IMG/VR virus record: IMGVR_UViG_3300024327_000544
Strand: one strand, 5' to 3'
Length of the DNA stretch: 64,000 bases
Origin: a virus
Shown here: piece after piece, positions 1-64,000 of the stretch
Position numbering within the stretch: position 1 is the stretch's first letter
Layout: each line of letters opens with the position of its first letter
Translations under genes and position numbers: made by a program
The notes under the pieces: model-generated
Database searches by the model: none
The model's input: the letters and a program-made list of their open reading frames with translations, nothing else
Told to the model about the DNA's origin: nothing

Positions 1-972
1 CTTATTTAATCTCCTGTCCAATTTATCCGCGATTAACTCTTTCGTATGTTCAGGTAAATTTTGAATACATAGGTATGATGGTCCCAATGTTAAATCTAAA
101 GCGTGATCTTTTCCTTCCATGCCAAAGTGAATCGGAAGATCTACCCAATGAATTAAATCATTTAAACCCAATACAGAAAAATTATGGACAACAGAATTAT
201 ATGCGACATTAGTAGGAAAGTTCATCCATCGACCTTTATTGATCTCAAACTTCTTCATATTTAAACCGCGGCGATTCCATTCACCCAGCTTACCTATAGA
301 ATCTATACTTAATACTATAGTAATCTTTTTAAATAATCGTAAATACTCTTGCCATTCTTTATTTGGAAAGATGGAATTATTTGTATTAATAAACAGTTCA
401 ACATTTTGAATAATATTTCGTTCTTTTAGTACTTCAAAGATATTTAAAAATCGGGGTTCTATTAAGGGCTCGCCTCCAAGGATTCTCAATAATACTAAAC
501 TATCTAAATTAACCCCAACCATATCATCAGGAGAAGTTAAATGTCTTCGAGGTGATAGCTGACCAGTTTTATCTACTCCTAATTCATTTAATGCTTTATC
601 ATCTTTATACCACTTATTACTAAAATGGCTATTACACGCTATACATTGAAAATTACATTTATTACTTAAACATAATTCTAATTCTCTTATTGCCGGTTCT
701 GTAATATTTGCATATTTTGTATTCCAATAATCGCGATGACTTGGATTACCATTTTCAGCATCTACCTTACATTCAATACACCCTTTAATGTCTTCATCAT
801 TGCACATTCGCATACGAAAATCATTATAATCAGATCCATTAAAAAATTCTTGAATATTTCTATGAGTAGATCCTATTTTAACATCTTTAAGGCGTATAAA
901 ATAAGAAGAACAAGGCATTACAGAACCATCTTCATCTTGTCTAATTGTAACCCACGGTGCCAAGCATTTCAT
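1..972 (-). CDS. Radical SAM protein with N-terminal SPASM/twitch-like region, truncated by the window edge (not in ORF track)
   Basis: Manual translation from ATG at 972: MKCLAPW..VMPCS..GCIECK..ELCLSNKCNFQCIAC (CxxxCxxC)..LRILGGEP. The frame stays open to position 1. Confidence 0.85.
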   Translation of the reverse strand, partial: MKCLAPWVTIRQDEDGSVMPCSSYFIRLKDVKIGSTHRNIQEFFNGSDYNDFRMRMCNDEDIKGCIECKVDAENGNPSHRDYWNTKYANITEPAIRELELCLSNKCNFQCIACNSHFSNKWYKDDKALNELGVDKTGQLSPRRHLTSPDDMVGVNLDSLVLLRILGGEPLIEPRFLNIFEVLKERNIIQNVELFINTNNSIFPNKEWQEYLRLFKKITIVLSIDSIGKLGEWNRRGLNMKKFEINKGRWMNFPTNVAYNSVVHNFSVLGLNDLIHWVDLPIHFGMEGKDHALDLTLGPSYLCIQNLPEHTKELIADKLDRRLNK

Positions 973-981
973 ATATAATTA

Positions 982-1203
982 TTAATCATTTGTCAAATTC
1001 GGTTCGCCTCTTGGATAATATTTAAAAGGTTCGTCGTTTTTACATCCGCCCGCACTTTTTCTTTTGAGATATTCATAATCTACAAAAACTTTTCCTTCAT
1101 ATTCGCACTCTGCGAAAAACGGAGTCAATGGATAAGGCCAGTTATTTTCTTTTGAACAACCAATCATCAATAACATTACAACTAGTAATGCTATTTTAAC
1201 CAT
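982..1203 (-). CDS. Small predicted lipoprotein
   Basis: Basic-hydrophobic N-terminus ending in lipobox-like LMIG-C, with two further Cys in the mature part. Confidence 0.6.
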   Translation of the reverse strand: MVKIALLVVMLLMIGCSKENNWPYPLTPFFAECEYEGKVFVDYEYLKRKSAGGCKNDEPFKYYPRGEPNLTND

Positions 1204-1429
1204 AGGGTCTCTTTTCTGTATTTTTATGTGGTACTTCTTTTTCTACACATTGTCGATAAGGTCTAGTGTTATTTTGATTAGACCATCTAGTGCCTCTCTG
1301 ATGACCATCGGCGCCTACCCAATATCCATAACATCCTGCTTGTCTTACTGCTTCACATCCTACAACCATCCATGTTACCATAATAATGCAAACTAATACC
1401 TTTTGCATTTTTTTATCCTTTTTCTTCAT
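1196..1429 (-). CDS. Small predicted lipoprotein (start may be 1408)
   Basis: MQKVLVCIIMVTWMVVG-C lipobox, with two further Cys in the mature part. Confidence 0.6.
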   Translation of the reverse strand: MKKKDKKMQKVLVCIIMVTWMVVGCEAVRQAGCYGYWVGADGHQRGTRWSNQNNTRPYRQCVEKEVPHKNTEKRPYG

Positions 1430-1448
1430 TTGAGTTTAGTGAATACAA

Positions 1449-1456
1449 TATTTATA
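1449..1456 (-). promoter_or_regulatory. T4-type late promoter TATAAATA
   Basis: Exact T4 late consensus in the short gap upstream of the two lipoprotein genes. Confidence 0.6.
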
Positions 1457-2197
1457 TTACCAATTCCCCATGGTGTTTGGGTCCGGACAGAAACGAAATT
1501 GCCTATCATATTCCTTATAATGATCTAAAGACCTTTCTGTTAAACTGCTTTCGAGTTTTATCATTTCTTGTAATCGATTAATTTTAGTGCTTCTAACAAT
1601 TGGATTAACACCTTTAGTTAATAACCAATCAAGCATAACATTTAATGAGATCGGCGGTGCTCCAAAAATAGATTTGCCTCTACAGATAGAAGAATAAGAC
1701 TGTGCTTCAATGTTGTGACGATTACATTCATTAACCAATTCATCATTCTGGCAAAATATATTTAATTCAAATTGATTTATATCAGGTGGTGTTTCACATA
1801 TATCTAATAATTTATGAAGATGTTTTATTGTAAAATTACAAACACCTATTTTTTCAACTCGGCCTTCATTTTTAAGATATTCAAATGCTCTCCATGTTTC
1901 TTTTAATTCTTTTAGTGGTAAAACAGGCCAATGTATTAAATATGTTGTTATACTTAAATGTTCACTGGATTTTTCAAACTCCTCAATAACATTTTCATAT
2001 CCCCATTTAAAATAATCTAATTTAGATTGGACTTGAAAGATGTCCTCAAGATCATTACCAACTTCTTTCTCATTTAAATATCCAGGTGCAGTATCAAAAG
2101 TATCAAAGCCAGCTTTTACTGCATTTTTAATTCCAGTACCTTTACCCTTTAAAGCGTGGCCATCATCGGCCCATTTTTCAACTGTTCCGAATATCAT
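1457..2197 (-). CDS. Aldo/keto reductase
   Basis: FDTA..Y.NE, SKL, YLIHWP, IGVCNF and NQFE motifs. The catalytic D/Y/K/H tetrad is present. Confidence 0.9.
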   Translation of the reverse strand: MIFGTVEKWADDGHALKGKGTGIKNAVKAGFDTFDTAPGYLNEKEVGNDLEDIFQVQSKLDYFKWGYENVIEEFEKSSEHLSITTYLIHWPVLPLKELKETWRAFEYLKNEGRVEKIGVCNFTIKHLHKLLDICETPPDINQFELNIFCQNDELVNECNRHNIEAQSYSSICRGKSIFGAPPISLNVMLDWLLTKGVNPIVRSTKINRLQEMIKLESSLTERSLDHYKEYDRQFRFCPDPNTMGNW

Positions 2198-3261
2198 ATA
2201 TTATACATTATAATGGGTGGAACATTATCAGTCATTTTACTCATATCCTCTAAGGCATATTCAGAAGGCTCAGCATGCATATATTCATTTTCAAATTCTG
2301 GTAAAAAATCTAATAACGATTTATTATATTGAATATCGCGTGCCTTTAAAAAACTCATGGCTGATTTAAATTTATCTAAATCTGGAAAAGCTTCTTTAAA
2401 AGATTTCGTTAACTGGTTACTTTTACTATATTGAAGCTTATATGGTATGGGTAAATTTATAGCATCTAAAATACTGGGTACCATCAATCTATTAACCGAA
2501 GTTAACTTTTTTCCAAATTCATCAGACACATAATTTTTAATATCATTTAAATACCTATAATTCATCATTTGCATAGTACACATAAAATCTATATCAAAGT
2601 ATTCTGCATATTTTTTTATATTTAAATGTTTTTTAGTAAAATTGGAACCTTGGCGAATATAATCATCTAATTGTCCAACACCATCTATTGAAACTATAAA
2701 TTTAATTTTCTTCTTAGTTAATTTATACAACCATTTGGGAAAAGTAGTAGCATTAGTTATAAGTACAAATTCTGCATCAAGATTAAATAGAACATCTTTT
2801 ACACTTTTCATTAATAGTGCTTCGCCACCTATAAACCCAATTTTTTTAATATCTCTGAACTCATCAATATTATAATTCCAATTATCTATTAACGGTCCAT
2901 ACTTAGAAGACCTCTCAGGACCGCAACCAGCACATCGGAGATTGCATCGATTGCCAATTTGATTTAAATTAATATGAGTTAATTCTTCTTTGGGGGGTTT
3001 AATAAAAGGAATTCTAGGAGACGTTTCATTAGAATTTTCTAATTTTATACAAAACCGACACATGTCTTGTATATCAGAAGAAAATATACCATTAGCCATA
3101 TCTGATCGAATATTTTTCAATAAAGAACTATTAAAAAAACTATTCGGAGATGAATTATGATATTTTGGATATACCTTAGACCAAGAACAAGTTTGATAGT
3201 CCCCTTCCATGGTCATATTTAACATGCTATATGGAAATTCACATGTAAAGTTTTTAGTCAT
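2194..3261 (-). CDS. Radical SAM protein with N-terminal SPASM/twitch-like region
   Basis: CEFPY..TCS..CRFC, followed by CNLRCAGC, GGEAL, ITNAT and VSIDG. Confidence 0.85.
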   Translation of the reverse strand: MTKNFTCEFPYSMLNMTMEGDYQTCSWSKVYPKYHNSSPNSFFNSSLLKNIRSDMANGIFSSDIQDMCRFCIKLENSNETSPRIPFIKPPKEELTHINLNQIGNRCNLRCAGCGPERSSKYGPLIDNWNYNIDEFRDIKKIGFIGGEALLMKSVKDVLFNLDAEFVLITNATTFPKWLYKLTKKKIKFIVSIDGVGQLDDYIRQGSNFTKKHLNIKKYAEYFDIDFMCTMQMMNYRYLNDIKNYVSDEFGKKLTSVNRLMVPSILDAINLPIPYKLQYSKSNQLTKSFKEAFPDLDKFKSAMSFLKARDIQYNKSLLDFLPEFENEYMHAEPSEYALEDMSKMTDNVPPIIMYNI

Positions 3262-3262
3262 A

Positions 3263-4126
3263 TTAATCGGGGACAGCTATCCTATATGTCATGCCCCATT
3301 TATCAAATGATGTGTTTGTTGTAATAGAATATCCTAAGCTGGTTACAAATTCGTCAATCGTTTCTGGAGTCTGTATTGTCTCGCGATCTGCCTTACTAAT
3401 ACCTCCGGCACTTTCATCAAAATTACAAGTATCTGATTGATGACCGTAATAACTCATTTCAGCTTCATATGCTTGATATATTATAACAGGTCTGCATGCT
3501 GCTATGGTATCAATAGCACCCATAATAGCAAGATATTCACTACCATTAGTATGCAAATTAATTAAATCAACATCGGTAAAACTGTATTCATCAATTTCTT
3601 TCATTGTAATATCTGAAGACCTATCAGTTTCTGCGGAAAACACTGCCTCAACCGTTGGTCTATCGGCTCTGACAAATCTGGAAGAACTATAGTCGGCAGC
3701 ATCAGTTAATTCCATGATACCAACTTCACCCTGTTTGACCTGTGCCCCATCTTTCAAAAATATTTCTACGACATATTCTTTACCATCCGACAGAGTAACA
3801 GTCTTACTAGTCCGATGTGAAATAATAACATTATGTAAGGTTATGCCGGTTTTACTTTCCGTATTTTTGTTAATGCATTCACAATTATCGGCAGAAAGCT
3901 CAAATGAATAAACTGCATTAAAATTATCACTCAAAACCGATGTCCAGGCCCCAGTATATGCTCCAATGTCTATTGAGACTCTTGTATTAGATAAACTTAA
4001 ATCATTTAATATTTTCTGATGAAAACTGAAAGACGCATCGTTAGTTCCAATGGGAAAATCATCAGCTAGTTTATCTCTGAGTGCTGTATCGCTTTCGTTT
4101 CTATACCATCCGTTATCTTGTATCAT
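3263..4126 (-). CDS. FkbM-like SAM-dependent methyltransferase (divergent)
   Basis: IDIGAYTGAW..VYSFE SAM-binding motif. The usual KIDVEG motif is replaced by NLHTNG. Confidence 0.65.
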   Translation of the reverse strand: MIQDNGWYRNESDTALRDKLADDFPIGTNDASFSFHQKILNDLSLSNTRVSIDIGAYTGAWTSVLSDNFNAVYSFELSADNCECINKNTESKTGITLHNVIISHRTSKTVTLSDGKEYVVEIFLKDGAQVKQGEVGIMELTDAADYSSSRFVRADRPTVEAVFSAETDRSSDITMKEIDEYSFTDVDLINLHTNGSEYLAIMGAIDTIAACRPVIIYQAYEAEMSYYGHQSDTCNFDESAGGISKADRETIQTPETIDEFVTSLGYSITTNTSFDKWGMTYRIAVPD

Positions 4127-4142
4127 TTAACTACCCTTTTAT

Positions 4143-5222
4143 TTAATAAGAATTGAACGCTGGGAATCTTGCATCGTTAAATCCTAAAATATCGTTCATC
4201 TCATTAATTTCTTTTATATATTGTGATTTCCATGGTTCTTTTAAATATAGACTATCAACTCTTTGTATATATCTTAAATTATGTTGAATCCTATATCCTA
4301 ATCTACCCTTAGATAAATCGCCTTGGCGCCTATGTAGAGAAATCGCATTATCAAAAAAACATAAATCTCTAGAAGTATACCAATGATCGTAAATATATTT
4401 ATCTACTAATAATGTTTCATTTATACTATCGGTTATTTTTTTAAACTCTGAATCAGTTGCACCTTTAATTCCGGAAACGGTACTGGTAATAGTATAATGT
4501 AAACCTTTTATTCCACCTGGGGATTGCATAACCATAGGCAATTCACATCTTTCAGGACACATATTATTTTTAATTATTACTTGTTGTTCATCTTCAGATA
4601 ATTCAGGAGTAAATCTATTTTTAGTAAAATCATGAACAAGAATCATATCATCGAGCTCACTTCTGAAAGATTCTGTTTGTTCTTCATACCAATCGGTCGT
4701 TGTCAAAAATCCAGTAGAAGATCCCACGACATCTGCAAATCCATAAAAAGCTACGCTGGGTGCAAATAAAAAATTACCAGATTCATTAGCATGCCAAAGC
4801 AGTTCTCCGTCGGGAAACATTCCTGTAAAATCACCATTCTCATCTCTTCTAGATGTTACTCTAACTGCTGCAGCTTTTTCTGGATCTATATCAGTAGCCT
4901 TAACCTTATCCACTGCCCTGAACCATTGCTTCTCTTCATCAGTTAAATCTAATTCTGCCATATTATCAGCAAATTGAAAAACATCTGTGAACCCATATTT
5001 TTTGGTAATGTTAACCAAAAAAGTACTAGTGCCATCACCCCATTTTAGGGTTAGCTCTTCGAATTGTGCTAAAGTAAAATCACAATCGCGTATTATAACT
5101 ACTAAATTATCCAAATATAAAGTAGCAATCTCATTCCATAATTCAGGAGTAATATCTTTATAATGTAGATCGTCTATGAATAGACCAAATCTTCCTAATC
5201 CGGGTATTTTACTTGTTTTCAT
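4143..5222 (-). CDS. TauD/TfdA-family Fe(II)/2OG dioxygenase
   Basis: LVVIIRD N-terminus, LLWHANE, DWYE, HDF, and FDNAISLHRR..RLGYR C-terminal motif. Confidence 0.8.
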   Translation of the reverse strand: MKTSKIPGLGRFGLFIDDLHYKDITPELWNEIATLYLDNLVVIIRDCDFTLAQFEELTLKWGDGTSTFLVNITKKYGFTDVFQFADNMAELDLTDEEKQWFRAVDKVKATDIDPEKAAAVRVTSRRDENGDFTGMFPDGELLWHANESGNFLFAPSVAFYGFADVVGSSTGFLTTTDWYEEQTESFRSELDDMILVHDFTKNRFTPELSEDEQQVIIKNNMCPERCELPMVMQSPGGIKGLHYTITSTVSGIKGATDSEFKKITDSINETLLVDKYIYDHWYTSRDLCFFDNAISLHRRQGDLSKGRLGYRIQHNLRYIQRVDSLYLKEPWKSQYIKEINEMNDILGFNDARFPAFNSY

Positions 5223-6247
5223 ATATTGCTTTGAAATTGAGTTGTGTGGCTCATAATAGTGTTTGTTGTGTCGTCTATTTCATCTGGAGATATAAACTTT
5301 GATTCTAAGTGGGACCAATATCGTTGATAATCTGTGCTGTCCCAATCCTCATATATGTCATCCCACGTATGTTCGGTCATATGAGGTATAAAAAAATAAT
5401 CTGCTATAGGATCAGATGTGGGTATAAATCTATAATCAGCGGATAGTCTTAAATGATTCGTTGTATTGGTTGTACTAAAATGAGTAGACAAACAATTAAA
5501 GAATAATACATCACCACTTTCAAAATCGCTAGCCAACCATTCATGATCATCTTTATTTAGTTTATAAGTTATCTGATTGGATTGGTCATAAAATCTATCT
5601 TCATTTGGAACAATGCCTATATTTAAATGACTATTCTTCGCAGTTACTATAACACCCTTATCCATAGGAATATCGCCTAATGGGACCCATGCAGTCCACA
5701 TATTTTTCGCAACTCCGGAATACCAAAAATCCTGATGTAATTTAGAAAATTCACCATTATTTTTAAAAAATCTAAAAAGTGCTCTGGGTAATAAAACATA
5801 TTCTTCGCCATACATATGAGAAAATAATTTAAGTACAGCAGGTTCTTTATGTAAATATTCATTAAAAGATTGTAATTTAACACACTTATCCCAAAATACA
5901 TGAGGGCCGGAACCGGAATTAACATCTATGTCATCTCGTAAAATATCATCTTTTATTAATAAATTTTGTTCATCACATATACGCAAAACATCATTCCTTA
6001 AAGACATATTTCTTTCTACATCCACTGCTCCTTTTATATATAAGTAACCATCTGACTTAGCTCTTTTTTTAATCTCGTCATAATCACCATCATGAAATGC
6101 CTCACTTGAATCTGTATATGGAGTTATATCATAATCTTTAATCTCACCAGACCAATCATTATGAACAGTTGCATATAAACCGTGCATTACAGCACTGTCC
6201 GTAGCATTATGTTGAATTCGTTTTTCTACGTCCTGTTGATTACTCAT
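5219..6247 (-). CDS. Phytanoyl-CoA dioxygenase (PhyH) family oxygenase
   Basis: DGYLYIK, HQD, TAWVPLGD, GDVLFF..H..TTN..RLSADYRF. Confidence 0.88.
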   Translation of the reverse strand: MSNQQDVEKRIQHNATDSAVMHGLYATVHNDWSGEIKDYDITPYTDSSEAFHDGDYDEIKKRAKSDGYLYIKGAVDVERNMSLRNDVLRICDEQNLLIKDDILRDDIDVNSGSGPHVFWDKCVKLQSFNEYLHKEPAVLKLFSHMYGEEYVLLPRALFRFFKNNGEFSKLHQDFWYSGVAKNMWTAWVPLGDIPMDKGVIVTAKNSHLNIGIVPNEDRFYDQSNQITYKLNKDDHEWLASDFESGDVLFFNCLSTHFSTTNTTNHLRLSADYRFIPTSDPIADYFFIPHMTEHTWDDIYEDWDSTDYQRYWSHLESKFISPDEIDDTTNTIMSHTTQFQSNI

Positions 6248-8067
6248 GGAGCTCCTCCTAATTCAACTTCGCTCCCATCAATTATATTTTGTGTTACATC
6301 TCGATAATAAAAATCCGAATCATCTTTTCTTTTTATCATTTCAATCGTCTCCGTGAATTGTTCATCATTTAAATCATTTTTGCACGCATCAGAAATAAAT
6401 GTTGTGATATCATGAAAGAAAAACTCATGATGTTCCTGGAAAAATTTAATATCTTGAAATTTTTGAGATTTCATATCATATGCAAAATAACTTTTATTTA
6501 CTAAAGACTCTAATTCAGAATATCTTTCATTTATGATTCCATAAGAATTGAGAATATATGTTTGCATTTTCTTAAAAACATTAACTATCGGAATATTAAG
6601 ACATTTACTTATATAACTTACAATATCTTTTAAAACAATGTGATACCAAAAACATTCTATTATCCAATAAAACATCCAACACTTAATAACATTAGATTCT
6701 GACATTGAAAAGGTTTCTACTATTATATCAGCATATTCCAAATGTTCATTTTTATATTTGTCTAAACTGGTATATATACGTCTATCAGAAAAATCCTTAC
6801 TTACAAAATAATTGTACGGCATATTTCTAACTTTGATTTTATATTTTTTTTGATATTCAGCCGTACCAAATTCGGAATTAGGAAGAACCATGGCCGGATA
6901 TATCATTCCATCAGACGAATCATTTTGTAAAAAATATTCCCAATCAGCAACAAAACTATCATATGTCATTCCCGGTAAAGGAATTATAAGTTCAACTTCA
7001 AAAGGTACATCATTTTGCTTTTGATTATCTACTATTAGATCTAGATCAGTTATGCTTAAATTATCACGTCTAATATTAGTTAATGTATCATGATCAAAAC
7101 TTTGTATAGCTACTCTAGGAGATGGTGTTTTATTATCAGGTAATGCCTCCCTGATCAATCTCTGAATTTCAGCGACGCCATTTCTTTTCGGAGGTGTCTT
7201 GGCATACCCTAATGTAGGAAAAAATTCAGGATAGCCTTCTTTTTTGTAAGTATCCACTAAATGTTGTACGAGTTCAACATCTCTTTTTTTAAATATACCA
7301 AAATTTGCATCGGATATCCACATTGCAAACATTTTTTTATCTGCAATGTATGTAATTTCATCCTTACATCTATTTATATCAAATATTTTAACTTTTTGAT
7401 AAGTTAACCCACCCCAATCACAAAAAGAACATCTAAAGGGACACCCCCTATTAGATTCCCATGTAGCATGGAATTTTACATCAGGATACTCTTTCATTAT
7501 TTTTTCAAAAAACCCAGTAAGATAGGGACTTGGTATTACATCAAGATCTTTCATTCTAGGATGCTTCGGTGTTCTCAGGATACCATTAGTATCATTTAAT
7601 ATGATTCCATTTATTTTAGAATAGTCTGGATTATCATTAATTCCTTCTAATAAAATATTTTCAAAAATTTCTTCGCCTTCATTTACAGCAGCAATATCAA
7701 TATATGGCCGATCTTTAAACCATTCATCCTGTTTAACTGGTATATGAGGGCCACCAACAACAATAAGACAATTAGGATATTTTTCTTTAATCTTTTCTGC
7801 TATAATACATTGAAAGCTAGTATTCCAAACATAACAACAAAATGCCACTATGTCTGGTTGATCTAGTTTATTCAATACATCATCTAAAGGGTCCCTCATC
7901 ACAATAGTGTCTTTAAGAACGTAATTATCTTTAATCAATTCATTACGATGAGCATATTCCCATAATACGCCTGCCGTGTAGGGTAAAAATGCCCATTCAC
8001 ATTTTGACATCCCCCCTATAGTTTCGTCAGCTGGGGTTATTTGACACATGTATATATTTTTGCTCAT
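6244..8067 (-). CDS. Cobalamin-binding radical SAM protein (class B methyltransferase-like)
   Basis: DIVAFCCYVWN..VVGGPH B12 domain, then PSPY and SNRGCPFRCSFCDWG. Confidence 0.9.
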   Translation of the reverse strand: MSKNIYMCQITPADETIGGMSKCEWAFLPYTAGVLWEYAHRNELIKDNYVLKDTIVMRDPLDDVLNKLDQPDIVAFCCYVWNTSFQCIIAEKIKEKYPNCLIVVGGPHIPVKQDEWFKDRPYIDIAAVNEGEEIFENILLEGINDNPDYSKINGIILNDTNGILRTPKHPRMKDLDVIPSPYLTGFFEKIMKEYPDVKFHATWESNRGCPFRCSFCDWGGLTYQKVKIFDINRCKDEITYIADKKMFAMWISDANFGIFKKRDVELVQHLVDTYKKEGYPEFFPTLGYAKTPPKRNGVAEIQRLIREALPDNKTPSPRVAIQSFDHDTLTNIRRDNLSITDLDLIVDNQKQNDVPFEVELIIPLPGMTYDSFVADWEYFLQNDSSDGMIYPAMVLPNSEFGTAEYQKKYKIKVRNMPYNYFVSKDFSDRRIYTSLDKYKNEHLEYADIIVETFSMSESNVIKCWMFYWIIECFWYHIVLKDIVSYISKCLNIPIVNVFKKMQTYILNSYGIINERYSELESLVNKSYFAYDMKSQKFQDIKFFQEHHEFFFHDITTFISDACKNDLNDEQFTETIEMIKRKDDSDFYYRDVTQNIIDGSEVELGGAP

Positions 8068-8990
8068 TTTAATGTATCATTGAAATCTATTTTTATAGTT
8101 GCATGATTTTCAGCAACAGCTCTGGATAACGATTCATCTTGAACAATATTTAAATTATATCTGTCCCAATAAAAACATTTTGATTTATCTTTAAAATTTG
8201 AATATATATCTTTCCATTCCAAATCTTTAGAATGTGTATCAAAAAATAAATCAAAAAATCTCTCATCTGTAGGTTGGTATCTAACGTCTAAGGTGCACCG
8301 GACTTTAGATGATATATTATGATTGTTTCCATGTTGAGTGAGGACATTGAACATTAAAAAGTCTCCTGCTTCAAAATTATCAGAAATCCATTCTTCAAAG
8401 TTAGTTGGGTGAAATCCAATCATCTGGTTTTCTTCAGAAAAATATCTTTTTTCTGGAGGTATAATCCCAAGTAATTGAGATTTAGGATATACTCTCATAG
8501 AACCCATATCTGATGACACATCACCAAAAGGAATCCACATTGTCCACAAATCATTCGACATTCCAGCATACCAATGATCTTGATGTGGTAATGTTGTCAA
8601 TCTGGGATTATTAGGAAAAATTGTCCTTTGAACTAATCTGGGTATAGGTATACAATCTTTGCCGGTAATTATTTTCATTACAGCATAAAACATATCTTGA
8701 TGCATATATGAATGCAAATCTTCCAAATAATTAATATCAGTAAAATATTCATCTGGACCCACACCGCCGGCATAAAACATATCTTGAAAATCTGTATTAA
8801 AATCCCCAGTTTCAGTAATATAATTATATTTTAATAAAACTTCGTCTATTTGATGTTTAACGTTTAAATTCTCTTCTACATCTAAACATTGTTTGAAAAA
8901 AAGATATCCATACTCATCTGCAAAATCTTTAATTTCTGAAATGTTTCCATTTTTCCAATGCTCACTGGAATCTATTAATCTTTCTACCAT
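8064..8990 (-). CDS. PhyH-family Fe(II)/2OG dioxygenase
   Basis: YGYLFFK, PHQD, TMWIPFGD, GDFLMF..QHG..RCTLDVRY. Confidence 0.88.
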   Translation of the reverse strand: MVERLIDSSEHWKNGNISEIKDFADEYGYLFFKQCLDVEENLNVKHQIDEVLLKYNYITETGDFNTDFQDMFYAGGVGPDEYFTDINYLEDLHSYMHQDMFYAVMKIITGKDCIPIPRLVQRTIFPNNPRLTTLPHQDHWYAGMSNDLWTMWIPFGDVSSDMGSMRVYPKSQLLGIIPPEKRYFSEENQMIGFHPTNFEEWISDNFEAGDFLMFNVLTQHGNNHNISSKVRCTLDVRYQPTDERFFDLFFDTHSKDLEWKDIYSNFKDKSKCFYWDRYNLNIVQDESLSRAVAENHATIKIDFNDTLK

Positions 8991-9679
8991 AAAACCTCCA
9001 ATGCACGCGGATTTAATGCTATAAAGAATTGATATACATCATCGGTAAAGGCTAACGCTTCGTGAGGCTTAATTGAATCGTGTAGATAAAGTCTACCCTG
9101 TTCTATATTATGCCTTCTTACCATTGTACCATTTTCTTCATAACGCAAAACCATGCCGTCGGGATTAGTGGTCCCCCATAACCTAATCCACTGTGTTGGG
9201 TGCCAAGTATCTATATGTTTTTTAAAATGTCCCAAATAATCCCATTTGAATATACAGCTTCTATACATATAAGGCAATATTTCACTTAATACAGATAGAC
9301 TGGAAATTTTTAATGCATCAGTTGGTTCCTTAAAATGTTTTTCATTTACAATACTATCCATATCAATTTTTCGAGAATTCCATTCTTTCCATTTAACCAG
9401 GTGGTCATCTGTCCATTCTTTATATTTGAATTGGGGATATTCTAATAAAAAGTTCCATCTATCTAATGGATAACACGCAGGATCATCTTTTTTAAAAATT
9501 CCATCTTCATTAATTAAAGGAACCGCATACCGTGGAAATTCTAAGTGAACATCTCCCCAAGGTATAAAATTAAACCTGGATATTTCCTTTACAAACAATT
9601 CACTATCTATTTTTAATTTCGTAGGAACTGCATTTTCGGTATGATATGTATAATATTCTTTCTCTGTTAAGACTTCCAT
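8984..9679 (-). CDS. Cupin-type oxygenase (Asp/Asn beta-hydroxylase-like)
   Basis: HID..H facial-triad pattern: FKKHIDTW, RLW and LYLHDSIKPHEA. Confidence 0.55.
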   Translation of the reverse strand: MEVLTEKEYYTYHTENAVPTKLKIDSELFVKEISRFNFIPWGDVHLEFPRYAVPLINEDGIFKKDDPACYPLDRWNFLLEYPQFKYKEWTDDHLVKWKEWNSRKIDMDSIVNEKHFKEPTDALKISSLSVLSEILPYMYRSCIFKWDYLGHFKKHIDTWHPTQWIRLWGTTNPDGMVLRYEENGTMVRRHNIEQGRLYLHDSIKPHEALAFTDDVYQFFIALNPRALEVLW

Positions 9680-10287
9680 GTATCCGCCTTTATCTGTTTT
9701 ATTCTACTCTCAAATTTTCCTGTACTAAGATCAAATGTATCACCTGTGCTTACACCATCAACAAATAAATTATCTTTGTATTCCAAATAATATGGAGATT
9801 CTTGAAAATCAAAAATATTATTATTTGATATCATTACAGGTGGTATACATTCTGTAGAACCATATATGTTCCAAACATTTTGTGCGCCTGTTGATTTCAT
9901 TAGTGATATATCTTCATCAGTAACTGGCGCAGAGCCTGTAGAAAAATTCCTAACAAATTCAAGATTAGGTTTTTTTCTTTTAACAAGGGTCCTCCATGTT
10001 CCAATTGCTAATGTAAGAATTGTAGGTTTAACTTCTTCTACAACATCCCAGAATTTCAAAGGTTCAAATTTAATATTTACTAAATTACAATGGGCAATTT
10101 TTGCAGGTATTATACAAAACGCCCAGCATGCAATAGTCCATGTTGGGAAAGGGTTTATAATAACATCATCGTATCCTATTCCCCATTTTTCAACTAACCA
10201 ATGACCGGCTTTATAAAAATCCTTTTCAGCATGTGTAACTAGTTTTTGTTTTCCTGTTGAACCACTAGTATATAAAGATATTTTCAT
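9667..10287 (-). CDS. Minimal AMP-binding (ANL superfamily) enzyme
   Basis: LYTSGSTGKQK P-loop, GSAP, IYGSTE and TGD motifs, in only 206 aa. Confidence 0.75.
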   Translation of the reverse strand: MKISLYTSGSTGKQKLVTHAEKDFYKAGHWLVEKWGIGYDDVIINPFPTWTIACWAFCIIPAKIAHCNLVNIKFEPLKFWDVVEEVKPTILTLAIGTWRTLVKRKKPNLEFVRNFSTGSAPVTDEDISLMKSTGAQNVWNIYGSTECIPPVMISNNNIFDFQESPYYLEYKDNLFVDGVSTGDTFDLSTGKFESRIKQIKADTWKS

Positions 10288-10778
10288 AAATTATATTTCC
10301 AAATATTTTGTTTCACATTATTAAACATTTTGACATCCACTAAATCTACGATACCTTTTTGGGATAACTTTTTCATAATGTTTGAAAATTTATAACTCTT
10401 AACACCATTTTTAGAATCTACATTATTTGTTAAATAATATGGTCCGACTCCACCTGTAATTTCCTTTTGGATGTTTATATGGCTCCATTGATATGAACTT
10501 TGTATAATATCTCTCGATACTTTTTTTACATGTCCAGGAAGAGTAACACCTCTGAATAATAAACGATATCCTTTTAACTCTTCTTCCCATTTAACACCAC
10601 TCATAGAAATTAAAGATGAATCTATAAAGGTTCCCACCCACTTGGCTTCATTATATTTGATACTTTTTAAACTCACATTATTTTTATATCTTAAATATGA
10701 GCATTCAACTAAAAATTCTAATATTATCAATAAATCATCGTCATTTAATGATCTATTACTGCATTGCATAACCCACAC
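10284..10778 (-). CDS. Possible GNAT-fold acyltransferase
   Basis: Size and beta-strand pattern (WVGTFID..LISMSG..YRLLFRG) resemble GNAT folds. No strong motif. Confidence 0.4.
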   Translation of the reverse strand: MWVMQCSNRSLNDDDLLIILEFLVECSYLRYKNNVSLKSIKYNEAKWVGTFIDSSLISMSGVKWEEELKGYRLLFRGVTLPGHVKKVSRDIIQSSYQWSHINIQKEITGGVGPYYLTNNVDSKNGVKSYKFSNIMKKLSQKGIVDLVDVKMFNNVKQNIWKYNL

Positions 10779-12408
10779 CTAAATTATCTATAGACCTATT
10801 AAAATATTTGTATATGAATTTTTCAAAGTCCTTTAAAACTAAATTAACATGTTCTCGAAAATACCCAATGCAATAATTATGATCAACTACTTGGTCATAA
10901 TCATCATATGTATTATGAATATTATTTTTTAATCGATTATATAATATGCCTGTGGTTGATGTTGGATTATTTTCTAGAAAATCTTGAAATTTAACAAAAA
11001 AATCTTTTATTTTAACATCGGCTTTAAAATATTCATAATATATGTATCTTAATATTGGTTCAAACCAAAAATTCTTAACAATCCATACAAACATCCAGCC
11101 TTTAACAACATCTTCATATGACATAGACTCCATAGAAGTAATAATTTCACATTCTTCCATGTCAACATTAAAGGGAATGGTTTTTGTTTTCATTTTAAAA
11201 CGTTTCTTATAAGATTTATCATTAAGCTCCGCATTCGGTAAAATTAAACAAGGATATACGTTTATTTTTAATTTTTTAATTGGCATCATTCCGGATAGCT
11301 CTTTAACCCATCCATCATACGTAGTACCTGGTAGGGGATATATTAATTCAATCTCTATATCTTTAGAATTCATCTTATCCGCATTAACAATGCTCATATT
11401 TTTTCTTTTAATATTAGATAAAACTTCTGGATTGGTAGATTGTAAAGCTACTCTAGGAACAGTATTATTATTCTTAACGCCCTCTAATAATCGTTGTTGT
11501 ATTTGTAATGAAGAATTTTTATTTGCCGGTGTTTTTGCATAACCTGAGTGTGCTATTTTTTTAGGATAACCTGTAGTTTCATGATACCCTACTGCCTTAT
11601 CTATTATATTATAATCTCTTTCTTTAAATATACCCAAATTACTATTTGTGAACCAAAGATAATTTATTTTATTGCGACTAATCCATTCAAATTCTTTAAA
11701 TAGTCTACATTCATCAAATTTTATCATCTTTTGTTGAGTTAAACTACCCCAATCACAAAAGGTACATTTAAATGGACAACCTCTATCCATCTCAACGGTA
11801 GCGTGAAAATTAACTGAAGGATTTTTTAATATAAGATTATTAAAAAGCCCCGACAAATATGGACTAGGGATTGTATTAATATCTTTAATTCTAATAGCTT
11901 GTTTCGTTTTAAAAACTTCATTATTTTTTCTAAAAATAATTCCTGGTATCTCAGAAAAATCTTTTTTATTAAAATATTCTAATAAAATTTGTTCAAAGAT
12001 TTTTTCTCCCTCTCCCACAGCACCAATATCCACATAGTCATGCGAATCATACCATTTATCATCATTAGAATTAGGAACATGTGGTCCTCCACAAATAATC
12101 AAACAATCCGGATACTTTTTTTTTAATTTTTTTAATATATAAAGGTGTTTATTAGAATTCCACATATAATTACTAGTAGCAACTATATCTGGTTGTTCTA
12201 TGTTATCAATATAATGATCTAAATCATCTATATTAAACACTAAATCCTTTAATATAAAATTATCGGATATTATTTTATTTTGTAAACAATAAGACCAAAG
12301 AAGACCGACAGAATATGGTAAAAATACCGATTTATTACTCGACATTTCAACTCCAACGGAAGAGTCAGATAAAGGAGATGTTAATTGTAATAAGTAAACG
12401 TTCTTCAT
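10756..12408 (-). CDS. Cobalamin-binding radical SAM protein, second copy
   Basis: FLPYSVGLLW, DIVATSNYMWN, ICGGPH and MDRGCPFKCTFCDWG. Paralog of 6244..8067. Confidence 0.9.
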   Translation of the reverse strand: MKNVYLLQLTSPLSDSSVGVEMSSNKSVFLPYSVGLLWSYCLQNKIISDNFILKDLVFNIDDLDHYIDNIEQPDIVATSNYMWNSNKHLYILKKLKKKYPDCLIICGGPHVPNSNDDKWYDSHDYVDIGAVGEGEKIFEQILLEYFNKKDFSEIPGIIFRKNNEVFKTKQAIRIKDINTIPSPYLSGLFNNLILKNPSVNFHATVEMDRGCPFKCTFCDWGSLTQQKMIKFDECRLFKEFEWISRNKINYLWFTNSNLGIFKERDYNIIDKAVGYHETTGYPKKIAHSGYAKTPANKNSSLQIQQRLLEGVKNNNTVPRVALQSTNPEVLSNIKRKNMSIVNADKMNSKDIEIELIYPLPGTTYDGWVKELSGMMPIKKLKINVYPCLILPNAELNDKSYKKRFKMKTKTIPFNVDMEECEIITSMESMSYEDVVKGWMFVWIVKNFWFEPILRYIYYEYFKADVKIKDFFVKFQDFLENNPTSTTGILYNRLKNNIHNTYDDYDQVVDHNYCIGYFREHVNLVLKDFEKFIYKYFNRSIDNLGVGYAMQ

Positions 12409-13412
12409 AAGCTGGCATCATTTAAAAACTTATAAGAATAGTTTTCCCTAAAAAAATTAATATTATATTTTGGTTTATTCAATGTATGATATTTTTTTAA
12501 AGATCTCCAATATTCAGTATGATCATTTTTAGAAGAAGTGTAAAATAATTCCAAAAAATCATATACATGCTGACACAATCTAACATATGAACGATTAAAT
12601 ATTTCCTCTTTATTTTTTTTATATTTTAATTTTTCAATAGTTTCTATCGCCCATGTTATTAGAAAAAGTCCTGTAGCTTCAAGAGGTTCTGCAAATCCAC
12701 AACTTAATCCCACAGACACGGTATTCCCCAACCACGGGGTTAAACAATACCTATTATTAAAGGGAATAGCTTGAATGTCTTCGGCTTTAACATTGCCTAC
12801 ATTTTTATTTTTAAATTCTTCAATGGCATCATTTACACTTATAAAATTATTATTAAAAACATACCCATTACCACTCCTTGATCTTAAATCTACATTCCAC
12901 ATCCACCCATAATCCATAGCGAAAGTATTTGTTATAGATTGACAATTAGAATCACCGGGCGCGAAGAGTGCCATATTATTAGACAGAGTTTTATAAGAAC
13001 CAAATTGTTTATTTTTAGAAAAATCACTATTGAAGCCGGTGCAATCTATTACTAAATCAGGATTATCTACTTTACATAATCTGGAGCGCGTTTTTTCTTC
13101 TAGAAGAATAATCATTTTTAACGCATCTAAATGATAAGCATGAGTATTATTGGGAAACGGGTGTACCCAATCAGTTTTATGCCAACCATGATGTTTAATA
13201 CCATATTTAATTACACCGTCACACTTATTAATTACATCATCTTCAGATATTCCACAATAATCAAAAAATTTAACTAGTCCAGGTAATGTACTTTCTCCAA
13301 CACCTATAGGTTTGGAATTTTTAGGAAGCTTTATTTCAACTTTATTAGTTCGGGATAAATATGCGGCTGCTAACCAACCAGCACTTCCTCCACCTAAAAT
13401 TAATATGTTCAT
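12405..13412 (-). CDS. Flavin-dependent (tryptophan-halogenase-like) halogenase, compact
   Basis: GGGSAGW, IGVGESTLP, catalytic K in VIKYGI, GWMWNVDL and GFAEPLEATG. Confidence 0.85.
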   Translation of the reverse strand: MNILILGGGSAGWLAAAYLSRTNKVEIKLPKNSKPIGVGESTLPGLVKFFDYCGISEDDVINKCDGVIKYGIKHHGWHKTDWVHPFPNNTHAYHLDALKMIILLEEKTRSRLCKVDNPDLVIDCTGFNSDFSKNKQFGSYKTLSNNMALFAPGDSNCQSITNTFAMDYGWMWNVDLRSRSGNGYVFNNNFISVNDAIEEFKNKNVGNVKAEDIQAIPFNNRYCLTPWLGNTVSVGLSCGFAEPLEATGLFLITWAIETIEKLKYKKNKEEIFNRSYVRLCQHVYDFLELFYTSSKNDHTEYWRSLKKYHTLNKPKYNINFFRENYSYKFLNDASL

Positions 13413-13942
13413 AGTTGATTAAACAAATATAATGTTTCTTTAAATGGAATATATACAGGATGTCCATTTCGTGTTTCTATATCTAAAAATTGATATCGGG
13501 ACATATTATCAAAAAAACCAATATTCGGATGTAGCATATGTTTCATTCGGTGCAGAGGAAGATCATTACTTTGTTGTGCCCATGGTTCATTTGAATTAGA
13601 TATTCCTTTTGATATTAAAAGTGTACGATTTAATCTATAAGTATAATCTAATGATTCTTTTTCCATGTCATCTAAAACCAAATTCATATCATAGCTAACT
13701 AAATCTCTCCAATGAACATGTTCATTTAACATAAACAGCGCTACTTGTTCAGGTATAGAGAGCGGAAAATCAACTCTTGAAGTTAAATCATATTCACTCA
13801 TATAGTCTACTAATGTTTCTCCATTAGGTGCAGGGCAAACTTCTCTATCAGGATTATTATGCATACTACATGTCCATGTCTGTAATGTAATAGCAAATTC
13901 TTCCATGGATTTTTTCATTACTTTCCGCCGTGCTTCTTCCAA
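13409..13942 (-). CDS. Hypothetical protein
   Basis: 177-aa ORF overlapping its neighbours in the operon. No motif recognised. Confidence 0.6.
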   Translation of the reverse strand: MEEARRKVMKKSMEEFAITLQTWTCSMHNNPDREVCPAPNGETLVDYMSEYDLTSRVDFPLSIPEQVALFMLNEHVHWRDLVSYDMNLVLDDMEKESLDYTYRLNRTLLISKGISNSNEPWAQQSNDLPLHRMKHMLHPNIGFFDNMSRYQFLDIETRNGHPVYIPFKETLYLFNQL

Positions 13943-14112
13943 TTTTCAGGATACTTTTCTCGTAACATCGCATCTATAGAATCTTCAAATTCTTTGCTAT
14001 TTTTGCCTGGTTTATAAGTGCAGGGGAATTTTAAATCTTCTTTCCCAAAGTTTTCTTTCCAATAGTTGACTATCTTGTTTATTATCATATTCTTTTTCTT
14101 TCTGTTAAGCAT
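13918..14112 (-). CDS. Small hypothetical protein
   Basis: ORF tiled between operon genes. The likely start is the internal MIINK. Confidence 0.5.
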   Translation of the reverse strand: MLNRKKKNMIINKIVNYWKENFGKEDLKFPCTYKPGKNSKEFEDSIDAMLREKYPENWKKHGGK

Positions 14113-15344
14113 TCATAGCCTACCATCATTGAAGCTATATTATAATGATTTAATAATGTATCATTTTTCTTACAATATCGTTTATTCTTTAATGAGCGTT
14201 CGAAAAAATCTTGTATATCACTTTTCTGTTCTGTCCAATACTCCCACCATTCTGAATCTTTTCTTTCACTTAATATATAATGATATTTTACAAATTCTTT
14301 AGTGTGCTTTAAAAATTTATCCATAATTTTATTAAGAGTTTCTATTCTTTTACCTCTCTTAATAATTTCAACGAATTTTTCAACTGTATAACAAGTCATC
14401 ATTAATGATGTTGCTTCCAACGGTTCAATAAAGCTTTGTGCTAAGCCATTACTAATACAATTTTTAATTGCAATATCTTTCATTTTACCAGATACAAAAC
14501 TTTTCTTTTCTCCTTCTATACCTGATTCCTCCATTGCCTTTTCATGACTTGTTAAATGATCACAATAAACATAACCGGCGTTCGTTCTATCTTGAGTATC
14601 TATCTCCCATCGCCAGCCATTTTTTAATGCAGTTGTTACTGTATAAGGTCTTTTTTTATGTTTATCTAGTCTACCAACAATATACGAATTGGCTATCATA
14701 TCTTCATAAGGTTCAAAAGATGATAACCTATTAATCAATATTCTTTCAAATCCGGAACAATCTATAAAATAGTCTGCATGTAGTATATGGTTTTCTGTTC
14801 CGATAGAACGTATTCCATTTTTATCTGAAAGAACAGTAGTAACATCTTCTTCAATTAACCTATATTCACCTTCCAATTCATTTTTACAAGCAAGCCCCAA
14901 TTTATCTGCCTGTACTTGAAATCCATATCCTGGAATTGAATTATTTTTAGTATCCATTATATTATTTTTACATCTAACTAAAAAATCGCCATGATAATAA
15001 TTAAATGTAGTAGTATCAATTTTAGGATGTTCGTTTTTCAAAAATTCAATAGAGTCAACACCATCTTTTATAAAAGCATCTTCAAATAAATGATACCATT
15101 CACTATTAGGTCTTAACCAGTCGTTAAATTTTATTCCATACTTGATAAGGGCTTTACTATCTTCTTGCCATGACTTAACATCTTCTATAACTTTTAAAAT
15201 AGTAGGTGTTGTTGATTCTCCTACACCTATAATTTCATTTTCTTTTTTATGGACAACTGTTAATTCACAATCTAAATTTCTTTTTAGATAATGAGATGTA
15301 ATCCATCCTGCGGCGCCTCCACCAACTACTACGAATCTAACCAT
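14085..15344 (-). CDS. Flavin-dependent (tryptophan-halogenase-like) halogenase, second copy
   Basis: GGGAAGW, IGVGESTTP, LIKYGIKF..W, FIDCSGF, GWRWEID and FIEPLEATS. Confidence 0.88.
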   Translation of the reverse strand: MVRFVVVGGGAAGWITSHYLKRNLDCELTVVHKKENEIIGVGESTTPTILKVIEDVKSWQEDSKALIKYGIKFNDWLRPNSEWYHLFEDAFIKDGVDSIEFLKNEHPKIDTTTFNYYHGDFLVRCKNNIMDTKNNSIPGYGFQVQADKLGLACKNELEGEYRLIEEDVTTVLSDKNGIRSIGTENHILHADYFIDCSGFERILINRLSSFEPYEDMIANSYIVGRLDKHKKRPYTVTTALKNGWRWEIDTQDRTNAGYVYCDHLTSHEKAMEESGIEGEKKSFVSGKMKDIAIKNCISNGLAQSFIEPLEATSLMMTCYTVEKFVEIIKRGKRIETLNKIMDKFLKHTKEFVKYHYILSERKDSEWWEYWTEQKSDIQDFFERSLKNKRYCKKNDTLLNHYNIASMMVGYECLTERKRI

Positions 15345-16486
15345 GATACTAAATGAGGATGTAAATAATTTTTATAACTTTGGGATCTAGACATATCGAA
15401 TAATTCTATTTCTTTTTTAACCGATTCTTTCCTTTCAACGTTTCGTATTTTATAAGATTGAATTATTTGCTGATGTTTTCTAGAATCTATGTAAGGCAAC
15501 TCATTTAATAAAGCTCTGCTCAAATTCTTAGGGCTGATGCCCCTATTATCAGGATATACTTCACAATATGAAACAAAAACTTTTTTAGGTAAGGTACAAC
15601 ACCATGACCAATGATTATGAAGGTCTAAGATATTTAAAGCAGAAATAACAACAGCAATATTAATTCTGCCCAAATTAGTAGAATTATTTAAAAATAAACG
15701 AACGGTTTTATCTAAATCATCAAAATTGGAAGGATGACGTATATAGTCATATCCTTCTTCTATTGAATCTATACTAATTTTTGGAAACTGTTTTTTGAAT
15801 TGATTTAACTTGCCAATTAATTCATCATTAAATAGGGTACCATTAGTATGATACGCTAAGATGGTATCTTTTGCCCAACCTTCTTTAATATATTTATCCA
15901 ATAAATCTATTATTAATGAATCAAAAAATGGTTCGCCACCACTAAATCTTAATTCCTTTACTGGATTATTTAAAAGCCATTTATATTGAATCGAATTTTT
16001 TACATTTGGTATATTTAATTCTTCTCTAAATTTACCAGCTGTTATATTTTCAATATCTTTAATTAACCCTTGGGATTTGAAAAACTTCCAATCTACCATT
16101 AACCTATGACTTGTTTGTGGATCACACATTCTACAAGCTAAATTACATTTATTAGATAAGGTAAAATCAATTGAATCTAATTGTCCTTTAGGAATTATAT
16201 CATCATTATGAATATAAAAAGGTTCAATATTCCTCTCTTCCATATTCCAACAAGTTTTACAAAAATCATTCTTGCGATTATTATCAAAATCATCTCGCAA
16301 CAACTTAAATTGTTCTGATTCAAATATTTCAGGGGGGGTTAATTTATCTATGTCATGCATTCCCATTGGATCTTCCCATTCCGGGCGAGACATATTACAG
16401 CAAGGATGGGACCACTTTAATTTATCGCCGTCCCAATCTTTTAAGGCAACTTGCTTGTAAGGGTAACTACATAACATTCCAGCCAA
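15329..16486 (-). CDS. Radical SAM protein with N-terminal SPASM/twitch-like region
   Basis: CSYPY..HPCC..CKTCW, then CNLACRMC, FSGGEP, HTNGT and ISIDS. Confidence 0.88.
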   Translation of the reverse strand: MAGMLCSYPYKQVALKDWDGDKLKWSHPCCNMSRPEWEDPMGMHDIDKLTPPEIFESEQFKLLRDDFDNNRKNDFCKTCWNMEERNIEPFYIHNDDIIPKGQLDSIDFTLSNKCNLACRMCDPQTSHRLMVDWKFFKSQGLIKDIENITAGKFREELNIPNVKNSIQYKWLLNNPVKELRFSGGEPFFDSLIIDLLDKYIKEGWAKDTILAYHTNGTLFNDELIGKLNQFKKQFPKISIDSIEEGYDYIRHPSNFDDLDKTVRLFLNNSTNLGRINIAVVISALNILDLHNHWSWCCTLPKKVFVSYCEVYPDNRGISPKNLSRALLNELPYIDSRKHQQIIQSYKIRNVERKESVKKEIELFDMSRSQSYKNYLHPHLVSWLDS

Positions 16487-17267
16487 GTGCTTTTAATGGA
16501 GCAGAATCAGCACAAGTTTCTTCTGACTCACCGGTTACATTTTTAAACGGTAATGCATCAATATCAAATTCTTCTGGTCCTTGTGCTTTTGCAAAATCAT
16601 ATACAGACATTGGGCTTCCATACCCAATCTCATAAACTGGTAGTTTCTTTTTCCAAACTTTAAAATTTTCCATTAATAATTTAATAGCATTACAAACATC
16701 ATCTACATGACACCAATCTCTAGTATGTGTTGTTAGATATCCTATTTCTTTTTGTTGGAGTTGTCTATAAAACATATCAGGACGTGAGCGCTCACCCCAT
16801 ACTGTAAAGAATCTCATTCCTATAGCATTATTAGGAGCCATGGCTTCACCGGCAGCTTTTGTCATTGCATAAGGGCTTTTCATATCTTTAACGGAAGAAC
16901 TTGATGCATATAATATTTTAGAATTTTTATAATGATTAAAGATACGTGCTGTACCTTTTATATTCGTATCACAATAATCTTTTAAATATTTTTCTTGCCA
17001 ACTTTTACGAACACCAGCTTTTGCAGCTAGATGAATAACATATTCTGCATTTGAAAATGGTAAGGGATCTTTAGTAATATCGCAATGAGAATGAGGGACT
17101 TCCCTGTCTTCCCAGCCTAACCCGGAACAGTCGTCTATACCTTTAACATTGTAGCCTTCGTCCATTAATGAGTCATATAAATGATGACCAATGAATCCTT
17201 TAACGCCCGTTATCAGGACTTGGTTTTTCACTTCCATTCCTTCAATGTCGTTTCCAAGAGTTTCCAA
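16467..17267 (-). CDS. NAD-dependent epimerase/dehydratase
   Basis: ITGVKGFIG, HLAAKAGVR, YASSSS, YAMTK and RFFTVWG. Confidence 0.9.
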   Translation of the reverse strand: METLGNDIEGMEVKNQVLITGVKGFIGHHLYDSLMDEGYNVKGIDDCSGLGWEDREVPHSHCDITKDPLPFSNAEYVIHLAAKAGVRKSWQEKYLKDYCDTNIKGTARIFNHYKNSKILYASSSSVKDMKSPYAMTKAAGEAMAPNNAIGMRFFTVWGERSRPDMFYRQLQQKEIGYLTTHTRDWCHVDDVCNAIKLLMENFKVWKKKLPVYEIGYGSPMSVYDFAKAQGPEEFDIDALPFKNVTGESEETCADSAPLKALGWNVM

Positions 17268-17872
17268 TAATCCGGAGTCTTTTCTTCGAAAACTTGTGGC
17301 TCCTCATTCTCAACTGCCATAACTATTACAATACTATTTATAGGTATTCCTGTTCTTTCTTCAAACATTATAGAATACGCTGTTGCTTGTAAAAAATAAT
17401 CTTCAACCCATGCTTTCTTTTTTATTTTACCAGAAGTTTTCCAATCCAATATTGCTTTCTCCCCCTTCCAGTCACCAACACAATCACAGCGACCGGCAAT
17501 TCCTAATTGTTTGGACCAGAGAGGTATTTCAATACCAGCAATATTATTAAGATGGGAGTCTATAAAGGGTTTGATAGTATTAAACATAGAACGAACATTA
17601 GGTAAACTTTTTCCAAAGTAATCAGTATCGTTAGCAATATATTTTTCCACTACCGTATGCATGCTCGTGCCTCGACGAGTTGCTTGTGTAGTTATTTTAT
17701 TTGCTTCTTCTTCACCAATTCTTTGCCTCCATTCTTTAAAGAATTGCGCTTTTTTACGGCCCAAGACTGTTGTAATAGAAGGAAAGTTACCATCAGGTGT
17801 TTGATATACCCTTTGGCCGTTTATATTAGTTGTTTCTAATTCTTCAAAATCTAACTCAACATGATTAAACAT
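17228..17872 (-). CDS. PD-(D/E)xK (Cas4-like) exonuclease of T4-like phages
   Basis: PSITTVL, RGTSMH, AGRCDC..ILDWKTS and YFLQATAY. Confidence 0.85.
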   Translation of the reverse strand: MFNHVELDFEELETTNINGQRVYQTPDGNFPSITTVLGRKKAQFFKEWRQRIGEEEANKITTQATRRGTSMHTVVEKYIANDTDYFGKSLPNVRSMFNTIKPFIDSHLNNIAGIEIPLWSKQLGIAGRCDCVGDWKGEKAILDWKTSGKIKKKAWVEDYFLQATAYSIMFEERTGIPINSIVIVMAVENEEPQVFEEKTPDYWKLLETTLKEWK

Positions 17873-18143
17873 TCATATTACTTCCCGGATAATTCCTTTT
17901 CATTTGTTTCAAGTGATCTGTAAAGGCTTCATCTGGTTTCTTCTTATGACCCTTTATAGTCGTGCCTGAAATATTATCATAAACAAATCCGGCTCGTTGA
18001 GCGTTCATTTGTACCGTGTCCTTGTTACATAAGGGACACGGCTCTTTTGCTGGTATATGTCGATCTACTATCTTATGCGACTCCTCAAACTCGTGACCGC
18101 ACTCTTCATTTTTACAAATATAATCATAACTTGGCATAATCAC
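17865..18143 (-). CDS. FmdB-family zinc ribbon protein
   Basis: MPSYDYICKNEECGHEFE..CPLC. Confidence 0.8.
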   Translation of the reverse strand: MIMPSYDYICKNEECGHEFEESHKIVDRHIPAKEPCPLCNKDTVQMNAQRAGFVYDNISGTTIKGHKKKPDEAFTDHLKQMKRNYPGSNMNV

Positions 18144-18772
18144 CTATAAAAAATATGTCTATCAATTTTAACTGTAATTTTTTTGTATTTAGACCACATT
18201 GGATTATCAATATAATCCGCATGGTAATGAGTAGCACCATCTGTTATGTCTCTTAAATGATCTCTTTCGTTGCTTTGATAAAACCATTTTGCTAAGCCTT
18301 GAATATGGGCCCAATTTTTTCCTGGATATGGTATGTCGTGTTTACCATCGCAATACCAGGAAAATTGGCACATATCTCGTTTGGGGTGACCACTTGCGTG
18401 AAGCTGGGCATCATGTACAACTTTACAATAAGAGTTCGGGTAATTTTTATCTAGTACCCTATTAAGTGTAACATGAGCTACTGCTAGTTTCCCGGCAGTG
18501 CTTTCAATTGCAGCCTCAAAATAGATATTATGTGCTAAACAAGATATTTCATCCTGTTGGTTTACAAAATTATTGTATTGTGTAACTTTCCATTGTCGAA
18601 TCGGCTTCAAACTAATGCTTGGGGTTTCCAAGTGCTGTTTTAGTGTTACTGCGGACCTTTCGTTGGTGGTAGACTCAACTATTTTAGCAGCATCCGCTTG
18701 TTGATGCACGATTTTTACTGGATAGGATACTATTGCTAATAAGATAGCAATAGCAGCTATTGTCTTAAACAT
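18140..18772 (-). CDS. SleB-like cell wall hydrolase with N-terminal signal/TM
   Basis: CLAHNIYFEA, AVAHVTLNRV, QFSWYCDGK, GATHYHA and IDRHIFY. Confidence 0.9.
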   Translation of the reverse strand: MFKTIAAIAILLAIVSYPVKIVHQQADAAKIVESTTNERSAVTLKQHLETPSISLKPIRQWKVTQYNNFVNQQDEISCLAHNIYFEAAIESTAGKLAVAHVTLNRVLDKNYPNSYCKVVHDAQLHASGHPKRDMCQFSWYCDGKHDIPYPGKNWAHIQGLAKWFYQSNERDHLRDITDGATHYHADYIDNPMWSKYKKITVKIDRHIFYR

Positions 18773-18823
18773 AAATTGCTCCGAAATGTTAATTCACATT
18801 ACGCATCATATGTTATTATGGTA

Positions 18824-19279
18824 CTACTTGCTTTTTTTAGTTTCCGGCACTGGCGGAATGAGATGAGGAAACGCCTCCGCCACTAACTTATAAGTCAACC
18901 CACGAATACCGAGATCTTTCTTACTCATTTTAATAAGGAACTCAGCTTCAGTTGGTGTCACACTTTCTAACATAGTGATGAACATTGTTTCTCTTTTTAT
19001 AGGATTAATATTATTACCAGCACAAAAGTCAGTTCCGCCTGGGCCCTCCACAAAATATCTCAATTTACGAATCTGTCCGTATAACAATGTCGATTGTGGA
19101 TCTTCTGCTTGGGCTTGATACGGTGGATTACCTTCAGGCAATAAAAATTTTACATCTGGATGGAACGTGTACCACAGTAAGTTCTCCAAATGGTGACTTT
19201 TATTTTGTGTTAGTAATTCTCCCCTCTCTTTCTGACTTTTTGCTTTATCAATCAAATTAAATAATTCTATAAGTGTCAT
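18824..19279 (-). CDS. Conserved T4-like phage hypothetical protein
   Basis: LPEG.PPY and RETMFI.MLE...P.EAE pattern, recalled from marine T4-like phages next to rnh. Confidence 0.6.
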   Translation of the reverse strand: MTLIELFNLIDKAKSQKERGELLTQNKSHHLENLLWYTFHPDVKFLLPEGNPPYQAQAEDPQSTLLYGQIRKLRYFVEGPGGTDFCAGNNINPIKRETMFITMLESVTPTEAEFLIKMSKKDLGIRGLTYKLVAEAFPHLIPPVPETKKSK

Positions 19280-19282
19280 AAT

Positions 19283-20134
19283 CTAAAACTCCTGAATGGA
19301 TTCAGTCAATTCTTTAAGTCTATACTTAATGAAATAATTAAGCATTTTATCACGGCCGGTGTACTGATCACTTTCATACCGTGTTTGTATATTTATCTGA
19401 ATTGAATCTGGTATACACGCTAAATCTATAAGAGTTTCATTCCTCTTATAATTGCGTAAAAGCTCACCTTCAAACAATTCTTCTGGATTTCCACTTAACC
19501 ATTTTTCAATTTTCTTCTTTGAAAGTGGTTTTTGACGTAACCCTTCTACCAAACAATTATCATTTGACAATATATTTGGTACTCCGTCACTACGATCACC
19601 TTTTACAATTAAAGCCCTTAGCTGTTCTTCAGGTTTAGGGTTATTTAAAAATTTCTTTGTTAAAGGAGACCATTGTGAAATATTTTTATATTTTTGTAGT
19701 TGGATAAAATCTTTATCTGATGAAACAATTAAAATAGGATCTGTATTATAATTCTTACATATAACGCCTATAATATCATCTGCTTCACATCCATCCATAG
19801 TAACAACCCTATAAGGCATGTATTCTTCTAATTCAGAACGAATATCATCAATAACTCCAAATAAAGCTTTCCAATCTATATTCTGTTTATTTTCTTCTCT
19901 GGCTTTCTTACGATTTGCCTTATATAATGGAAAATAATCTTTTCTCCAATTATTTTTATTATCGCAACAGAAAACCATGTCACTTCCATATTTGTCACAA
20001 AAACGATTACGAATCATCTTAATGTTATTCATAACCATATGGCGAACCATATCATTTTCTTTTCCAGGTTCAAATTGCTTTTGAAATATCATAAAATTAG
20101 CAATTATCATCTGATTATAATCAACGAGTATCAT
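19283..20134 (-). CDS. rnh: T4-type RNase H (5'-3' exonuclease)
   Basis: MILVDYNQ, WRKDYFPLYKANRK, EADDIIG, SSDKDFIQL and GDRSDGVPN. Confidence 0.93.
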   Translation of the reverse strand: MILVDYNQMIIANFMIFQKQFEPGKENDMVRHMVMNNIKMIRNRFCDKYGSDMVFCCDNKNNWRKDYFPLYKANRKKAREENKQNIDWKALFGVIDDIRSELEEYMPYRVVTMDGCEADDIIGVICKNYNTDPILIVSSDKDFIQLQKYKNISQWSPLTKKFLNNPKPEEQLRALIVKGDRSDGVPNILSNDNCLVEGLRQKPLSKKKIEKWLSGNPEELFEGELLRNYKRNETLIDLACIPDSIQINIQTRYESDQYTGRDKMLNYFIKYRLKELTESIQEF

Positions 20135-20919
20135 TTTTTCTTTTTCTTTTTGTTTTTATTCCTTCTATACCAATTTAACTTAACAGGTTTACTACTTTCT
20201 TTTTTCACCGTTTGAATGTTATCGCATTCTTCAATCAAATTATCATAAAATTTGATTAATCTGTTTTTAATAATTCCATTTAAATGGCTATATGCCTCTT
20301 TAAGATCTGGATCTCCATCTTTTGCTAATCGTATCTCCTCCGCCATTAAATTTATTTCTTCTTTTAAATGCTTTGCAACAGGCTTAGAAATCTTATTTTG
20401 TTTAACAAAGGTCTTAAAATTAAATTTTTCCTTAAATCCACTATCAATTTGTTGTTCCACAACTTCTTCCACATCAAATGCCAACTTCTTTGCCATATCA
20501 TGCATTCTTTGCTGAATATCTGGTCTTACTTTATTAGGCTGTGCCACTTCTTGTTGATTTTTTCTTCTATTAGCAATTTCTTCAATCTTTTTAAGTTTCT
20601 CAATAAAAAGTGTTTCAAGTTTTTCTGGGCACCGATCAAGACCCCGTGTTTTTAACCGCGCAATATAACCAACATGCATTCCTACTGCTTCTAAATCTAT
20701 TGGTTTAATCTTTTTAGGTGATGTCGTCTTAACTTTATTCTTTTTATAGTATTCAGAAACAAAATCCATTGTTTCTTTAAAGTCATAGAATTTATAATAC
20801 CATCTAAATGCGTCATACATTTTATTTGTTAGAACATCTTCCTCTAATTCCATCCAATCCCTTGGATCTGGTTCTTCACCCATATGCTGCGCTTCGAGCG
20901 ATCTTTTCTGAAATGCCAT
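20131..20919 (-). CDS. Conserved T4-like phage hypothetical protein
   Basis: Long ORF with good codon pattern (GEEP..WYY..GYIAR..L.EAYSHL), overlapping rnh. Confidence 0.6.
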   Translation of the reverse strand: MAFQKRSLEAQHMGEEPDPRDWMELEEDVLTNKMYDAFRWYYKFYDFKETMDFVSEYYKKNKVKTTSPKKIKPIDLEAVGMHVGYIARLKTRGLDRCPEKLETLFIEKLKKIEEIANRRKNQQEVAQPNKVRPDIQQRMHDMAKKLAFDVEEVVEQQIDSGFKEKFNFKTFVKQNKISKPVAKHLKEEINLMAEEIRLAKDGDPDLKEAYSHLNGIIKNRLIKFYDNLIEECDNIQTVKKESSKPVKLNWYRRNKNKKKKKK

Positions 20920-20920
20920 A

Positions 20921-21235
20921 TTAACTCGCTTCTGGAGGATCAGGTTGACTATTTTGTGTTTCCATTACTATTCTATCAAAAACGTTAAATGAAACAGGTT
21001 CCCATAACGACTCTTCTCCGAATTCAAAACATAACACCTTACCATCATGCGCTTGCGCTATTATCACTTGGCCTCCACCAAATAAGCTAGGAATACTTTG
21101 TCCCATAACATGAATCCATAATGGTAAATCCTTATGTTTGTAAAAACTATCCACTTTTAAAGGCACATCAGTTTCTGCTGTTGCCCTTTTAAGATTACGA
21201 CTCTTCTTGAATTCCTGTAAGTCTATAACTTTCAT
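20921..21235 (-). CDS. Hypothetical protein
   Basis: ORF in operon, starting MKVIDLQEFK. Confidence 0.55.
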   Translation of the reverse strand: MKVIDLQEFKKSRNLKRATAETDVPLKVDSFYKHKDLPLWIHVMGQSIPSLFGGGQVIIAQAHDGKVLCFEFGEESLWEPVSFNVFDRIVMETQNSQPDPPEAS

Positions 21236-21797
21236 GTCTTGTTTTTAATTCACACATCACGTAATGTAATATGATAGACATTACGCTTTCACACTTTTCC
21301 ATATGATTATAGTTAATATGTATAAACTTTTGGACTTTAGACTTACACACACCACCATCATATCCTAAGATACCATACGTCTTAATCCCGTTTAATTCAG
21401 CGTAATCAACGGCTCTAACAACATTTTCTGAGTTTCCACTACCACTTATAACAAATAATGAATCACCTTCATTAGCGAGCGTTATAAGCTGATTTACAAA
21501 TATGTTATCATAGCTATCATCGTTAGATGTAGCAGTAATGAAACCGATGTCGTTACTAAGAGAAATAGCCCTAATCCTAGGTTTTGAACTTCCATTTTCA
21601 ATAACCCCTTTTGATAAGTCCTGTGCAAAGTGACTTGCATTTAATGCACTCCCACCATTACCACAAATAAAAAATTGTTTTTGGGACTTGTAAGTCTCCC
21701 AAATACCTTCTATAAGATGATTTATATGATCTGCACGTACTGCTTGGCATATACCATCTACATCATCCGCAAAATGTTTCCAAGTTTTACTTTTCAT
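21195..21797 (-). CDS. gmhA: Phosphoheptose isomerase (SIS domain)
   Basis: ICGNGGSALNASHFAQDL, TATSND, ISGSGNSENV and GYDGG. Confidence 0.85.
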   Translation of the reverse strand: MKSKTWKHFADDVDGICQAVRADHINHLIEGIWETYKSQKQFFICGNGGSALNASHFAQDLSKGVIENGSSKPRIRAISLSNDIGFITATSNDDSYDNIFVNQLITLANEGDSLFVISGSGNSENVVRAVDYAELNGIKTYGILGYDGGVCKSKVQKFIHINYNHMEKCESVMSIILHYVMCELKTRHESYRLTGIQEES

Positions 21798-22749
21798 TAT
21801 TTAATATTATTCTTGATCCTTGGTTATCAAACTTTATTCTGAAAGTGTCTAGGTCTTCATACTTTGATTGTATGCCTTGAGGATTTTCTGTCATAAAGAG
21901 TAAATATCCTCCTCCACCTGCACCACAAATTTTATAACCTATTATATCATGTAATGATCTATTAATCAACAGATTTATTTTATCATTTATAATACCCTTT
22001 GCTAATTCTTGTTTTATTCTCATTGAATTAAGCATTGTAAGTCCAAAATCAAAATATTCTTTTTTCTTAAGTTGTCTTAAACCCTCTTCAACGTATTCAG
22101 CCATTCGATCATATTTCTGAACTTTTCTCTGGGTATTTTTTCTCTGATCTGTCAAAATATCTGATGACTGTCTGTGAATACCTGTATTAACTAAAACGAA
22201 CATATCCTCAAAGTTTTCATCGATTTCTAATTCATTAACCGTGACCTTGCCAGATTTCCTAAAGGAAAGAGTGTTAAAACCGCCGTAACTGACAGCAAAC
22301 TGGTCTTGTTTGCCAATTGGCTTCTTTAATATTTCTATCTCAATACGGCATGCTAGATGAGCTATATCGTTATGGTTTAAATCTGCTTTAACCAATGTTC
22401 CAATTGAATGTATTAATCCTACTAAGATACTTGATGATGATGCAAGCCCTGAACCTTCAGAAGGTATATCTGCTAAAGTTGTAATCTCTAAACCAAAATC
22501 TATCTTAAAATGTTTAAGTACTTCACGAATATATTCATGCTGGATTTCATCAATAGAATTGCAAATTTCTTTCTTAGAATAATTACAAACCCATTGTTTC
22601 CTGTAAAGTTTATTTACTACAACATATGTATATTTGTCTATTGCAGCGCTGATTACTTTTCCTGGTTTATCAGCGTTTTTATAATATTCTGGTAGATCTG
22701 TTCCGCCACCAATAAAACTAACTCTTAGAGGTGTTTGACAAACTAGCAA
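21787..22749 (-). CDS. hddA: GHMP kinase, D-glycero-alpha-D-manno-heptose-7-phosphate kinase-like
   Basis: PLRVSFIGGGTD, DIPSEGSGLASSS, GKQDQ..YGG and KICGAGGGG. Confidence 0.85.
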   Translation of the reverse strand: MLVCQTPLRVSFIGGGTDLPEYYKNADKPGKVISAAIDKYTYVVVNKLYRKQWVCNYSKKEICNSIDEIQHEYIREVLKHFKIDFGLEITTLADIPSEGSGLASSSSILVGLIHSIGTLVKADLNHNDIAHLACRIEIEILKKPIGKQDQFAVSYGGFNTLSFRKSGKVTVNELEIDENFEDMFVLVNTGIHRQSSDILTDQRKNTQRKVQKYDRMAEYVEEGLRQLKKKEYFDFGLTMLNSMRIKQELAKGIINDKINLLINRSLHDIIGYKICGAGGGGYLLFMTENPQGIQSKYEDLDTFRIKFDNQGSRIILNNEK

Positions 22750-23155
22750 TTCTCTCCTTTAACTCAGTTGAACTATAATCATGATATCTTCGACAATAAT
22801 GTATTTCAATATCTCTATCTTCACATATATTATACCCTGTTATAAACAAATTGTCACGTAAATATTCTTCACCTAAAAATCTCATATGAAGAGGTGTTAT
22901 TGTCTTGAGCATATTCTTAAGATCTTTTTCTGATTCATATGGGATAATCTCATCCACATACTTACATCCTTTTAATTGTACCCATCGCTCAAAGCATGAT
23001 TGTACTACATTCTTTTTATGTCCTGGTGATGTATGCAATCCAACAATAAGATAATCACAATGTTGTTTCGCTTCTGCTAACATTGTAATATGTCCGGCGT
23101 GTAATAAATCAAAACACGAGAATGCTATTCCTCTAATCTGTTTCAGCGAGGTCAT
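22718..23155 (-). CDS. HxGH nucleotidyltransferase (TagD/RfaE-like cytidylyltransferase)
   Basis: FDLLHAGH, YLIVGL, ER..L..CKYVDEIIPY and YSSTELK. Confidence 0.88.
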   Translation of the reverse strand: MTSLKQIRGIAFSCFDLLHAGHITMLAEAKQHCDYLIVGLHTSPGHKKNVVQSCFERWVQLKGCKYVDEIIPYESEKDLKNMLKTITPLHMRFLGEEYLRDNLFITGYNICEDRDIEIHYCRRYHDYSSTELKERIASLSNTSKS

Positions 23156-24122
23156 CTTCTATCTCCATTAACTCCAACATTTCAATCCACTTAGGGGCCC
23201 TATACTCCCAGCTATAATATTTGTCGGCATGTTTCTTCGCTCTATTAATTATATCTAGAGTTTCAGATTCCCAATAATTATCCATCAACTTATCTAACTC
23301 ATCTGCAAACCTATAACAATGTTGAATTTCATCTTTAACATAAGGATACATAATTGCATGATCAGAACATGTTTCAGGTAAAGCCCCTAAATTATTTGTT
23401 AACATAACAGTTCTTGCAGACATAGCTTCCATAGCTGTTCTACAAGATGTTTCTTCCCAAATACAAGGATAAGTCCAAATATGCATATCTTCCCATTCTT
23501 CTCTTAAAGGTCTTCCAATAACAGAATTGTGTAAAGTCATATTAGGATTTCCTTCTATATGTTCAAATAACTCTTTATAAGGTTGATCATTTTCTTTCCA
23601 CCCATAAACACTATAAGATGAATAAACATGTAAATGCCAATCATCCCTTTCGAGTTCATGTAAAGCATTGCATAAAATATGTAGACCTCTTTGAGGAGTA
23701 GAACAATATATTAAATTTAGTTTATCATCTTTTGGCTTTTCATATTGTTCGTGAGGGAAGATCGCTGTTTTCATTACCTCACATTTAGTGGTGGGCAAAT
23801 TATATTTTGATATAAAGGTCATCATTTGCCAATGACTGGAAAAAATAAATTTTTCAAAATTCTCATGGCCAGTATTATGCTCAAGAAGCTTATGACATGG
23901 ATCACCTGCTAGATCATGAAACCACCATATTTTAGGTAAAACGGTTTGCATATCATCATCATATAATCTTGATATCACCCATTGATAGTCTGTCTTATAT
24001 TTTTGCGGTAAATGAGACCATAACTCTAATGTCGTTAATTCTGTTCCACCAAAAGACCTTTTCGCAATATTACCTTCACGTCTTTGTGGAATATCTGTTG
24101 CTTTGTAAATATCTAAATTCAT
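23133..24122 (-). CDS. Glycosyltransferase (GT-B, GT4-like)
   Basis: GGTE, WFHD, YCSTPQRGL and EETSCRTAMEAM..GALPET. Confidence 0.85.
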   Translation of the reverse strand: MNLDIYKATDIPQRREGNIAKRSFGGTELTTLELWSHLPQKYKTDYQWVISRLYDDDMQTVLPKIWWFHDLAGDPCHKLLEHNTGHENFEKFIFSSHWQMMTFISKYNLPTTKCEVMKTAIFPHEQYEKPKDDKLNLIYCSTPQRGLHILCNALHELERDDWHLHVYSSYSVYGWKENDQPYKELFEHIEGNPNMTLHNSVIGRPLREEWEDMHIWTYPCIWEETSCRTAMEAMSARTVMLTNNLGALPETCSDHAIMYPYVKDEIQHCYRFADELDKLMDNYWESETLDIINRAKKHADKYYSWEYRAPKWIEMLELMEIEDDLAETD

Positions 24123-24997
24123 GTTGTCTCGAATTTTAATGTTTGTGGTACATTTAAAATATAATTTATCATTTCTTTATGAAAATCTCTATTTGCTTGT
24201 CTACATTCCTCAAGCGCGTGGTTATACTGGTGTTGTTCTGAATTGTTTAAAGTCTTCCACCAATCAGGGGCCGGACAAAGAAGTGGTTTATGTTTCAATC
24301 CATGAAATTTAGAAGCCCATGGAAATGCAACCACAACTTTTCCTAATAGTGTTGCCCAATAAGCACCGTGATATGAATTTGTGACAACTACATCTGCACT
24401 TCCGAGAAATTCTATTACTTCTTCAAATGTTTGTTTATTATCATTATTCATATGTGGATAGTCCCATGTTTGTTTAGGCATCATATGAATAACAAACATT
24501 GGTAATGATTGATGTGTAAAGAAAACAATATCATTTTTTACTTCATATTCTTTATCAAAGGCTTCATGCATACAACTCGCACACGGAACCCATCTAGCTG
24601 AGGGTACTGCAGTATATATTCCAGGATACCAATCCCTAATACCTAATAGATCAAATTTTCTAATATAAAAAGGATATGATATATCTATTGGAGGTATAGA
24701 TTGTGTTTGTTCATCCATACTAACATAAATGTGTTCTCCTAATCCCCATCCAAATACTTTATAATTGCCATTTTTCTGATTTGTTATAGTATGTCCCATA
24801 GGTCTCATTTGTCCTATGAGTCCACCACCTCCATAAATGACATTTTCATACTCTGGTTCATATCCATGGTCTAATTTCCAGATATCTTTTGAATTACCCG
24901 GTAGATCAAAGTACCTAGCAGGTGAACTATACCAGTCACCTATGTTAGTCTCGTCTGTCCTAAATATATTAGTAAATTTTAAATCTTGAGGGTACAT
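24119..24997 (-). CDS. Polysaccharide pyruvyl-transferase-like protein
   Basis: NIGD, YGGGGL, GIRD, VPCASCM and VVTNSYHGAYWATLLGK. Confidence 0.7.
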   Translation of the reverse strand: MYPQDLKFTNIFRTDETNIGDWYSSPARYFDLPGNSKDIWKLDHGYEPEYENVIYGGGGLIGQMRPMGHTITNQKNGNYKVFGWGLGEHIYVSMDEQTQSIPPIDISYPFYIRKFDLLGIRDWYPGIYTAVPSARWVPCASCMHEAFDKEYEVKNDIVFFTHQSLPMFVIHMMPKQTWDYPHMNNDNKQTFEEVIEFLGSADVVVTNSYHGAYWATLLGKVVVAFPWASKFHGLKHKPLLCPAPDWWKTLNNSEQHQYNHALEECRQANRDFHKEMINYILNVPQTLKFETT

Positions 24998-25384
24998 ATG
25001 GACGAATTAAATGATTTTGGTTTTAGTACGGTAAGTGAAACAGATTTTACTGCCACAGCTAAAGAACCGGAAACAAAAGTAGTAGAAGCTGCTGTTGCAG
25101 AAGCTAAAGCTGGACAAATAAAAGAAGTTGAAGGTACAGTGAATAAAATATGGAGTTTGTTGGATTATCATTATGAAGATATTGATAAACATAAAGACAA
25201 ATTAAACAAAGAGTATGAAATAAAAATGAAAACAGTTGAAGATATGATTGTTCCTCTGTTGAACAATTTGGCAAAGTCTTCAACCAACGAATACATATAT
25301 TGGCCAAATAGGCGAGAGATACTAGAAAAGCAAATCGAGAAAATTACAGAACATACTCGAGACGTAAATATATTCACTGATTAA
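24998..25384 (+). CDS. Conserved T4-like hypothetical protein; the only credible plus-strand gene
   Basis: GAGGG RBS before the ATG at 24998. DFGFS.V and PLL.NLAK..EYIYWPNR pattern recalled from T4-like phages. It fills the gap between two minus-strand genes. Confidence 0.75.
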   Translation: MDELNDFGFSTVSETDFTATAKEPETKVVEAAVAEAKAGQIKEVEGTVNKIWSLLDYHYEDIDKHKDKLNKEYEIKMKTVEDMIVPLLNNLAKSSTNEYIYWPNRREILEKQIEKITEHTRDVNIFTD

Positions 25385-25913
25385 CTCCATATTTACAAAG
25401 GAAGTAGGAATCAACAATATCACTAGCCGGGTTACCAGTCTCTTGAACTAAATCAAAAGTGTCCGGTTCTGTTTTCCATGCTTCTAACATTGCTTCTTTA
25501 TTAGAATTTCCCTTACCTGTAGCAAACTTTTTAAGAACTGTTGGAGGAACGATTTCATAGCGGAAACCGTTCTTTTTTAATGTATATTTTAATATCCCAA
25601 CATTTTCCGCAATGTGAAAAACTCTGCCTGTAGATCCAAATGAATAATCTTCCAAAACAACTTTGGACGCTCTATAATTATAGTGGCGGAGTGTCTCTAT
25701 GGTCCATTCTGCCAAAAACATATACTTATCTAGATCTTTTAAATCTTTTGGGAATTTATAACAATTCACATTTTGAAGGGCGGACCACCGAGGCCTCCAC
25801 TTATCCAAACCAAAAAAATGATAAGAACAATTACTGGGATTAAGTATTCCATCTTCTTTATAGATGCACACTGCGGGACTATTCATTGAATAATCAATAC
25901 CTGCACATATCAA
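25374..25913 (-). CDS. RuvC-like nuclease
   Basis: AGIDYS, VLEDYS, PTVLKKFATGKGN..K and DIVDSY acidic residues. Confidence 0.7.
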   Translation of the reverse strand: MICAGIDYSMNSPAVCIYKEDGILNPSNCSYHFFGLDKWRPRWSALQNVNCYKFPKDLKDLDKYMFLAEWTIETLRHYNYRASKVVLEDYSFGSTGRVFHIAENVGILKYTLKKNGFRYEIVPPTVLKKFATGKGNSNKEAMLEAWKTEPDTFDLVQETGNPASDIVDSYFLCKYGVNQ

Positions 25914-26384
25914 TTAAAATCCTAACTGTTGCAATTCTTTTATACTATTTTCTGATGAAGTATGATGAATTGCAATTCCACCTTTAGCCCTCCATTCGGT
26001 TATGTTACCTTCATGATCATCTATTAAGAGATTAGGAGAGAGATTCTCCTCAGCAGCAAAATACTGCTTTTCTTCTCTGTAAACAACATGTATTTTAGAG
26101 GGATATATTTTATAATGGTTAAAGGCCCATTGATATTTTTGAACCCTTGATTTTTCAAATCTGCCTTTTTTAGGAATAGCTGACAATAAGTGAATATCAA
26201 ACATTCCACGAACATAATCAACTAATTGATCTGCATCAGGCATTTTTTCTAACTTGAGGAATAATTCAGGATCAACTTCACTCCATCTATTATCCCATAT
26301 TTTTTTACTTTCAAACTGTTTAATAATGGCGCCATCAAAATCTGCTATAACACCATCCATATCTATAAAAACTATCATCTTCAA
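25914..26384 (-). CDS. HAD-family 5'(3')-deoxyribonucleotidase
   Basis: FIDMDGVIADF, LLSA, K..W and LLIDD..GNI.EW. Confidence 0.88.
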   Translation of the reverse strand: MKMIVFIDMDGVIADFDGAIIKQFESKKIWDNRWSEVDPELFLKLEKMPDADQLVDYVRGMFDIHLLSAIPKKGRFEKSRVQKYQWAFNHYKIYPSKIHVVYREEKQYFAAEENLSPNLLIDDHEGNITEWRAKGGIAIHHTSSENSIKELQQLGF

Positions 26385-26584
26385 TCATAAATAAAATTTG
26401 TATCCGGGTTTCTTTCCCTATACGTTTTATCGAGAACATCCTCCAACCAAACCTTTCCGGATCCAGCTGAAGAATTCTCGATTGATTTCCAGATCTGCGA
26501 AAGTGTACGTTCATCTAAAGAATCAGTATAAACCTTTATAACGCTCATACAATCCTCAACATATTTTTCGAAGTCTGTTTTCAT
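26381..26584 (-). CDS. Small hypothetical protein
   Basis: ORF directly behind a sigma70-like promoter, with an RBS-like AAGGG. Confidence 0.55.
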   Translation of the reverse strand: MKTDFEKYVEDCMSVIKVYTDSLDERTLSQIWKSIENSSAGSGKVWLEDVLDKTYRERNPDTNFIYD

Positions 26585-26595
26585 ATTACCCTTTA

Positions 26596-26624
26596 TTATA
26601 CGGCAAAGTTATTTAAAAATCAAG
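26596..26624 (-). promoter_or_regulatory. Sigma70-like early/middle promoter
   Basis: TTGATT-N17-TATAAT in the intergenic gap. Confidence 0.55.
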
Positions 26625-26634
26625 TAAAAAATTT

Positions 26635-28596
26635 CTATATTAAATCAACCACTTCGCAACCACCAGGAGCTGCACATGCTGCAGATTGTGCTCCAGCAGT
26701 GTGATCTTCTTTCTCATAATCTCCTAATGTCGTCCAATCTACATCCTTAGGCATTTTCGCTGATAGTGCATCATGTTCTTTTTTATCGCAATCTTGATAT
26801 GGTGCTTGCTTATAAGTATGTTCACTAAATGGTAAAAATGAGATACCACTGATATTATCAAAATTATCCCATACCCAATTACCTACACCCAACCATTCAT
26901 GTTCTTTAACAGAAACTGTAACGGATGGTTTATGTTCACACCAATGATCTTGATATATTTTCCAAAGTTCCAATTGTTCTAAAGCATTCATATCATTTCT
27001 ACATATAGCACCTTTTGGACTCTTCTGTGGAAATGAAAATACTGTTGTATGTTCTGGTTTTGTTACATCAGGTTCATTAGGAAATCCTGCTTGCATCATA
27101 AACTTACACAAAGGATCTTTATTATCTGCTCGCACTGTTCTGATGTAATAAGGATTATGACGGGCATGAATACCACTAGCAGAATCAACCAACTGAGAAA
27201 CAGTCCCCGAAGGCTTAACACACGTAATGGCGGCCGATCTAGGGATGCCAAGTTTATCAGCCCATTCTGCATTTGTTTTAATGGCAATATCACGGAGTTC
27301 TTCCAATAATTCACCAGTTTTCTTTTTACCCGCTTTACCATTTGTTAACCCATTATCCATGATTCCGGTAAGTGAGACTCCCAGTAATCGTTCCTCTGCG
27401 CAGTTTCTGTTCCACTCTCTTGTAAGATATTTGAAGTCGGTAAGTGTGGATTGAAATGTTCCAAGAATGGTCGCACTGCGAACTTTGTTCTTGAGATGCT
27501 CTCTAGTGTCTGCCCCCCTGACAACGACCTCAGATAAGTTGCAGAATTCTCGTGAGCGTAAAATGATCTCACTGCACGGATTTGTGCCGAAGTCATCTCT
27601 GGGTACTCGTCTTCGAATGTAATTTCCACTTCCATCTTGTTCTCTTTCATTTAATTTTTGTACTTGTTTTTTGGCCGACATACTGTTATAGATTCCTCGT
27701 TCCCCGGATTTACTATCGTAGAGAGATAACCACTCACGCATGAAAGTACCGATGTCTGGTCTTTCCTTATAGTTAACCGAATTATTTGCGAGGGCACGTT
27801 GGACATCGTTTTTCCACCATTCACCTGCTTTGGCGAATCGCATTTCACGATCATTGAGATCAGACAAACTAATAAGAGCACTACGCCTGACCCCACCCAC
27901 AACAACAACTTCCGCTGTTTTACAAATGATATCATGACATTCAACTGGTTTGAGTTTTCTCCCTGCAGCAAGTTTAAATATATCCGTTACAAAGTTAAAT
28001 AAATCAACTAAAGGTTGTGGACCACTTGCTCTACCACCAAAAGTTTTTAAAGGCATTCCAGCAGGTCGAACTTTACTAATATCCCATTTAGGTATTAAAC
28101 CTTGATATAATAAAGCAACTAATTCTTTATATGCTTTACACCATCCTAATTTACTATCAGCAACTACAATAATAGTATCTGTAGGATAAAATTCTTCAGC
28201 AATTATTGGCATCTGTTTTGTATGTTCTTCTTCAACAGAAAAGCCAACTCCAGTTCCATTCATTAAAACGTACATAATTTCATCAAATGTTCTGGGTTGA
28301 TCACATTTAATATATGAGCAATTATAACCTGCAACATTTTCTTTTTTTAAAGGAACACCAGCTGTCATCATACATCGCATAGACGGCATAATTTCCATCG
28401 CCAATACTGTTTCTTCTAACTGTTCTCGTTCTTCTTTACTTAATTCAAAATTACATTTTTCTTTTAAATCTTCTTTAAAAAAATCAAAATATCGGCCAAC
28501 TGTTTCTGACCATGTTTCTCGCCTCTCTTCATCATATCTCCATCTTGCGTATCTTGAAAGATGAATAAAGGACTGGTATTCTGTAGGTAAATTCAT
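26635..28596 (-). CDS. nrdJ: Class II (adenosylcobalamin-dependent) ribonucleotide reductase; start refined to 28596
   Basis: PSMR, AGYNCS, GGRASGP, VGGVRRSA, TNPCSEI, TCVKPSGTVSQL and a C-terminal Cys pair (ACAAPGGC). No nrdB nearby. Confidence 0.85.
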   Translation of the reverse strand: MNLPTEYQSFIHLSRYARWRYDEERRETWSETVGRYFDFFKEDLKEKCNFELSKEEREQLEETVLAMEIMPSMRCMMTAGVPLKKENVAGYNCSYIKCDQPRTFDEIMYVLMNGTGVGFSVEEEHTKQMPIIAEEFYPTDTIIVVADSKLGWCKAYKELVALLYQGLIPKWDISKVRPAGMPLKTFGGRASGPQPLVDLFNFVTDIFKLAAGRKLKPVECHDIICKTAEVVVVGGVRRSALISLSDLNDREMRFAKAGEWWKNDVQRALANNSVNYKERPDIGTFMREWLSLYDSKSGERGIYNSMSAKKQVQKLNEREQDGSGNYIRRRVPRDDFGTNPCSEIILRSREFCNLSEVVVRGADTREHLKNKVRSATILGTFQSTLTDFKYLTREWNRNCAEERLLGVSLTGIMDNGLTNGKAGKKKTGELLEELRDIAIKTNAEWADKLGIPRSAAITCVKPSGTVSQLVDSASGIHARHNPYYIRTVRADNKDPLCKFMMQAGFPNEPDVTKPEHTTVFSFPQKSPKGAICRNDMNALEQLELWKIYQDHWCEHKPSVTVSVKEHEWLGVGNWVWDNFDNISGISFLPFSEHTYKQAPYQDCDKKEHDALSAKMPKDVDWTTLGDYEKEDHTAGAQSAACAAPGGCEVVDLI

Positions 28597-29405
28597 TTCT
28601 CTTCTTCCCCTTCTATCGTTTTGAGCTTTTCTAAAAATTCTGTTGATTCGTGCTCTGATAATCCGTACTTTGCCATTACCCAACTGCCATTTAAATTATC
28701 TCTAATAATGTTTAATTCTCTTTGAGAAAATGAAACCGCGTTTTGTTGATAATCTTCAAATGCCTCACAACAAAGGGGAAATTTTGGTTTTACCATGCCG
28801 TACATGGCAGATGCATACTCTCTAACTTCTTTTTGTGCGTGTCCATCCATTCTCAATTTACAAAACTTAAAAAAATTATGTAAATCTATTTTCCAGATAA
28901 CTTCTGTATAATTGCCAACAGGCAGTACTGCACGTGATAACTCGCGAGCTAAATCAAGATCTAATAAATTTTTGTAGGCCCAGGAAGCATTGTCGTAGAT
29001 TCTGTTAAATTCATATTTAACTAAATCTTTTTCTTCAATTTCTTCCCCCCTACCTTGGTTATTCTGTTTTGATTGCTTTTGGATATCATCATCATGAGGT
29101 ACGTAAAAATCATTACTCATAATCGAGTATCGTCCTGAATACTCATTTAAGTTCGCCGTCCTATGCCGAACTATTTGTCTCATTACAAAAATTGGTAACT
29201 TCATATGAAACTTAACTTCACACATCTCAAAAGGTGATGTATGTTCATGTCTCATCAGATACCGAATAAGATTTCTTGTCTGACTTGTCTTTCGTGTTCC
29301 CTGTCCATAACTTATTCGAGCCGCGTTTTCTACTTCTTCATCATCACCCATTATATCTAATAATTTAACAAATCCAAATTCATGGACCTTCACTTCTTCA
29401 CTCAT
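28593..29405 (-). CDS. thyX: Flavin-dependent thymidylate synthase
   Basis: AARISY, HTSPFE, RHRTANLNEYSGRY and HAQKEVR. Confidence 0.95.
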   Translation of the reverse strand: MSEEVKVHEFGFVKLLDIMGDDEEVENAARISYGQGTRKTSQTRNLIRYLMRHEHTSPFEMCEVKFHMKLPIFVMRQIVRHRTANLNEYSGRYSIMSNDFYVPHDDDIQKQSKQNNQGRGEEIEEKDLVKYEFNRIYDNASWAYKNLLDLDLARELSRAVLPVGNYTEVIWKIDLHNFFKFCKLRMDGHAQKEVREYASAMYGMVKPKFPLCCEAFEDYQQNAVSFSQRELNIIRDNLNGSWVMAKYGLSEHESTEFLEKLKTIEGEEEK

Positions 29406-30418
29406 ATTCTTTTCCACTGATTCAATTTTACCCTTGCAGGTAAGCCACGAAAGGTATTTGTATTTATGGTATCAACTATGTCTAAGATGTCCATTCCATC
29501 TAGCACCATATCATTAATATCTTTGACTTTAATTGTGTCAGGCCAGATGCAAATTGCGAAACCTTTCTTCACTGTTTTTTGCATTTTGTCTACAATTTCT
29601 TTATTTCGTCGTTCATTATCATACACAAAGGTAACGTCCCGAGCATAAAATTGACCCATATCATCCATGTCACTACCTGCCATAGCTAAAGCATTAGGAA
29701 GAAACATACTATCAATAGGACCCTCAACAATATAGGTTAATTGTTTCGGATCATTTCTATCTAATCCAAAAAGTTTACCGGCAGATTTATCAATCTTAAC
29801 AGTGAAATATCTTAAAGTTGAATCCTCTAAACTTCTTCCTTGTGCGGCTATTAACCTTTTTTCTTTATCAAAAAATGGGATAATAATTCTGGGATCATTT
29901 GGTCTTAATCGTGCAGCGATTTCTACATCATATTTACTAACCCAACTTTTAAAACAATCTGCAAAGTACATATCATGATAACGAATTTTAGGAAGCATTC
30001 TTACATCACAAAATTTTACAGCTGGATGATTTGCTCCTAGTTCAGCTAGACTAGGACATCCTACTTTTTTAAATTGAGGTTTTCTAAAGACTGGTACTTT
30101 TTCTTCTCTCTCTGGATGAGTATCATCTCCAGCATCTTCTCTATATTTTTCAAAAGAATATTGCTTAGATAATGTTGGATCAATTTTATCTAATAATACT
30201 TTTAAAGGTCCACCAGAACCACAATTATGGCATTTAAATATTAATTGTTGTTTTTTATTGAAAAGATAACCTCTAGCTTTAAATTGATTCTTAGATGAAT
30301 CTCCACATAATGGGCATCTGAAATTGTAAAGCTCTCTGGATTTTCTTGTAAAACGTTGAAGGCGGGATGATAATAAATTTGTATACTTATGATCTATGTA
30401 AAGACTCATATCTCTCAA
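29402..30418 (-). CDS. gp61: DNA primase (T4 gp61); likely start 30409
   Basis: CPLCGDS..RGY..CHNCG zinc finger, IIPF, QGRSL, VEGPIDS TOPRIM and KDIND. Confidence 0.95.
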   Translation of the reverse strand: MRDMSLYIDHKYTNLLSSRLQRFTRKSRELYNFRCPLCGDSSKNQFKARGYLFNKKQQLIFKCHNCGSGGPLKVLLDKIDPTLSKQYSFEKYREDAGDDTHPEREEKVPVFRKPQFKKVGCPSLAELGANHPAVKFCDVRMLPKIRYHDMYFADCFKSWVSKYDVEIAARLRPNDPRIIIPFFDKEKRLIAAQGRSLEDSTLRYFTVKIDKSAGKLFGLDRNDPKQLTYIVEGPIDSMFLPNALAMAGSDMDDMGQFYARDVTFVYDNERRNKEIVDKMQKTVKKGFAICIWPDTIKVKDINDMVLDGMDILDIVDTINTNTFRGLPARVKLNQWKRI

Positions 30419-30446
30419 TGGCGCGGGGTTTAATATAAAGATTATA

Positions 30447-30475
30447 TTATAACATAATAAACAATAAATTTCAAG
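30447..30475 (-). promoter_or_regulatory. Sigma70-like promoter upstream of primase
   Basis: TTGAAA-N17-TATAAT (coordinates approximate). Confidence 0.5.
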
Positions 30476-30480
30476 GATAA

Positions 30481-30509
30481 AAAAAGGGAATCAATTGATT
30501 CCCTTTTTT
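30481..30509. terminator. Bidirectional rho-independent terminator
   Basis: Perfect palindrome AAAAAGGGAATC-AATT-GATTCCCTTTTT. Confidence 0.8.
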
Positions 30510-30550
30510 GCCGAGGATGGTCTTCAGTTTTTGCCGAGGATGGTCTTCAG
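30505..30550. repeat. Exact 23-bp tandem duplication
   Basis: TTTTTGCCGAGGATGGTCTTCAG occurs twice (30505-30527 and 30528-30550). Confidence 0.9.
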
Positions 30551-30876
30551 CTAAACATTCTTACAATCTTAACGATTTCAACCCCTGCATTGATCGCTTC
30601 TTCTACCATTACTTCGGTATCATCAGCTAAGTCAGCTAATCCAAATTCATCCTTGGCATATTGTACCAATTCTGCGAATTCAGCATCGTCTAGGTCTTGT
30701 AGTTCAACTAAAACGTCTTCAATATTGTCGATAGCTGGTCCCAACTTTTTTAAAGGTTCAATAAAATCCATTGCATCTGACCAACCAATATCACCGTCTT
30801 CCAATGCCGAAGCCGTTGCTTTTCCAAGTGAAAACACAAAAGCTAAAACGTCTTTTGTCTCTTGTATTCCTGCCAT
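30547..30876 (-). CDS. Acidic hypothetical protein
   Basis: 109-aa ORF with AAAGG RBS and good codon usage. Confidence 0.65.
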   Translation of the reverse strand: MAGIQETKDVLAFVFSLGKATASALEDGDIGWSDAMDFIEPLKKLGPAIDNIEDVLVELQDLDDAEFAELVQYAKDEFGLADLADDTEVMVEEAINAGVEIVKIVRMFS

Positions 30877-30886
30877 AATTACCTTT

Positions 30887-31684
30887 CTAAACTGTTATAT
30901 TTTGTGATGGGAATATTCTTAGATGCTCTTTAATACCTTTCCTGGCTAGGACTGGCATAGCATCACCTTTTTTCTTTTTCTTTCTAACAGGTGGATCATC
31001 ACCTGCTTCAGCACTACCCGCAATACCACCTGCTCCCATTGACATTGCAGGTGCATCTTCTATAACTTCATCTTCAGGTTCATAATTTGCCCCTAAAGTT
31101 GTCATTACAGGTACAATTGCTAACAAATACATTTGAATTTTAATTGGATCTAATCCCATTGCTTGTGCGGTTGCTATTGCATGCTGAGCTTTTTTATTAT
31201 TCATATTTCTATGAACATCTTTGAATAAATTCACAAGGTTCTCATCAATCGCTTCTTCTTTCACTTCTTTCAAAAACGTTTGATCAGGATCATTCATATC
31301 TAATTGCCATTCACAACACATATCTTCGTAAAGAATGGAAAACTCTTCCTCTAAAAACTTTTCATCTTGTAATAACTTTAGTTGATTCTCTTCTCTAAGC
31401 AATAACAAGGCAGCAGCATAAGTCGCAATTCTTGACTTACCACCAGGCACTTTTCCTAGAAGCCTTTTCAAATTGAAAATAAGCGTATCCATCATTGTAT
31501 AGGCATCACGTTGATCTTGTGTGGTAAAATTTCTTTTCTTAATAAGATTTTTACCATTCTTATCAACAATACCTAATGCATATGCTTTAGTTTTTTCGAA
31601 GGGAGTTACCAGGCGCTTTAAAAAGGAAAATAGGAAGAATAAATCTGAACCCTGCGTTAATACTGATTTTAATCCTATAGGCAT
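30887..31684 (-). CDS. Conserved T4-like hypothetical protein (late region)
   Basis: FLKRLVTPFEKT.AY.LGI.D..G and N.KRLL.K.PGGKS..A.YAAAL.L motifs recalled from T4-like phages. Confidence 0.65.
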   Translation of the reverse strand: MPIGLKSVLTQGSDLFFLFSFLKRLVTPFEKTKAYALGIVDKNGKNLIKKRNFTTQDQRDAYTMMDTLIFNLKRLLGKVPGGKSRIATYAAALLLLREENQLKLLQDEKFLEEEFSILYEDMCCEWQLDMNDPDQTFLKEVKEEAIDENLVNLFKDVHRNMNNKKAQHAIATAQAMGLDPIKIQMYLLAIVPVMTTLGANYEPEDEVIEDAPAMSMGAGGIAGSAEAGDDPPVRKKKKKGDAMPVLARKGIKEHLRIFPSQNITV

Positions 31685-32067
31685 CTTAACTGCTTTACTA
31701 CATGTTGATCTAATTGAATATCACCGTCTCGAATATCCGTACCTTTTACGCCACGAACTATTTTGGGCATTCTTCTTAAATAAATTAAAAAGGGTTTTAA
31801 TACTGCCCAACTATTGTCTTCAATTTTGTAAAATAATATTCGCGTACCGGATTCATTGTCAAATAGATTATATATCATAATCAAATGGTTAAGAATCAAC
31901 CTTTCTTTCAATTCACCTGATGCAAGATAATGATTTAAGTGTCTTTTTAAATACTTAAATCTTTTCATATCATCACTATAATCCTCTGTACTTATGCATT
32001 GAGGATTATTGTATTTGTGCATGCAGAAAAGTTCGATATTATTTTCGGTAATATCATCAAAATTCAT
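31675..32067 (-). CDS. Conserved T4-like hypothetical protein
   Basis: YNNPQC..F..D.KRFKY.KR and ERLILNH motifs. Confidence 0.7.
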   Translation of the reverse strand: MNFDDITENNIELFCMHKYNNPQCISTEDYSDDMKRFKYLKRHLNHYLASGELKERLILNHLIMIYNLFDNESGTRILFYKIEDNSWAVLKPFLIYLRRMPKIVRGVKGTDIRDGDIQLDQHVVKQLRCL

Positions 32068-32071
32068 GCGT

Positions 32072-32314
32072 CTATTTCTTTTTTTCTTTTTTCACAGGAT
32101 CTTCAGATGGCTCTTCTACTGGTGCATCATCGGAATCCTTTGATTTTTCAAACAAACTTAAATAATGATTACTAACCTGTATAGCGCCTTGAAGTGAAGA
32201 CAGTGTGGAGACAAGTTGTTGTTCTTCTCCCCTCACTGCTTCTAATCTTTGCTTTACAGATATAACATCTTTTTGTAAAAACTCAATTTGTTTTTCAATA
32301 TTTTCTTTAGTCAT
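32072..32314 (-). CDS. Small coiled-coil protein
   Basis: Heptad-rich, contains LQGAIQ. Confidence 0.6.
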   Translation of the reverse strand: MTKENIEKQIEFLQKDVISVKQRLEAVRGEEQQLVSTLSSLQGAIQVSNHYLSLFEKSKDSDDAPVEEPSEDPVKKEKKK

Positions 32315-32334
32315 AATATTCTATTAATTATATA

Positions 32335-33060
32335 TTAAGCAATTCCATCCCAGAGTAAAACATACTTAGTTACACCAGAAATGTTACATTTAATAGCACC
32401 ATTTGCAGGGGCAGTATAAGAACCAGATGTATTTGCACCTGTTGTCAAAAATGGACCAACATTGGCTCCAGCAGACGCACCATATCCACCAGTTGGAGCT
32501 GCGTCCCAAGCAAAAGCAACATTCTGTGATGCTCCAGTCAAGGAACTTGCAACATCAAACTTAAGAAAAGCAGTTGGTGAAGCACTAGGTGCCGCGGCAC
32601 TATTTGCGTGTGATGCGATAATACAATATGACTTACCTGCAGATGAATCTGTACTGTCAAATGTATTAAGATCTAGGATACCTTTAACGCCTGATACTTC
32701 TGAAGTGAAAGCAACGTTTCCATCATGGATCTTTGCTGTTCCTGAAGAGGCTGTTAATACAGCAACATTACCTTGAGCTAAACCGGTTGCTTTAACATCG
32801 ACGGTAACATCAGATGTTACAATACTATTAAAAACATTAGCAGACGATGGAGCTAAGTTAGCGGTGTGTAGAGTTTTATGAATTATCTCTGATGTTGCTT
32901 GTGCAGTCCCGGTAATTGTATGTGTTACATTAGCGAGAAATGATTTAACAGTTAACTTTTTGTTAACTGGAGATCCTGAAGGATCATCAATTATGTGTAA
33001 AAGGTCTTCACTTGCTGCTTCTGATGCTGCAGTTAAAGCCGTTATTTTCTTATCTGCCAT
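32335..33060 (-). CDS. Virion structural/fibre-like protein
   Basis: [22 protein letters not shown]-terminus and an Ala/Ser/Thr/Gly-rich beta body. Confidence 0.6.
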
Positions 33061-33168
33061 CTAATCTCCTTGCTGGCGTCGTGATGGGACTCATCACCAG
33101 TTAAAATCATGCTGAGAATCGCTCACTCTTGCGAAGGGTTTTCCTCAGACATCCAAAAAATATTTATG
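33061..33168 (-). promoter_or_regulatory. Late-promoter-like CATAAATA followed by a structured leader of about 100 nt
   Basis: CATAAATA at 33161-33168, two GC-richer stem-loops, then an AAGGAG SD. Confidence 0.5.
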
Positions 33169-34006
33169 TTACTAAACCTAATCTTTCTAATTCGGTTATA
33201 ATATGCGCCGCGGTGCTAGCACCTGCGCTAAATGTTGTATTTTGAGATACCGGTGTGGCACCATAAAATCCAACAGGATCCGTGGCTTCACCTAATTGTA
33301 GGCCACCCACAAATCTTATTACTGAAGTATTTGCAGATATGTACATATCTTTTTCTGTACCATCTTCAAATGCCATATCTATTCCAGATTCTAATTGCAA
33401 ATTACCAGTTTCTGAAAAGGTACTAGTAAAAGAACCATTTTCAGGAATACTATCTTCAACTAAAATACTTCCTTGAAAATCAATTCTTGATTCTATTAAA
33501 CCGACAATTTGCCATTTATCTGTAACTTTGTGTCCTGTAACACCATCAAATTTAATACTTACACCATTTGCTAATGCTTGCGTAGATCCGTCAATACTGA
33601 CAGTTGCTGCGCCGGTTGATGTATTTCCATCTCTCCACCATTTAAATGTATCATTTGCTGAAGAAGATGTTCCATCAATCTCTACATGCCATACAGAATT
33701 TTCTGCCATATCTAAGGTCCCCAAAATGACAGTCAAATCATCCTGTTCACCTTTTAATACTTCTGGCTGTAAAACAGTTTTAGAATTTCGTAAATTTAAA
33801 TCTCTTGCAATATTGGTATCAGCTCTAGATTGAACCTTATTTGCTACACTTCTAGTTGTTGTATCTGTAGAAAGTGCTGATAGTAATGTGTCTACACGTA
33901 TTTTCTTATTTACGGGATTACCAGAAGGATCATCAACTATAATTAATAAGTCTTCCGCCGTAGGACTATCATGTGTATTTAAAGCGGGTATCGTTTTATC
34001 TGCCAT
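33164..34006 (-). CDS. Virion structural/fibre-like protein
   Basis: N-terminus paralogous to 32335..33060 (MADKTIPAL..EDLLIIVDDPSGNPVNKK). C-terminal VGFYGATPV motif. Confidence 0.6.
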   Translation of the reverse strand: MADKTIPALNTHDSPTAEDLLIIVDDPSGNPVNKKIRVDTLLSALSTDTTTRSVANKVQSRADTNIARDLNLRNSKTVLQPEVLKGEQDDLTVILGTLDMAENSVWHVEIDGTSSSANDTFKWWRDGNTSTGAATVSIDGSTQALANGVSIKFDGVTGHKVTDKWQIVGLIESRIDFQGSILVEDSIPENGSFTSTFSETGNLQLESGIDMAFEDGTEKDMYISANTSVIRFVGGLQLGEATDPVGFYGATPVSQNTTFSAGASTAAHIITELERLGLVT

Positions 34007-34230
34007 TAATTTTCTTCCAATTCAGGAACATCAATCTCTTTAGATTCAGCTGTTTGTAGTAATGCATCAAGGGCTTGTATAGCGCCATCATAACTATGTA
34101 TACCACGTTTACTATTTTCTACCTCGTCATTAAGCTGAGAAAGTTTTTGGGTAAGTTTTTCTTTCTCAGCTTTGTATGACTGTAGTTGCTGCAATACTAC
34201 AGCAACATTTATATTTTCCACATATTCCAT
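34006..34230 (-). CDS. Small coiled-coil protein
   Basis: Heptad-rich, contains YDGAIQ. Confidence 0.6.
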   Translation of the reverse strand: MEYVENINVAVVLQQLQSYKAEKEKLTQKLSQLNDEVENSKRGIHSYDGAIQALDALLQTAESKEIDVPELEEN

Positions 34231-34245
34231 AATATTATTTAACTA

Positions 34246-34815
34246 TTAAGTTACTGTCAATGTTACCGCAGTTAATCCTGAAAGAACTAACAATGCTACA
34301 GTTGATCCATCAGTTGTATCTTTAATTGTACCACTATTTAGTGCCACATTAGATCCACCTAATGTAAGAACATCGCTTGTTGCAACTGTTTGACTTGCTA
34401 CGCTGAAAGTGAGCCTGTTTGTTCCAGAACCTGAAGCATATGAAGCTGTATGTGGTCCACGACCAGATCCAGTTCCTTCGTTACCGTTTGCAATAGCAAC
34501 TTGTGGTGTTCCAGTAACTGTAACTCTTTCATCCCAAGTAATCTGAACAGAAACTGTTCTCGATCCACCAGTGATTGCAGAAGCTGTAAATCTCATTGAT
34601 GTAACAGTTGGTGCAGCAAGTGAAGTACCAAGACCACCCATTGCAACTAGAATCTCAGGGGACGCTGAAGCATTTTTACTGGCTTTAGTATTAACAACCC
34701 AACCATTGTCAGCGCCATAGATATCTTGTTTATTGTATGTTGCACCTTCTGTGGTACCAACCCATTTTGGTTTTTGTGCCTGAGTACCAGCAGCGGCTTT
34801 TCCCCATAGAGGCAT
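34246..34815 (-). CDS. Virion structural protein (MPLWG family) with Ig-like C-terminus
   Basis: MPLWG..KPKW..GWV..EILVA, then a TWDERVTVTG..Y.SGSGTN.LTF Ig-like pattern. Behind a late promoter. Confidence 0.65.
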   Translation of the reverse strand: MPLWGKAAAGTQAQKPKWVGTTEGATYNKQDIYGADNGWVVNTKASKNASASPEILVAMGGLGTSLAAPTVTSMRFTASAITGGSRTVSVQITWDERVTVTGTPQVAIANGNEGTGSGRGPHTASYASGSGTNRLTFSVASQTVATSDVLTLGGSNVALNSGTIKDTTDGSTVALLVLSGLTAVTLTVT

Positions 34816-34839
34816 GAATTTCTCCTATTAATTTTTAAA

Positions 34840-34847
34840 TATTTATA
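34840..34847 (-). promoter_or_regulatory. T4-type late promoter TATAAATA
   Basis: Exact consensus 25 nt upstream of a virion-type gene that has an AGGAG SD. Confidence 0.7.
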
Positions 34848-35586
34848 ACAATTCTTTAAACTCATCCATAGACATTGTATCTATGTTTGGAATTTCTTTA
34901 TTAAAACACTCTTCTTCCTGAATATGTACAAAATTGACTTCAGGAAAGTGTTCCGTAAACATAACTTCAAAATTGTGAATCCATCCCTTAGCCTGAACTG
35001 GTAAAGCATAACTCGGAGCATAACAATCTGTATCTTTATATATATTGTTTACTTTTCCATCATTTATGTTAAAATCAAAGCCCATTAAATAAACCGTTTC
35101 AGGTTTTTCTTGTTCACAACATAGCCAAGTTGCGAGTAGTCCTGAATCTAACATTGGTATATGTTTTAAATCGTCTACCACATCTACTTTATCATGTTCT
35201 GATAACCATGTAAAATAATGAACCGGTTTGTCTAGCAGATCCATTGTATGAGTATCATCATGAAAAACTCTACTTATTTCTTGTCCGTAATAGGCAAATT
35301 TATATCCTGTATTCTTATTCTCTATTACCTCAATATCAGGTGTAACTGTTGACCTGAAAACTGGATACATATCAGGATCCAGTAACTGAAAATTTCTAAA
35401 CCAACAATGATGTAATTTTGGATACTGTGATATTACTATTTCATGTAACATCTTATTATCTATACATATTAGATGTGTGGGGTTCCAATCCCTGTACATC
35501 GCATTACAACCATATGTTGTATGATCCAATAATAAATTGAGATTAAAAGCCTTACGACTTTCCCCGTTTCCAATCACTATATTCAT
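34843..35586 (-). CDS. MptE/DUF115-like or sialyltransferase-fold glycosyltransferase-like protein
   Basis: IVIGNGESR, YGCNA.YRD..P..L...D and VYLMGFDF. Confidence 0.55.
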   Translation of the reverse strand: MNIVIGNGESRKAFNLNLLLDHTTYGCNAMYRDWNPTHLICIDNKMLHEIVISQYPKLHHCWFRNFQLLDPDMYPVFRSTVTPDIEVIENKNTGYKFAYYGQEISRVFHDDTHTMDLLDKPVHYFTWLSEHDKVDVVDDLKHIPMLDSGLLATWLCCEQEKPETVYLMGFDFNINDGKVNNIYKDTDCYAPSYALPVQAKGWIHNFEVMFTEHFPEVNFVHIQEEECFNKEIPNIDTMSMDEFKELL

Positions 35587-35595
35587 ATTGTTTGT

Positions 35596-37446
35596 TTATA
35601 CTTCTAGTCCGGAATCTTCTTTTTCGCCCTGTGGTTCAGCTGGTCTAGGAGAAGCATATGAATATGCATCACCTACACGTGATATCTGTCCTGCTTCTAA
35701 CATATCATCCAATAACTTTTGTACTTGCATTGGACTACACTTCAATGCACGAGCAATTGAAGTAGCTGAAGCTGGCGAATCATCAGAAGCAAATTCGGCA
35801 CCAACAGGTACTGCCCTTTTTACACGACCAAAAGAACTACCACCTGCTAGATATTCAAGTATATTATTTTCGAGAGTTCCGTCTTTCTGTTCTGCTGCCA
35901 TTTTCTGTTTATACTTCCGTACGAAGGAAACACCTGTACTTTCTTTCACTGTTGGCTCCATCTTTATTTTGTTATCGACCTTACCGGTCTCTTTTACTTT
36001 GGATCCGATTTCATCAGAATCCTCTTCTTCTTTTTTAGCTTCATCATAAGTTGGATCAGGCGCTGATTGTTGCTTTGCAATTATTTCTTTGGCCTTCTCA
36101 TAAGCAAGCTTTCTAATTTTTTCTTTAAATACTCTACGCCTTGCATCAATAGTTTCAGGAACCTCTTCTTCAGTACCTTCCAATGCAGAAAACGCTAAAT
36201 TCGCAAGTTTTGAACGCGTTGTAGAAGCTCCAGCGTCTTTCTTGATTCCGCTCATACCTCCATCATCAGTCCGTCTAGCATTTTCGGCATCTTTTTGTTT
36301 CTTCCTTAATGCTCTATCTTTATCTGCTTGAGCCTGTCGTTTTTCCTGTTCCTTATCATTTGCATTGGCTTGTGTTTCACGAGCTTTATCTGCTTTTTTT
36401 GCATCAGCCTGATTGTCTTGATTGCCTGACTTTTGTTTTATCTTATTATTGCTAGCTTGTTTATCAGCAATCTTTTCCGCATCTGATTTTGCTTCATCTA
36501 GATCATCATCTTCACCAATAATTGAACCAGCAGCTTTTTCTAAATCTGCCAACTCACACTCATCTGCTAATTTTTGAACTTCAGGTGAAGGTGCATCAAT
36601 TGTTCCCATCTTAGTGGCATATGCAAGAGATACTAATCTGCGTTCTGGAGTTCTAATTAAACGTTCTCCGATCTCTGCCCATGTAAGACCATCATACTTC
36701 TGATGCATTTCAGACATCAACCAGCCATGATATTTTTCTGTCTTCATCTTCTTCATGACTTTATCTGCAATCTTTTGATCATTCATTAAGATCATTAGAA
36801 CAGATTGACGTGGCTCTTCTTCCATGCTATCTAAGTAAGGTGCTAACTTATCATAAGAGCGTTGTTTAATTAACTTTGCAGCGCCTTCAAGAGACAACTT
36901 ATCTCTACCTCTTGTTACTTTAGCTAATGCAATGGTTTCTTTGTAGATATCCACCGCTCCAGGTTTTCCATGAGAAACTGATTCTTTAGTACCATATATT
37001 TGATCATCCATATTTGTAACTGTATCTTGTTTTAGGGAATACTCAACCTCTTCTGGATCATCTTTCTTTTTCTTCTTCTTCTGTTGCTTTTTCATATTAA
37101 CATCTTTATATTCATCCTTAGACATTTCATCAACGTTTGCTGAACAATCACAATTCTTACATCCTTCAGGACATTCACAAGGCCCACCATCACAACAAGG
37201 ACAACCTTCGCCTTTATCTTCAACAGCCTTACTAATTGCTTTCCTTTTCTTATGTAGAAACTTATCAGAATCGTCTTCATCACCATCTTTATCTATATCT
37301 ACAAATTCGTCATCTGAACGATCTTTCCAATCTTGTTTAACTGCGTCTTTGTCCACAGGAGCGAGTTTTCTCTTCTCCCTTATCATCTCAATGTCTGCTT
37401 CTGTTATCGCCGAGTAATTCGCGGGATAATATTTTGACCAATCCAT
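35596..37446 (-). CDS. Large charged internal-head-like protein with Cys cluster and C-terminal winged helix
   Basis: N-terminal ..AITE-A, DIDKDGDEDDSD..KKRKAISKA, CPCCDGGPCECPEGCKNCDC, and SATSIARALKCSPMQVQKLLDDMLEAGQISR. Confidence 0.55.
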   Translation of the reverse strand: MDWSKYYPANYSAITEADIEMIREKRKLAPVDKDAVKQDWKDRSDDEFVDIDKDGDEDDSDKFLHKKRKAISKAVEDKGEGCPCCDGGPCECPEGCKNCDCSANVDEMSKDEYKDVNMKKQQKKKKKKDDPEEVEYSLKQDTVTNMDDQIYGTKESVSHGKPGAVDIYKETIALAKVTRGRDKLSLEGAAKLIKQRSYDKLAPYLDSMEEEPRQSVLMILMNDQKIADKVMKKMKTEKYHGWLMSEMHQKYDGLTWAEIGERLIRTPERRLVSLAYATKMGTIDAPSPEVQKLADECELADLEKAAGSIIGEDDDLDEAKSDAEKIADKQASNNKIKQKSGNQDNQADAKKADKARETQANANDKEQEKRQAQADKDRALRKKQKDAENARRTDDGGMSGIKKDAGASTTRSKLANLAFSALEGTEEEVPETIDARRRVFKEKIRKLAYEKAKEIIAKQQSAPDPTYDEAKKEEEDSDEIGSKVKETGKVDNKIKMEPTVKESTGVSFVRKYKQKMAAEQKDGTLENNILEYLAGGSSFGRVKRAVPVGAEFASDDSPASATSIARALKCSPMQVQKLLDDMLEAGQISRVGDAYSYASPRPAEPQGEKEDSGLEV

Positions 37447-37448
37447 TA

Positions 37449-38891
37449 TTAGCTCCTGTTGGCAATAATTTTGGAAATCATCTTACTGACTCTTTCCGCT
37501 TGTTGTTCGCGTTTTTTATTTTGTTCTGATTTAAACTCCTCTCCCGGAGTCAAATCTACAAGGTACTGTCTATATTTATCTGTTCCGATTTCTAACTGTC
37601 GGCCTTCTTTAGCTCTATCCTTGTGCCATTCCTTTAAACCAAGTATTTTTTGTAATTTAGAACTTACTGGTTTATTAATATCTATGTTATTTGTAGGCAA
37701 TTCATCTATTCGTTCATTCATATAAGAAAGATTTGCTATGTCATAATCAACATTTTCACCTAACAATGTAATAAAATCGGCGGCCTTCTTTGTGTGCTCT
37801 CTCATCCGCGATACTTCCCATAATGCTACTTTAATCGCGCCACCAAATGCCATTTCATACTTTTCCCAAAATTCTTCTGTTTCTTTTAAAGCACGTTTAT
37901 AATATTCTTGTTTGGGCTTCGTTGTAGCAAATTGTTGTAGATATTGAAACACTTCTTTTGTATATTCTTCCACATGATAAGTCTTATTCTCATAATGAAT
38001 CTTATCCATACATAATGATTCTTTATCTACCGAAGAAGAAGGTGGTGCTTTTGCCGGCACTGGCTTATTTTTTACTTTAACAACCGGACTCGCAGGTTTC
38101 GCTCCTGAATCTGCTTTTTGCATTATACTATCTATTCCTGCATCATCGTTTGTTCTTGGTGGAGCAGTTTTAGATACAAATTTTCCCATTGCTGCTTTAG
38201 GATCCTTAGTAGTATTCTTCATTGGAGCAATCGGTTTCCCAGGACCCAATTTTTCTTTTATTTGTGCTTCAATAACAGATAATCTCATACCTTTTCGTAA
38301 TGATTGATATAATGAACGTTTATCTTTATCAGATAAATTATCTGGTAAACCTTCTTTAAAATTATCAAAATCACCATCAACGGCATGTGATCTTAATTTA
38401 GAAGCTGACATTCCTGTGGCATCGTCTGCATCTGGATCTCTTTCACCAGCGCTTTCTATTTCTATTTTTTTAAAATCATAAAAACCATGAGCTTTGCCAT
38501 CAACACCATTATATTGAGGTAACAATTTTTTAAATTGATTTACTCTATCACTTCCTACAACCATAATAACTTCTTCATATCCTTCATCATGTAATAATGA
38601 AAGGGATTTCAATGCATCTTTAGGTTGATCACCTGAATACTTAAAAATGTCTTCGCCTTTCGGTTTAAACATTTTTTTCATCCATTTAATCTTTTCTTTA
38701 TATTCTAATGGATTCTTTTTAGAATCTTGTGTAGAACTAGGGAATATAAAAGCATCACCACGATTGCGTTTAGCAACTGCGGTTACCTTATTAACTAAAA
38801 TCTCGTGTCCAATTGTAGGGGGGTTAAACCGACCAAAAGCAAATACTGCTGTCTTTAACGACCCTTCCCGTAATTGAGTAAATGAAATCAC
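37449..38891 (-). CDS. HIGH-superfamily nucleotidyltransferase (T4-like 'cytidyltransferase') with long C-terminal extension
   Basis: FGRFNPPTIGH, KNPL, VVGSDR and GMSASKLR. Confidence 0.85.
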   Translation of the reverse strand: MISFTQLREGSLKTAVFAFGRFNPPTIGHEILVNKVTAVAKRNRGDAFIFPSSTQDSKKNPLEYKEKIKWMKKMFKPKGEDIFKYSGDQPKDALKSLSLLHDEGYEEVIMVVGSDRVNQFKKLLPQYNGVDGKAHGFYDFKKIEIESAGERDPDADDATGMSASKLRSHAVDGDFDNFKEGLPDNLSDKDKRSLYQSLRKGMRLSVIEAQIKEKLGPGKPIAPMKNTTKDPKAAMGKFVSKTAPPRTNDDAGIDSIMQKADSGAKPASPVVKVKNKPVPAKAPPSSSVDKESLCMDKIHYENKTYHVEEYTKEVFQYLQQFATTKPKQEYYKRALKETEEFWEKYEMAFGGAIKVALWEVSRMREHTKKAADFITLLGENVDYDIANLSYMNERIDELPTNNIDINKPVSSKLQKILGLKEWHKDRAKEGRQLEIGTDKYRQYLVDLTPGEEFKSEQNKKREQQAERVSKMISKIIANRS

Positions 38892-40099
38892 ATTCCCCCT
38901 CGAACCTTATCGAGATATGCGTCTTTAACAGACTGGTTTAATTTGTCGTTAGACATTTTTTCAAAACCCTTTACTTCTTCCACATCCTCTTTGTCTTTTG
39001 CTGCTTTTTCTGCTATTCTCAAAACCGAGGCAGCTAGATCACTTTTTGGTCCTGTGAACGGTCCGCTACCAAAATAATCATGACTCTCGTTTTGTTCTTT
39101 CTTCTCATCGCTCTTTCCAGAATACTTACTCTTTCCTTTCATTTCACCCTTGGAGAGAGGTCCTAGCTTTTCAAAGTCTTTATCTCTTGGTTTCTCCCAC
39201 TCTTCTTTTTCTACATTCCCCGTTTTCTTGTTAGCAGCTTTACCAAATTTAAATGCTTGATAATCTTTTTTTGCTGCTTTGAAATCTGCACGTTTCGATT
39301 TAAGATTTTGTCCTGGTGGTTGACTAGTGTCACCAACTCTTGAAGCGGCTTTAGCCGATACGGCTCTTTGTTGTCCAGCTTTCGCTTTAGCTGATTGTTG
39401 CGCGCGTTGTAATAAGCCTTTTGAAAGTTCATCAACAGGTTCTTCTGTAGATGTATAACTGTTATACATATTCCTCTTAACACTACTTAATCTCTTATCA
39501 CGGGAATCTTGGCTTTCGGGCTTGGCCGGCTTTTCGCCAGCTGCCGCACTGAATTTTGCGGATTGTTTCTCTCTCTTCTCTGCCTTCTTCTTTGTCGCCT
39601 TCTCCCTTTCTGTCCTTCCTCCGTCAAACGCTGCCAAATCATGGTGGTCTTTTTGTTTCTCCATATCTTTGTGTGCTGCACTTGCGGCTCGCTTTAAAAG
39701 ACCAGTTGTAATTTCAGCGAAAGTCTTCTTAATATCTCCGCCGCCCTTCCATTCTATTCTTGCATCAGAGGCTTCTTCTTTTGGGCCGTATCCTTTAGGT
39801 GTTACATCTTTAATATTAAGTTTTTCTCTACCTTTTGCAATACGAGCTGCGACTTCTGGTTTTAAATCACCTTTTTTGTCAAAAAACTTTGCAAGGTGAG
39901 GTGGTAACTTTGATGCTTCTTCCATCTCAACTTCTCCTGCTCTTGCCCTTTTAAGCTTAGCTTGAGTTTCTGGAGAAGAAGGAGTTTCTCTAGCCTTCTT
40001 CCTTCTCTCTGATTCTTTTCTTTTATTATCATACATATCTATGCCGGATGAATCAACTTCATTAACTGGAGATTCTGTATATTCTTTATATGTTTTCAC
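38888..40099 (-). CDS. Lys/Glu-rich internal-head-like protein with internal repeats
   Basis: MKTYKEYTE N-terminus; repeats AEITTGLLKRA and DELSKGLLQRA. Confidence 0.6.
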   Translation of the reverse strand: MKTYKEYTESPVNEVDSSGIDMYDNKRKESERRKKARETPSSPETQAKLKRARAGEVEMEEASKLPPHLAKFFDKKGDLKPEVAARIAKGREKLNIKDVTPKGYGPKEEASDARIEWKGGGDIKKTFAEITTGLLKRAASAAHKDMEKQKDHHDLAAFDGGRTEREKATKKKAEKREKQSAKFSAAAGEKPAKPESQDSRDKRLSSVKRNMYNSYTSTEEPVDELSKGLLQRAQQSAKAKAGQQRAVSAKAASRVGDTSQPPGQNLKSKRADFKAAKKDYQAFKFGKAANKKTGNVEKEEWEKPRDKDFEKLGPLSKGEMKGKSKYSGKSDEKKEQNESHDYFGSGPFTGPKSDLAASVLRIAEKAAKDKEDVEEVKGFEKMSNDKLNQSVKDAYLDKVRGGM

Positions 40100-40362
40100 C
40101 AGTCGCTCCTATCTCCGCCACCCTTCCATTCTATTCTTGCATCGGTACCTTCTTCGATAGCATCTAAGAACCCTTGTAACATATATGGTAATTTTTGTGG
40201 ACGTCTCATAAACTTATGAACATAGTCCTCATATACTTGTGCTAGTTTATTTTTAATTCTATCAGGCGCGGAATCAATGCAATCACGTAATGCATCAATC
40301 AACTGGTCAGAATACTTAGATTCTTTCAGGTCGCGCTTTGAGAATTCTTTGTAATTTTTCAT
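40096..40362 (-). CDS. Small putative internal head protein
   Basis: MKNYKEF..LKE N-terminus. The ATG overlaps the upstream TGA. Confidence 0.6.
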   Translation of the reverse strand: MKNYKEFSKRDLKESKYSDQLIDALRDCIDSAPDRIKNKLAQVYEDYVHKFMRRPQKLPYMLQGFLDAIEEGTDARIEWKGGGDRSDW

Positions 40363-41585
40363 TGGTCCCAATCCTTTTCTGCGGTAAAATTTATTCTACT
40401 AAATTCCATTCTGTTAACTAATTTTAATCCCTTACCAGAATCAAATGAGTCAATAGCAACAAACCCTTCTGGTTTTGTTACTTTATACCCGGATGAGGTT
40501 TTAATAAAGGTAGAAGTTAAACCTTTTACCTCTTCTAACTTCTCTACAATATATAGCTTAATATTATTTATTAAAGCCATTATACGAAAAACAGTACCTA
40601 TCTGATCTATATTCCCATTTAATTTCTTTAAGTATTCATCAACAGTCATTTGTTTTCGTGTACGACCTTTTTCTGATTTTAACTTTGCAACATCTTTATC
40701 TAACTTAGCTTTAATAAATTTTACACAATCTCTTGCTAACCTTTCTTCTATAAATTCACCTTCTCTGACTTTAGAATTTATATAGGTCTTAATATGAACT
40801 TTTAATATATTATCATCTTTGATACTATCAAGAAAACGACCATTGACTTTATTAAAATCTTTTCCTAACTGAGACAACATATCTGTTACTTTCTTTTCAT
40901 CTGCCTTTGTAAATGTTGCTGTTCCACTTACATCTGTAAAGTCCGCATTAACAGCCCAAACATCCTTATGTGATGTCCATTGATTTACATCTGCACCAAA
41001 CTCAGCTTTCAAATCTGCTAAGTCTTCTTGTCCTGCTGTTCTGTATGTTGTATGAAAAACAATTCCAATCTTTGCTTTAATTATGGCATTTGCTAATTCT
41101 GTATTTAAAGGAACGGCATAAGTTATCGTATTAGGTGTAAACGTAATCTGTCTTTCCTTATCAATTGTCTGTATCTTCTTATCTTTATCCTCTGTCCAAA
41201 GAACATCACCTTGAAAAATATTACCTGGAATCTTTAACTTAGGTAAATGTTCTAATAAAGCACTCATTTTAGCATGAAGAGGGCCGCCACCGAAATGTTC
41301 ATCAACATCAGCTTGAATAAAACATGGGCGTCTCATTGACTTATAATCAACAAAGAATTTTCCATTAGGATGGATACCGGCGACTATAGCAGGAGCGCCA
41401 TCCCATTTAACAGTAACATTAACTGCTTCTTTATTATGACCGGCTAACATGTTTCTTAAAGATCTTAAAAAATCAATAGCACCTCTAGTACCATTAACAC
41501 CACCATTCAACACCTCATCTTCGAGATGTTCCATATGAAGATTTTTTCCAGAGGCTTCTGCAAGAAATTGTTTATATTGTTTCAC
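40359..41585 (-). CDS. ATP-dependent RNA/DNA ligase-superfamily nucleotidyltransferase-like protein (recalled as DUF6267-type)
   Basis: VTVKWDGAPA (motif I), IFQGD (III), IVFH (IIIa), PEGFVA (IV) and LKLV (V). N-terminus MKQYKQFLAEA. Confidence 0.65.
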   Translation of the reverse strand: MKQYKQFLAEASGKNLHMEHLEDEVLNGGVNGTRGAIDFLRSLRNMLAGHNKEAVNVTVKWDGAPAIVAGIHPNGKFFVDYKSMRRPCFIQADVDEHFGGGPLHAKMSALLEHLPKLKIPGNIFQGDVLWTEDKDKKIQTIDKERQITFTPNTITYAVPLNTELANAIIKAKIGIVFHTTYRTAGQEDLADLKAEFGADVNQWTSHKDVWAVNADFTDVSGTATFTKADEKKVTDMLSQLGKDFNKVNGRFLDSIKDDNILKVHIKTYINSKVREGEFIEERLARDCVKFIKAKLDKDVAKLKSEKGRTRKQMTVDEYLKKLNGNIDQIGTVFRIMALINNIKLYIVEKLEEVKGLTSTFIKTSSGYKVTKPEGFVAIDSFDSGKGLKLVNRMEFSRINFTAEKDWDQ

Positions 41586-43111
41586 CTTACTCCCAATTTC
41601 CGTTTCATATCCGCAAAACTTTTTCCAAGATCTCTATCAGCATTATCTCTACCAAATTTCAATTCATTTTTAAGAGAAAAATACCTGTCCAAAGCTGCTC
41701 CAAGTTCATCGCTCACCTTTTTAAAATCTTCCGGTGAATTGTTATCATTCATCAAACCTTTTGAAGAGTAGCCAATTGGCTTACCTCTTTTATTTTTTAG
41801 AGCTTTCACACTAGAATATTCAAAAGCCTGTTTATTAGATTGTTTTTTACTAAGTGATTTAAAAGTTGATTCTAATGAACTTCTTATTGCATTTTTTTCT
41901 TTTATCTTTTTCTCAAAATCGGTATCACCAGGATCAAAAATTGCTTCATTTTTGAAAGGACCTGTTTTTATTCTTGTAGATGATCCTGTACCAGAAAAAC
42001 CTCCTCCTCCAGTCCATCTTAACATCCATTCAGTACCTGGATTCCATTCTTTAGAAGTATAGAGATCTTTCCCATCTTTAAATGAGATGACATCCAATGA
42101 TATTTTATCAAATAATGTAACATAATCCCATCCATGTTCTTTATAATCATTTAATGCATTGGCGTTCCATTGTTTTATAAATTCATTAGGATCGGTTAAT
42201 CCATTCTTTACAGTCTTATTAAAAACATATTTCGAGGCTTTGTCAAAAGGCATTGCTTCAACACAAATATCATGCCATAGTTTTTCGCAAGCTTTATCTG
42301 CTTGTCTTTGTGAACCGCCATTTTTTTCCATCCATAAAGTAGTATATTTTTTACTACCAAGAGAAAGGGCTTTAGGTATACCACCTTGCGCATTGCTATC
42401 CTTATAAACACTTCTACCTCCAAGACCCATTTTATCTGCTTCTTTTGCTGTTATATCGCTACCTAAATCTTTGAACGCATTAATAAAAAATAATTTAGCA
42501 TCTGCAAATTTGTCAGGTTTGGAAAACGTGCCACCAGATGCTTTAAGTTCTACATTATAACCGTCTGCTAATTTGACATCGCCTTTATTATCAGCATTAC
42601 CCTTCGTTGCTCCGGGAGTAGCTAAAATAAATAAAATTTCACCTGGACCAATATTCTGATTATCTATTTTTGTTATATTTTCTATAAACTTATCTTTAAC
42701 TTTTGGCCATATGGGGCTTCTAGTATTAACATATGAATCTAATCTTACTACTTTTTTGTGACTATCTTGTACCATTTTTTTACAATCAAATACTTCACCG
42801 GCTAAAAGTTCTTTTAAAAAATCCATTTGGTCATTAGCTGGTGCACCTGATTTATTAATTGCTAAAATGATAGAGTCAATAAAAGCTTCTTTATTCATTT
42901 TTATGTTAGCAGTTTTACACTTCTCATCAAGAAGAGCAACCATAACATCTCGTTGCATAGCTTCGAGAACAGATCTTAAAACCTCATCTTCTTGAACATC
43001 TTCGATTTTATCGAGCACTTGTTTTTTGAGTGCGGGCGTTACTCTTTCTAAGAGAGTTCGAATATCCTTCTTAATATAACCCGGTGCCATAAAAGTTGTA
43101 TATGTTTTCAT
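41582..43111 (-). CDS. Hypothetical protein with PD-(D/E)xK nuclease-like motif
   Basis: IGPGE..GDVKLADGYNVELKAS. Start refined to MKTYTTF at 43111. Confidence 0.5.
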   Translation of the reverse strand: MKTYTTFMAPGYIKKDIRTLLERVTPALKKQVLDKIEDVQEDEVLRSVLEAMQRDVMVALLDEKCKTANIKMNKEAFIDSIILAINKSGAPANDQMDFLKELLAGEVFDCKKMVQDSHKKVVRLDSYVNTRSPIWPKVKDKFIENITKIDNQNIGPGEILFILATPGATKGNADNKGDVKLADGYNVELKASGGTFSKPDKFADAKLFFINAFKDLGSDITAKEADKMGLGGRSVYKDSNAQGGIPKALSLGSKKYTTLWMEKNGGSQRQADKACEKLWHDICVEAMPFDKASKYVFNKTVKNGLTDPNEFIKQWNANALNDYKEHGWDYVTLFDKISLDVISFKDGKDLYTSKEWNPGTEWMLRWTGGGGFSGTGSSTRIKTGPFKNEAIFDPGDTDFEKKIKEKNAIRSSLESTFKSLSKKQSNKQAFEYSSVKALKNKRGKPIGYSSKGLMNDNNSPEDFKKVSDELGAALDRYFSLKNELKFGRDNADRDLGKSFADMKRKLGVR

Positions 43112-43118
43112 TTTTTCT

Positions 43119-43346
43119 CTATGGTACAATTACCGTATCCCCTTTTGTCCACTTGTCCATAATATCATTAAGTTCTTTAGCCATCTTTTTAATTGAATTA
43201 GCTTCCGCGCCCATCTGACCGTTATTCCGGGCCCATCTAGTAATTCTATTAGCGCGCTTAGCTACATCCTCTATTGATTTTACAGCTAACTTACTAAATG
43301 CCATAGTCTCTAGAACTTCTTTTGCAGAATCTGCTACGTTATCCAT
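43119..43346 (-). CDS. Small hypothetical protein
   Basis: ATG at 43346 (MDNVAD) immediately after the upstream stop. Confidence 0.55.
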   Translation of the reverse strand: MDNVADSAKEVLETMAFSKLAVKSIEDVAKRANRITRWARNNGQMGAEANSIKKMAKELNDIMDKWTKGDTVIVP

Positions 43347-43347
43347 A

Positions 43348-43869
43348 TTACTTCCCTGAATTTTGCTTACACCATTGTTCAATTGATTTGACCAATTTTT
43401 TATCAATTGAAGTTAATTTTCCATTTAAATTCTCACTCGCTCCATGAATATCTACTGGGTCACCGGCTAGCCAACCGGGAAGAGTACCCTGTAAATTGTG
43501 CCATTTCATGTTGCGGTTTCCTTTGTTGCGACCTATGGGGTCGTATACATCATCAGAATCATCAAGAAGCTTCGTCACATCCTTTCCTTTTTTATCTTGA
43601 AGGGTTATCGAAACGTTCCTAATTTCTTCTTTGTATCCTTCTCCTCCTTTTTCGCCTTCAATCATAATTCCCGGAATAATAAAGAAGTCTCCACATTTTA
43701 TTTTTTTACCGTAATGGTTACCAGTACTATAATCTGTTTCAAGCTTATCGAACTGTTTAAAGCCTTTTTCAATATCACGAGCAAGATCTTCTTTTATATA
43801 TCCACCAAAATGCCCTCCGCTTAATCCATCCGTCCATCCTTCGAGGGTTAAATCCTTATAAGTTTTCAT
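43348..43869 (-). CDS. Hypothetical protein with capsid-targeting-like N-terminus
   Basis: MKTYKDLTLEG with an AAGGA SD. Confidence 0.65.
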   Translation of the reverse strand: MKTYKDLTLEGWTDGLSGGHFGGYIKEDLARDIEKGFKQFDKLETDYSTGNHYGKKIKCGDFFIIPGIMIEGEKGGEGYKEEIRNVSITLQDKKGKDVTKLLDDSDDVYDPIGRNKGNRNMKWHNLQGTLPGWLAGDPVDIHGASENLNGKLTSIDKKLVKSIEQWCKQNSGK

Positions 43870-43908
43870 ATTTTCCTTTTTGATTAATTATTAATATAGT
43901 TTACTTAA

Positions 43909-44529
43909 CTATTTAGTCTTTTTAAGATACCGATATTTTTCTTTTGCCAGTGTTCTCATCTTATCTGCAACCTTAGTATCTATTGTAGCATACCTTGCAT
44001 ATGCATCGCAAGCTTTTTCTTTCTTTTTATAAAGAAACATGTCAAAAGCCAGTTCAGAACTGTAAGCATCTATCTCAAAGGGGCTTGAAAAATAATCAGA
44101 ATCGGAATTAAATGCTTGTCCGTCTTTACTATCATCAAATTGCAACGAATGGGTTAATTCATGGACAAATGTAAGAACAAATTGTTCTTTATATCTTTCC
44201 CATTGTTCTTCTGGAATGTATAATTGGTGGGTATATAGTTCTGGGGATAAATTTACTGTAATCTCTATCTCAGATTCAGAATAGTGTTCTTGTGGTACAT
44301 TTGCTGCACCATCATATGTTAATTCATATAATGCATGTGTTCTATCTTTTCTTATATTAATATAACAAGGAAATCCTAATTGTTCTTCGATTAGTTCTCC
44401 CATTTTGAGAGAACAATTTCGCCAGGATGTTATATATTTTAATGTTGATTCATTATATGCCCTTTCAAAGCATTTAAAAGACTGACATGCTGTTTCTATA
44501 TTTTCTTTAATAAGATCTAATTCATTCAT
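43909..44529 (-). CDS. HExxH zinc-metallopeptidase-like protein
   Basis: FVHELTHSLQ..Y..SPFEIDAY. Start refined to 44529, overlapping the gp41 stop. Confidence 0.55.
   Translation of the reverse strand: MNELDLIKENIETACQSFKCFERAYNESTLKYITSWRNCSLKMGELIEEQLGFPCYINIRKDRTHALYELTYDGAANVPQEHYSESEIEITVNLSPELYTHQLYIPEEQWERYKEQFVLTFVHELTHSLQFDDSKDGQAFNSDSDYFSSPFEIDAYSSELAFDMFLYKKKEKACDAYARYATIDTKVADKMRTLAKEKYRYLKKTK
43910..43917 (-). promoter_or_regulatory. Late-promoter-like ACTAAATA
   Basis: Variant of the T4 late -10 element at the head of the MKTY gene cluster. Confidence 0.45.
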
Positions 44530-45934
44530 ATTGGAAAGCACCGAAGTCCGCTTTATTGCGCATTCTATTGCCAGTGGATTGATCAAATAATGGTTCATCA
44601 TCATCTTGCCCACTATCTGCAATATCGTCTTGGGCTTTTTGTTCTACGTCATATAATCTCATTTTAGGTCTATCTATTCCAACAATGAACTTCTTATAAG
44701 ATGTAGGATCATTATATCTATTTTTTAATTGTTTTACAAGTAATTGATTTAACTGTTCCATTTCATCTGAAGATATTATAGCAAACATAAAGTCTGCTGT
44801 TGCTGGTAAACCAAAACTTTCAGATGTATCTTCTAATCCTATATCTGTACTTGTAAATCCTGTTCTTGTAGTCTGTGTTGCAGAAAGAATTGGGACATTA
44901 AATTCTACTGCTAATCCTCTCAATTCTTCTGCAATTGATTTAATATAAGTATACGAATTTACGTTTGATCCTGTTCTAATTCTTGCGCTTGAACATATAT
45001 TCAAATAATCTATGAATATTATATCAGGAGTAAAATTACGTTTCAACTTTAATTCTGATAAAAGATTTTTAAAATGCATTGCGCTTGCTGATGCAGTAGG
45101 ATATTCTTTAATAATAATTTTACCCTTAGTCTTTGCATTTATCTTATCAATTTTCTTTTGATACATATCCCTTGAAAGTTCTTCTAATTGACTAATAGGT
45201 ATATCTAAAAGATTTGCATCTATTCTTTCAGCGATCCTTTCTTCAGCCATTTCCAAAGTAATATAAAGAACATTCTTGTTTATGGATAAACAACTAGCAG
45301 CATGATGGCACATAAAAAGAGACTTACCAACACCAGTTCCAGCAAGACATATATTAAGAGTTTTATTAGGTAACCCTCCTTTAGTGATCTTATTAAACAT
45401 TTCAAGGTCGAATTCAATCTTCTCTTCAACTCTATGATAAAATTCAAATCTTTCATTTGCATCTTCAATAAAATCATGACCTACATGAGGATCAAATGAT
45501 ACTGCTAATGCATCTGACAATAAAGACGGAATAGCGCCTTTTTGTAAATTTGTTTTATTGTCGTTACCTTCTAAAATAGCAATCGCATCAACAACTGCAT
45601 TATAGATTGCTTTATCTTGACAGAAGGTTTCCGATTGTTCAATAAGCCAAGCAGTTACATCTTTATCCTCAGGTTTATCTAAGGTATTAATTATTTCTGT
45701 AGCTTTTTGGTATTCATTCTCATGCAAACCTTCTTGTTGATCTAAATCAATTAGAAGACTTTGTTTTGTGGGTAGACTATTATGTTTAACAATATAATCT
45801 TGTACCTGTTTGAAGATAAGTTTTTCTGCATTATCTTCAAAATATTCTTGCCTTATATAAGGGGAAACTTTTCGGGAAAAAGGTTCATTGTGTATCAAAT
45901 GAGATAGTATTAGGTGCTCTATCCGTTGATTCAT
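44522..45934 (-). CDS. gp41: Replicative DNA helicase (T4 gp41)
   Basis: LAGTGVGKS Walker A, ITLEMAEE, IFIDYLN, SATQTTR and SESFGLPATAD. Confidence 0.96.
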   Translation of the reverse strand: MNQRIEHLILSHLIHNEPFSRKVSPYIRQEYFEDNAEKLIFKQVQDYIVKHNSLPTKQSLLIDLDQQEGLHENEYQKATEIINTLDKPEDKDVTAWLIEQSETFCQDKAIYNAVVDAIAILEGNDNKTNLQKGAIPSLLSDALAVSFDPHVGHDFIEDANERFEFYHRVEEKIEFDLEMFNKITKGGLPNKTLNICLAGTGVGKSLFMCHHAASCLSINKNVLYITLEMAEERIAERIDANLLDIPISQLEELSRDMYQKKIDKINAKTKGKIIIKEYPTASASAMHFKNLLSELKLKRNFTPDIIFIDYLNICSSARIRTGSNVNSYTYIKSIAEELRGLAVEFNVPILSATQTTRTGFTSTDIGLEDTSESFGLPATADFMFAIISSDEMEQLNQLLVKQLKNRYNDPTSYKKFIVGIDRPKMRLYDVEQKAQDDIADSGQDDDEPLFDQSTGNRMRNKADFGAFQYE

Positions 45935-46304
45935 CGTCCTCCACAAAAGTTATTGGGTTTGTCATTTCTGCGTTGTCTTGTTCTAAATATCTGTCCCATA
46001 ATAATTTCACTAATATTTCACCAATCATAAATTCAAATTCTTCACCCTCTTCATCGGTGTGTTCAACACCTTCTAATTCGGGTGGTACCATTATAATATC
46101 ATATTCATACTTAGCAGTACTTTCATCTTCTGCATCTGGCGGGGCCACTTGAAATTTACCATACTTATAAGTGACACCTTTAAAGGGTCCGGTTGTCATC
46201 TCTATACATTGTTGTGTAACATCATTAGGATGTTCTGGATGAGGAACTAATCTATAATAAGTATTAATCCTAACATAATCCTCTTGTGTTAATTCATTCC
46301 CCAT
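45885..46304 (-). CDS. Probable gp40-like head vertex assembly chaperone
   Basis: Lies between uvsX and gp41 as in T4. G.FKGV.YKYG and FE..IG.IL pattern. Confidence 0.5.
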
Positions 46305-47349
46305 TCTCTTCCTCTACAACCTCTTCTTCAAGACCGACTTCACCATAAAGAAATTCTTTATGTGCCACCACATCTATTTTATCTAAAATCTCTTTGGTGA
46401 AATACTTAGTAGGATTTTTTAGAATTGATTTCAAGAAAACTTTTTCACCATCTGGCATTTCTAATCTAGTAGAAACCTTTTTAAAGATTCCATACTTCTC
46501 AGCTAACTCTGCTAAACCATAATAACGATTTAATCCCTCTTTATATGTAAGAAGAACATCAATCATCTTATTCTCTTTAGTGAGTCGAGATTTAAAATTT
46601 CTACAATGGACTATATTACCAATTACCTCAGTCCCATCCTTTTCTTTCTTCTTAGATAGGAATACTATGCTAGATGCCGCATAATGAAGGCCAGTTCCAC
46701 CACCCATAATCTTTTGAGGAAACAATGTTCCTATTTGATCATATGTGTGATTAGTAACAACAAGAGGAACTTTTGCTTTACCTCCTAACAAAGTAAGAAC
46801 TCTAAACGTTCCTTTAACCATTTGAGCTCTGGTCATATCTCTTGTTTCCTTACCATCACTAACATCTTCCATCTCTTTAGAAGTAGAAAGATTACCTAAT
46901 GAATCTAAACATAACATCATTGGCGGTCGATCTTTTTCAGATTCTTCTAAATGTTTTTCTAAAATTTTTGTTGCTTGTGTTCTAAATTCTTGAACCGTTG
47001 CAACGGGCAGGATAATCATTCGTTTAGAATCAATTCCTCTTGATTCTATCATCTGTCTTGTTAAAGCGGATTCAGACTCAAAGTAAATAACACCACCGCT
47101 AGGATTATCTGCGAGAAACTGTCTGACGCAACCCAAGACAAAGAAAGTTTTGCCAGTAGAACTTTCACCTGCGAATGCAGTGATTTTATTAGAAGGTAAT
47201 CCTCCATAGATACTCCCAGATAATAATCCGTTTAATATGTACGATCCTGTGTCGATAAAACTTTCGACATCTCCAGCTTCAACACCATCACTTACTTTTG
47301 AACCATAAGTGTTGTTCGCTACTTTCAACATTTCATCAAAATAACTCAT
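46294..47349 (-). CDS. uvsX: UvsX RecA-like recombinase
   Basis: [33 protein letters not shown] and MGGGTG. Confidence 0.95.
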
Positions 47350-47376
47350 TTAATCCTTTCAATTTAATCATTATAT

Positions 47377-47405
47377 ATTATACCACAAGTTGAAACAAAT
47401 GTCAA
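47377..47405 (-). promoter_or_regulatory. Consensus sigma70-type promoter for uvsX
   Basis: TTGACA-N17-TATAAT, exact. Confidence 0.85.
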
Positions 47406-47707
47406 GCTTTTTCGATATCTAAATCCATAGTGGTAGGATCAAACTTTACTTTAAAAGTAAGTTCTATAGGTTTAAGTGTCCCATCTTTTAATGGTATAGG
47501 GAGCTTTCCTTCAACTGCTGCACCTAAAGCTTCTTTTGCTGTTTCAAACACGTGAGTAGGATCGGATTTAACAAGATCATCTAACTCTTCTTTTGCATCA
47601 TCTGGGATGATACTATCAATCATTGCTTCCACGTGCTCCTTCGCGAGGTCTTGCGCTTTGTCTATAACAAGTCCTGAAATCACATTAAATAATAATACTG
47701 GTAGCAT
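47402..47707 (-). CDS. Hypothetical protein
   Basis: MLPVLLFNV start with AAGGA SD. Confidence 0.6.
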   Translation of the reverse strand: MLPVLLFNVISGLVIDKAQDLAKEHVEAMIDSIIPDDAKEELDDLVKSDPTHVFETAKEALGAAVEGKLPIPLKDGTLKPIELTFKVKFDPTTMDLDIEKA

Positions 47708-47717
47708 ATTTTCCTTT

Positions 47718-48617
47718 TTAATTAATCTGTTGTTCCCAACTCTGTTCAATATTATGTTGAGCTAGGGTCTGTTTAAAATATTCATCGGTAGAAATTGGTA
47801 AATGTTTATCTGGTTCATCTGTGAAATTCTTAATTAATACATCTCTACCGGGATCCACAAAATAAGGCATTGAATAGCGAGATTTTGTATGGACTGTATT
47901 AACAACTCTATGGTTGGTTGATTTTAACGTATCATTGGACCATCTTTGAAACATATCTCCAATGTTTAATACTATTGAATTTTTCACTACAGGAACATCA
48001 ATCCATTCATTTGTTTCTCTATCTTGTACTTGTAGTCCACCAACATCATCAAAACGAAAGAGTAAAGTAATAGAACCATAATCAGTATGTTCTCCTCCAG
48101 ACTCGTGTTCCTCTTGCTTCTCGTGTGCTGGATAATGAAGCATTCTCATATTAACATAACCATTCATATGCTTATCTATTAAATATCCTTTTTTATGTTT
48201 AAACATACTTTCAAACTTATTGAAAAATTGATGGGAAAGACGTTGAGAGATTTGAAGGATAGATTGTGCTAATGGTTTAAACTCTGGAATTTCTGTAGGC
48301 CAATATTGTTCTTGCATTCTTGCTGATTCAATCCAATTATATGATTCTTTCGAATCACCATCTCGACTCTGAATATATCCCATCTCACCCCAGCCGGCAC
48401 GACATGTTGATGAACCCTTTACTCCATTATATACATATTTCTTTTTCACATCTAATGGTAGTTGAAAGAATTCTTCTGTGAGATATTTCCAATCTTGGAA
48501 TTCCGATAACCATTCATCGTAGACATTTGTAAATACAGCAAAACCACGAGTCGTATATACATCATACATTTGTTGTTCTATTGCATTACTACGAAAATCG
48601 ATTATCGGAATAGTCAC
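47718..48617 (-). CDS. Isopenicillin-N-synthase-family Fe(II)/2OG oxygenase
   Basis: IPIID, GF, EFFQLPL..K, HTDYGSITLL, GGLQV, NIGD..WSN..HRV and RYSMPYF. Confidence 0.92.
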   Translation of the reverse strand: MTIPIIDFRSNAIEQQMYDVYTTRGFAVFTNVYDEWLSEFQDWKYLTEEFFQLPLDVKKKYVYNGVKGSSTCRAGWGEMGYIQSRDGDSKESYNWIESARMQEQYWPTEIPEFKPLAQSILQISQRLSHQFFNKFESMFKHKKGYLIDKHMNGYVNMRMLHYPAHEKQEEHESGGEHTDYGSITLLFRFDDVGGLQVQDRETNEWIDVPVVKNSIVLNIGDMFQRWSNDTLKSTNHRVVNTVHTKSRYSMPYFVDPGRDVLIKNFTDEPDKHLPISTDEYFKQTLAQHNIEQSWEQQIN

Positions 48618-48619
48618 AA

Positions 48620-49705
48620 TTATTTTGTAGGAAATCGAGAAACAACACCTTTAACAAAATATTGCATAGTCTCGAGTTGTGGTCTTTGTATTTCCCCAGC
48701 AGGAACTTTTGTTCCATCTTGTTTAGTAACACCTTGATCAAATGGATAGTATGTACCCATCTCATCATTGATCCAATTCATTTTAATTGTCTCAACTTTG
48801 TTTACAACATCGCCGGGAACATTCTTACCCCATGGAGATAGACCTACACAATTTTCTTGTAGACCCCATGCCCATCGTTGATTCATTTCTAACTTACCGC
48901 TAGCAAGTTGATCAACGATATGTTTATAAAGAACGTTCCAATTGAACATCATACCTGTGATGTATCGATCTGGCCCATTATCACCCATAGGCGCATCATT
49001 ACCCATACTCCAAACTTCTTTACCATCAGATTTCCATGCCTGTTGTGCAAGTGAAACCACACTAGGTGAATCAGTTGTTGTATAGAGAATATCATTACCA
49101 TCATCTAAGAGTGCTTTAGCAGCATCCATATCTTTAGGTGGATCAAACCAAGAGTTTATCCAAACAACTTTAACTTTAATATCTGGATTAACTGTTTGAG
49201 CTCCTAGAGTAAGAGCATTAATGTTTCGAATGATTTCTGGAATTGGATGTGATCCAACTACACCAATACTGTTTGTCTTCGTCAACAGTCCGGCTGCAAT
49301 CCCTGTAAGGTATCGTGCTTGAAATGAATGACAAACATAATTGTCCATATTTTCATCATTACCTTTATAACCAGTGGCATGTAAGAAAACAGTATCTTTA
49401 TTTTTCTTTGCTGCCTTCACCATTGGATCCATATAACCAAACGATGTTGCAAAAACAATGTCATGTTTTCTTGCAAGTTTGGAAAATACTTTTTTGGAAT
49501 CTGACTCTGGCACCATCTCAACCATTGAGACTTTGTAACCATGTTTTGTCAAGGATTGAAATCCTTGATGATGTCGCATTGACCAGCCACCATCATTATG
49601 TGGCCCCACTAGAACATAACCTATTGAAATTTGTTTCGCATTTAAAATACCAAATAAGGTTGTTGATACAACCAATACTAATAGAAATGAAATTAATCGT
49701 TTCAT
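48620..49705 (-). CDS. BMP-family ABC transporter substrate-binding protein (purine nucleoside type)
   Basis: Signal peptide, GPHNDGGWSMRH, VFATSFGY, YLTGIAAG, INSWFDPPK and DSPS. Confidence 0.88.
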   Translation of the reverse strand: MKRLISFLLVLVVSTTLFGILNAKQISIGYVLVGPHNDGGWSMRHHQGFQSLTKHGYKVSMVEMVPESDSKKVFSKLARKHDIVFATSFGYMDPMVKAAKKNKDTVFLHATGYKGNDENMDNYVCHSFQARYLTGIAAGLLTKTNSIGVVGSHPIPEIIRNINALTLGAQTVNPDIKVKVVWINSWFDPPKDMDAAKALLDDGNDILYTTTDSPSVVSLAQQAWKSDGKEVWSMGNDAPMGDNGPDRYITGMMFNWNVLYKHIVDQLASGKLEMNQRWAWGLQENCVGLSPWGKNVPGDVVNKVETIKMNWINDEMGTYYPFDQGVTKQDGTKVPAGEIQRPQLETMQYFVKGVVSRFPTK

Positions 49706-49780
49706 CTTTCCCTTCCGAAAAAATTGTTGTTAATTTCTCTCGCCCATTACCAACAGGTCTTCCAACCCCTTCACGATTTG

Positions 49781-49805
49781 AAAAAGGCCCCCGAAGAGGC
49801 CTTTT
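49781..49805 (-). terminator. Rho-independent terminator with UUCG tetraloop
   Basis: Minus strand GGCCUC-UUCG-GGGGCC-UUUUU. Confidence 0.85.
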
Positions 49806-49816
49806 ATTTTTTTGTC

Positions 49817-50038
49817 TTACTTCTTAGAGTAGATTCCCCAAAGTACCCATATTGAAACTAGGCCGATTAATCCTTCTGCACCTAATTGTTTTACGAGTGA
49901 CACTACTGAACCCACGATATCCATTCCGAGAAATGGTACAGCCGCACCAAAGATTACTTGAAGAACAACGCCAAGAGCAATTATTGCAAGACCTAATTCG
50001 GTTATACCTCTAATCCAACTGAGCACGTTATCTAACAT
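49817..50038 (-). CDS. Small membrane protein (2 hydrophobic segments)
   Basis: Almost entirely hydrophobic 73 aa with a basic C-terminus and AAAGGA SD. Confidence 0.7.
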   Translation of the reverse strand: MLDNVLSWIRGITELGLAIIALGVVLQVIFGAAVPFLGMDIVGSVVSLVKQLGAEGLIGLVSIWVLWGIYSKK

Positions 50039-50057
50039 AAAATTATCCTTTTAATTG

Positions 50058-50540
50058 TTATTGAAAAGTAAGAGGCGCAGACCACCAGGCTTCCCATGGA
50101 AAATGAATCCAGAGATTCTCGGTATCTTTTGCTACCTCCCTTACGTAATAATGAGGTTCAAAATTAACTTCATTATTCCACCAAAGTGATGCAAACCTTA
50201 CATCACAATTGATTTCTAAGGGCTTGTCCTTTTTCGGGCCCTTAATAAAAGATGATATACGTTCAAACGTTTCACCACTATCGCATATGTCATCTACTAT
50301 TAAAACTCTCTCATCAGTATTCCTAGGGAGATAATCTTCCCATTCTGGAAAATCTCTAAGAGAGCTCTTCACGGGCTTAAAAGGTTTTTTTAACCAATGG
50401 GACATCATAACGCCAGGCGTTAAACCTCCCCTACTTAAACCCACGATCACGTCTGGCTCAAATTTATCTAATGTAATCTCTCTACAGAGTTGATTAACAT
50501 CAAGACACATTTCCTGCCAAGTGTACCATAATTTATTCAT
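50058..50540 (-). CDS. Purine phosphoribosyltransferase (Gpt-like, type I PRTase)
   Basis: VGLSRGGL and LIVDDICDSGET PRPP loop. Confidence 0.88.
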   Translation of the reverse strand: MNKLWYTWQEMCLDVNQLCREITLDKFEPDVIVGLSRGGLTPGVMMSHWLKKPFKPVKSSLRDFPEWEDYLPRNTDERVLIVDDICDSGETFERISSFIKGPKKDKPLEINCDVRFASLWWNNEVNFEPHYYVREVAKDTENLWIHFPWEAWWSAPLTFQ

Positions 50541-50566
50541 AACAAAACTCCACTATTAAGTATTTA

Positions 50567-53071
50567 TCAAACAAAAAACGCTTCCAAAGAACTTACCTTC
50601 TCTGGTGACCAGCCAATTACTTTCAATATTTCATTCAATGGTCCCCTAAATGATTTCTCAAATTGTTTCTCATAATCAATATAATCATGGAGGCCAAACT
50701 CTTCAGGTAGCCCCTCCATCATGGCTATCACACTATCCCTAATGGGATTAGGTTGTTTTAAATAAACGAACTTAATCTTCTCACCCTCTTGAATAAAAGG
50801 ATGTTTATTTTGCAACTTCTTCTCTTTTAAAAAATGATTATATAAACGGGTTGCTTTCACATGTATAGGTGTTCCTTTAGCATATAAGGTATGACCACCA
50901 TTATACTTTTCAATTCCTTTTACAGATCTAGGAAAAGCTATATTCTCAATAGGTTCTTTTTCAAATTGATTTCTAAAATCAGCAATGAACTCTTGTATAG
51001 CAGTTTCATCTTTATTAATAATAATATCAAAAGACTTCTTTAACTTATCTCTACAAGATGTTGGTGTTGAGGATTTAACAGATTCAATACCCATAACTTT
51101 AATTCGTGGGTTTGTATATCGAACACCTTCATTATCATGAACATTTAAAATATAATGTTTCTTACCAGTCCATATTCCTTTATCAGCAAGACATTCTCTT
51201 TTCATATACATCTTCTGATCATAAGCATTCATATACTTTGCTAAATCAGCATATCCTGTATCGATTATCTTTGTTATCTTCTCTTCACAAACCTTATCTA
51301 GGAAATCAATAACCTTTGTTGTCTCCACTTCCTCTGGGAATACCTTTTTAACTAAATCATCCAAAGTAATATAAAGGGAGTCAGTATCGGATGCCAATAC
51401 ATAATCAACCTCCTTTGTTTCCAATATTTGATTGAGATAGTTATTGACAGTGGTTTCCGCCCATCTGATACTGAGCTGCCCTCCTAATGTGATAGCTTCT
51501 GAAATTCTTAAATCATAAAATCTAAAATATGGATTCCCGAAAGCTCCATAAACACTGTTCAACATTAACTTCATAGCTAATTGTCTATTGCCATATGAAT
51601 CTGCTTCTTTCTGCAGTTTATCAATCTTCTTTGGATCTGTTTCTTTTTCTAACTTCTTCTTTGCCTCAATCATCTTCTTTTTAAAGATGACTCTATTATC
51701 ATACTTCTCTTGCATCAATCTAGGCAAGAATCCTTGTACATCTTTTCTGAATGCTTGACCACTTGCTGCAATGGTAATATCTTTTTCATAGAACTTATCT
51801 AGATCGATCTTCTTATCTAATAGGTTATCAATGCCACATTGCTGTGTAATGCCTGTTAAAATAGTTTCAGGGCTAACATTGTATTGCATGATTAAATGAG
51901 GGTATAGACTATTTAAATCGAAGCTAACAACCCATTTATGCATACCTGTTTGTACATCTTTTACATACGCGCCTACATAAGCTTTATTCTTTGTATTATC
52001 TTTCTTTGGTGGGACAACAATATTTCTATTCATTAAATCGTTTGCGAGAATCACTTCCCACATCATAACCATCCCAAATGTATCTTGATAATTTACTTTT
52101 GCTTCATATGCAAGAGCAACTACCATTTCGATTAACTTTTTCTTTTCTTCTAATCGCTCAACTAATTGTACGTCTTTAATATTATATTCAATAAACAGTT
52201 GGAAGTTTTCTTTGTATAATGTATAGAGATTACCATACTCTTCAAATGATAATTTTCTTTCCCCTAGTTCTATTGACGCGATGTAATCGAGCCGATAAGA
52301 TTCAGCAGGGGGACTATTACGTCTGTAAACGTCAATATAGTCAATAACAGAAATGCCAATAATATCATGAAAAGTAACATCTTTTCCACGAAACTGAGTA
52401 ACTCGCTCATGTATTAATCTCCATGGGGATAGCCTGCGTGCTTCTTTAACATCATATAACCTGACTATGCGATTATACAAATAAGGAATATCAAAACCTT
52501 GAATATTCCAACCTGTAATAATATCCGGACCTAACTTTTCCCAGAAACCAAGAAACTCTTGTATTAAATGATTCTCATCAGAACATTGAAAATATTCTAT
52601 ATTGTCTTCATGTGCTTTATAATCCCCACAACCGAAAACATAATACTTCCCATTATTACCAACGGTGATTGCTTGTATTTCTTCAATTGCAGATACAGGA
52701 TCAGGAAATCCATGTTCTGAACCAACCTCAATATCAATAGACGCGATTGACAATAAACCAAAATCATATTCTATACCTTTGTCTTTTGGAAAGTTATCAT
52801 AGATCCAACTATACCTATAAGTATTCATTCCATAAATTTGAAAGTTATCAACACCTTCATATCTACGAATAAAATCTCTTGTTTCTTTTATTGTTCCGGG
52901 TTTAACAGGAGCCAGATATTTTCCATCAATAGTTGTATGGCTTGACTTCTCTCTGGAAGGTATAAAAATGGTTGGTCGATATTCAACACGGTCATCAAAC
53001 TTCTGACCATTCTCATATCCTCTTACTAATATGTGATCACCAATCTGATGAACATTGGTGTAAAATTTCAT
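50567..53071 (-). CDS. gp43: Family B DNA polymerase (T4 gp43)
   Basis: DIEV, TGWN..FD exonuclease motifs; SFDLNSLYPH, KLMLNSVYG and DTDS. Confidence 0.97.
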   Translation of the reverse strand: MKFYTNVHQIGDHILVRGYENGQKFDDRVEYRPTIFIPSREKSSHTTIDGKYLAPVKPGTIKETRDFIRRYEGVDNFQIYGMNTYRYSWIYDNFPKDKGIEYDFGLLSIASIDIEVGSEHGFPDPVSAIEEIQAITVGNNGKYYVFGCGDYKAHEDNIEYFQCSDENHLIQEFLGFWEKLGPDIITGWNIQGFDIPYLYNRIVRLYDVKEARRLSPWRLIHERVTQFRGKDVTFHDIIGISVIDYIDVYRRNSPPAESYRLDYIASIELGERKLSFEEYGNLYTLYKENFQLFIEYNIKDVQLVERLEEKKKLIEMVVALAYEAKVNYQDTFGMVMMWEVILANDLMNRNIVVPPKKDNTKNKAYVGAYVKDVQTGMHKWVVSFDLNSLYPHLIMQYNVSPETILTGITQQCGIDNLLDKKIDLDKFYEKDITIAASGQAFRKDVQGFLPRLMQEKYDNRVIFKKKMIEAKKKLEKETDPKKIDKLQKEADSYGNRQLAMKLMLNSVYGAFGNPYFRFYDLRISEAITLGGQLSIRWAETTVNNYLNQILETKEVDYVLASDTDSLYITLDDLVKKVFPEEVETTKVIDFLDKVCEEKITKIIDTGYADLAKYMNAYDQKMYMKRECLADKGIWTGKKHYILNVHDNEGVRYTNPRIKVMGIESVKSSTPTSCRDKLKKSFDIIINKDETAIQEFIADFRNQFEKEPIENIAFPRSVKGIEKYNGGHTLYAKGTPIHVKATRLYNHFLKEKKLQNKHPFIQEGEKIKFVYLKQPNPIRDSVIAMMEGLPEEFGLHDYIDYEKQFEKSFRGPLNEILKVIGWSPEKVSSLEAFFV

Positions 53072-53232
53072 TTATTTTGATTTTCAGGAATGCGATAATA
53101 ATGTTCTACTTTATGTCCCATTGATTCAAGTGTTTTATAACACCATAATATTTGTTGGTCTATCCAACACCTACCTTTAAACGCCCCTATTGTATAAAGG
53201 AACTGTAGGTAAATTAAAATAAGAAGTTTCAT
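53068..53232 (-). CDS. 54-aa hypothetical protein (not in ORF track)
   Basis: MKLLILIYLQFLYTIGAFKGRCWIDQQILWCYKTLESMGHKVEHYYRIPENQNK. Its TGA overlaps the gp43 ATG. Confidence 0.55.
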   Translation of the reverse strand: MKLLILIYLQFLYTIGAFKGRCWIDQQILWCYKTLESMGHKVEHYYRIPENQNK

Positions 53233-53247
53233 CTTCCACTCTCCCTC

Positions 53248-53733
53248 TCATTTGATTAGTCCTTCTTTATATTGAGTTTTACCATTAACTCTCAAAGCAG
53301 TATTAATCTTTCCACGATTTTTGCCATTTGTTTTAAAACTACAATGAACCCATCCACTTGATGGTTTCCCTTGTTGATAGAACTCTAGAATTAACTGGTC
53401 AAATTCTAAATTATCTCTGACCCATTCTGCCAACTCATCGTTGCCAACTCTTGAACATTCAAAGTCTGCTGCTTCTCCATGACAATGTTGACTTGTACTA
53501 GATCCTCCAACTGCCTTATTTAAAGCAGGTCCTCTGTAACCACTATTTACACGAACTGGTCCAAATTTTTCTCGAACTGGTTGTAAAATATGATTTGCTA
53601 CATTGGTAAGATTGACTAAAATTTGATCTGTGGCAGGTGTATTATCTAAGCCCATTCTATCTGCTGTTGAACTTTTTAGTAATTCAGGTAGGGTAAAGTT
53701 CGGTGCTACCCTAATATCTTCAGCTTCATTCAC
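53248..53733 (-). CDS. Peptidase M15A, probable endolysin
   Basis: NFTL.EL, NSGYR, SQHCHGEAAD, FDQLILE and WVHCS. GTG start with AGGAG SD. Confidence 0.85.
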   Translation of the reverse strand: MNEAEDIRVAPNFTLPELLKSSTADRMGLDNTPATDQILVNLTNVANHILQPVREKFGPVRVNSGYRGPALNKAVGGSSTSQHCHGEAADFECSRVGNDELAEWVRDNLEFDQLILEFYQQGKPSSGWVHCSFKTNGKNRGKINTALRVNGKTQYKEGLIK

Positions 53734-53749
53734 TTTTCACTCCTATTGT

Positions 53750-53788
53750 GGGGTCGCTGGTTTGAAAGTATTTATCCTCAACGACCCC
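53750..53788 (-). promoter_or_regulatory. Stem-loop containing a late-promoter-like GATAAATA in its loop
   Basis: Minus strand GGGGTCGTTG-(AGGATAAATACTTTCAAAC)-CAGCGACCCC. Confidence 0.6.
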
Positions 53789-53795
53789 GTCGAAC

Positions 53796-54269
53796 TTAGG
53801 AAAGCTTCTTTTGATTTGTTACAATCTTAATCTGCTTTGCCTTCTTTTCCTCAGGAATAATCTTCTCCATTTTAATTGTTAACATCCCAGCGTCTAATGC
53901 TGCTCCTTTAACAATTATATCATCAGAGAGAGTCCAACAACGTTTAAAAGAACGCTTTGCAATCCCTTGATAGAGAAAATCTTCATCTGATTTATCTGTT
54001 GTTGATTCGACGGTTAACACACCGTTTTCAACATTCACTGTAATGTCTTCTTCATTGAGTCCTGCAACTGCTAACTCTATTATATAATCATCTCCATCTT
54101 TTTTCAAGTTATAAGGTGGGTAACTTGAAGTTTGATTTTGATTTTGATTGATATTAGACAATTCTCCAAACACTCTTTCAAACATATGATCTAATCCAAT
54201 TGCGGACTGAGTCAAGTGTTGTAAATGTTTGGGATTTGTAAACAGTGATGCGGCGTTTGTATATAACAT
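53796..54269 (-). CDS. Small heat shock protein Hsp20 (IbpA-like)
   Basis: YPPYN, IELAVAG, YQGIAKRSF and GMLTI. Confidence 0.93.
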   Translation of the reverse strand: MLYTNAASLFTNPKHLQHLTQSAIGLDHMFERVFGELSNINQNQNQTSSYPPYNLKKDGDDYIIELAVAGLNEEDITVNVENGVLTVESTTDKSDEDFLYQGIAKRSFKRCWTLSDDIIVKGAALDAGMLTIKMEKIIPEEKKAKQIKIVTNQKKLS

Positions 54270-54295
54270 ATTATCTCCTTATAAAAGCAAGATTA

Positions 54296-54547
54296 TCAGT
54301 CTCTCCATCCCTCACCAGCGAGCAGATGTTCAAACCGATGTTTAAGAACAATCCATATTAATTCTAATATGGAATCGGCAGTATACTCACCAACCTCGTC
54401 GATTGTATACTCACCTGTTTCAGGATCTGTTATGACTCTATCATAAACCAAGAGGTCATAACTATGTCCTGCTATACCATAGGGTCGGTCATCATAATCT
54501 TCTTTATCTTTCCAACCATATGTTTTATCATCAACGAAATTTGTCAT
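54296..54547 (-). CDS. Hypothetical protein
   Basis: ORF overlapping the dUTPase stop, within the operon. Confidence 0.55.
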   Translation of the reverse strand: MTNFVDDKTYGWKDKEDYDDRPYGIAGHSYDLLVYDRVITDPETGEYTIDEVGEYTADSILELIWIVLKHRFEHLLAGEGWRD

Positions 54548-55068
54548 TTGCCTGTACTTCCAAAACCACCGTCGCGGTCAGTCTTTTGAGTAGGCTTTTT
54601 AGACGTCTCCTCAATTTCGTAATGATTCATTTCGACAAGTTCGCCTTGAGCTACCCTGTCGCCATTATTTATAACAATTGTTTGAACTTCTGAAAGATTC
54701 ACACAAGCAATAAACAATGGATCCACGTAATCATAATCGATTACGCCTTCGCAATTAATTAAGCTCATGCCCTGTTTAATTGCTGTTCCAGATCTAGGGT
54801 GTATTCTTACTGAATATCCATTTGGGATATCTAAAATCAATCCTGTTGGAATCAATGCCCTTTGAAATGGATGAATTGTTATAGAAGAATCTTTTCTTTC
54901 TATAAATGTTTTTTTATCTTCATTCCAAACTTTATATCCAACTTCGCGTCTATAGTATGCATGTATATCAAAGCATGCTGAGCCTTTTGTGGAAAATTGG
55001 GGAATTTGAACATCATCAAATAACTTATGTACTTTCAATTTTAGTGTCGTCACTTTTCTTATTTCCAA
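54544..55068 (-). CDS. dut: Trimeric dUTPase
   Basis: GSACFD, PRSG, GVIDYDY, GDRVAQG and RDGGFGSTG. Confidence 0.95.
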   Translation of the reverse strand: MEIRKVTTLKLKVHKLFDDVQIPQFSTKGSACFDIHAYYRREVGYKVWNEDKKTFIERKDSSITIHPFQRALIPTGLILDIPNGYSVRIHPRSGTAIKQGMSLINCEGVIDYDYVDPLFIACVNLSEVQTIVINNGDRVAQGELVEMNHYEIEETSKKPTQKTDRDGGFGSTGK

Positions 55069-55450
55069 TATTATATTTTGCCACTAAATTCCATTCGTCC
55101 TTTTCTTTGAACGATATAATCTTTAGTTGATTGATGGGAACAATATTGTCATTAACTTTATCGTTATCCACAATTTGTACTAAATCCCATTCTGCTAATA
55201 GATTAACTATTGTATTACGCCGTGCTGCATCATTATCTGAAAAATTAGATGGTTTCCCATCTAGCATAAACAACTCTTTAAAATGTACTATGTAATACCG
55301 ACTTTGTTTATGAAGAATGTGACAACTCTGATATAGAGTCTTATCTTTCTTGGATGCCACACCAATTCTTGTTAAAGTCTCTTTTACTTTTAAAAAATCA
55401 TCAGGTTGTTTCAGCTTGATTTCAACGAGCGCTTCGACCTCTATACTCAT
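55025..55450 (-). CDS. regA: RegA translational repressor
   Basis: DDFLKVKETLTRIG, LYQSCHILHKQ and YYIVHFKELF.LDG. Confidence 0.96.
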   Translation of the reverse strand: MSIEVEALVEIKLKQPDDFLKVKETLTRIGVASKKDKTLYQSCHILHKQSRYYIVHFKELFMLDGKPSNFSDNDAARRNTIVNLLAEWDLVQIVDNDKVNDNIVPINQLKIISFKEKDEWNLVAKYNIGNKKSDDTKIEST

Positions 55451-55847
55451 TTAACTCCTTCAATCCACCTGTAAATAATTTTTGCTTGAGAGTACGTAAG
55501 TCCTCATCTGTGAATATATCAACGACTTCCCTAGCTTTTTGCAAGGAGTAACCATAATATTCAACGATAAGATCTATGGCTTCGTACTTCTCGGCTTTTA
55601 ACCATCGACCAAATCTGTTCTTGGGTCTAATGATATTTAGCAAATAGTGGTATTGAAGCTTGTTATCTAGAAACGGTCTTACGTTCATTTCGTTAGCATG
55701 AAGCGCCGTATCAGAGGTAAAACTTAATGTTCTATTAATTAAAAAGGGTTTATAATCCCGTTCTATATGACCATCGGGATCATCTTGTAACAAATCTTTT
55801 TTCTTATAGTTTATATCTTTTACAAAATCAAATGGATTCATTGCCAT
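55422..55847 (-). CDS. gp62: Clamp loader small subunit (T4 gp62)
   Basis: YKPFLINR.LS..D, L..KLQY.YLLN and ..YYGYS..KA. Confidence 0.9.
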   Translation of the reverse strand: MAMNPFDFVKDINYKKKDLLQDDPDGHIERDYKPFLINRTLSFTSDTALHANEMNVRPFLDNKLQYHYLLNIIRPKNRFGRWLKAEKYEAIDLIVEYYGYSLQKAREVVDIFTDEDLRTLKQKLFTGGLKELNEYRGRSAR

Positions 55848-56776
55848 TGTCCTTCAACCATTACTTCGATCAAGCATGCGGTTAGATTGATTTGTTGATC
55901 TGCTGCGAATGCAGATTTATATTGATAATCAGCCAATAATAAAATAATTGGTGGTAATGTGTTAGGTGTTAAATGTTCATGTAAATTATCATATAACTGT
56001 CTATATATGTTTCTTGGATCTGTATGACTTGAATCATTCACCCATTTACGAACCTTTGTAAAGTTCTTTTCTTTTAATGCGTTGATAAGAGCAAGAAAGT
56101 TAGCATCGCCCAATTGACCGAGAACCCCGCTGTCAATACCACCTGTAGCACTATAACGTTGTAACTCATTTAATGTCCTTCTAAAATCTGGATAATATCT
56201 CATTATTAATTCAACGAGAACCTTTTCATTATAGTTAACATTATTCTCGTCAAGGATTTGCTTTGTTCTATCTAACATAGATTGAGCAATCGCAGGTGCA
56301 TCCTTTTTATCTATCTTAAATTCAATTACAGAACATCTAGAATGAATTGGTTCAATAATCCTATGTAAATAATTACATGTAAAAATAAAACTACAGTTTT
56401 CAGAAAACTGTTCAATAAATCCTCTCAAGGCTGGTTGTGTAGATTGAGGATTTAAATAATCTGCCTCATCAATTATAACAACTTTTCTACCACCCAGTAA
56501 TGAAACACTACTACAATAATTTTCTAGTTTGACTCTCAATAAATCAATACCAGATTCTTGAGAACCATTCACAACAAGATAGTCAGAACCAATCTCCTTA
56601 CACATTGCTTTCGCAATTGTTGTTTTACCAACACCAGGCCCTCCAGTCAATAATAGATTAGGAATATTTCCTTTTTCTACAAATGATTGGAATGGATTCT
56701 TCAGATGATCAGGAAGAATACAGTCTGCTACCTTTTGAGGTCTATACGCCTCAACCCATAATATATTATCTGTCAT
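55838..56776 (-). CDS. gp44: Clamp loader large subunit (T4 gp44)
   Basis: WVEAYRP, GGPGVGKTT, IIDEAD and SRC. Confidence 0.95.
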   Translation of the reverse strand: MTDNILWVEAYRPQKVADCILPDHLKNPFQSFVEKGNIPNLLLTGGPGVGKTTIAKAMCKEIGSDYLVVNGSQESGIDLLRVKLENYCSSVSLLGGRKVVIIDEADYLNPQSTQPALRGFIEQFSENCSFIFTCNYLHRIIEPIHSRCSVIEFKIDKKDAPAIAQSMLDRTKQILDENNVNYNEKVLVELIMRYYPDFRRTLNELQRYSATGGIDSGVLGQLGDANFLALINALKEKNFTKVRKWVNDSSHTDPRNIYRQLYDNLHEHLTPNTLPPIILLLADYQYKSAFAADQQINLTACLIEVMVEGQWQ

Positions 56777-56781
56777 AATCC

Positions 56782-57468
56782 TTATACTGTCTGTTCAGTT
56801 GCAATCCAATACTCAAGTTTCTTTTCTGTGTTCTTAAAATGTCCAAGACCCTTATTTGATATTTTCACATCATAAGTCCCTTTCATCAATTTAAGATTTT
56901 CAAGTTTGAAAATCATTTTAAAATTAGAATCAGAATTACCCAAGTCAACTGCATAACTGTCGACGGATGTTTTGGAATCAATTGCTTGCAATTTAATCTT
57001 TCCATCCTTTGCTATAACAGCAATTTCTGGTAGACTCATAACTGAAGCTGCTCTCATAATAGAAACGAAATACTTCTCTTCAAGTTTAAATGAAGCTTCC
57101 GGTTCTGGCAACTTAATATCTTTTGCAAGAATCTTTTTTTCATTTTCAAACAAAGACATGTTGGCAAATTGATATTCAGCTATCTGATCTCCAGCTGTAT
57201 AATTATTTGCATCAACACTTGATTGAACTTTTACAGACTTTTCACTAAAGTCAAACTGTGGCTCAACGAATAAAGAAAGAACACCCAGAAACTTATTGAG
57301 ATCATAGATCGCAAAGTCTTGTGGGAACTCTTGTCCGAGTTCTGCTTTTGCCATTACATTTGTCTGTTCACTAACTGTCTTAATGACTTTACCTTTTTCG
57401 ATAACCAGGCTTTGATTAATCTCAGCAAAGTTTTTTAAATATTCAACAGTCTCATTATGTATAATCAT
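56782..57468 (-). CDS. gp45: Sliding clamp (T4 gp45)
   Basis: LKNFAEINQS, FAIYDLNKFL, ENLK and YWIA. Synteny with gp44/gp62. Confidence 0.93.
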   Translation of the reverse strand: MIIHNETVEYLKNFAEINQSLVIEKGKVIKTVSEQTNVMAKAELGQEFPQDFAIYDLNKFLGVLSLFVEPQFDFSEKSVKVQSSVDANNYTAGDQIAEYQFANMSLFENEKKILAKDIKLPEPEASFKLEEKYFVSIMRAASVMSLPEIAVIAKDGKIKLQAIDSKTSVDSYAVDLGNSDSNFKMIFKLENLKLMKGTYDVKISNKGLGHFKNTEKKLEYWIATEQTV

Positions 57469-57474
57469 ATTTTC

Positions 57475-58473
57475 CTATAAATGGTTAGGACTTTTTGAAT
57501 AATCAGGTTTCTCTGACTTCTTATCATCCTTGCGTTTTTTCGACGCGAGCTTTCTACGTTCTTTTCTATTCATTCCCTCTGCAGACTTTTTCTTTTTTCT
57601 GTCTTCTAAGAAAGGTCTATTCTCAGTATCATATCCATGCGCGGCATATTCCAATGCACCCATATCTGGTAAGTTACCGGAGAATACATATGTTCCAACA
57701 TGGGATAATTTCATCCAAGGACATAGAAAAGTTTTGATATCTATCTTATGTGCTAATTGACAGAACATATAATCTTCTGATAGATAACGATCGGAATTTT
57801 CCGATCTACCTTCACCCATCCAATGATCATTATCAATAATAGTATCAAAGAATGCATGAATGTATCTGGAACCGTCAAAGTGTTCTGAACGGTTATGATC
57901 TGGTTTATATCGAAACTTAGGATATTCTTTTGCGAACTTTTCTAATACTTCACGTTGAAGCATCATAAACCCAGTTCCTATTTCCAAAGCTTCTACTGGT
58001 TCTGATAATGAAATAGTTTGTTGACCTCCTACTGGATTGAAAACAAAATCACCTGTAAATCTTTCAAGCGTCATTGGATCATCATCAGCTAATCCTTTAT
58101 CAACAGCATTACGAACCTTCTCCCAAGCAATACACTTCTTAGGATATATACCACCAATGATTGGTTTCGTTTCATCACATAGCGCTGCTAGTGTAAGAAC
58201 GTAATTCGGATCGAAACAAATATCTGCATCAATGAACATGAGATGTGTATAACCGGATCTCAAGAACTCATCAACACAATAATTTCGTGCTCTTGTAATT
58301 AAGGATTCGTTGAATAGATAAAAGAATTTTAAATCGATTTGATATTTGGTGGCTGTAGTTGCTAAGTCACAACAAGCTTTTGTATACATTCCACTACACA
58401 TTCCACCATACATTGGTGTAGCTACAAAAATCTTTTTCTTTCTTAACTCAGCTATTGGAACTTCGATCTGCAT
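57475..58473 (-). CDS. GT-A-fold glycosyltransferase-like protein
   Basis: FVATPMYGG, NESLITRARN, LMFIDAD (DxD), GTGFM and LSEDY.FC. Confidence 0.7.
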   Translation of the reverse strand: MQIEVPIAELRKKKIFVATPMYGGMCSGMYTKACCDLATTATKYQIDLKFFYLFNESLITRARNYCVDEFLRSGYTHLMFIDADICFDPNYVLTLAALCDETKPIIGGIYPKKCIAWEKVRNAVDKGLADDDPMTLERFTGDFVFNPVGGQQTISLSEPVEALEIGTGFMMLQREVLEKFAKEYPKFRYKPDHNRSEHFDGSRYIHAFFDTIIDNDHWMGEGRSENSDRYLSEDYMFCQLAHKIDIKTFLCPWMKLSHVGTYVFSGNLPDMGALEYAAHGYDTENRPFLEDRKKKKSAEGMNRKERRKLASKKRKDDKKSEKPDYSKSPNHL

Positions 58474-58513
58474 TCACTCCTTTCATATTAAATAAACAGA
58501 AAACGTTATCATC

Positions 58514-58549
58514 TATTTATATTATAGGCGATAACGTTTAAAATGTCAA
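58514..58549 (-). promoter_or_regulatory. Overlapping sigma70 promoter and T4 late promoter
   Basis: TTGACA-N17-TATAAT (58549-58521) with TATAAATA at 58521-58514. Confidence 0.8.
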
Positions 58550-58563
58550 GGACTATTTTATTT

Positions 58564-59724
58564 TTATTCTTCTTTTGCTTCTTCGGCAGGTTCTTCATCT
58601 GTTTCAGGGGTTGCTGCAGGATCTACTTTACTCCATAGATCCATAAAACCATTTTTAGTATCTTCATCAAAACGATTGATCGAAAATTCGATCGCTTTCA
58701 TCTTGTCTCTGAATACCATATATGAATTACAAATATTTACCAAACGACGTGTTGAGATAATCTCATCAATGCCACCGTCATCATAAGTCCTACGAATTAC
58801 ATCGGTCCACTGTACTAAGTGATCAACAAATGTTTCATCTTTGACTTCATAATTTGCGAGGATCTTGGTAATAATCTTTTTCTCTGTTGTCGCATTTGGA
58901 TAATCTTGTTCGAACGTTAATGGGAAACGATCAAGGAAAGCTTCATTAAGAATGTTTGTTCCAATGAATCTCCCATCCTCAGATCCTTTTCCTTTAGTAT
59001 TCGCCGTCGCAATAATATTGAATCCAGGTGCTGGTTTAACGAGTCTGTTAATCTTCTTCAAGAAGATGTCTCCACCTTCAAGCACTGGTTGTAGACACAT
59101 GATTTTATTTGATGCAAGGTCAATCTCATCAAGAAGAAGAATTGCTCCTCTTTCCATTGCAACGATAACAGGTCCATCTTCCCAAACAGTTTCACCATCT
59201 TTAAGGGTATAGTGACCAAGTAAATCATCCTCATCAGTTTCAATTGTAATATTGACTCGAATTAATTCACGTTTACTTTTTGCTGCTGCTTCGAAAACCT
59301 CTTTGGTTTTCCCCATACCAGAAAGACCAGTAATGAATGTTGGAATGAACATTCCGGAATTTATGATTCTTACAAGTTCTGTAAAATAACCTGCTTTAAC
59401 ATAATTAGGATCGGGGGAAGGTACGAATGAAACTTCTTCGCTAACCTTTTTAACTGCCGTCTCATGTTGCACTTCACGTGCATCAATTGCTTTAGGCTTC
59501 CGATATTGATCGCCCCACTTTGCTTGTGGCATAATTTGTAATGCTTGTCCATAATTGGCAATCGAAAATTGATTTCGGCCAACTCTAAGTTTACTCAAAA
59601 AATTCTGATTCGGCTCTTTAAGTCCTGCTTCCTCGGCTACTCTATTTACCTCAGATCTCTCAAGCACTTTTGAATCTCCATGTACTTTCTTCCAGGCTTC
59701 AACTAATTGGTCTCGGTGTGTCAT
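58564..59724 (-). CDS. cobS: CobS/MoxR-like AAA+ ATPase
   Basis: GLSGMGKT, DEDDLLG, LLLDEID, ATANTKG and LNEAFLDRF. Confidence 0.9.
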   Translation of the reverse strand: MTHRDQLVEAWKKVHGDSKVLERSEVNRVAEEAGLKEPNQNFLSKLRVGRNQFSIANYGQALQIMPQAKWGDQYRKPKAIDAREVQHETAVKKVSEEVSFVPSPDPNYVKAGYFTELVRIINSGMFIPTFITGLSGMGKTKEVFEAAAKSKRELIRVNITIETDEDDLLGHYTLKDGETVWEDGPVIVAMERGAILLLDEIDLASNKIMCLQPVLEGGDIFLKKINRLVKPAPGFNIIATANTKGKGSEDGRFIGTNILNEAFLDRFPLTFEQDYPNATTEKKIITKILANYEVKDETFVDHLVQWTDVIRRTYDDGGIDEIISTRRLVNICNSYMVFRDKMKAIEFSINRFDEDTKNGFMDLWSKVDPAATPETDEEPAEEAKEE

Positions 59725-59760
59725 AATCTACTCTCTCTAAGTTATTATTCATTATGATAT

Positions 59761-59808
59761 ATTATACCATAAGTTTGACAAAATGTCAACCTTTTTGTTT
59801 ATCAATGA
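59761..59808 (-). promoter_or_regulatory. Consensus sigma70-type early promoter with upstream TCATTGAT element
   Basis: TCATTGAT-N11-TTGACATTTTG..TATAAT. The -35 is part of a TTGACA-AAA-TGTCAA palindrome. Confidence 0.85.
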
Positions 59809-59859
59809 TTTCAACGCGTTCCTTATATCTTGTTGAAATTATTATAAAACAAATTTGCA

Positions 59860-62412
59860 TTATGCTACCATTTCTGCAAATCGATTAAGCAGAACGCGCT
59901 TCTCAAGTTTTCCTTTCTGAAACTTTTTGAATGCACGTGTTATCTGCGCTGTAGTCAACTGCTTATCGGTATCAAGATCAATCTCATCTTCCGTCTGAAC
60001 TGACTTGTTTGCTTTAATCACATACAATTCTGAATATCCTAAGTTCGTACTTATAAAAAATCCGTTCCTATTATAGTCTGATTTTGCATCTGTATATGCA
60101 TCTTGGCTGAATGATGATCCTGTTTTTATCCTTTGATCTTTTGATCCTATCCTACCAGCCTGATCTCCACTAGTACAAAGGAAGAATCCAACAACATTCG
60201 AAAATGTTTTATACTTGTAATACTCAAGTGTATTACGTGTTTCACCCCAACTACTTTTACGTGTCCAATCAAATACTTTTTTTGTTTCGGTATCTACTAA
60301 CTTATTACGAACAGGATCGCCTCCTATTTGATTCTCAATGTTATAAGATCTAATCTTCCCATCTTCCTTGTCCGCTTTCCAATAACTGTGAGCTGAATTT
60401 GATTCACCATCTGTTAAAATAATTGTATTAACAATATCTAATCTATTATCTTTTTTGAATCTATTTACATTTGGAATACTAAACATGATTGCAGAATTTA
60501 ATGGTGTTCCACAAAGACGTGATAATGGAAAATTATATCGATTCGATATAGCGCTCCAATCCCATGTAGATATTTCTTTTTCTTCTCTCATCTTATCCCA
60601 AATCATCTCTTGCTTGGTCTCTTTAATTACGCGAAGCTTCTTACCATATACATCTGCTTTTATCTTAGCCTGCATTCTTTTTCTTGCTTGATAAGGAGCG
60701 TTGTGAAACTCACTATCACATCGAAGTAAAGAAACAACCAACTGTTCTCTCATATCACGAAAATCTTTTGCTGACATTTTATCTGAAAAGATCTCCACTA
60801 ATTGTACCGCTCGGTGATCACCTGCAGATGAAATATTACCAGCTATCTTTTCTTCTAAAGGTCTCTGTGCCTGTCTCACACTTATATCATGTCCATCTTC
60901 ATCATAAGCATAATCTATGAAGGCATATACTTCATGTTTGATTGCACACTTTCTACAAAAGTCTACTAATTGCAACAACTGAATAAATGTTGGAATCATC
61001 TTATCATGCATCGATCCTGACCAATCACACAACATATATAATCCGTGATTCTTTCCTTCTGGAACGATCGTGACTTTCTTGAAAATATTATCTGAATATT
61101 TGTATTTGTGAATATCTGTTAAAGATATGATTCCCGAATTAGCAGTCTGTGATCTTTTATATTCCGCTGCTTTCTTCTTCATCTCAAATTCTTTTGCGAG
61201 ATAATTAACAACTGGTTTATTATCCTTATCAACTAATTTCAAATACTCGCGTGCATATTCAAATGGAAGTTGTGATTCGGTTTCATATACCTCCGCCTTC
61301 TTTTCGATTCTGATCTTATGTTCTTTCATCAACTCTTTGTATGTGACAACCAAACCATTGTTTTTGATATTCAGTTTCGGTGAATTAAAATATCGAATTT
61401 CGATCGCATCTTCATGAACTAATTCTTCTTCATGAGCTCTAAACTCTTTATCAGTAATTGATTGAGGTTCAGGTTTATCCCACGTCCAAGGATCTTCATC
61501 GTACCATGTATCATCTCCACCTTCTGAACCACCAGCTTGATTTTTTGGAGCAGCTTCTTTTTGAGATTCATCTTTGGTTTGATCTACAGGTGATTCTCCA
61601 TCTTCATTTGCTTTCAGTTGTTCTTCTGGACCATCTCCATCTGTTTCAGGACAACTATCAACTGGTGCATCACAATCTTCTTTGCTTACCTGATCTTCGT
61701 TTTCTGGATTTTCCTTATCTGGATTTGGAGGTACAATATCTTGCATATTGTCATTATCATCCCATTCACAATCTTCCTCACAATCCGAATCTTCTTCAGT
61801 GTCCATTTGCATCTGCATTTCATCGAACTGTTGTAACTGTTCTTCTCGATCTGAACACCAATCCCAAAGCTCACCTGTTAATTGCTCTACATCATCCCAT
61901 GTCTCAAGATTTTCCATCTCGCGAACAAAATACATTTCCTCTTCAGTGAATCTTACTGCTTCGCGTAATCCACTTTTAAAATGTATATTGAGTTTATCAA
62001 TCAGAGGAGCTGTATTGATATCTATTTTATATTTCTTGAATCCCATAAAATCGCGTTCATGCATCAAAACCTGATAACCTGCATGCATTGCTTTTGCAGC
62101 ACCATGATATTTGCGTTTGATCAATTTTTCAATTCTGGCATCTTCGACAATATTTAAAAACCCTTTGTAGTTTGGTCCGAATTCGGAAACCACTTTATGC
62201 CAACCTTCTGCTGGCGTATATAAGGCGTGTCCAACCTCATGACAAACGAATAAGTCATAGACTTCTCCTTCCATCTCTTTAAGGATTGGAAGAACCAAGG
62301 TTCTTGATTTAGGATCAAATCCTGCGGTAGGAACTTTAGCATGACGGACCGTGATATTCTCGGAAACCATCAACTTAGCTAGGATTGATTTTTGTTCTCG
62401 TAGTTCGCTCAT
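59860..62412 (-). CDS. CobT-like protein: N-terminal HExxH domain, acidic linker and vWA domain
   Basis: HEVGHAL..NIVEDARIE, an acidic stretch, DWSGSM MIDAS, GTPL and TDGE. Confidence 0.85.
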   Translation of the reverse strand: MSELREQKSILAKLMVSENITVRHAKVPTAGFDPKSRTLVLPILKEMEGEVYDLFVCHEVGHALYTPAEGWHKVVSEFGPNYKGFLNIVEDARIEKLIKRKYHGAAKAMHAGYQVLMHERDFMGFKKYKIDINTAPLIDKLNIHFKSGLREAVRFTEEEMYFVREMENLETWDDVEQLTGELWDWCSDREEQLQQFDEMQMQMDTEEDSDCEEDCEWDDNDNMQDIVPPNPDKENPENEDQVSKEDCDAPVDSCPETDGDGPEEQLKANEDGESPVDQTKDESQKEAAPKNQAGGSEGGDDTWYDEDPWTWDKPEPQSITDKEFRAHEEELVHEDAIEIRYFNSPKLNIKNNGLVVTYKELMKEHKIRIEKKAEVYETESQLPFEYAREYLKLVDKDNKPVVNYLAKEFEMKKKAAEYKRSQTANSGIISLTDIHKYKYSDNIFKKVTIVPEGKNHGLYMLCDWSGSMHDKMIPTFIQLLQLVDFCRKCAIKHEVYAFIDYAYDEDGHDISVRQAQRPLEEKIAGNISSAGDHRAVQLVEIFSDKMSAKDFRDMREQLVVSLLRCDSEFHNAPYQARKRMQAKIKADVYGKKLRVIKETKQEMIWDKMREEKEISTWDWSAISNRYNFPLSRLCGTPLNSAIMFSIPNVNRFKKDNRLDIVNTIILTDGESNSAHSYWKADKEDGKIRSYNIENQIGGDPVRNKLVDTETKKVFDWTRKSSWGETRNTLEYYKYKTFSNVVGFFLCTSGDQAGRIGSKDQRIKTGSSFSQDAYTDAKSDYNRNGFFISTNLGYSELYVIKANKSVQTEDEIDLDTDKQLTTAQITRAFKKFQKGKLEKRVLLNRFAEMVA

Positions 62413-62449
62413 GTTTCTCTCTCGTTCGCGTTTCTTATTCTGTACCTAT

Positions 62450-62497
62450 ATTATATCACAACTAGACCAAAATGTCAACAGAAATGATCATCAATGA
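62450..62497 (-). promoter_or_regulatory. Consensus sigma70-type early promoter with upstream TCATTGAT element
   Basis: TCATTGAT-N11-TTGACATTTTG..TATAAT. Confidence 0.85.
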
Positions 62498-62588
62498 ATA
62501 CAATGGGTTAGACCCAATCGCTTTGATATCATTGATGTTTTTTTTGAATTTTTTTTGAATAAAGATATTCTATAAATTATAAAGTAGT

Positions 62589-63497
62589 TTATGCTTCTTT
62601 TCCATTTAAAGCTCCGTAAAATTCATTATGTTTTAATAAGTATTGATTTAAAACTTCATGTTGTTTCTTTTCCCCTAAGTGTCCTTTGTATAGGGCATAC
62701 TCGTGATATATAATTCTATTGGCATCTTCACGAGACATAGTTTTTGAATAATATTCAACTAACCAATCATATATAGTTAATTTCCAATCCACCTGGTTTG
62801 TTAAATTTTTACCTGTTAGAAACTCTTCTACGAATATTGGAACTTTATTTTCTACTTCAATTAAAGCTTGATCAACATGAGTTGGACCGTGCTTATAAGT
62901 AGGCACCCACAACATAGAGAAAAAATGTTTAAATAATTTCTTATACATATTTCGACAATTATAAAATGTCTCTGCCATCTCATTAAAGTATTCATTATCT
63001 ATAAGAGCATCTAATATAACTTGAGGTAATTCATTTGCATTTACTTTTGTGCCATCAAGATCTAATCCCATGCGGCTATCCCAATGGGGTCCTACCTGAA
63101 CACATTTTCTTTCTACAACATAATTCTTTACAGAAAGACTTTTCATCTTTTGTTGATGTAGAAAGAAGTTTCCTTTTCTACCTGTGCGGAACCATGAATC
63201 TAATGTACCATCATACTTCTTTGATTTTCTTTCTATTGTCAAAGGATACATTTGACGTTGTGTTGTAAATTGAAGGATCACCATTTCATAATCTTCAACA
63301 AGGCAAGTCCTCAAAGCAGCTTCCATATTATTCTGCCCACCTCCTGGCGATGCAAATAGATGGATCTCATGTTGAGGAAATTTCCTTGCTAATTGACGAG
63401 GCCAACCTTTCCAAGCATCAAATCCACCTGATTTATTAAGGAGACCTGATTGGCTTACACCAGCACTATGAGAGCATCCAATTATTCCAACTTTCAT
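62589..63497 (-). CDS. Hypothetical protein, possible SGNH-like fold
   Basis: IIGCSHSAG..WP..L..GGG.N..VILQ.T pattern. Confidence 0.45.
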   Translation of the reverse strand: MKVGIIGCSHSAGVSQSGLLNKSGGFDAWKGWPRQLARKFPQHEIHLFASPGGGQNNMEAALRTCLVEDYEMVILQFTTQRQMYPLTIERKSKKYDGTLDSWFRTGRKGNFFLHQQKMKSLSVKNYVVERKCVQVGPHWDSRMGLDLDGTKVNANELPQVILDALIDNEYFNEMAETFYNCRNMYKKLFKHFFSMLWVPTYKHGPTHVDQALIEVENKVPIFVEEFLTGKNLTNQVDWKLTIYDWLVEYYSKTMSREDANRIIYHEYALYKGHLGEKKQHEVLNQYLLKHNEFYGALNGKEA

Positions 63498-63954
63498 AAT
63501 CCTTTATATGTCCATGGTTAAAATTAGTAAAAACTTTTTTATAGTAAGGTAAAGTTTTTAAAAATTTATTATATTCAATTTCCCAAAATTCATGATTACA
63601 ATAATATTCCAAAAAAGGTTTCCAATGAAGACTCTTTTTAATTTTTACGTTTTTATTTCTCATTAATATTTTACTACCTTGAGGTCCTTCTACTTCAGAT
63701 AATGTCTTCTTACCTTCAGCATGTTCTCTATCTCTGGGATATATTTTATCTTCATCAAACCCTATGCTCTTATGAAAATCCTGATATATCAAATATACAG
63801 AAATATCAGAACCCCTCTCTTCGAAACATTTGCGAATCAAATGTTCTTGATAATCAAACCCCAATTCTTTATCATCATACATACCATCAAGATGATGCTG
63901 TCTTAACATAAAACTTAATCGTTCTGCAGGTCCGATTAATACTTTTTCAATCAT
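63466..63954 (-). CDS. Hypothetical protein
   Basis: 162-aa ORF overlapping its neighbours. Confidence 0.55.
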   Translation of the reverse strand: MIEKVLIGPAERLSFMLRQHHLDGMYDDKELGFDYQEHLIRKCFEERGSDISVYLIYQDFHKSIGFDEDKIYPRDREHAEGKKTLSEVEGPQGSKILMRNKNVKIKKSLHWKPFLEYYCNHEFWEIEYNKFLKTLPYYKKVFTNFNHGHIKDYESWNNWMLS

Positions 63955-64000
63955 ATATAAATGGATCTAAATCTTGTTTCTTTTTACCAAAAATCTTTTC
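63947..64000 (-). CDS. 3' end of a gene entering from beyond the window
   Basis: EKIFGKKKQDLDPFIYD* ends overlapping the next ATG. Confidence 0.4.
   Translation of the reverse strand, partial: EKIFGKKKQDLDPFIYD

Follow-up and report, generated by a model that had tools for sequence, protein, structure and literature searches.

A 43-kb radical SAM-rich gene cassette in an uncultured marine T4-like phage and its possible role in sugar tailoring

We find that an uncultured marine T4-like phage carries a 43-kb cassette of 53 co-directional genes, 19 of them encoding radical SAM proteins, inserted at the rnh / gp59-gp32 junction (G000:C1 54125-97490, where G000 is the complete genome). About a quarter (26%) of the 167-kb genome is given over to this one enzyme block, and the literature touches on such radical SAM arrays just in passing. 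We give an even chance to the reading that the cassette builds and edits an unusual sugar-based structure. The basis of this assignment is gene neighborhood and fold.

Extent and gene content of the cassette

The window (the whole 64,000-nucleotide stretch of DNA analyzed, IMGVR_UViG_3300024327_000544) had been described preliminarily as containing a 17-kb tailoring island at its left end. The right boundary at position 17267 is correct, with a PD-(D/E)xK nuclease gene coming next; the left boundary is an artifact of the window edge, past which the co-directional run goes on for ~26 kb (G000:C1 71.4-97.5 kb). The flagged 17 kb is thus not an island of its own: it is the variable, lineage-specific flank of the 43-kb cassette, and the part that is widely conserved, the core, sits beyond the window. 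Past the window, up to G000:C1 97490, are 14 further radical SAM genes, together with genes for a nitroreductase, an aminotransferase, a StrB1-like amidinotransferase that keeps the catalytic GGVHC, a PP-loop ATPase, methyltransferase-fold proteins, and GT8-like glycosyltransferases. Genes at the 3' end are putatively GT9-like and SGNH-like by motifs alone, with no Pfam match. Genes overlap at 42 of the island's 52 junctions, and the AT-richness reported earlier holds (GC 0.308 vs. 0.347 in the rest of the genome; per-gene Mann-Whitney p = 3e-11). The lack of a scaffold synthase noted earlier extends to the complete genome, in which no KS, NRPS condensation, or PP-binding domain is found. The 19 radical SAM genes belong to old paralogue families, each conserved individually; NF033640, an uncharacterized N-terminal-twitch family (N_Twi), accounts for nine of them, and one gene is split in G000. 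The part of the cassette inside the window comprises the following features:

16467..17267, minus strand: short extended-SDR NDP-sugar epimerase/dehydratase, 266 aa; first gene of the island
15329..16486, minus strand: N-terminal-twitch radical SAM, 385 aa; CNLACRMC at residue 114
14085..15344, minus strand: compact flavin-dependent halogenase, 419 aa; Pfam Trp_halogenase 9.6e-65
13409..14112, minus strand: two ORFs between the halogenases, 64 and 177 aa; no family match
12405..13412, minus strand: second, shorter halogenase, 335 aa; Pfam Trp_halogenase 7e-62
10756..12408, minus strand: B12-binding radical SAM, 550 aa; Pfam B12-binding; CPFKCTFC motif
10284..10778, minus strand: 164-aa protein; no Pfam or PHROG match
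9667..10287, minus strand: stand-alone mini-ANL, 206 aa; P-loop-like YTSGSTGKQK at the N terminus
8984..9679, minus strand: 231-aa protein; nearest ESM-Atlas clusters Asp/Asn beta-hydroxylase-like
8064..8990, minus strand: PhyH-family Fe(II)/2OG oxygenase, 308 aa; Pfam PhyH 1.4e-11
6244..8067, minus strand: B12-binding radical SAM, 607 aa; Pfam B12-binding 5.7e-8; CPFRCSFC motif
5219..6247, minus strand: PhyH-family Fe(II)/2OG oxygenase, 342 aa; Pfam PhyH 7.4e-12
4143..5222, minus strand: TauD/TfdA-family Fe(II)/2OG oxygenase, 359 aa; Pfam TauD 3.9e-11
3263..4126, minus strand: FkbM-family SAM methyltransferase, 287 aa; Pfam Methyltransf_21 8.5e-8
2194..3261, minus strand: N_Twi-like radical SAM, 355 aa; CNLRCAGC motif
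1457..2197, minus strand: aldo-keto reductase (AKR), 246 aa; Pfam Aldo_ket_red 1.6e-22
982..1429, minus strand: two small predicted lipoproteins, 77 and 73 aa; lipobox-like signal peptides VVGC and MIGC
1..972, minus strand: N_Twi radical SAM clipped by the window edge; NF033640 208.9 bits

Enzymes encoded inside the window

The enzyme list given earlier for these tightly overlapping minus-strand genes is largely right by Pfam and NCBIfam. Three twitch radical SAMs, with the twitch N-terminal, and two B12 radical SAMs are found again, as are both halogenases, two PhyH proteins, one TauD, the FkbM methyltransferase, the AKR, and the epimerase-type SDR (Pfam). The SDR matches Pfam Epimerase (1.8e-24) and GDP_Man_Dehyd (5e-17), has dTDP-glucose 4,6-dehydratase, MoeE5, and UDP-GlcA 4-epimerase as its best PDB matches, and is paired with the adjoining radical SAM in L036 and L067 as well. 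That radical SAM (15329..16486) scores 175.4 bits against NF033640 (cut-off 170) and has an N-terminal Cys pattern of C6, C29/C30, and C76xxC79, while the protein at 2194..3261 is a paralogue of the other N_Twi genes that reaches 132 bits, under the same cut-off. The whole of the clipped gene lies at G000:C1 70420-71532 and encodes 370 aa. The two B12 radical SAMs are paralogues (39% identity), and the one at 10756..12408, which matches the KedN5 family NF033712 at 203 bits, under its cut-off of 700, is a probable C-methyltransferase.

Both halogenases contain GxGxxG, WxWx[IV], and the IKYGIK lysine; in the larger one the motifs read GGGAAG, WRWEI, and IKYGIK, and its PDB matches include PyrH, PrnA, and VirX1 (1e-39 to 1e-29). 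The shorter halogenase is without ~100 central profile positions, matching in two stretches (1-104 and 205-419), and its relatives are 95-97% identical with a dN/dS of ~0.1. The 177-aa ORF between the two genes is kept in relatives (dN/dS 0.33-0.42). Among the oxygenases, the PhyH proteins are paralogues (31.5% identity), and the TauD protein has no PDB sequence match. The cupin oxygenase proposed earlier probably corresponds to 8984..9679, which has no Pfam or PDB match and whose ESM-Atlas neighbors, viral clusters bearing PF05118 (score 0.97), provide a lead: it is probably an Asp/Asn beta-hydroxylase-like (AspH-like) 2OG oxygenase. This gene has a dN/dS of 0.08-0.12, and in L036, L039, and L067 a homologue directly precedes the core N_Twi gene.

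The protein earlier called an ANL ligase does match Pfam AMP-binding (6.6e-20), over the central part of the domain only (profile positions 168-330, aligning with FadD13 162-298). We rejected the idea of a broken gene, as its 69 homologues form a stable family of 202-206 aa; mini-ANL genes also adjoin radical SAMs in the more distant contigs L174 and L175. The supposed GNAT-like protein, probably 10284..10778, has no family match to bear out that name. It is an ORF of its own here but is fused to the C terminus of the B12 radical SAM in the relatives L015 and L006 (fused ORFs of 732-733 aa); in L036 and L039 its homologues adjoin N_Twi radical SAMs. The lipoprotein pair is preceded, 27 nt upstream, by TATAAATA and was not detected in the relatives L032-L035; pair and element are probably an inserted cassette outside the pathway.

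Conservation and the core outside the window

At least three related phage lineages share an identical gene order, with a mosaic protein identity of 55-100%, and every tested gene in the window is under purifying selection (dN/dS 0.07-0.42). In rearranged relatives the families from the window remain together, with the halogenase pair of L036 lying within a radical SAM array. The earlier suggestion of a coordinated unit, as opposed to random assortment, is supported by these observations. The halogenase/B12/2OG part is found mainly in close relatives; the core is common to hundreds of other large phages and to Bdellovibrionota chromosomes.

This core consists of one highly conserved N_Twi orthologue, rSAM-B, rSAM-345, rSAM-412, the PP-loop ATPase, class-I methyltransferase-fold proteins, and a GT8-like glycosyltransferase. 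The N_Twi orthologue has >3100 homologues (53-91% identity) and is carried by at least 578 IMG/VR viral contigs. A methyltransferase-fold / rSAM-B / N_Twi unit recurs, and loci (≤21 kb) hold a median of seven radical SAMs; further phage records give 11-17 Radical_SAM matches apiece. A core partner protein is modeled with a methyltransferase fold (pLDDT 90.5), a fold also present in a further paralogue family, and the GT8-like protein resembles LgtC and glycogenin in fold (Foldseek E 1e-8, TM 0.6), with an invariant DxD. The core module of a Bdellovibrio isolate lies among at least six GT2 genes.

A sugar-based product and its alternatives

We propose that the product would be sugar-based, made and edited in the infected cell's cytoplasm, and be either a pseudo-oligosaccharide or a glycan carried by a macromolecule of the phage or the host. 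Sugars would be supplied and joined by the nucleotide-sugar enzymes (SDR, aminotransferase, amidinotransferase) and glycosyltransferases, with a contribution from a nearby GmhA / GHMP-kinase / nucleotidyltransferase / GT4 operon, and each radical SAM paralogue would perform one C-H-level edit, e.g., epimerization, dehydrogenation, deoxygenation, or C-C bond formation. The enzymes in the window would add lineage-specific decorations: C-methyl groups by the B12 radical SAMs, O-methyl groups by FkbM, hydroxyl or oxidative changes by the two PhyH proteins, TauD, and the AspH-like protein, and keto-reduction or epimerization by the AKR and SDR. Together with the two halogenases, the mini-ANL may serve to add an acyl or aromatic group and halogenate it. 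The avilamycin oligosaccharide cluster, with its radical SAM epimerase (AviX12), 2OG oxygenases (AviO1-3), halogenase (AviH), ketoreductases (AviZ1-3), and many methyltransferases and glycosyltransferases (PMC8234114), is a precedent for this enzyme mix in sugar tailoring. In distant phages, mini-ANL and radical SAM genes occur with DegT aminotransferase, carbamoyltransferase, CTP_transf_3, NTP_transferase, and GT1 genes.

The island encodes no Wzx, Wzy, ABC exporter, or initiating phosphoglycosyltransferase, and its only hydrophobic segments are the two lipoprotein signal peptides and a marginal one in the mini-ANL (1.63, threshold 1.6), so it is not a classical surface-polysaccharide locus. 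Further points count against a sugar. The heptose / nucleotidyltransferase / GT4 / pyruvyltransferase operon, 4 kb from the island, is separated from it by four ordinary T4-type genes, and several Bdellovibrionota loci combine radical SAMs with unannotated neighbors and no recognizable glycosyltransferase. Flavin-dependent halogenases require an electron-rich aromatic or enol substrate, and the genome has no gene obviously making one. Among the targets listed in the preliminary description, a sugar-based substrate is nevertheless the one indicated; we see no evidence for a peptide, and nucleic acid enters only through the adjacency of FolE and QueC.

We consider it unlikely, though deserving some weight, that the cassette makes a free, diffusible metabolite during infection (aminoglycoside-, aminocyclitol-, or nucleoside-like, methylated and halogenated) that acts on competitors, the host, or co-infecting phages and is not attached to a macromolecule. 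All the enzymes are soluble, and the repertoire is reminiscent of pathways to aminoglycoside and oligosaccharide antibiotics in its StrB1-like amidinotransferase, aminotransferase, and twitch radical SAMs (BtrN being of the twitch type), B12 C-methyltransferase-like genes, PhyH proteins and reductases, and a carbamoyltransferase in relatives. FolE and QueC are encoded directly downstream of the island; 7-deazapurine nucleoside pathways begin with FolE, QueC, QueD, and QueE, the last two of which were not found in this phage. A similar cyanophage aminotransferase / radical SAM / amidinotransferase trio has been read as "antibiotic synthesis genes" (PMC12801897). However, neither an exporter nor a self-resistance gene is seen, a lytic phage could profit from a secreted product for minutes only, and the core glycogenin/LgtC-like glycosyltransferase and the GT2 setting in Bdellovibrio resemble polymer or glycoconjugate assembly. 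FolE, QueC, and a dCTP-deaminase-like gene 2-5 kb downstream, and the QueC-like PP-loop ATPase of the core, also fit a very unlikely reading, namely hypermodification of tRNA or of phage DNA bases (7-deazaguanine or hydroxymethyl-pyrimidine derivatives, possibly glycosylated or halogenated). Known phage thymidine hypermodification uses radical SAM, PLP, and flavin enzymes, and on chemical grounds a halogenase could plausibly act on the 7-deazapurine pyrrole ring. Yet the complete genome has no detectable TGT/DpdA-type transglycosylase, nucleotide kinases or DNA glycosyltransferases of known types are not seen in the island, 19 radical SAMs are far above any known base-modification pathway, and the Bdellovibrio module does not lie among DNA-metabolism genes.

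Maturation of a ribosomal peptide (RiPP- or proteusin-like) or modification of a phage or host protein, such as virion-protein cross-linking, by the radical SAMs, B12 radical SAMs, 2OG oxygenases, and halogenases appears distinctly unlikely. RiPP pathways do contain SPASM/twitch and B12 C-methyltransferase radical SAMs, 2OG hydroxylases, and halogenases; there are weak second-rank NCBIfam matches to peptide maturases, and small Cys-rich ORFs occur (e.g., 119 aa with 7 Cys, after a small radical SAM-SPASM pair). These small ORFs are not kept from array to array, however, Pfam finds no RRE/PqqD-like domain or leader-type precursor in any island protein, and the intergenic space is almost nil, so that no precursor gene could be hidden there. 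Conservation among the partners extends to a glycosyltransferase and methyltransferases rather than a peptide, and nucleotide-sugar enzymes accompany the arrays. We likewise assign little probability to there being no joint function, i.e., to a hypervariable store of independently acquired auxiliary genes at an insertion-tolerant junction. The site is a known variable T4-like junction where relatives differ in content, the low GC and the split radical SAM gene fit such a store, and radical SAM "cassettes" have been described as gained and lost in pelagimyophages (PMC7029224). Against it stand the tight overlaps on a single strand, the purifying selection, and the co-occurrence of the same families after rearrangement, also in distant phages and bacteria.

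Extent and coherence of the island

The window corresponds to positions G000:C1:7392-71391 read on the reverse strand, G000 being the phage's own genome record and C1 its contig. This IMG/VR viral record has 167,436 bp, is rated 100% complete by CheckV, and encodes a T4-like gp43 polymerase, DnaB-like helicase, RNR, RNase H, gp59, and gp32. The polymerase belongs to PHROG 262 and is 49% identical to cyanomyovirus polymerases. Neither psbA nor an A-type Fe-S carrier is found in the genome, and their absence leaves no hint of a cyanophage or of an Fe-S assembly helper encoded by the phage. Between window and record there are 18 single-position differences, all of them within window 43466-48547 and none in the island.

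The right end at 17267, as first drawn, is real, being followed by a PD-(D/E)xK nuclease, a zinc ribbon, a cell-wall hydrolase, DUF6433, and RNase H. The left end as drawn is not; the first ORF runs beyond the window edge, and in whole-genome ORF analysis the co-directional run goes on to about G000:C1 97490. The full island comprises 53 genes in 43.4 kb (26% of the 167-kb genome), has overlapping junctions at 42/52 positions, and sits at the rnh / gp59-gp32 junction of the T4-like genome. It is indeed AT-rich, as had been noticed, with a GC content of 0.308 compared with 0.347 in the rest of the genome (p = 3e-11). Searched at the nucleotide level, the island has no match among cultured phages, scans for Sigma-70 promoters and terminators gave nothing above shuffled controls, and T4 late-promoter motifs are not enriched within the island. 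Downstream lie a permuted tmRNA, SNase, FolE, QueC, a dCTP-deaminase-like gene, gp59, and gp32; the following features flank the island:

Window 21195-24997, minus strand: sugar operon, 4 kb from the island, with SIS (GmhA-like), GHMP kinase, cytidylyltransferase-like, GT4, and polysaccharide pyruvyl transferase genes
G000:C1:97473-97817 (= L027:11473-11817), plus strand: permuted (two-piece type) tmRNA gene, directly after the island and outside the window (ARAGORN; Rfam RF04321, 99.7 bits)
G000:C1:99228-102847, plus strand: FolE (GTP cyclohydrolase I), QueC, and a dCTP-deaminase/dUTPase-like gene, between the island and gp59/gp32

The tag peptide of the tmRNA is ADNTDYFPAQVALAA. Genes of this permuted type are typically found in Alphaproteobacteria and in certain cyanobacteria, and this one may point to an alphaproteobacterial or cyanobacterial host.

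The genes of the island behave as a unit. A search with the 419-aa halogenase retrieved fourteen viral contigs from at least three lineages, in which the order of the in-window genes is identical and protein identity is a mosaic ranging from 55 to 100%. Every in-window gene tested, including the mini-ANL (a 206-aa ORF at window 9667-10287) and ORFs of unknown function, has a dN/dS of 0.07-0.42 (Nei-Gojobori, three relatives). In the related contig L036 the order is altered and the families stay together, with the halogenase pair within the array of N_Twi (N-terminal-twitch) radical SAMs and the SDR still beside its radical SAM. In two more distant contigs the mini-ANL again adjoins radical SAMs, here alongside a B12 radical SAM, a DegT aminotransferase, a carbamoyltransferase, a nitroreductase, CTP_transf_3, NTP_transferase, and GT1, and one of the two has the same junction (hydrolase / rnh / DUF6433 / zinc ribbon / island). 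The genes co-occur and are not randomly assorted between genomes, in line with the coordinated unit proposed in the preliminary description.

The radical SAM array and the enzymes beside it

We identified 19 island genes with both a canonical CX3CX2C motif and a Radical_SAM match; on a whole-record count of Radical_SAM matches, G000 has 18 and other phages have 11-17. In an all-against-all BLAST comparison they fall into old paralogue families: nine N_Twi-type genes with pairwise identities of 21-34%, one of them split, four "rSAM-B" genes, one small radical SAM-SPASM pair, two B12-dependent enzymes, and three singletons. Radical SAMs of the SPASM/twitch kind are present as first reported, with the correction that their auxiliary Cys domain is N-terminal, as in NF033640 (N_Twi_rSAM). 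In these proteins Pfam SPASM matches residues 3-80 and Radical_SAM starts at about residue 102, with a Cys pattern of C...C(C)...CxxC followed by CX3CX2C at residues 105-160. This architecture, a four-Cys auxiliary-cluster domain ahead of CX3CX2C, is found in three in-window and six further island genes. Four of the five candidate members scored as whole proteins against the NF033640 HMM pass its curated cut-off of 170 bits, among them the gene at window 15329-16486 (175.4 bits), the full-length gene starting at window 1-972 (208.9 bits), and the core orthologue outside the window (408.3 bits), whereas the gene at window 2194-3261 is related and falls below it (132 bits). NF033640 is a named family, but we know of no member with a tested reaction; what distinguishes this island from the family as known is the presence of nine deeply diverged paralogues within one array.

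Both B12 radical SAMs have the class B architecture, with PF02310 above cut-off and the motif CPF[KR]C[TS]FC. For the one at window 10756-12408 the nearest named family is the KedN5 C-methyltransferase family NF033712, of which it is not a member (203 bits against a cut-off of 700). Gene boundaries vary in the array at two places:

Window 10284-12408, minus strand: B12 radical SAM and a 164-aa ORF, separate here and in L012, with a 23-nt overlap
G000:C1:73506-74680, plus strand, outside the window: split N_Twi radical SAM, as 251-aa and 140-aa ORFs with a 4-nt overlap

The former are a single fused ORF of 732-733 aa in the related contigs L015 and L006, and the homologue of the latter is an intact frame of 392 aa in a related 105-kb contig.

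ORF listing and Pfam/NCBIfam searches bear out nearly all of the in-window enzymes reported earlier, at their reported places on the minus strand, with few corrections. We found no support for a GNAT-like protein, the putative cupin oxygenase is at best an AspH-like lead, and the ANL ligase has an AMP-binding match but is a 206-aa core fragment and not a full enzyme. This mini-ANL covers profile positions 168-330 of 384, corresponding to FadD13 162-298, and lacks the complete N-terminal domain (about 400 aa) and the mobile C-terminal domain of ANL enzymes. It is a stable family of 202-206 aa, the length of most of its 69 homologues (116-217 aa) in a search among shorter proteins. The idea that the ANL and its two neighbours are one gene split in three was rejected, as the three ORFs are conserved as such and the upstream ORF joins the B12 radical SAM, not the ANL, in relatives. 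The nearest relatives of the in-window SDR are dTDP-glucose 4,6-dehydratase, MoeE5, and UDP-GlcA 4-epimerase.

Both halogenases (419 and 335 aa) match PF04820 above cut-off and have GxGxxG, a WxWxIP-like motif, and the conserved lysine region; they lack the C-terminal substrate-binding module of tryptophan halogenases (total about 500-550 aa), and alignments to PDB halogenases stop at query residue ~370-400 and target ~410-450. The 335-aa protein lacks profile positions 105-204; it is not the C-terminal half of a split gene, as the N-terminal FAD motif is in the same ORF. They share their Pfam family, the FAD-binding GxGxxG, WxWxI, and the catalytic-lysine region with VirX1, a flavin-dependent halogenase from a cyanophage (E 8e-29), and with bacterial tryptophan halogenases, from which they differ in forming a tandem pair within or beside a radical SAM array. 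A further island gene could encode the flavin reductase for both:

G000:C1:72832-73503, plus strand, 1.4 kb past the window start: nitroreductase-family flavoprotein, a putative flavin reductase

This family is present also in arrays without halogenases. Separately, the IMG/VR contigs L018-L023 carry tandem full-length halogenases (about 520 aa, with 25-30% identity to those of the island) with no radical SAM array within 10 kb, and in marine phages such pairs may constitute a separate unit.

The conserved core and its counterpart in Bdellovibrionota

The core N_Twi gene (C1 79799-81241, 408 bits against NF033640) counts over 3100 homologues in metagenomes, 53-91% identical to it, and is found in at least 578 IMG/VR contigs. 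Nearest to it in the ESM-Atlas are viral clusters annotated as "hypothetical" or "twitch domain-containing radical SAM," and among cultured phages a protein search found only matches of about 25% identity, in jumbo phages. We annotated 83 core loci by matching to the island's own proteins. Loci of 21 kb or less contain a median of 7 and a maximum of 13 radical SAMs, and the recurring unit consists of a methyltransferase-fold protein, rSAM-B, and the N_Twi orthologue, frequently accompanied by the radical SAM types rSAM-345 and rSAM-412, a PP-loop ATPase, more N_Twi paralogues, and a 249-aa protein. In the same survey halogenases, PhyH, TauD, FkbM, and AKR are confined to close relatives, and B12 radical SAMs occur also in a few distant arrays.

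The part of the island that lies outside the window encodes a nitroreductase-family protein, an aminotransferase, a QueC-like PP-loop ATPase, and an amidinotransferase that has the catalytic GGVHC and is nearest to StrB1 (E 3e-14), with methyltransferase-fold and glycosyltransferase-fold proteins at the island's 3' end. Profile and PDB sequence searches with the latter two families gave marginal matches only, and it is the predicted structures, AlphaFold2 models built from alignments of core loci, that settle their folds. For the 221-aa partner, at G000:C1 93827-94492, the model (pLDDT 90.5) shows a class-I SAM methyltransferase fold, and its listed Foldseek PDB matches are all methyltransferases or methyltransferase-fold proteins, one of them a spermidine synthase; a conserved 197-aa family is homologous to it (hhalign probability 94%). 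A GT-A, GT8-like fold with an invariant DxD was obtained for the 249-aa protein at G000:C1 91707-92456 (pLDDT 80), and LgtC and glycogenin match it best (E 1e-8, TM about 0.6). Pfam at E up to 5 has no match for the unknown genes of the 3' end, the putative SGNH-like and GT9-like ones included, and a PHROGs search gave only weak glycosyltransferase matches.

A scan of cellular genomes, using one genome per prokaryotic species and two exact peptide patterns, a design that does not imply absence from other phyla, yielded 60 loci. Eight are phage-looking low-GC contigs in assorted marine MAGs, and about 49 belong to Bdellovibrionota, many of them on megabase chromosomes. The Bdellovibrionota homologues, mostly at about 50% identity, form the same module as in the phages, with the methyltransferase-fold protein, N_Twi, rSAM-B, rSAM-345, and sometimes three PP-loop genes. 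Genes for at least six GT2 glycosyltransferases and an acetyltransferase are interspersed with those of the module in the isolate Bdellovibrio sp. HCB2-146, and a fibre chaperone adjoins this cluster:

L171:17278-21377, Bdellovibrio sp. HCB2-146 chromosome: 1959-aa Peptidase_S74 (fibre chaperone) protein, beside the radical SAM / GT2 cluster

Such a neighbour is known from this one genome and could not be generalised, with a phmmer match at only 1 of 52 cellular loci. Neighbours at other Bdellovibrionota loci are mostly without annotation.

Candidate products and known systems

The absence of a scaffold synthase, noted at the outset, holds for the complete genome, which contains no ketosynthase, NRPS condensation, or carrier-protein domain. 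Nor is the island a classical O-antigen or capsule locus: a hydropathy scan found no clear membrane segment of the kind that Wzx/Wzy, ABC export proteins, or an initiating phosphoglycosyltransferase would have, the exceptions being two lipoprotein signal peptides and one marginal hydrophobic segment in the mini-ANL. Instead, it has the composition of a glycan/nucleotide-sugar cassette, with glycosyltransferase(s) and nucleotide-sugar-modifying enzymes encoded alongside tailoring enzymes, a GT4 and a nucleotidyltransferase 4 kb away, and GT2, GT1, DegT, and NTP_transferase genes in homologous loci. The substrate class and each individual reaction are inferred, and we see about an even chance that the island encodes a cytoplasmic pathway building and editing a sugar-based product. 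In such a pathway, C-H editing would fall stepwise to the radical SAM paralogues, and the in-window genes would be lineage-specific decorators contributing C-methylation, hydroxylation/oxidation, O-methylation, reduction/epimerisation, acylation, and halogenation.

Among oligosaccharide and aminoglycoside antibiotics, avilamycin/orthosomycins, streptomycin (StrB1), butirosin (BtrN), and gentamicin (GenK/GenD1) involve the same sugar-acting classes, namely radical SAM epimerases/dehydrogenases, B12 radical SAM C-methyltransferases, PhyH-type 2OG oxygenases, a halogenase, ketoreductases, O-methyltransferases, an amidinotransferase, aminotransferases, and glycosyltransferases, and the avilamycin cluster illustrates that all these classes can act on one oligosaccharide (PMC8234114). 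The likeness is one of enzyme classes and not of orthology, with StrB1 alone a clear sequence match. Unlike antibiotic clusters, the island lacks a PKS for an aromatic cap as well as resistance and export genes, is carried by a lytic phage and not an actinomycete, and has several-fold more radical SAMs.

The same enzymes might make a free aminoglycoside- or nucleoside-like metabolite, which we consider unlikely. Modification of a peptide or protein appears less probable still: no island protein matches a PqqD/RRE domain, and as to a RiPP precursor no small ORF is conserved across loci and the gene junctions overlap. We regard hypermodification of nucleic acid as highly improbable; the genome has no match to TGT/DpdA (PF01702) despite encoding FolE and QueC, although a divergent DpdA might escape such a search. 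It is equally doubtful that the genes have no joint function, since their kept order, purifying selection, and co-occurrence after rearrangement contradict random assortment.

We further propose, as a rather speculative extension of the sugar-based reading, a previously undescribed glycan-diversifying system common to large lytic phages and predatory Bdellovibrionota, in which N_Twi arrays would perform new radical carbohydrate chemistry by editing sugars at C-H positions, one paralogue per step, and the product in this phage lineage would also be C-methylated, hydroxylated, and halogenated. If so, a hypermodified sugar coat would be placed on the attachment structures of the particle or predator, or on the prey envelope, and would matter for adsorption or for evading recognition. 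Halogenation and B12-dependent methylation are otherwise hallmarks of antibiotic pathways, and the in-window genes raise the possibility that halogenated glycans or metabolites are made during viral infection in the ocean. Occupying 26% of a 167-kb genome with 53 genes, of which all those tested are under purifying selection, the island must yield a product of important gain to the phage. Hundreds of abundant uncultured phages, marine and freshwater, have the core, as do predatory bacteria, a distribution so wide that one biochemical result would annotate thousands of genes and might yield new radical SAM carbohydrate chemistry; the minimal conserved gene set is now defined, and the first substrates are narrowed to nucleotide sugars.

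In the literature such arrays receive passing mentions and no explanation. An uncultured marine T4-like virus with a 183-kb genome was reported to have 12 radical SAM genes, listed under Fe-S metabolism (Nishimura 2017, PMC5332604), radical SAM "cassettes" vary among close pelagimyophage relatives in glycosyltransferase-rich hypervariable regions (Zaragoza-Solas 2020, PMC7029224), and a cyanophage trio of aminotransferase, radical SAM, and amidinotransferase genes was named "antibiotic synthesis genes" (PMC12801897). The first two count or mention the genes in an Fe-S or host-recognition context and propose no product; relative to them, the island has 19 radical SAMs, and the conserved core, the Bdellovibrionota counterpart, and the halogenase/B12/2OG periphery are newly defined. 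Chlorovirus PBCV-1 offers a parallel for a virus that encodes cytoplasmic GT-A glycosyltransferases together with sugar methyltransferases, and its capsid-glycan enzyme A64R is among the fold matches of the GT8-like protein (rank 39); in the phage, virion glycosylation is putative. To our knowledge, the chlorovirus glycosylation system includes no radical SAM enzymes.

Amid the enzyme run we also find a pair of small genes:

Window 982-1429, minus strand: two small predicted lipoproteins of 77 and 73 aa, with lipobox-like VVGC and MIGC

The pair shows no conservation in relatives. A T4 late-promoter-like TATAAATA stands 27 nt upstream, and the two genes may be a spanin-like or superinfection-exclusion cassette.

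What the first reader, a model, noticed from the sequence alone, without database searches (positions are those of the whole stretch)
35596..43917. Cluster of genes with T4 capsid-targeting-like N-termini: a candidate head-packaged, ejected enzyme set
Seen in sequence: consecutive ORFs begin MKTYKDLTLE-G (43869), MKTYTTF..LLE (43111), MKQYKQFLAE-A (41585), MKNYKEF..LKE-S (40362), MKTYKEYTE-S (40099), MISFTQLRE-G (38891) and ..SAITE-A (37446). A late-promoter-like ACTAAATA sits at the head of the run. Established: the T4 internal proteins IPII/IPIII carry the capsid targeting sequence MKTYQEFIAE, are cut after Glu by the gp21 prohead protease, and are injected with the DNA; T4 IPI* is an anti-restriction factor. 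Inference: this phage loads apparent enzymes, not only small IPs, into its head. These include a ligase-superfamily protein, a HIGH nucleotidyltransferase, a nuclease-like protein and a wHTH protein. They could act immediately on infection, for example against host defences.
Basis: partly seen in the sequence, partly recalled or inferred. Interest (0 to 1): 0.88.

Follow-up and report, generated by a model that had tools for sequence, protein, structure and literature searches.

The report
Head-loading tags on phage enzyme cargo
An uncultured marine T4-like phage puts the short address tag that phage T4 uses to load proteins into its head on a row of unrelated proteins, two of them clearly enzymes, so it most likely carries ready-made enzymes in its capsid and injects them with its DNA.

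Summary
Five consecutive minus-strand genes (43869-38888) start with MK[TQN]Y..[FLY], and all five fall among the nine best matches to the T4 capsid targeting sequence (CTS) out of 2468 candidate starts in the 167-kb genome. The cytidylyltransferase start (MISFTQLRE) is a 9-residue variant of this tag, as its gene family shows. The seventh start (w616) is doubtful.

The genome has a T4-type prohead protease, scaffold and capsid protein. The tag sits outside the folded domains and occurs on unrelated families.

Published virion proteomes of two cultured relatives support the reading. In S-CREM2, five of the six best-tagged genes are virion proteins (P = 0.003). In S-SM1, the best-scoring start in the genome is the virion-detected cytidylyltransferase. 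DUF6267 homologues without the tag are absent from both virion lists.

DUF6267 has an RNA-ligase-type fold with the catalytic lysine. The nuclease and wHTH calls remain unproven.

I found no paper linking the tag to these virion proteins. This scan has noted the same pattern on at least eight other genomes. Packaging, cutting and ejection are inferred for this phage, and the anti-defence role is speculation.

The parts
43910..43917 (-). Late-promoter-like ACTAAATA, about 40 nt upstream of the first tagged gene
   Evidence: It is a 7-of-8 match to T4-type TATAAATA and overlaps the stop codon of the upstream gene. TATAAATA and CTAAATA are both rarer in the window than in shuffled sequence. Its function is not shown.
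43909..44529 (-). w237 (about 206 aa from ATG 44529): small HExxH (HELTH) protein. Possible extra cargo, starting MNELDLIKENIE.
   Evidence: The likely start at 44529 overlaps the gp41 stop codon. There is a weak NCBIfam metalloprotease match, E 7.7e-4, well below the cut-off. It has Leu rather than Phe/Tyr at position 4. Membership is uncertain.
43348..43869 (-). w173: 173-aa protein of unknown fold, leader MKTYKDLTLE
   Evidence: T4-CTS score 23, rank 6 of 2468. SD-like motif before the ATG. No family match.
43119..43346 (-). Small ORF (about 75 aa from ATG 43346) without a CTS-like leader
   Evidence: Only sub-threshold Pfam matches. It lies inside the operon, but its role is unknown.
41582..43111 (-). 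w509: 509-aa protein. Leader MKTYTTF, then an invariant LLE at residues 20-22. Candidate PD-(D/E)xK motif GPGE..GD..ELK.
   Evidence: T4-CTS score 25, rank 4. Nine homologue clusters; E22, E158, D178, E188 and K190 are invariant. The AlphaFold model is poor, pLDDT 54.5. The ESM Atlas gives only a weak lead to restriction endonucleases, score 0.80.
40359..41585 (-). w408: DUF6267, an RNA/DNA-ligase-type nucleotidyltransferase. Leader MKQYKQFLAE, then A.
   Evidence: PF19782 at E 5e-91, with the match starting at residue 15. T4-CTS score 31, rank 2. Model pLDDT 90.5, with residues 1-11 below 50. VIA-align Z 8.0-8.7 to RNA ligases 5cot, 1xdn, 1s68, 6n0t and 2hvq. Top Foldseek rows are DNA ligase I. 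K60, D62, E373, G374 and K388 are invariant.
40096..40362 (-). w88: 88-aa protein. Leader MKNYKEF, with LKE at residues 12-14.
   Evidence: T4-CTS score 21, rank 7. Shares the module DARIEWKGGGD with w403.
38888..40099 (-). w403: 403-aa Lys/Glu-rich protein, leader MKTYKEYTE
   Evidence: T4-CTS score 24, rank 5. No family match.
37449..38891 (-). w480: (T/H)xGH nucleotidyltransferase ('cytidylyltransferase', NMNAT-like) with a long C-terminal extension. Leader MISFTQLRE, then G.
   Evidence: PF01467 at 23.8 bits, cut-off 21. phrog_3041 at E 9e-64. L7, R8, E9 and E208 are invariant in the family. Orthologues are in the virion proteomes of S-SM1 and S-CREM2.
35596..37446 (-). w616: 616-aa acidic/basic modular protein, last gene of the block. 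No CTS-like leader, only AITE then A at residues 13-17.
   Evidence: Not among the high T4-CTS scores. The C-terminus has sub-threshold HTH matches. A 21-residue stretch is 86% identical to an HTVC008M cluster protein. Membership is doubtful.

Best explanation
The block downstream of the gp41 helicase gene is an operon of capsid cargo genes.

Each product starts with a propeptide of 9 to 22 residues of the T4 CTS type: Met, usually Lys, an aromatic at position 4, a hydrophobic at position 7, then (L/I/V)-x-E. As in T4, the propeptide is thought to dock the protein onto the scaffolding core while the prohead assembles. The gp21-type protease is thought to cut after the Glu. The mature protein would stay in the head with the DNA and leave through the tail at infection.

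The cargo includes an RNA-ligase-type nucleotidyltransferase (DUF6267) and an NMNAT-like (T/H)xGH nucleotidyltransferase. These two are fused in other phages and so probably act together on a nucleotide or RNA substrate. A candidate nuclease and several charged proteins of unknown fold make up the rest.

Shown here: the tag, its statistical strength, its portability, the protease gene, and the two enzyme folds or families. Shown by others in relatives: the presence of tagged proteins in purified virions. Inferred: packaging in this phage, the cut sites, ejection, and any role in the cell.
For: 1. Five consecutive genes rank 2, 4, 5, 6 and 7 of 2468 starts against the T4 CTS. They keep the positions that matter in T4: residues 4 and 7 for targeting, and 8 and 10 for processing (PMC9026906).

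2. The genome has a Peptidase_S77 (gp21) gene and gp22- and gp23-like genes beside it.

3. The tag is portable.
- It is conserved across the cytidylyltransferase family.
- It is present on 39 of 94 full-length DUF6267 representatives by a strict pattern, and absent from others.
- It is present on the w509 family.
- It is present on non-homologous proteins at the same position in Melnitz and HTVC008M.
- It lies outside the Pfam domain and in the only low-confidence stretch of the DUF6267 model.

4. Virion proteomes of relatives agree.
- S-SM1 virions hold the cytidylyltransferase (MKKFSAFLNE, 25 counts) and its cluster neighbours GC1453, GC1454 and GC1455.
- S-CREM2 virions hold a SAM hydrolase (MKDFDSFLEE), a kinase (MKRFDAFLTE), gp13 (MKDLHSFLTE), the cytidylyltransferase (MKNFSSFLTE) and gp136 (MQTFSMFFSE).
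- Five of the six best-tagged annotated S-CREM2 genes are in the virion list, against a background of 52 of 219 (P = 0.003).
- The best-scoring start of the whole S-SM1 genome is the virion-detected cytidylyltransferase.

5. Natural negative controls exist. The leader-less DUF6267 homologues of S-SM1 and S-CREM2 are not in either virion list.

6. An invariant V-x-E208 lies exactly at the end of the catalytic domain of the cytidylyltransferase family.
Against: - There is no virion, cleavage or ejection data for this uncultured phage.
- The proteomes of the relatives show presence in CsCl-purified particles, not location inside the head. Their authors note that co-purification is possible (PMC10665884).
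- Two leaders end in T-L-E (w173) and Y-T-E (w403). Neither has Leu or Ile at P3, as the T4 rule (recalled from memory) requires.
- In S-CREM2 the best-scoring gene, gp83, was not detected. Some detected cluster proteins in S-SM1 (GC1453, GC1454) lack a clear tag.
- The late-promoter match is imperfect.
- The S-CREM2 enrichment test rests on six genes.
Confidence: 0.72

Rival explanations
1. The proteins are packaged through the leader but serve the particle itself. They would act as scaffold or core components, or as charge-balancing filling for the DNA, like abundant T4 internal proteins. They would not be enzymes that work in the next host.
For: w403 and w616 are long, charged, low-complexity proteins with no family match. 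In T4 about 1000 internal protein molecules are embedded in the DNA (PMC3012670). No activity has been shown for any cargo protein.
Against: DUF6267 keeps the ligase catalytic lysine and motifs IV and V invariant across 82 sequences. The cytidylyltransferase keeps its nucleotide-binding motifs invariant. The S-CREM2 cargo includes a SAM hydrolase, an enzyme type known from other phages to act against restriction.
Confidence: 0.13
2. The shared N-termini are not an address tag. They would reflect shared translation-start preferences (AAA as second codon, A/T-rich early codons), or 5' ends copied between neighbouring genes by recombination. The virion detections in relatives would then be co-purifying abundant late proteins.
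For: Met-Lys starts are common (28 MK.[YF] starts in the genome). A loose leader pattern is only mildly enriched, 15 hits against 9.3 expected. The S-CREM2 authors raise co-purification.
Against: The codons differ at synonymous sites and the start codons differ, so the DNA is not a copied repeat. The conserved positions are the aromatic at 4, the hydrophobic at 7 and the Glu at 9-10, not only Lys2. The tag predicts virion detection in S-CREM2, and leader-less homologues are missing from virions.
Confidence: 0.08
3. The leader targets the proteins somewhere other than the head interior, such as the outside of the capsid, the neck, or a non-virion site in the infected cell.
For: The cluster lies next to genes for surface or structural proteins: w189, an S-layer-like protein preceded by TATAAATA. 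Mass spectrometry cannot tell inside from outside.
Against: The leader matches the T4 CTS at the functionally mapped positions. T4-type protease and scaffold genes are present.
Confidence: 0.07

Closest known systems
Phage T4 internal proteins IPI, IPII and IPIII and their capsid targeting sequence (Mullaney and Black 1996; reviewed in PMC9026906 and PMC3012670)
   Same: An N-terminal tag of about 10 residues of the MKTYQEFIAE type, with an aromatic at 4, a hydrophobic at 7 and a Glu at the end. It sits on otherwise unrelated proteins and varies between related phages, in a genome with gp21, gp22 and gp23.
   Different: T4 IPs are small proteins of about 8-20 kDa (size from memory). Those with a known target are inhibitors of GmrSD-type restriction enzymes (PMC12373910). 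Here the tagged proteins reach 509 aa and include two nucleotidyltransferases. They form one operon after gene 41 rather than sitting at the T-even ip loci. Some propeptides are 14-22 residues long. No experiment exists for this phage.
Phage T4 Alt, an ADP-ribosyltransferase packaged in the head and cut by gp21
   Same: A real enzyme carried in a T4-type head, processed by the prohead protease and delivered with the DNA (PMC9026906).
   Different: The review describes Alt as having propeptides at both termini. It is a single protein, not a row of tagged genes. No Alt homologue was looked for here.
Virion-associated cytidylyltransferase, kinase and SAM hydrolase of cyanomyoviruses (S-SM1, PMC3037559; S-CREM2, PMC10665884)
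   Same: The S-SM1 and S-CREM2 cytidylyltransferases are homologues of w480 (45% and 36% identity). In S-SM1 the gene sits in the same block after gp41. These proteins were found in purified particles, and injection was proposed.
   Different: Those papers give no targeting mechanism and leave co-purification open. The words leader, targeting, N-terminal and cleavage do not occur in the S-CREM2 paper. In those phages DUF6267 has no tag and is not in the virion. Here it carries the best tag.
Ejection proteins of phiKZ-like and SPN3US giant phages, and the Dar proteins of phage P1
   Same: Many head-internal proteins, some of them enzymes, are processed by a prohead protease or loaded through dedicated partners, and act at the start of infection (PMC5694885, PMC9024508; listed).
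   Different: These are different capsid lineages or loading rules. I did not compare their sequences or cut motifs here.

Membership tests
T4-type CTS-directed head cargo (internal-protein-like) | N-terminal tag resembling MKTYQEFIAE, with an aromatic at position 4 and a hydrophobic at position 7 | tested here: met
   Met for w173, w509, w408, w88 and w403, with scores 21-31 against a mean of -7.5 and sd 6.4. Met for w480 through its family. Not met for w616.
T4-type CTS-directed head cargo (internal-protein-like) | Propeptide ends in a prohead-protease site, (L/I)-x-E, and is cut there | tested here: inconclusive
   The motif is present in w408 (LAE), w480 (LRE, invariant), w88 (LKE at 12-14) and w509 (LLE at 20-22, E22 invariant). 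w173 (TLE) and w403 (YTE) lack Leu or Ile at P3. Actual cutting cannot be tested here.
T4-type CTS-directed head cargo (internal-protein-like) | Genome encodes the T4-type prohead protease and scaffolding core | tested here: met
   PF03420 at E 2.9e-36, genome 160113-160562. A 430-aa acidic gp22-like ORF and a 442-aa gp23-like ORF follow it; these were identified by position and N-terminal sequence only.
T4-type CTS-directed head cargo (internal-protein-like) | Protein is physically present in purified virions | not testable with these tools
   This is an uncultured phage. Orthologues and analogues with the tag are in the S-SM1 and S-CREM2 virion proteomes, and leader-less DUF6267 homologues are not.
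T4-type CTS-directed head cargo (internal-protein-like) | Ejected into the host with the DNA | not testable with these tools
   No data exist for this phage or its relatives. This is inferred from T4.
T4-type CTS-directed head cargo (internal-protein-like) | Late expression | tested here: inconclusive
   ACTAAATA (7 of 8) lies 40 nt upstream of the first gene. The genes are tightly packed or overlapping. A perfect TATAAATA precedes the next structural gene. No transcript data.
Covalent nucleotidyltransferases (ATP-dependent RNA/DNA ligases), for w408 | Motif I KxDG with the catalytic lysine | tested here: met
   K60-W-D62-G63. K60 and D62 are invariant and G63 nearly so in 82 sequences.
Covalent nucleotidyltransferases (ATP-dependent RNA/DNA ligases), for w408 | Nucleotidyltransferase fold with motifs III, IIIa, IV and V in order | tested here: met
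   The first seven VIA-align rows are all RNA ligases, at Z 7.2-8.7 over 171-206 residues. The Foldseek top rows are DNA ligase I, at weak E 0.02-0.4. D127, H178, E373-G374 and K388 are invariant. Z is near the tool's stated noise level of 7-8, so this rests on fold and motifs together.
Covalent nucleotidyltransferases (ATP-dependent RNA/DNA ligases), for w408 | OB-fold or another known C-terminal substrate domain; ligase activity | tested here: inconclusive
   The model has a helical insertion at residues 227-350 between motifs IIIa and IV. No row in the searches matched an OB domain, but a missing match does not exclude one. Activity is not testable here.
(T/H)xGH nucleotidylyltransferases (PF01467, NMNAT/PPAT-like), for w480 | Pfam match above the curated cut-off, with the GRFNPPTxGH and SxSKxR motifs | tested here: met
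   PF01467 at 23.8 bits against a cut-off of 21. phrog_3041 'cytidyltransferase' at E 9e-64. G20-R-F-N-P-P-T26, G28-H29, S162, K165 and R167 are invariant. The match to NadD TIGR00482 is far below its cut-off, so the substrate is unknown.
PD-(D/E)xK nucleases, for w509 | Catalytic E/D ... (D/E)xK motif on a restriction-endonuclease-like fold | tested here: inconclusive
   E158, D178, E188 and K190 are invariant in nine homologues. The model is poor there, with pLDDT below 50 over residues 142-200. No Pfam, PHROG or NCBIfam match. The ESM Atlas lead to restriction enzymes scores only 0.80.

The most novel reading that the evidence does not exclude
T4-like phages of the ocean (Kyanoviridae and their relatives) may use one portable N-terminal tag to load a changeable set of enzymes into the capsid. 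This set would include RNA-ligase-type and NMNAT-like nucleotidyltransferases, nucleases, kinases and SAM hydrolases. If so, the injected proteome of some of the most abundant viruses on Earth could be read directly from genome sequence. The fused or adjacent DUF6267 and cytidylyltransferase pair would then be a pre-made nucleotide or RNA repair or counter-defence device that acts before any phage gene is expressed.
Probability: 0.45. Interest if true: 0.8.

Novelty: new variant of a known kind. Interest (0 to 1): 0.68.

Why it matters
Cyanophage papers have repeatedly found a 'cytidylyltransferase', kinases and other non-structural proteins in purified particles. They could not say whether these are real cargo or contaminants (PMC3037559; PMC10665884). 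A T4-type address tag on exactly these proteins gives a mechanism and a sequence rule. The rule can be tested with existing mass-spectrometry data and simple fusions.

If it holds, injected proteins can be predicted from metagenomes for a very abundant group of marine viruses. It would also show that the T4 internal-protein system, known for small restriction inhibitors, has been extended in nature to whole enzymes. It points to DUF6267 and its partner as first-minute effectors worth assaying.

Tried and rejected
- Megablast of the region against phage records found nothing.
- Sequence searches of DUF6267, the cytidylyltransferase and the w616 C-terminus against PDB chains gave no meaningful match.
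- The AlphaFold model of w509 was too poor for a fold search, so I ran none.
- Profile comparison of the w509 family with the proteins at the same position in Melnitz and S-SM1 showed no homology. That position therefore holds unrelated cargo in different phages.
- A loose regular expression for the leader is barely above chance. I dropped it in favour of the T4-CTS score.
- TATAAATA and CTAAATA counts do not show enrichment. Both are depleted.
- Literature searches for DUF6267 and for 'cytitidyltransferase' with cyanophage and virion found no paper. A search for 'capsid targeting sequence' with cyanophage returned one T4 review, which does not make the link.
- I considered and set aside the idea that the leaders are a DNA repeat.
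- I ran no further search on w173 or w403.

Full report
**What the window is.** The window is the minus strand of bases 7392-71391 of a 167,436-base viral record rated complete. All long ORFs run on the window's minus strand. The nearest cultured relatives by protein similarity are Methylophilales phage Melnitz, Pelagibacter phage HTVC008M and many cyanomyoviruses, all Kyanoviridae. The genome has a gp41-type helicase at 44522-45946 (named by synteny with those relatives) and a Peptidase_S77 prohead protease. gp20-, gp22- and gp23-like genes lie beside the protease.

**The observation.** Each start codon is preceded by a Shine-Dalgarno-like motif. The leaders use different synonymous codons and both ATG and GTG starts, so what is conserved is peptide, not a DNA repeat.

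To test chance without using the cluster itself, I scored the first ten residues of every candidate start in the genome against the published T4 CTS, MKTYQEFIAE. There were 2468 candidate starts of ORFs of at least 50 aa, on both strands. The mean score was -7.5 with sd 6.4.
- The five consecutive genes w408, w509, w403, w173 and w88 scored 31, 25, 24, 23 and 21. These are ranks 2, 4, 5, 6 and 7.
- Rank 1 (MKTFQEYIDE, 67 aa) and rank 9 (MKKFKTFIEK, 81 aa) are two adjacent small ORFs outside the window, between the gp13- and gp14-like neck genes. They look like classical small internal proteins.
- The cytidylyltransferase start MISFTQLRE scores poorly against the 10-mer. Its family shows it to be a 9-residue form of the same leader. 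Relatives read MKTYKSFMTE, MKTYQSFLAE, MRTFRQLRE and MTSFIELRE, and L7, R8 and E9 are invariant.
- The seventh protein, w616, has no such leader.

The leader positions that are kept are those mapped in T4: 4 and 7 for targeting, 8 and 10 for processing (PMC9026906).

**The tag is portable.** It lies before the Pfam DUF6267 domain, which starts at residue 15. It also lies in the only low-confidence stretch (residues 1-11) of an otherwise confident model with pLDDT 90.5. Among 150 representatives of the DUF6267 family, 39 of 94 full-length members match a strict leader pattern, for example MKTFKHFVTE, MKSYLEYIEE and MKTFKQFICE. Others start directly at the conserved HLEHLED motif.

The w509 family keeps MKTY..F and an invariant Glu at residue 22, after a conserved LLE. 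In Melnitz and HTVC008M the gene just upstream of DUF6267 encodes proteins with no detectable similarity to w509. They nevertheless begin MQGFKTFLSE and MLSFTGYSNLSE. This is the pattern known from the T-even ip loci: variable cargo behind a constant tag.

**Evidence from virions of relatives.** Sullivan et al. (PMC3037559) found 41 proteins in purified S-SM1 particles, among them 'a putative citidylyltransferase (T4-GC190)', with 25 peptide counts. In S-SM1 the block after gp41 reads GC1453, GC71, GC190, GC1454, GC1455 ... S-layer protein. GC1453, GC190, GC1454, GC1455 and the S-layer protein are all in the virion table. GC190 is the homologue of w480 and starts MKKFSAFLNE. GC1455 starts MLSFKELQE. 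GC71 is the DUF6267 homologue, starts MCDSTLS with no leader, and is not in the table. Across all 4501 candidate starts of S-SM1, the single best T4-CTS score belongs to GC190.

Liu et al. (PMC10665884) found 52 proteins in S-CREM2 particles. They wondered whether the SAM hydrolase, kinase and cytidylyltransferase are real cargo or co-purified. Their paper never mentions a leader, targeting or cleavage. I read the N-termini:
- SAM hydrolase: MKDFDSFLEE
- kinase: MKRFDAFLTE
- gp13: MKDLHSFLTE
- cytidylyltransferase: MKNFSSFLTE
- gp136: MQTFSMFFSE
- gp15: MNFSEFNE
- gp155: MSRFEELR

Undetected neighbours have no such start. Of the six annotated genes with a T4-CTS score of 16 or more, five are in the virion list. 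The background is 52 of 219, giving a hypergeometric P of 0.003. The S-CREM2 DUF6267 homologue gp87 starts MNKATKPLTHIEHPED, without a leader, and was not detected. So in two independent data sets the tag goes with presence in particles, and the same protein family without the tag is absent.

**What the cargo is.**
- w408 is DUF6267 (E 5e-91). Sequence search of PDB finds nothing. The model's best structural matches are all ligases: Naegleria RNA ligase, trypanosome REL1, T4 Rnl2 and fungal tRNA ligase at Z 8.0-8.7 over 171-202 residues. DNA ligase I leads the Foldseek list at weak E-values. K60 and D62 of KWDG, E373-G374 and K388 are invariant in 82 sequences. These Z values are close to the tool's stated noise level, so the call rests on fold and motifs together. 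A helical insertion (227-350) replaces the usual arrangement between motifs IIIa and IV.
- w480 is a (T/H)xGH nucleotidyltransferase with only a faint resemblance to NadD. Its substrate is unknown.
- The two families are fused in both orders in other phages: P0139, P0252, P0236 and P0257, and phrog_455. This argues that they work together.
- In the cytidylyltransferase family an invariant Glu (E208, in V-x-E) sits exactly where the conserved catalytic domain ends and a variable linker begins. It is a plausible second protease site.
- w509 has invariant GPGE, GD and ExK motifs, but its model is poor. The only outside support is a weak Atlas lead to restriction enzymes. 'Nuclease' stays a guess.
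- The w616 C-terminus gives several sub-threshold helix-turn-helix matches on the same 30 residues.
- w173, w88 and w403 have no family.

**Mechanism and its limits.** The best reading is T4-like: tag-mediated docking on the scaffold core, cutting after Glu by the gp21-type protease, retention with the DNA, and ejection.

Shown here are the tag, its significance, its portability, the protease gene and the two enzyme assignments. Shown by others is the presence of tagged relatives in particles. Inferred are packaging in this phage, the cut sites, ejection and function.

Weak points:
- Two leaders lack Leu or Ile at P3.
- S-CREM2 gp83 has a high score but was not detected.
- Some detected S-SM1 proteins have no clear tag.
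- The promoter match is 7 of 8.

An anti-defence role is attractive because T4 Ip1-3 all block GmrSD enzymes (PMC12373910) and S-CREM2 tags a SAM hydrolase. Nothing here tests it.

**Novelty.** The T4 CTS and packaged Alt are textbook knowledge, and virion-associated cytidylyltransferases are published. I found no paper that connects the two. The library does not hold most subscription journals, so an earlier mention cannot be excluded. This scan's own notes describe the same pattern on at least eight other uncultured T4-like genomes. Those are unchecked AI notes, not independent evidence. I class the finding as a new variant of a known kind.

Noticed in passing
L006:6135-6380 and L006:6377-6580 (genome 144134-144579, outside the window): Two adjacent small ORFs (81 and 67 aa) between the gp13- and gp14-like neck genes start MKKFKTFIEK and MKTFQEYIDE. 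The second is the best T4-CTS match in the genome. They look like classical small internal proteins. Neither has a Pfam match.
   Followed up: partly
window 40096-40362, 38888-40099 and 41582-43111 (minus strand): w88, w403 and w509 share a short motif, [ST][DE]xx[IL]xW[KT]GGG. In w88 and w403 it reads DARIEWKGGGD (13 of 15 residues identical). In w509 it reads TEWMLRWTGGGG, and there the two Trp and the three Gly are invariant in its family. These are the only three W[KT]GGG hits in six frames of the genome, and the motif is absent from the relatives I checked. Its meaning is unknown; it could be a second shared docking or binding element.
   Followed up: partly
window 43909-44529 (minus strand): The gene between gp41 and the tagged block probably starts at ATG 44529, overlapping the gp41 stop codon. 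It carries an HELTH zinc-protease-like motif and begins MNELDLIKENIE, a weak leader-like start. The only family match is far below its cut-off.
   Followed up: partly
window 37449-38891 (minus strand), residue 208: In the cytidylyltransferase family an invariant Glu in V-x-E marks the boundary between the conserved catalytic domain and a variable Pro/Lys-rich linker. This suggests a second protease cut that would free the enzyme from its C-terminal domain.
   Followed up: partly
whole window, both strands: TATAAATA (6 found, 12.5 expected) and CTAAATA (7 found, 20.9 expected) are both rarer than in shuffled sequence. This would fit selection against stray late promoters. A perfect TATAAATA sits at 34847-34840, just before the S-layer-like virion gene w189.
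   Followed up: no
proteins P0139, P0252, P0236, P0257 and phrog_455: DUF6267 and the cytidylyltransferase domain occur fused in one protein in both orders in other phages. Several DUF6267 proteins carry extensions of 100-550 residues at the N- or C-terminus.
   Followed up: no
genome 121028 (outside the window): A 2182-aa ORF begins MTKYFEFLES, a moderate T4-CTS match (score 14). I did not examine whether this large, probably structural protein is processed.
   Followed up: no
L011:37301-38014 and L010:21765-22115 (S-CREM2): S-CREM2 gp136 (MQTFSMFFSE), next to the small terminase gene, is a tagged virion protein. gp83 (MSTYEEYQAK), the top T4-CTS score in that genome, was not detected in virions.
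   Followed up: partly

Follow-up and report, generated by a model that had tools for sequence, protein, structure and literature searches.

Among described nucleic-acid ligases, the nearest to the locus considered here is NgrRnl of Naegleria gruberi (Rnl5 family; PDB 5COT and 6VT1), an ATP-dependent nick-sealing enzyme that lacks a C-terminal OB domain and has a separate N-terminal domain. In T4 Rnl2 and trypanosome REL1, an accessory helical domain, located C-terminally in Rnl2, takes the place of the OB domain, and motif V has the form KxK. ATP-dependent DNA ligases and capping enzymes have a C-terminal OB domain with motif VI. T4 Rnl1 (gp63) and the ligase domain of fungal Trl1 are paired with a polynucleotide kinase (T4 Pnk and the Trl1 kinase domain, respectively); Rnl1 is an early cytoplasmic enzyme with no known capsid-targeting leader. 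The T4 internal proteins (IPII and IPIII; also IPI and Alt), which are small basic proteins or an ADP-ribosyltransferase, carry a ten-residue leader in which positions 4 and 7 serve targeting and positions 8 and 10 serve processing (PMC9026906). Finally, the Pol-β nucleotidyltransferase RlaP is found with Rnl1 or Rnl2 as a repair module comprising an RNA ligase and a nucleotidyltransferase (PMC7824862).

The locus described here encodes a member of the Pfam family DUF6267 and lies in a window of 64 kb (the whole stretch of DNA analysed) from a 167-kb phage genome, 100% complete by CheckV estimate. NgrRnl is the best structural match of the predicted protein (Z 8.6–8.8, rmsd 3.9–4.0), and both lack a C-terminal OB domain; however, they share only 12–13% identity, undetected by sequence, and the DUF6267 protein has one long helix with an HxxHxED motif in place of a separate N-terminal domain. 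The accessory module of the latter lies between motifs III and IV, in contrast to the Rnl5 family (NgrRnl, DraRnl), in which an N-terminal accessory domain precedes a C-terminal nucleotidyltransferase domain. Rnl2 and REL1 resemble it in the nucleotidyltransferase fold (Z 8.1 and 7.7–8.2, respectively), in the order of motifs I, III, IV, and V, in a comparable I–III spacing, and in having a helical domain instead of OB, but this domain is inserted rather than C-terminal as in Rnl2, and motif V of the DUF6267 family reads K-L-V-(D/N)-R. Rnl1 and Trl1 likewise match the fold (Z 7.0–8.3), and their pairing with a kinase finds a parallel in a kinase–DUF6267 fusion (P0243). Whereas Rnl1 works with Pnk, the present genome has no PNK-type end-healing kinase above threshold (a sub-threshold P-loop match lies in an unrelated 312-aa ORF) and no recognisable phosphoesterase for end healing.

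The likeness to the T4 internal proteins comprises the ten-residue leader with Y4, F7, an aliphatic residue at position 8, E10, and an (L/I)xE site. It extends to the clustering of leader-bearing genes and to the gp21-type protease that the genome encodes; the putative cargo differs, being here a predicted 45-kDa ligase-fold enzyme together with an adenylyltransferase. As in the RlaP module, the candidate ligase is genetically coupled to a nucleotidyltransferase and sometimes to a kinase, but the DUF6267 partner is a Rossmann-type HIGH adenylyltransferase resembling NadD/NadM rather than a Pol-β-fold enzyme. A pairing of a ligase with a HIGH adenylyltransferase was not described in the literature searched.

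The DUF6267 Gene and Its Family

The gene (Table 1) starts with GTG, overlapping the stop codon of the upstream gene as GTGA, and is the only DUF6267 copy in the genome. Its product matches PF19782 with E 5.2e-91, residues 15–404 covering profile positions 1–376; the score of 306 bits against a gathering score of 27 makes it a full-length family member. A word-indexed search at E ≤ 1e-5, in which each protein represents one 90%-identity cluster, retrieved at least 6,762 relatives, and an exhaustive search gave 2,375 clusters at 50% identity. The family is distributed among cyanomyophages, pelagiphages, OM43 phages, and some soil T4-like phages, and most marine T4-like phages have it, annotated as of unknown function. 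Literature searches found no paper on DUF6267 and nothing relevant on an RNA ligase with a capsid targeting sequence or on a ligase with a cytidylyltransferase in T4-like phages, while a protein atlas feature search returned solely unnamed viral clusters.

Table 1. Features of the DUF6267 locus, in positions of the window.
Feature	Position	Strand	Description	Basis
DUF6267 gene	40359..41585	-	408 aa; ligase-fold covalent nucleotidyltransferase candidate	ORF list, Pfam, predicted structure
Leader (V/M)KQYKQFLAE	41556..41585	-	T4-type capsid-targeting sequence; predicted prohead-protease cut after LAE	
N-terminal HMEHLED (H17, H20, E22, D23)	41517..41537	-	family-specific H-x-x-H-x-E-D	
Motif I VTVKWDGAP	41391..41417	-	residues 57-65; K60 = predicted nucleotidylated lysine	
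Motif III IFQGD	41205..41219	-	residues 123-127; D127 on strand 123-130	
QITFTPNTITY	41118..41150	-	F149, Y156 = alternative motif IIIa aromatic candidates	spacing only
GIVFH	41052..41066	-	residues 174-178, on strand 173-183; originally predicted motif IIIa candidate	
Basic helical insertion	40533..40907	-	residues 227-351, 125 residues, six helices, before motif IV	predicted structure
Motif IV PEGFVA	40455..40472	-	residues 372-377	
Motif V LKLVNR	40410..40427	-	LKLV = residues 387-390; K388 invariant	
Partner gene, 480 aa	37449..38891	-	HIGH-type adenylyltransferase-like; leader MISFTQLRE	
Cargo-block candidate	38888..43869	-	five overlapping genes starting MK[TQN]Y[KT]x[FYL], incl. DUF6267 gene	

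Conserved Motifs

The original prediction assigned to this protein the full motif set of ATP-dependent ligases, and all the motif strings that it named are present, in the proposed order, in the 408-aa ORF. Their conservation was followed in 111 relatives, each at most ~50% identical to the query, with a mean column identity of 36%. In motif I, K60 is retained in 109/111 relatives, D62 and G63 in 110/111 each, and P65 in 108/111; its VKWDG corresponds to TKEDG in T4 Rnl1 and EKIHG in Rnl2, and in the predicted structure a strand (56–60) ends at K60 and is followed by a loop and an antiparallel strand. Motif III keeps Q125 in 102 and both G126 and D127 in 109 of the 111 sequences, and the spacing from K60 to D127 is 67 residues versus 64 in Rnl2 and 60 in Rnl1. 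In motif IV, G374 is invariant (111/111), while E373 and V376 are found in 108/111 and 106/111, respectively. Motif V follows 15 residues after motif IV (13 in Rnl1, 21 in Rnl2), with K388 in 111/111 and R392 in 109/111; motif V lacks its second lysine, and R392 occupies the region where ligases have it. A local profile alignment, not significant alone (E 0.01–0.05), puts motif IV on EGYVA of T4 Rnl1 (E227, G228) and K388 on its K240, so that EGFVA...K faces EGYVA...K240.

Given this conservation across 111 relatives, the ligase motifs are, as judged from the alignment, not a product of chance; K60, D127, E373, and K388 are equated with the catalytic residues of ligases solely from their order and spacing. 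Of the predicted set, motifs I, III, IV, and V are conserved, but the assignment of GIVFH as motif IIIa is insecure, so that to call the set full goes somewhat too far. Three candidates for the base-stacking aromatic residue of motif IIIa, F149, Y156, and F177, are all conserved. GIVFH retains G174 in 110/111 and H178 in 109/111 relatives, and QITFTPNTITY retains F149 in 108/111, N152 in 109/111, and Y156 in 111/111; judged by the spacing from motif III in T4 Rnl2, F149 appears at least as good a candidate as GIVFH. The N-terminal HMEHLED motif (H17 106/111, H20 110/111, E22 99/111, D23 93/111) may bind metal or pyrophosphate during step 1.

Predicted Fold and Structural Neighbours

No known ligase family is reached from the DUF6267 protein by sequence or profile searches. 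Pfam ligase families, including PF01068, PF09414 (Rnl2-like), and PF09511 (Rnl1 family), gave no match even at E ≤ 1, and searches of all PDB sequences with phmmer and with the 111-sequence profile yielded low-complexity helical noise only. The hhalign comparisons of the DUF6267 profile with T4 Rnl2, T4 Rnl1, and a 35-sequence Rnl1 profile had a probability of ~1% or less; the best result was a local motif IV–V match with a non-significant E of 0.01–0.1, and cutting out the helical insertion likewise gave no significant ligase match.

The AlphaFold2 prediction has a pLDDT of 91.2 and a pTM of 0.89. Motif I is preceded by the leader and one long helix only, and the chain ends 18 residues past motif V with a single helix, so an OB domain is absent, in agreement with the original prediction. 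The helical insertion that the latter had placed ahead of motif IV is also seen in the model, between the motif III region and motif IV. Its net charge is +8 (family median +7), which makes it a candidate nucleic-acid-binding module; structural matches to the helices only are weak (e.g., YqeY, Z 6.4) and not interpretable.

In an unbiased scan covering 48,161 chains, RNA ligases take the first eight places among the non-helical matches, with Z values of 8.6 for NgrRnl, 8.3/8.2 for Trl1, 8.1 for Rnl2, 7.7 for REL1, 7.3 for Rnl3, and 7.0 for Rnl1, and DNA ligases rank below them (Z 5.6–6.9). In a second structural comparison, ligases account for 50/50 of the matches listed, the best being the nucleotidyltransferase domain of NgrRnl, residues 139–339 (Z 8.8, rmsd 3.9, 188 residues aligned of the 201-residue domain). 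No PDB entry was matched by Foldseek at E ≤ 0.001; its weak matches, led by human Lig1 at E 0.044, are also ligases. In BFVD, the first annotated matches after the DUF6267 family itself are RNA ligases. Z values of 8–9 are moderate and lie in a range reachable by common fold arrangements; the argument for the fold draws on the uniformity of the match list together with the conserved motifs. The model supports a fold of the ligase/covalent nucleotidyltransferase type in which motifs I, III, IV, and V are kept. It matches Rnl1 and Rnl2 structurally, while the hhalign comparisons with them stayed non-significant.

The Leader and Putative Head Packaging

Residues 1–13 are disordered in the predicted structure. 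Compared with the T4 leader MKTYQEFIAE, as read from the T4 ipII and ipIII genes, the leader of the DUF6267 protein is identical at 6/10 positions, with Y, F, L for I, and E at positions 4, 7, 8, and 10. It is hence of T4 type with the functional positions kept, although its description as nearly identical was slightly generous in view of the 6/10 identity. A strict leader of the MKQYKQFLAE form occurs in 157 of ~250 homologues, just ahead of the folded domain. Scanning the window with the pattern MK[TQN]Y[KT]x[FYL] revealed exactly five starts, all consecutive, and a gp21-type prohead protease (PF03420, E 2.9e-36) is encoded in the same 167-kb record. The leader suggests that the DUF6267 protein is packaged in the head, and since it is the ten-residue tag that T4 uses for head loading, the protein is probably injected.

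Virion proteomes have been published for the cyanophages S-SZBM1 and S-CREM2 (PMC9146016, PMC10665884), and the partner enzyme was detected in both, as SSZBM1_140 and ORF154, respectively. The leaderless DUF6267 homologue SSZBM1_141 is absent from the S-SZBM1 virion proteome; the S-CREM2 list includes ORF154–156 and lacks ORF153, a possible DUF6267 homologue. With 6 occurrences against 12.5 expected, the window shows no enrichment of the T4 late-promoter consensus TATAAATA, and only ACTAAATA lies upstream of the block of leader genes; therefore, no promoter is claimed.

The HIGH-Type Partner and DUF6267 Fusions

The partner consists of a domain at residues ~11–210 (GRFNPPTIGH ... MSASKLR), disordered linkers, and a small folded C-terminal domain. 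It matches CTP_transf_like in Pfam (E 5.5e-5) as well as phrog_3041/395, and its NCBIfam matches to NadD are weak, under all curated cut-offs. The predicted N-domain best resembles NaMN/NMN adenylyltransferases (E 9e-5), followed by PPAT, while the PDB yielded no match to the partner in either sequence or profile searches.

The original prediction also proposed that the two enzymes work together and called the genes adjacent. They are in fact 1.5 kb apart, the partner lying downstream with two ORFs (88 aa and 403 aa) in between, but they are tied by fusions and synteny. Numerous other phages carry HIGH–DUF6267 fusions, in both orders (P0143, P0220, P0129, P0209, P0241, P0249, P0200, P0255, and P0158); P0127 is a weak fusion match (E 4e-5), P0224 and P0246 have HIGH-like N-termini, and S-PM2 encodes a 591-aa HIGH–DUF6267 fusion. 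A single group, phrog_455, covers both proteins. Their synteny is preserved in phages of Pelagibacter, Methylophilales, Synechococcus, and Stenotrophomonas. The fusions in both orders and the conserved synteny support a functional tie between the DUF6267 protein and the HIGH nucleotidyltransferase; a complex prediction for DUF6267 residues 14–408 with partner residues 1–210 scored 0.00 and is uninformative on binding.

A kinase is associated with the family as well. P0243 is a PNK/zeta-like P-loop kinase fused to DUF6267 (AAA_33, E 9e-10), and in HTVC008M the same kinase sits between the DUF6267 and partner genes. The proteins encoded directly upstream of DUF6267 were compared by BLAST among the window, Melnitz, HTVC008M, DLP_6, and S-SZBM1, and the Melnitz–HTVC008M pair alone matches; since these neighbours are not all homologous, a conserved third component is absent.

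Proposed Activity and Alternatives

Judging from its structural neighbours and fusion partners, the modelled protein is more likely a polynucleotide (RNA-type) ligase than a capping enzyme or protein adenylyltransferase. We lean towards the explanation that DUF6267 is a new family of the ligase superfamily, delivered by the virion and having an RNA-ligase-like fold, which seals or adenylylates nucleic-acid ends in a pathway shared with the partner; in the present phage, the protein is probably an injected strand-sealing enzyme. Lysyl-AMP would form by attack of K60 (motif I) on the α-phosphate of the donor nucleotide, ATP being the most likely candidate, with the nucleotide and metal held by D127 (motif III), E373 (motif IV), and K388/R392 (motif V). 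The AMP would then be transferred to a 5′-phosphate end, and attack of a 3′-OH would seal the strand. The basic helical insertion may act as a nucleic-acid-binding module, a part played in other ligases by OB or C-terminal domains. The leader would load the protein into the prohead core, and the gp21-type protease would trim it after LAE; ejected with the DNA, the enzyme could be active ahead of any phage gene expression and act in one pathway with the NMNAT-like HIGH adenylyltransferase. We infer lysine adenylylation, sealing, packaging, and a role in early-infection repair or counter-defence from these features, and a rescue from PrrC/RloC-type nucleases is a conjecture.

An unlikely alternative, though one with a clear rationale, is that the protein is the phage's own replication and recombination DNA ligase, which replaces T4 gp30 and seals Okazaki fragments and nicks in the cytoplasm, the leader being incidental or serving a second role. 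Indeed, the complete genome has no PF01068, PF01653, PF09414, or PF09511 ligase, neither a canonical ATP-dependent DNA ligase nor an Rnl2-type RNA ligase occurs in the four marine relatives checked, and the DUF6267 gene adjoins the gp41 helicase, UvsX, and gp43 replication genes in all relatives. However, DUF6267 coexists with a canonical PF01068 ligase in Stenotrophomonas phage DLP_6, so that one does not simply stand in for the other. The missing OB domain and the ranking of RNA ligases above DNA ligases also argue against this role, as does the leader, which is kept in most of the family. A replication enzyme that is shut in heads at a late stage of infection could contribute little to replication.

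It is equally unlikely, in our estimate, that the protein is a nucleotidyl transferase that does not ligate at all and whose lysyl-NMP caps or adenylylates a 5′ end or modifies a protein, with NAD+ or a related dinucleotide from the NMNAT-like partner as a possible donor instead of ATP. The covalent nucleotidyltransferase fold and its motifs are common to capping enzymes and NAD+-dependent ligases, and plain ATP-dependent ligation leaves unexplained the obligate coupling, seen as fusions in both orders, to an enzyme resembling NaMN/NMN adenylyltransferases; the family-specific N-terminal H-x-x-H-x-E-D motif and the loss of the second motif V lysine point in the same direction. Against this, neither capping enzymes nor NAD+-dependent ligases are among the structural matches listed, an absence that is not decisive, and the likeness of the partner to NadD is weak. 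Moreover, end healing and sealing would better account for the fusion with a PNK-like kinase, and we know of no protein-AMPylating enzyme with the ligase nucleotidyltransferase fold.

A bolder variant, which we hold to be speculative and somewhat less probable again, joins the two activities in an injected two-enzyme machine, where the HIGH enzyme would make or regenerate the adenylate donor for the DUF6267 ligase-fold enzyme. This donor might be NAD+, a related dinucleotide, or an adenylylated 5′ end. If true, the phage could seal or mark nucleic-acid ends already in the first seconds of an infection, whatever the nucleotide or NAD+ state of the host, which would amount to a virion-delivered counter-defence of an undescribed kind and to the founding activity of a new ligase family.

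It is very improbable that the protein is a non-catalytic internal head protein of ligase descent, serving as a scaffold or as DNA-condensing cargo. T4 internal proteins are mostly small basic non-enzymes, the mature DUF6267 protein is basic as well (pI 8.8), and T4 Rnl1 (gp63) also takes part in morphogenesis, attaching tail fibres in a second, non-catalytic role. Nevertheless, it is exactly the catalytic residues that are near-invariant across diverged relatives, which argues for retained catalysis, and leaderless forms and enzyme fusions of DUF6267 exist. Just as improbable is a ligase resemblance due to a coincidence of short motifs with a common α/β arrangement in a protein of unrelated activity: every sequence or profile comparison with ligases is non-significant and the Z values stay under 9, within reach of common arrangements, but all 50 matches listed and the top non-helical scan matches belong to one superfamily and span the whole nucleotidyltransferase domain, and four invariant motifs are correctly ordered and placed on the expected secondary-structure elements.

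Significance

DUF6267 belongs to the most abundant genes of unknown function in ocean T4-like phages. Its placement in the ligase superfamily gives the family a testable activity, lysine adenylylation and strand sealing, and the superfamily would gain a new architecture with a helical module ahead of motif IV and no OB domain. Because the four marine relatives have no canonical ATP-dependent DNA ligase or Rnl2-type ligase, DUF6267 may also bear on the old question of nick sealing in marine T4-like phages. If the leader works as in T4, phage heads would carry a ligase-type enzyme and deliver it along with the DNA and an adenylyltransferase, which would widen the repertoire of virion-delivered enzymes and hint at the repair or modification of nucleic-acid ends among the immediate-early steps of infection in the most abundant marine bacteria.

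Family and Conservation of the Ligase Motifs

The window lies within a 167-kb virus record that is complete by the CheckV estimate; it is AT-rich (G+C 28-38%), and the minus strand carries almost all of its genes. The target ORF matches over its full length Pfam DUF6267 (E 5e-91) and phrog_455, neither of which has an assigned function. The family comprises at least 6,762 matches at E<=1e-5 in an indexed search and 2,375 clusters at 50% identity in an exhaustive one. The nearest phage relatives belong to the T4-like Kyanoviridae and their allies: about 290 of the 305 phage records matching the target come from Synechococcus or Prochlorococcus cyanophages, the others including Pelagibacter phage HTVC008M and Stenotrophomonas phage DLP_6, and the homologue in Methylophilales phage Melnitz is 43% identical. 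No paper on DUF6267 or on a capsid-targeted ligase was found in the literature searched, where the ligase reading of this family appears to be undescribed.

The motif strings quoted in the original prediction, VTVKWDGAP (I), IFQGD (III), GIVFH (IIIa), PEGFVA (IV), and LKLV (V), are all present in the translation in the order and place described. Motifs I, III, IV, and V stand; for motif IIIa, F149 or Y156 may be better candidates than GIVFH, judged by the spacing in Rnl2. Among 111 aligned representatives, 32-49% identical to the target, the near-invariant columns are K60 (109), D62 and G63 (110 each), G126 and D127 (109 each), E373 (108), G374 and K388 (111 each), and R392 (109), which would correspond to the catalytic residues of ligases. 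Since mean column identity across the alignment is only 36%, this conservation reflects selection rather than chance. A family-specific N-terminal H-x-x-H-x-E-D (H17, H20) is as conserved as the motif residues. Motifs I and III lie 67 residues apart (60 in Rnl1 and 64 in Rnl2, as read from the T4 genes) and motifs IV and V 15 (13 and 21), spacings that look like those of the T4 RNA ligases.

Predicted Fold and Place in the Ligase Superfamily

The AlphaFold2 model built from the 111-sequence alignment has a pLDDT of 91.2 and a pTM of 0.89, with residues 1-13 disordered. One strand terminates at K60, after which come the DG loop and an antiparallel strand; strand 123-130 carries QGD, and EGFVA and LKLV form the final two strands, preceded by a six-helix insertion (residues 227-351). 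The chain stops 18 residues past motif V, so the OB domain is absent; this absence and the helical insertion before motif IV had both been foreseen. The insertion is basic (charge +8; family median +7).

Foldseek returned no significant PDB match for the model, its weak matches being mostly DNA and RNA ligases. A Foldseek-independent scan of 48,161 chains placed RNA ligases on top, namely NgrRnl (Z 8.6), Trl1 (8.3/8.2), T4 Rnl2 (8.1), REL1 (7.7), archaeal Rnl3 (7.3), and T4 Rnl1 (7.0), followed by DNA ligases (5.6-6.9), all of these values being moderate and in the range for which the comparison tool carries a warning; the remaining rows were short helical bundles matching the insertion. In a second comparison, ligases accounted for 50 of the 50 matches listed, the best alignment covering the nucleotidyltransferase domain of NgrRnl (residues 139-339; Z 8.8, rmsd 3.9 Å, 188 residues). 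In a viral model library, RNA ligases were the first annotated matches behind the family's own members. The predicted ligase fold is supported above all by the uniformity of the match list, together with four invariant motifs that fall on the right structural elements. The structural check proposed in the original prediction points to a nucleotidyltransferase-type fold with ligases as its structural matches (Z <=8.8).

A Pfam search of the target gave no ligase match even at E<=1, PDB sequence searches with the target and the family profile gave none, and profile alignment against the T4 ligases yielded only a non-significant local match (EGFVA...K388 on EGYVA...K240 of Rnl1). The target shares the domain fold with NgrRnl over the 188 aligned residues but falls outside Rnl5; it resembles T4 Rnl1 and Rnl2 in the I-III and IV-V spacings and in fold, but membership tests place it outside both, and likewise outside DNA ligases and capping enzymes with an OB domain. 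The description that fits best is a separate family within the ligase superfamily.

Association with a HIGH-Type Nucleotidyltransferase

The N-terminal domain of the partner is well modelled and is closest to NadD and NadM (nicotinate/nicotinamide mononucleotide adenylyltransferases; E from 9e-5), then to phosphopantetheine adenylyltransferases, so the usual label "cytidylyltransferase" is probably misleading. The partner had been called adjacent, but two small ORFs separate it from the target. The proposed tie between the two is nevertheless strong: phrog_455 covers both proteins, 9 of 27 long DUF6267 representatives are clear fusions with a partner-type domain, in either order, and in BLAST comparisons of the window with Melnitz, HTVC008M, S-SZBM1, and DLP_6, these two genes alone in the block are conserved throughout. 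Another representative (P0127) gives a weak fusion match (E 4e-5), the N-termini of two more (P0224 and P0246) bear a HIGH-like PGRFQPMGxHH motif, and cyanophage S-PM2 has a 591-residue fusion. In representative P0243, a PNK/zeta-type P-loop kinase is fused to DUF6267 instead (AAA_33, E 9e-10); HTVC008M encodes the same kinase separately, between DUF6267 and the partner.

In the original S-PM2 record (AJ630128.1, 5992-7771), the fused gene is divided into S-PM2p138 and p139 ("Cytitidyltransferase") and the match falls into two pieces. The later record LN828717 gives an unbroken match, and BFVD contains the fused 591-aa protein; a sequencing frameshift in AJ630128.1 probably accounts for the division. 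Partner residues ~295-375, preceded by about 80 disordered residues, form a second small domain (two strands and three helices, pLDDT 80-90) with no family assignment; representative P0143 has DUF5824 in the equivalent region.

Neighbouring ORFs

Features of the target region, by descending coordinate
Feature	Coordinates	Strand	Remarks
237-aa ORF between helicase and leader block	43909-44622	-	HELTH (HExxH) motif
509-aa leader-bearing ORF directly upstream of target	41582-43111	-	W-x-GGGG motif
Target (DUF6267)	40359-41585	-	408 residues; GTG start overlapping upstream stop as GTGA
Leader-bearing ORF	40096-40362	-	TDARIEWKGGGD stretch, residues 70-84
Leader-bearing ORF	38888-40099	-	TDARIEWKGGGD stretch, residues 108-122
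Partner	37449-38891	-	HIGH-type signature GRFNPPTIGH, MSASKLR; weak Pfam and NCBIfam matches
616-aa ORF, last of block	35596-37446	-	low-complexity, acidic/basic; Cys-rich CPCCDGGPCECPEGCKNCDC stretch

The near-identical 15-residue stretch of two neighbouring ORFs (13/15 identical), whose W-x-GGGG motif recurs in the 509-aa protein, may be a processing, docking, or recombination element. The 509-aa protein has no family match in Pfam, PHROGs, or NCBIfam and no BLAST homology to the same-position proteins of Melnitz, HTVC008M, DLP_6, and S-SZBM1; by eye, a GD...VELK stretch is reminiscent of PD-(D/E)xK nucleases. The 237-aa ORF has a weak, sub-cut-off NCBIfam match to a metalloprotease domain (E 7.7e-4). 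The 616-aa protein has a weak winged-helix-like match at its C-terminus and shares a short segment (21-45 residues) with HTVC008M and Melnitz proteins.

Leader and Possible Packaging

The T4 genes ipII and ipIII both start with exactly MKTYQEFIAE, in which residues 4 and 7 carry targeting and residues 8 and 10 processing information (PMC9026906). The likeness of the target leader, originally termed nearly identical, covers these four positions, with Y4, F7, and E10 kept and L for I at residue 8; the remaining residues partly differ ((M)KQYKQFLAE, then A, vs MKTYQEFIAE). When all ORFs of the window were scanned for starts of the form MK-x-Y-x-x-(aromatic/aliphatic), five matched, all consecutive from 43869 down to 38888; the next gene is the partner, starting MISFTQLRE. 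The genome also encodes a gp21-type prohead protease.

Of about 250 DUF6267 homologues examined, 157 carry a strict leader of this form that runs straight into the folded domain. A further 61 are extended at the N-terminus, the extension closing with an (L/I/V)xE-type site, and 13, those of S-SZBM1 and S-PM2 among them, lack a leader. The S-SZBM1 virion proteome contains the leader-bearing partner SSZBM1_140 and the next gene product, while the leaderless DUF6267 protein SSZBM1_141 is absent from the list (PMC9146016), which is consistent with the leader deciding whether a DUF6267 protein enters the head. Virions of S-CREM2 contain the cytidylyltransferase ORF154 and the products of the two following genes (PMC10665884). 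Judged by its leader, the target itself is a candidate for packaging.

Possible Function and Substrate

Systems that heal and seal polynucleotide ends classically comprise a ligase, a kinase, and a nucleotidyltransferase (T4 Pnk-Rnl1, Trl1; PMC7824862), and the association of DUF6267 with the latter two favours, by analogy, a nucleic-acid substrate over protein. The substrate may be RNA or DNA. The structural ranking, with RNA ligases first, and the absence of the OB domain speak for RNA. DNA is kept alive by the position of the target beside gp41, UvsX, and gp43 and by the ligase content of the genomes: a profile search of the 167,436-base genome gave no ATP-dependent DNA, NAD+-dependent, Rnl1-, or Rnl2-type ligase match, and the four marine relatives Melnitz-3, HTVC008M, S-SZBM1, and S-PM2 gave none to PF01068 or PF09414, the two profiles run (ATP-dependent DNA and Rnl2-type ligases). 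DLP_6 carries a canonical DNA ligase alongside DUF6267; the family is therefore no mere replacement for gp30.

The target is read, with little better than even confidence, as a polynucleotide ligase of a new family. In the boldest version of this reading, a much less likely one, the adenylate donor would be supplied by the partner. The lysine of the ligase would be adenylylated; the T4-type leader would load the protein into the head and be cut after LAE. Ejected with the DNA, the ligase would act together with the NMNAT-like partner as soon as infection begins.
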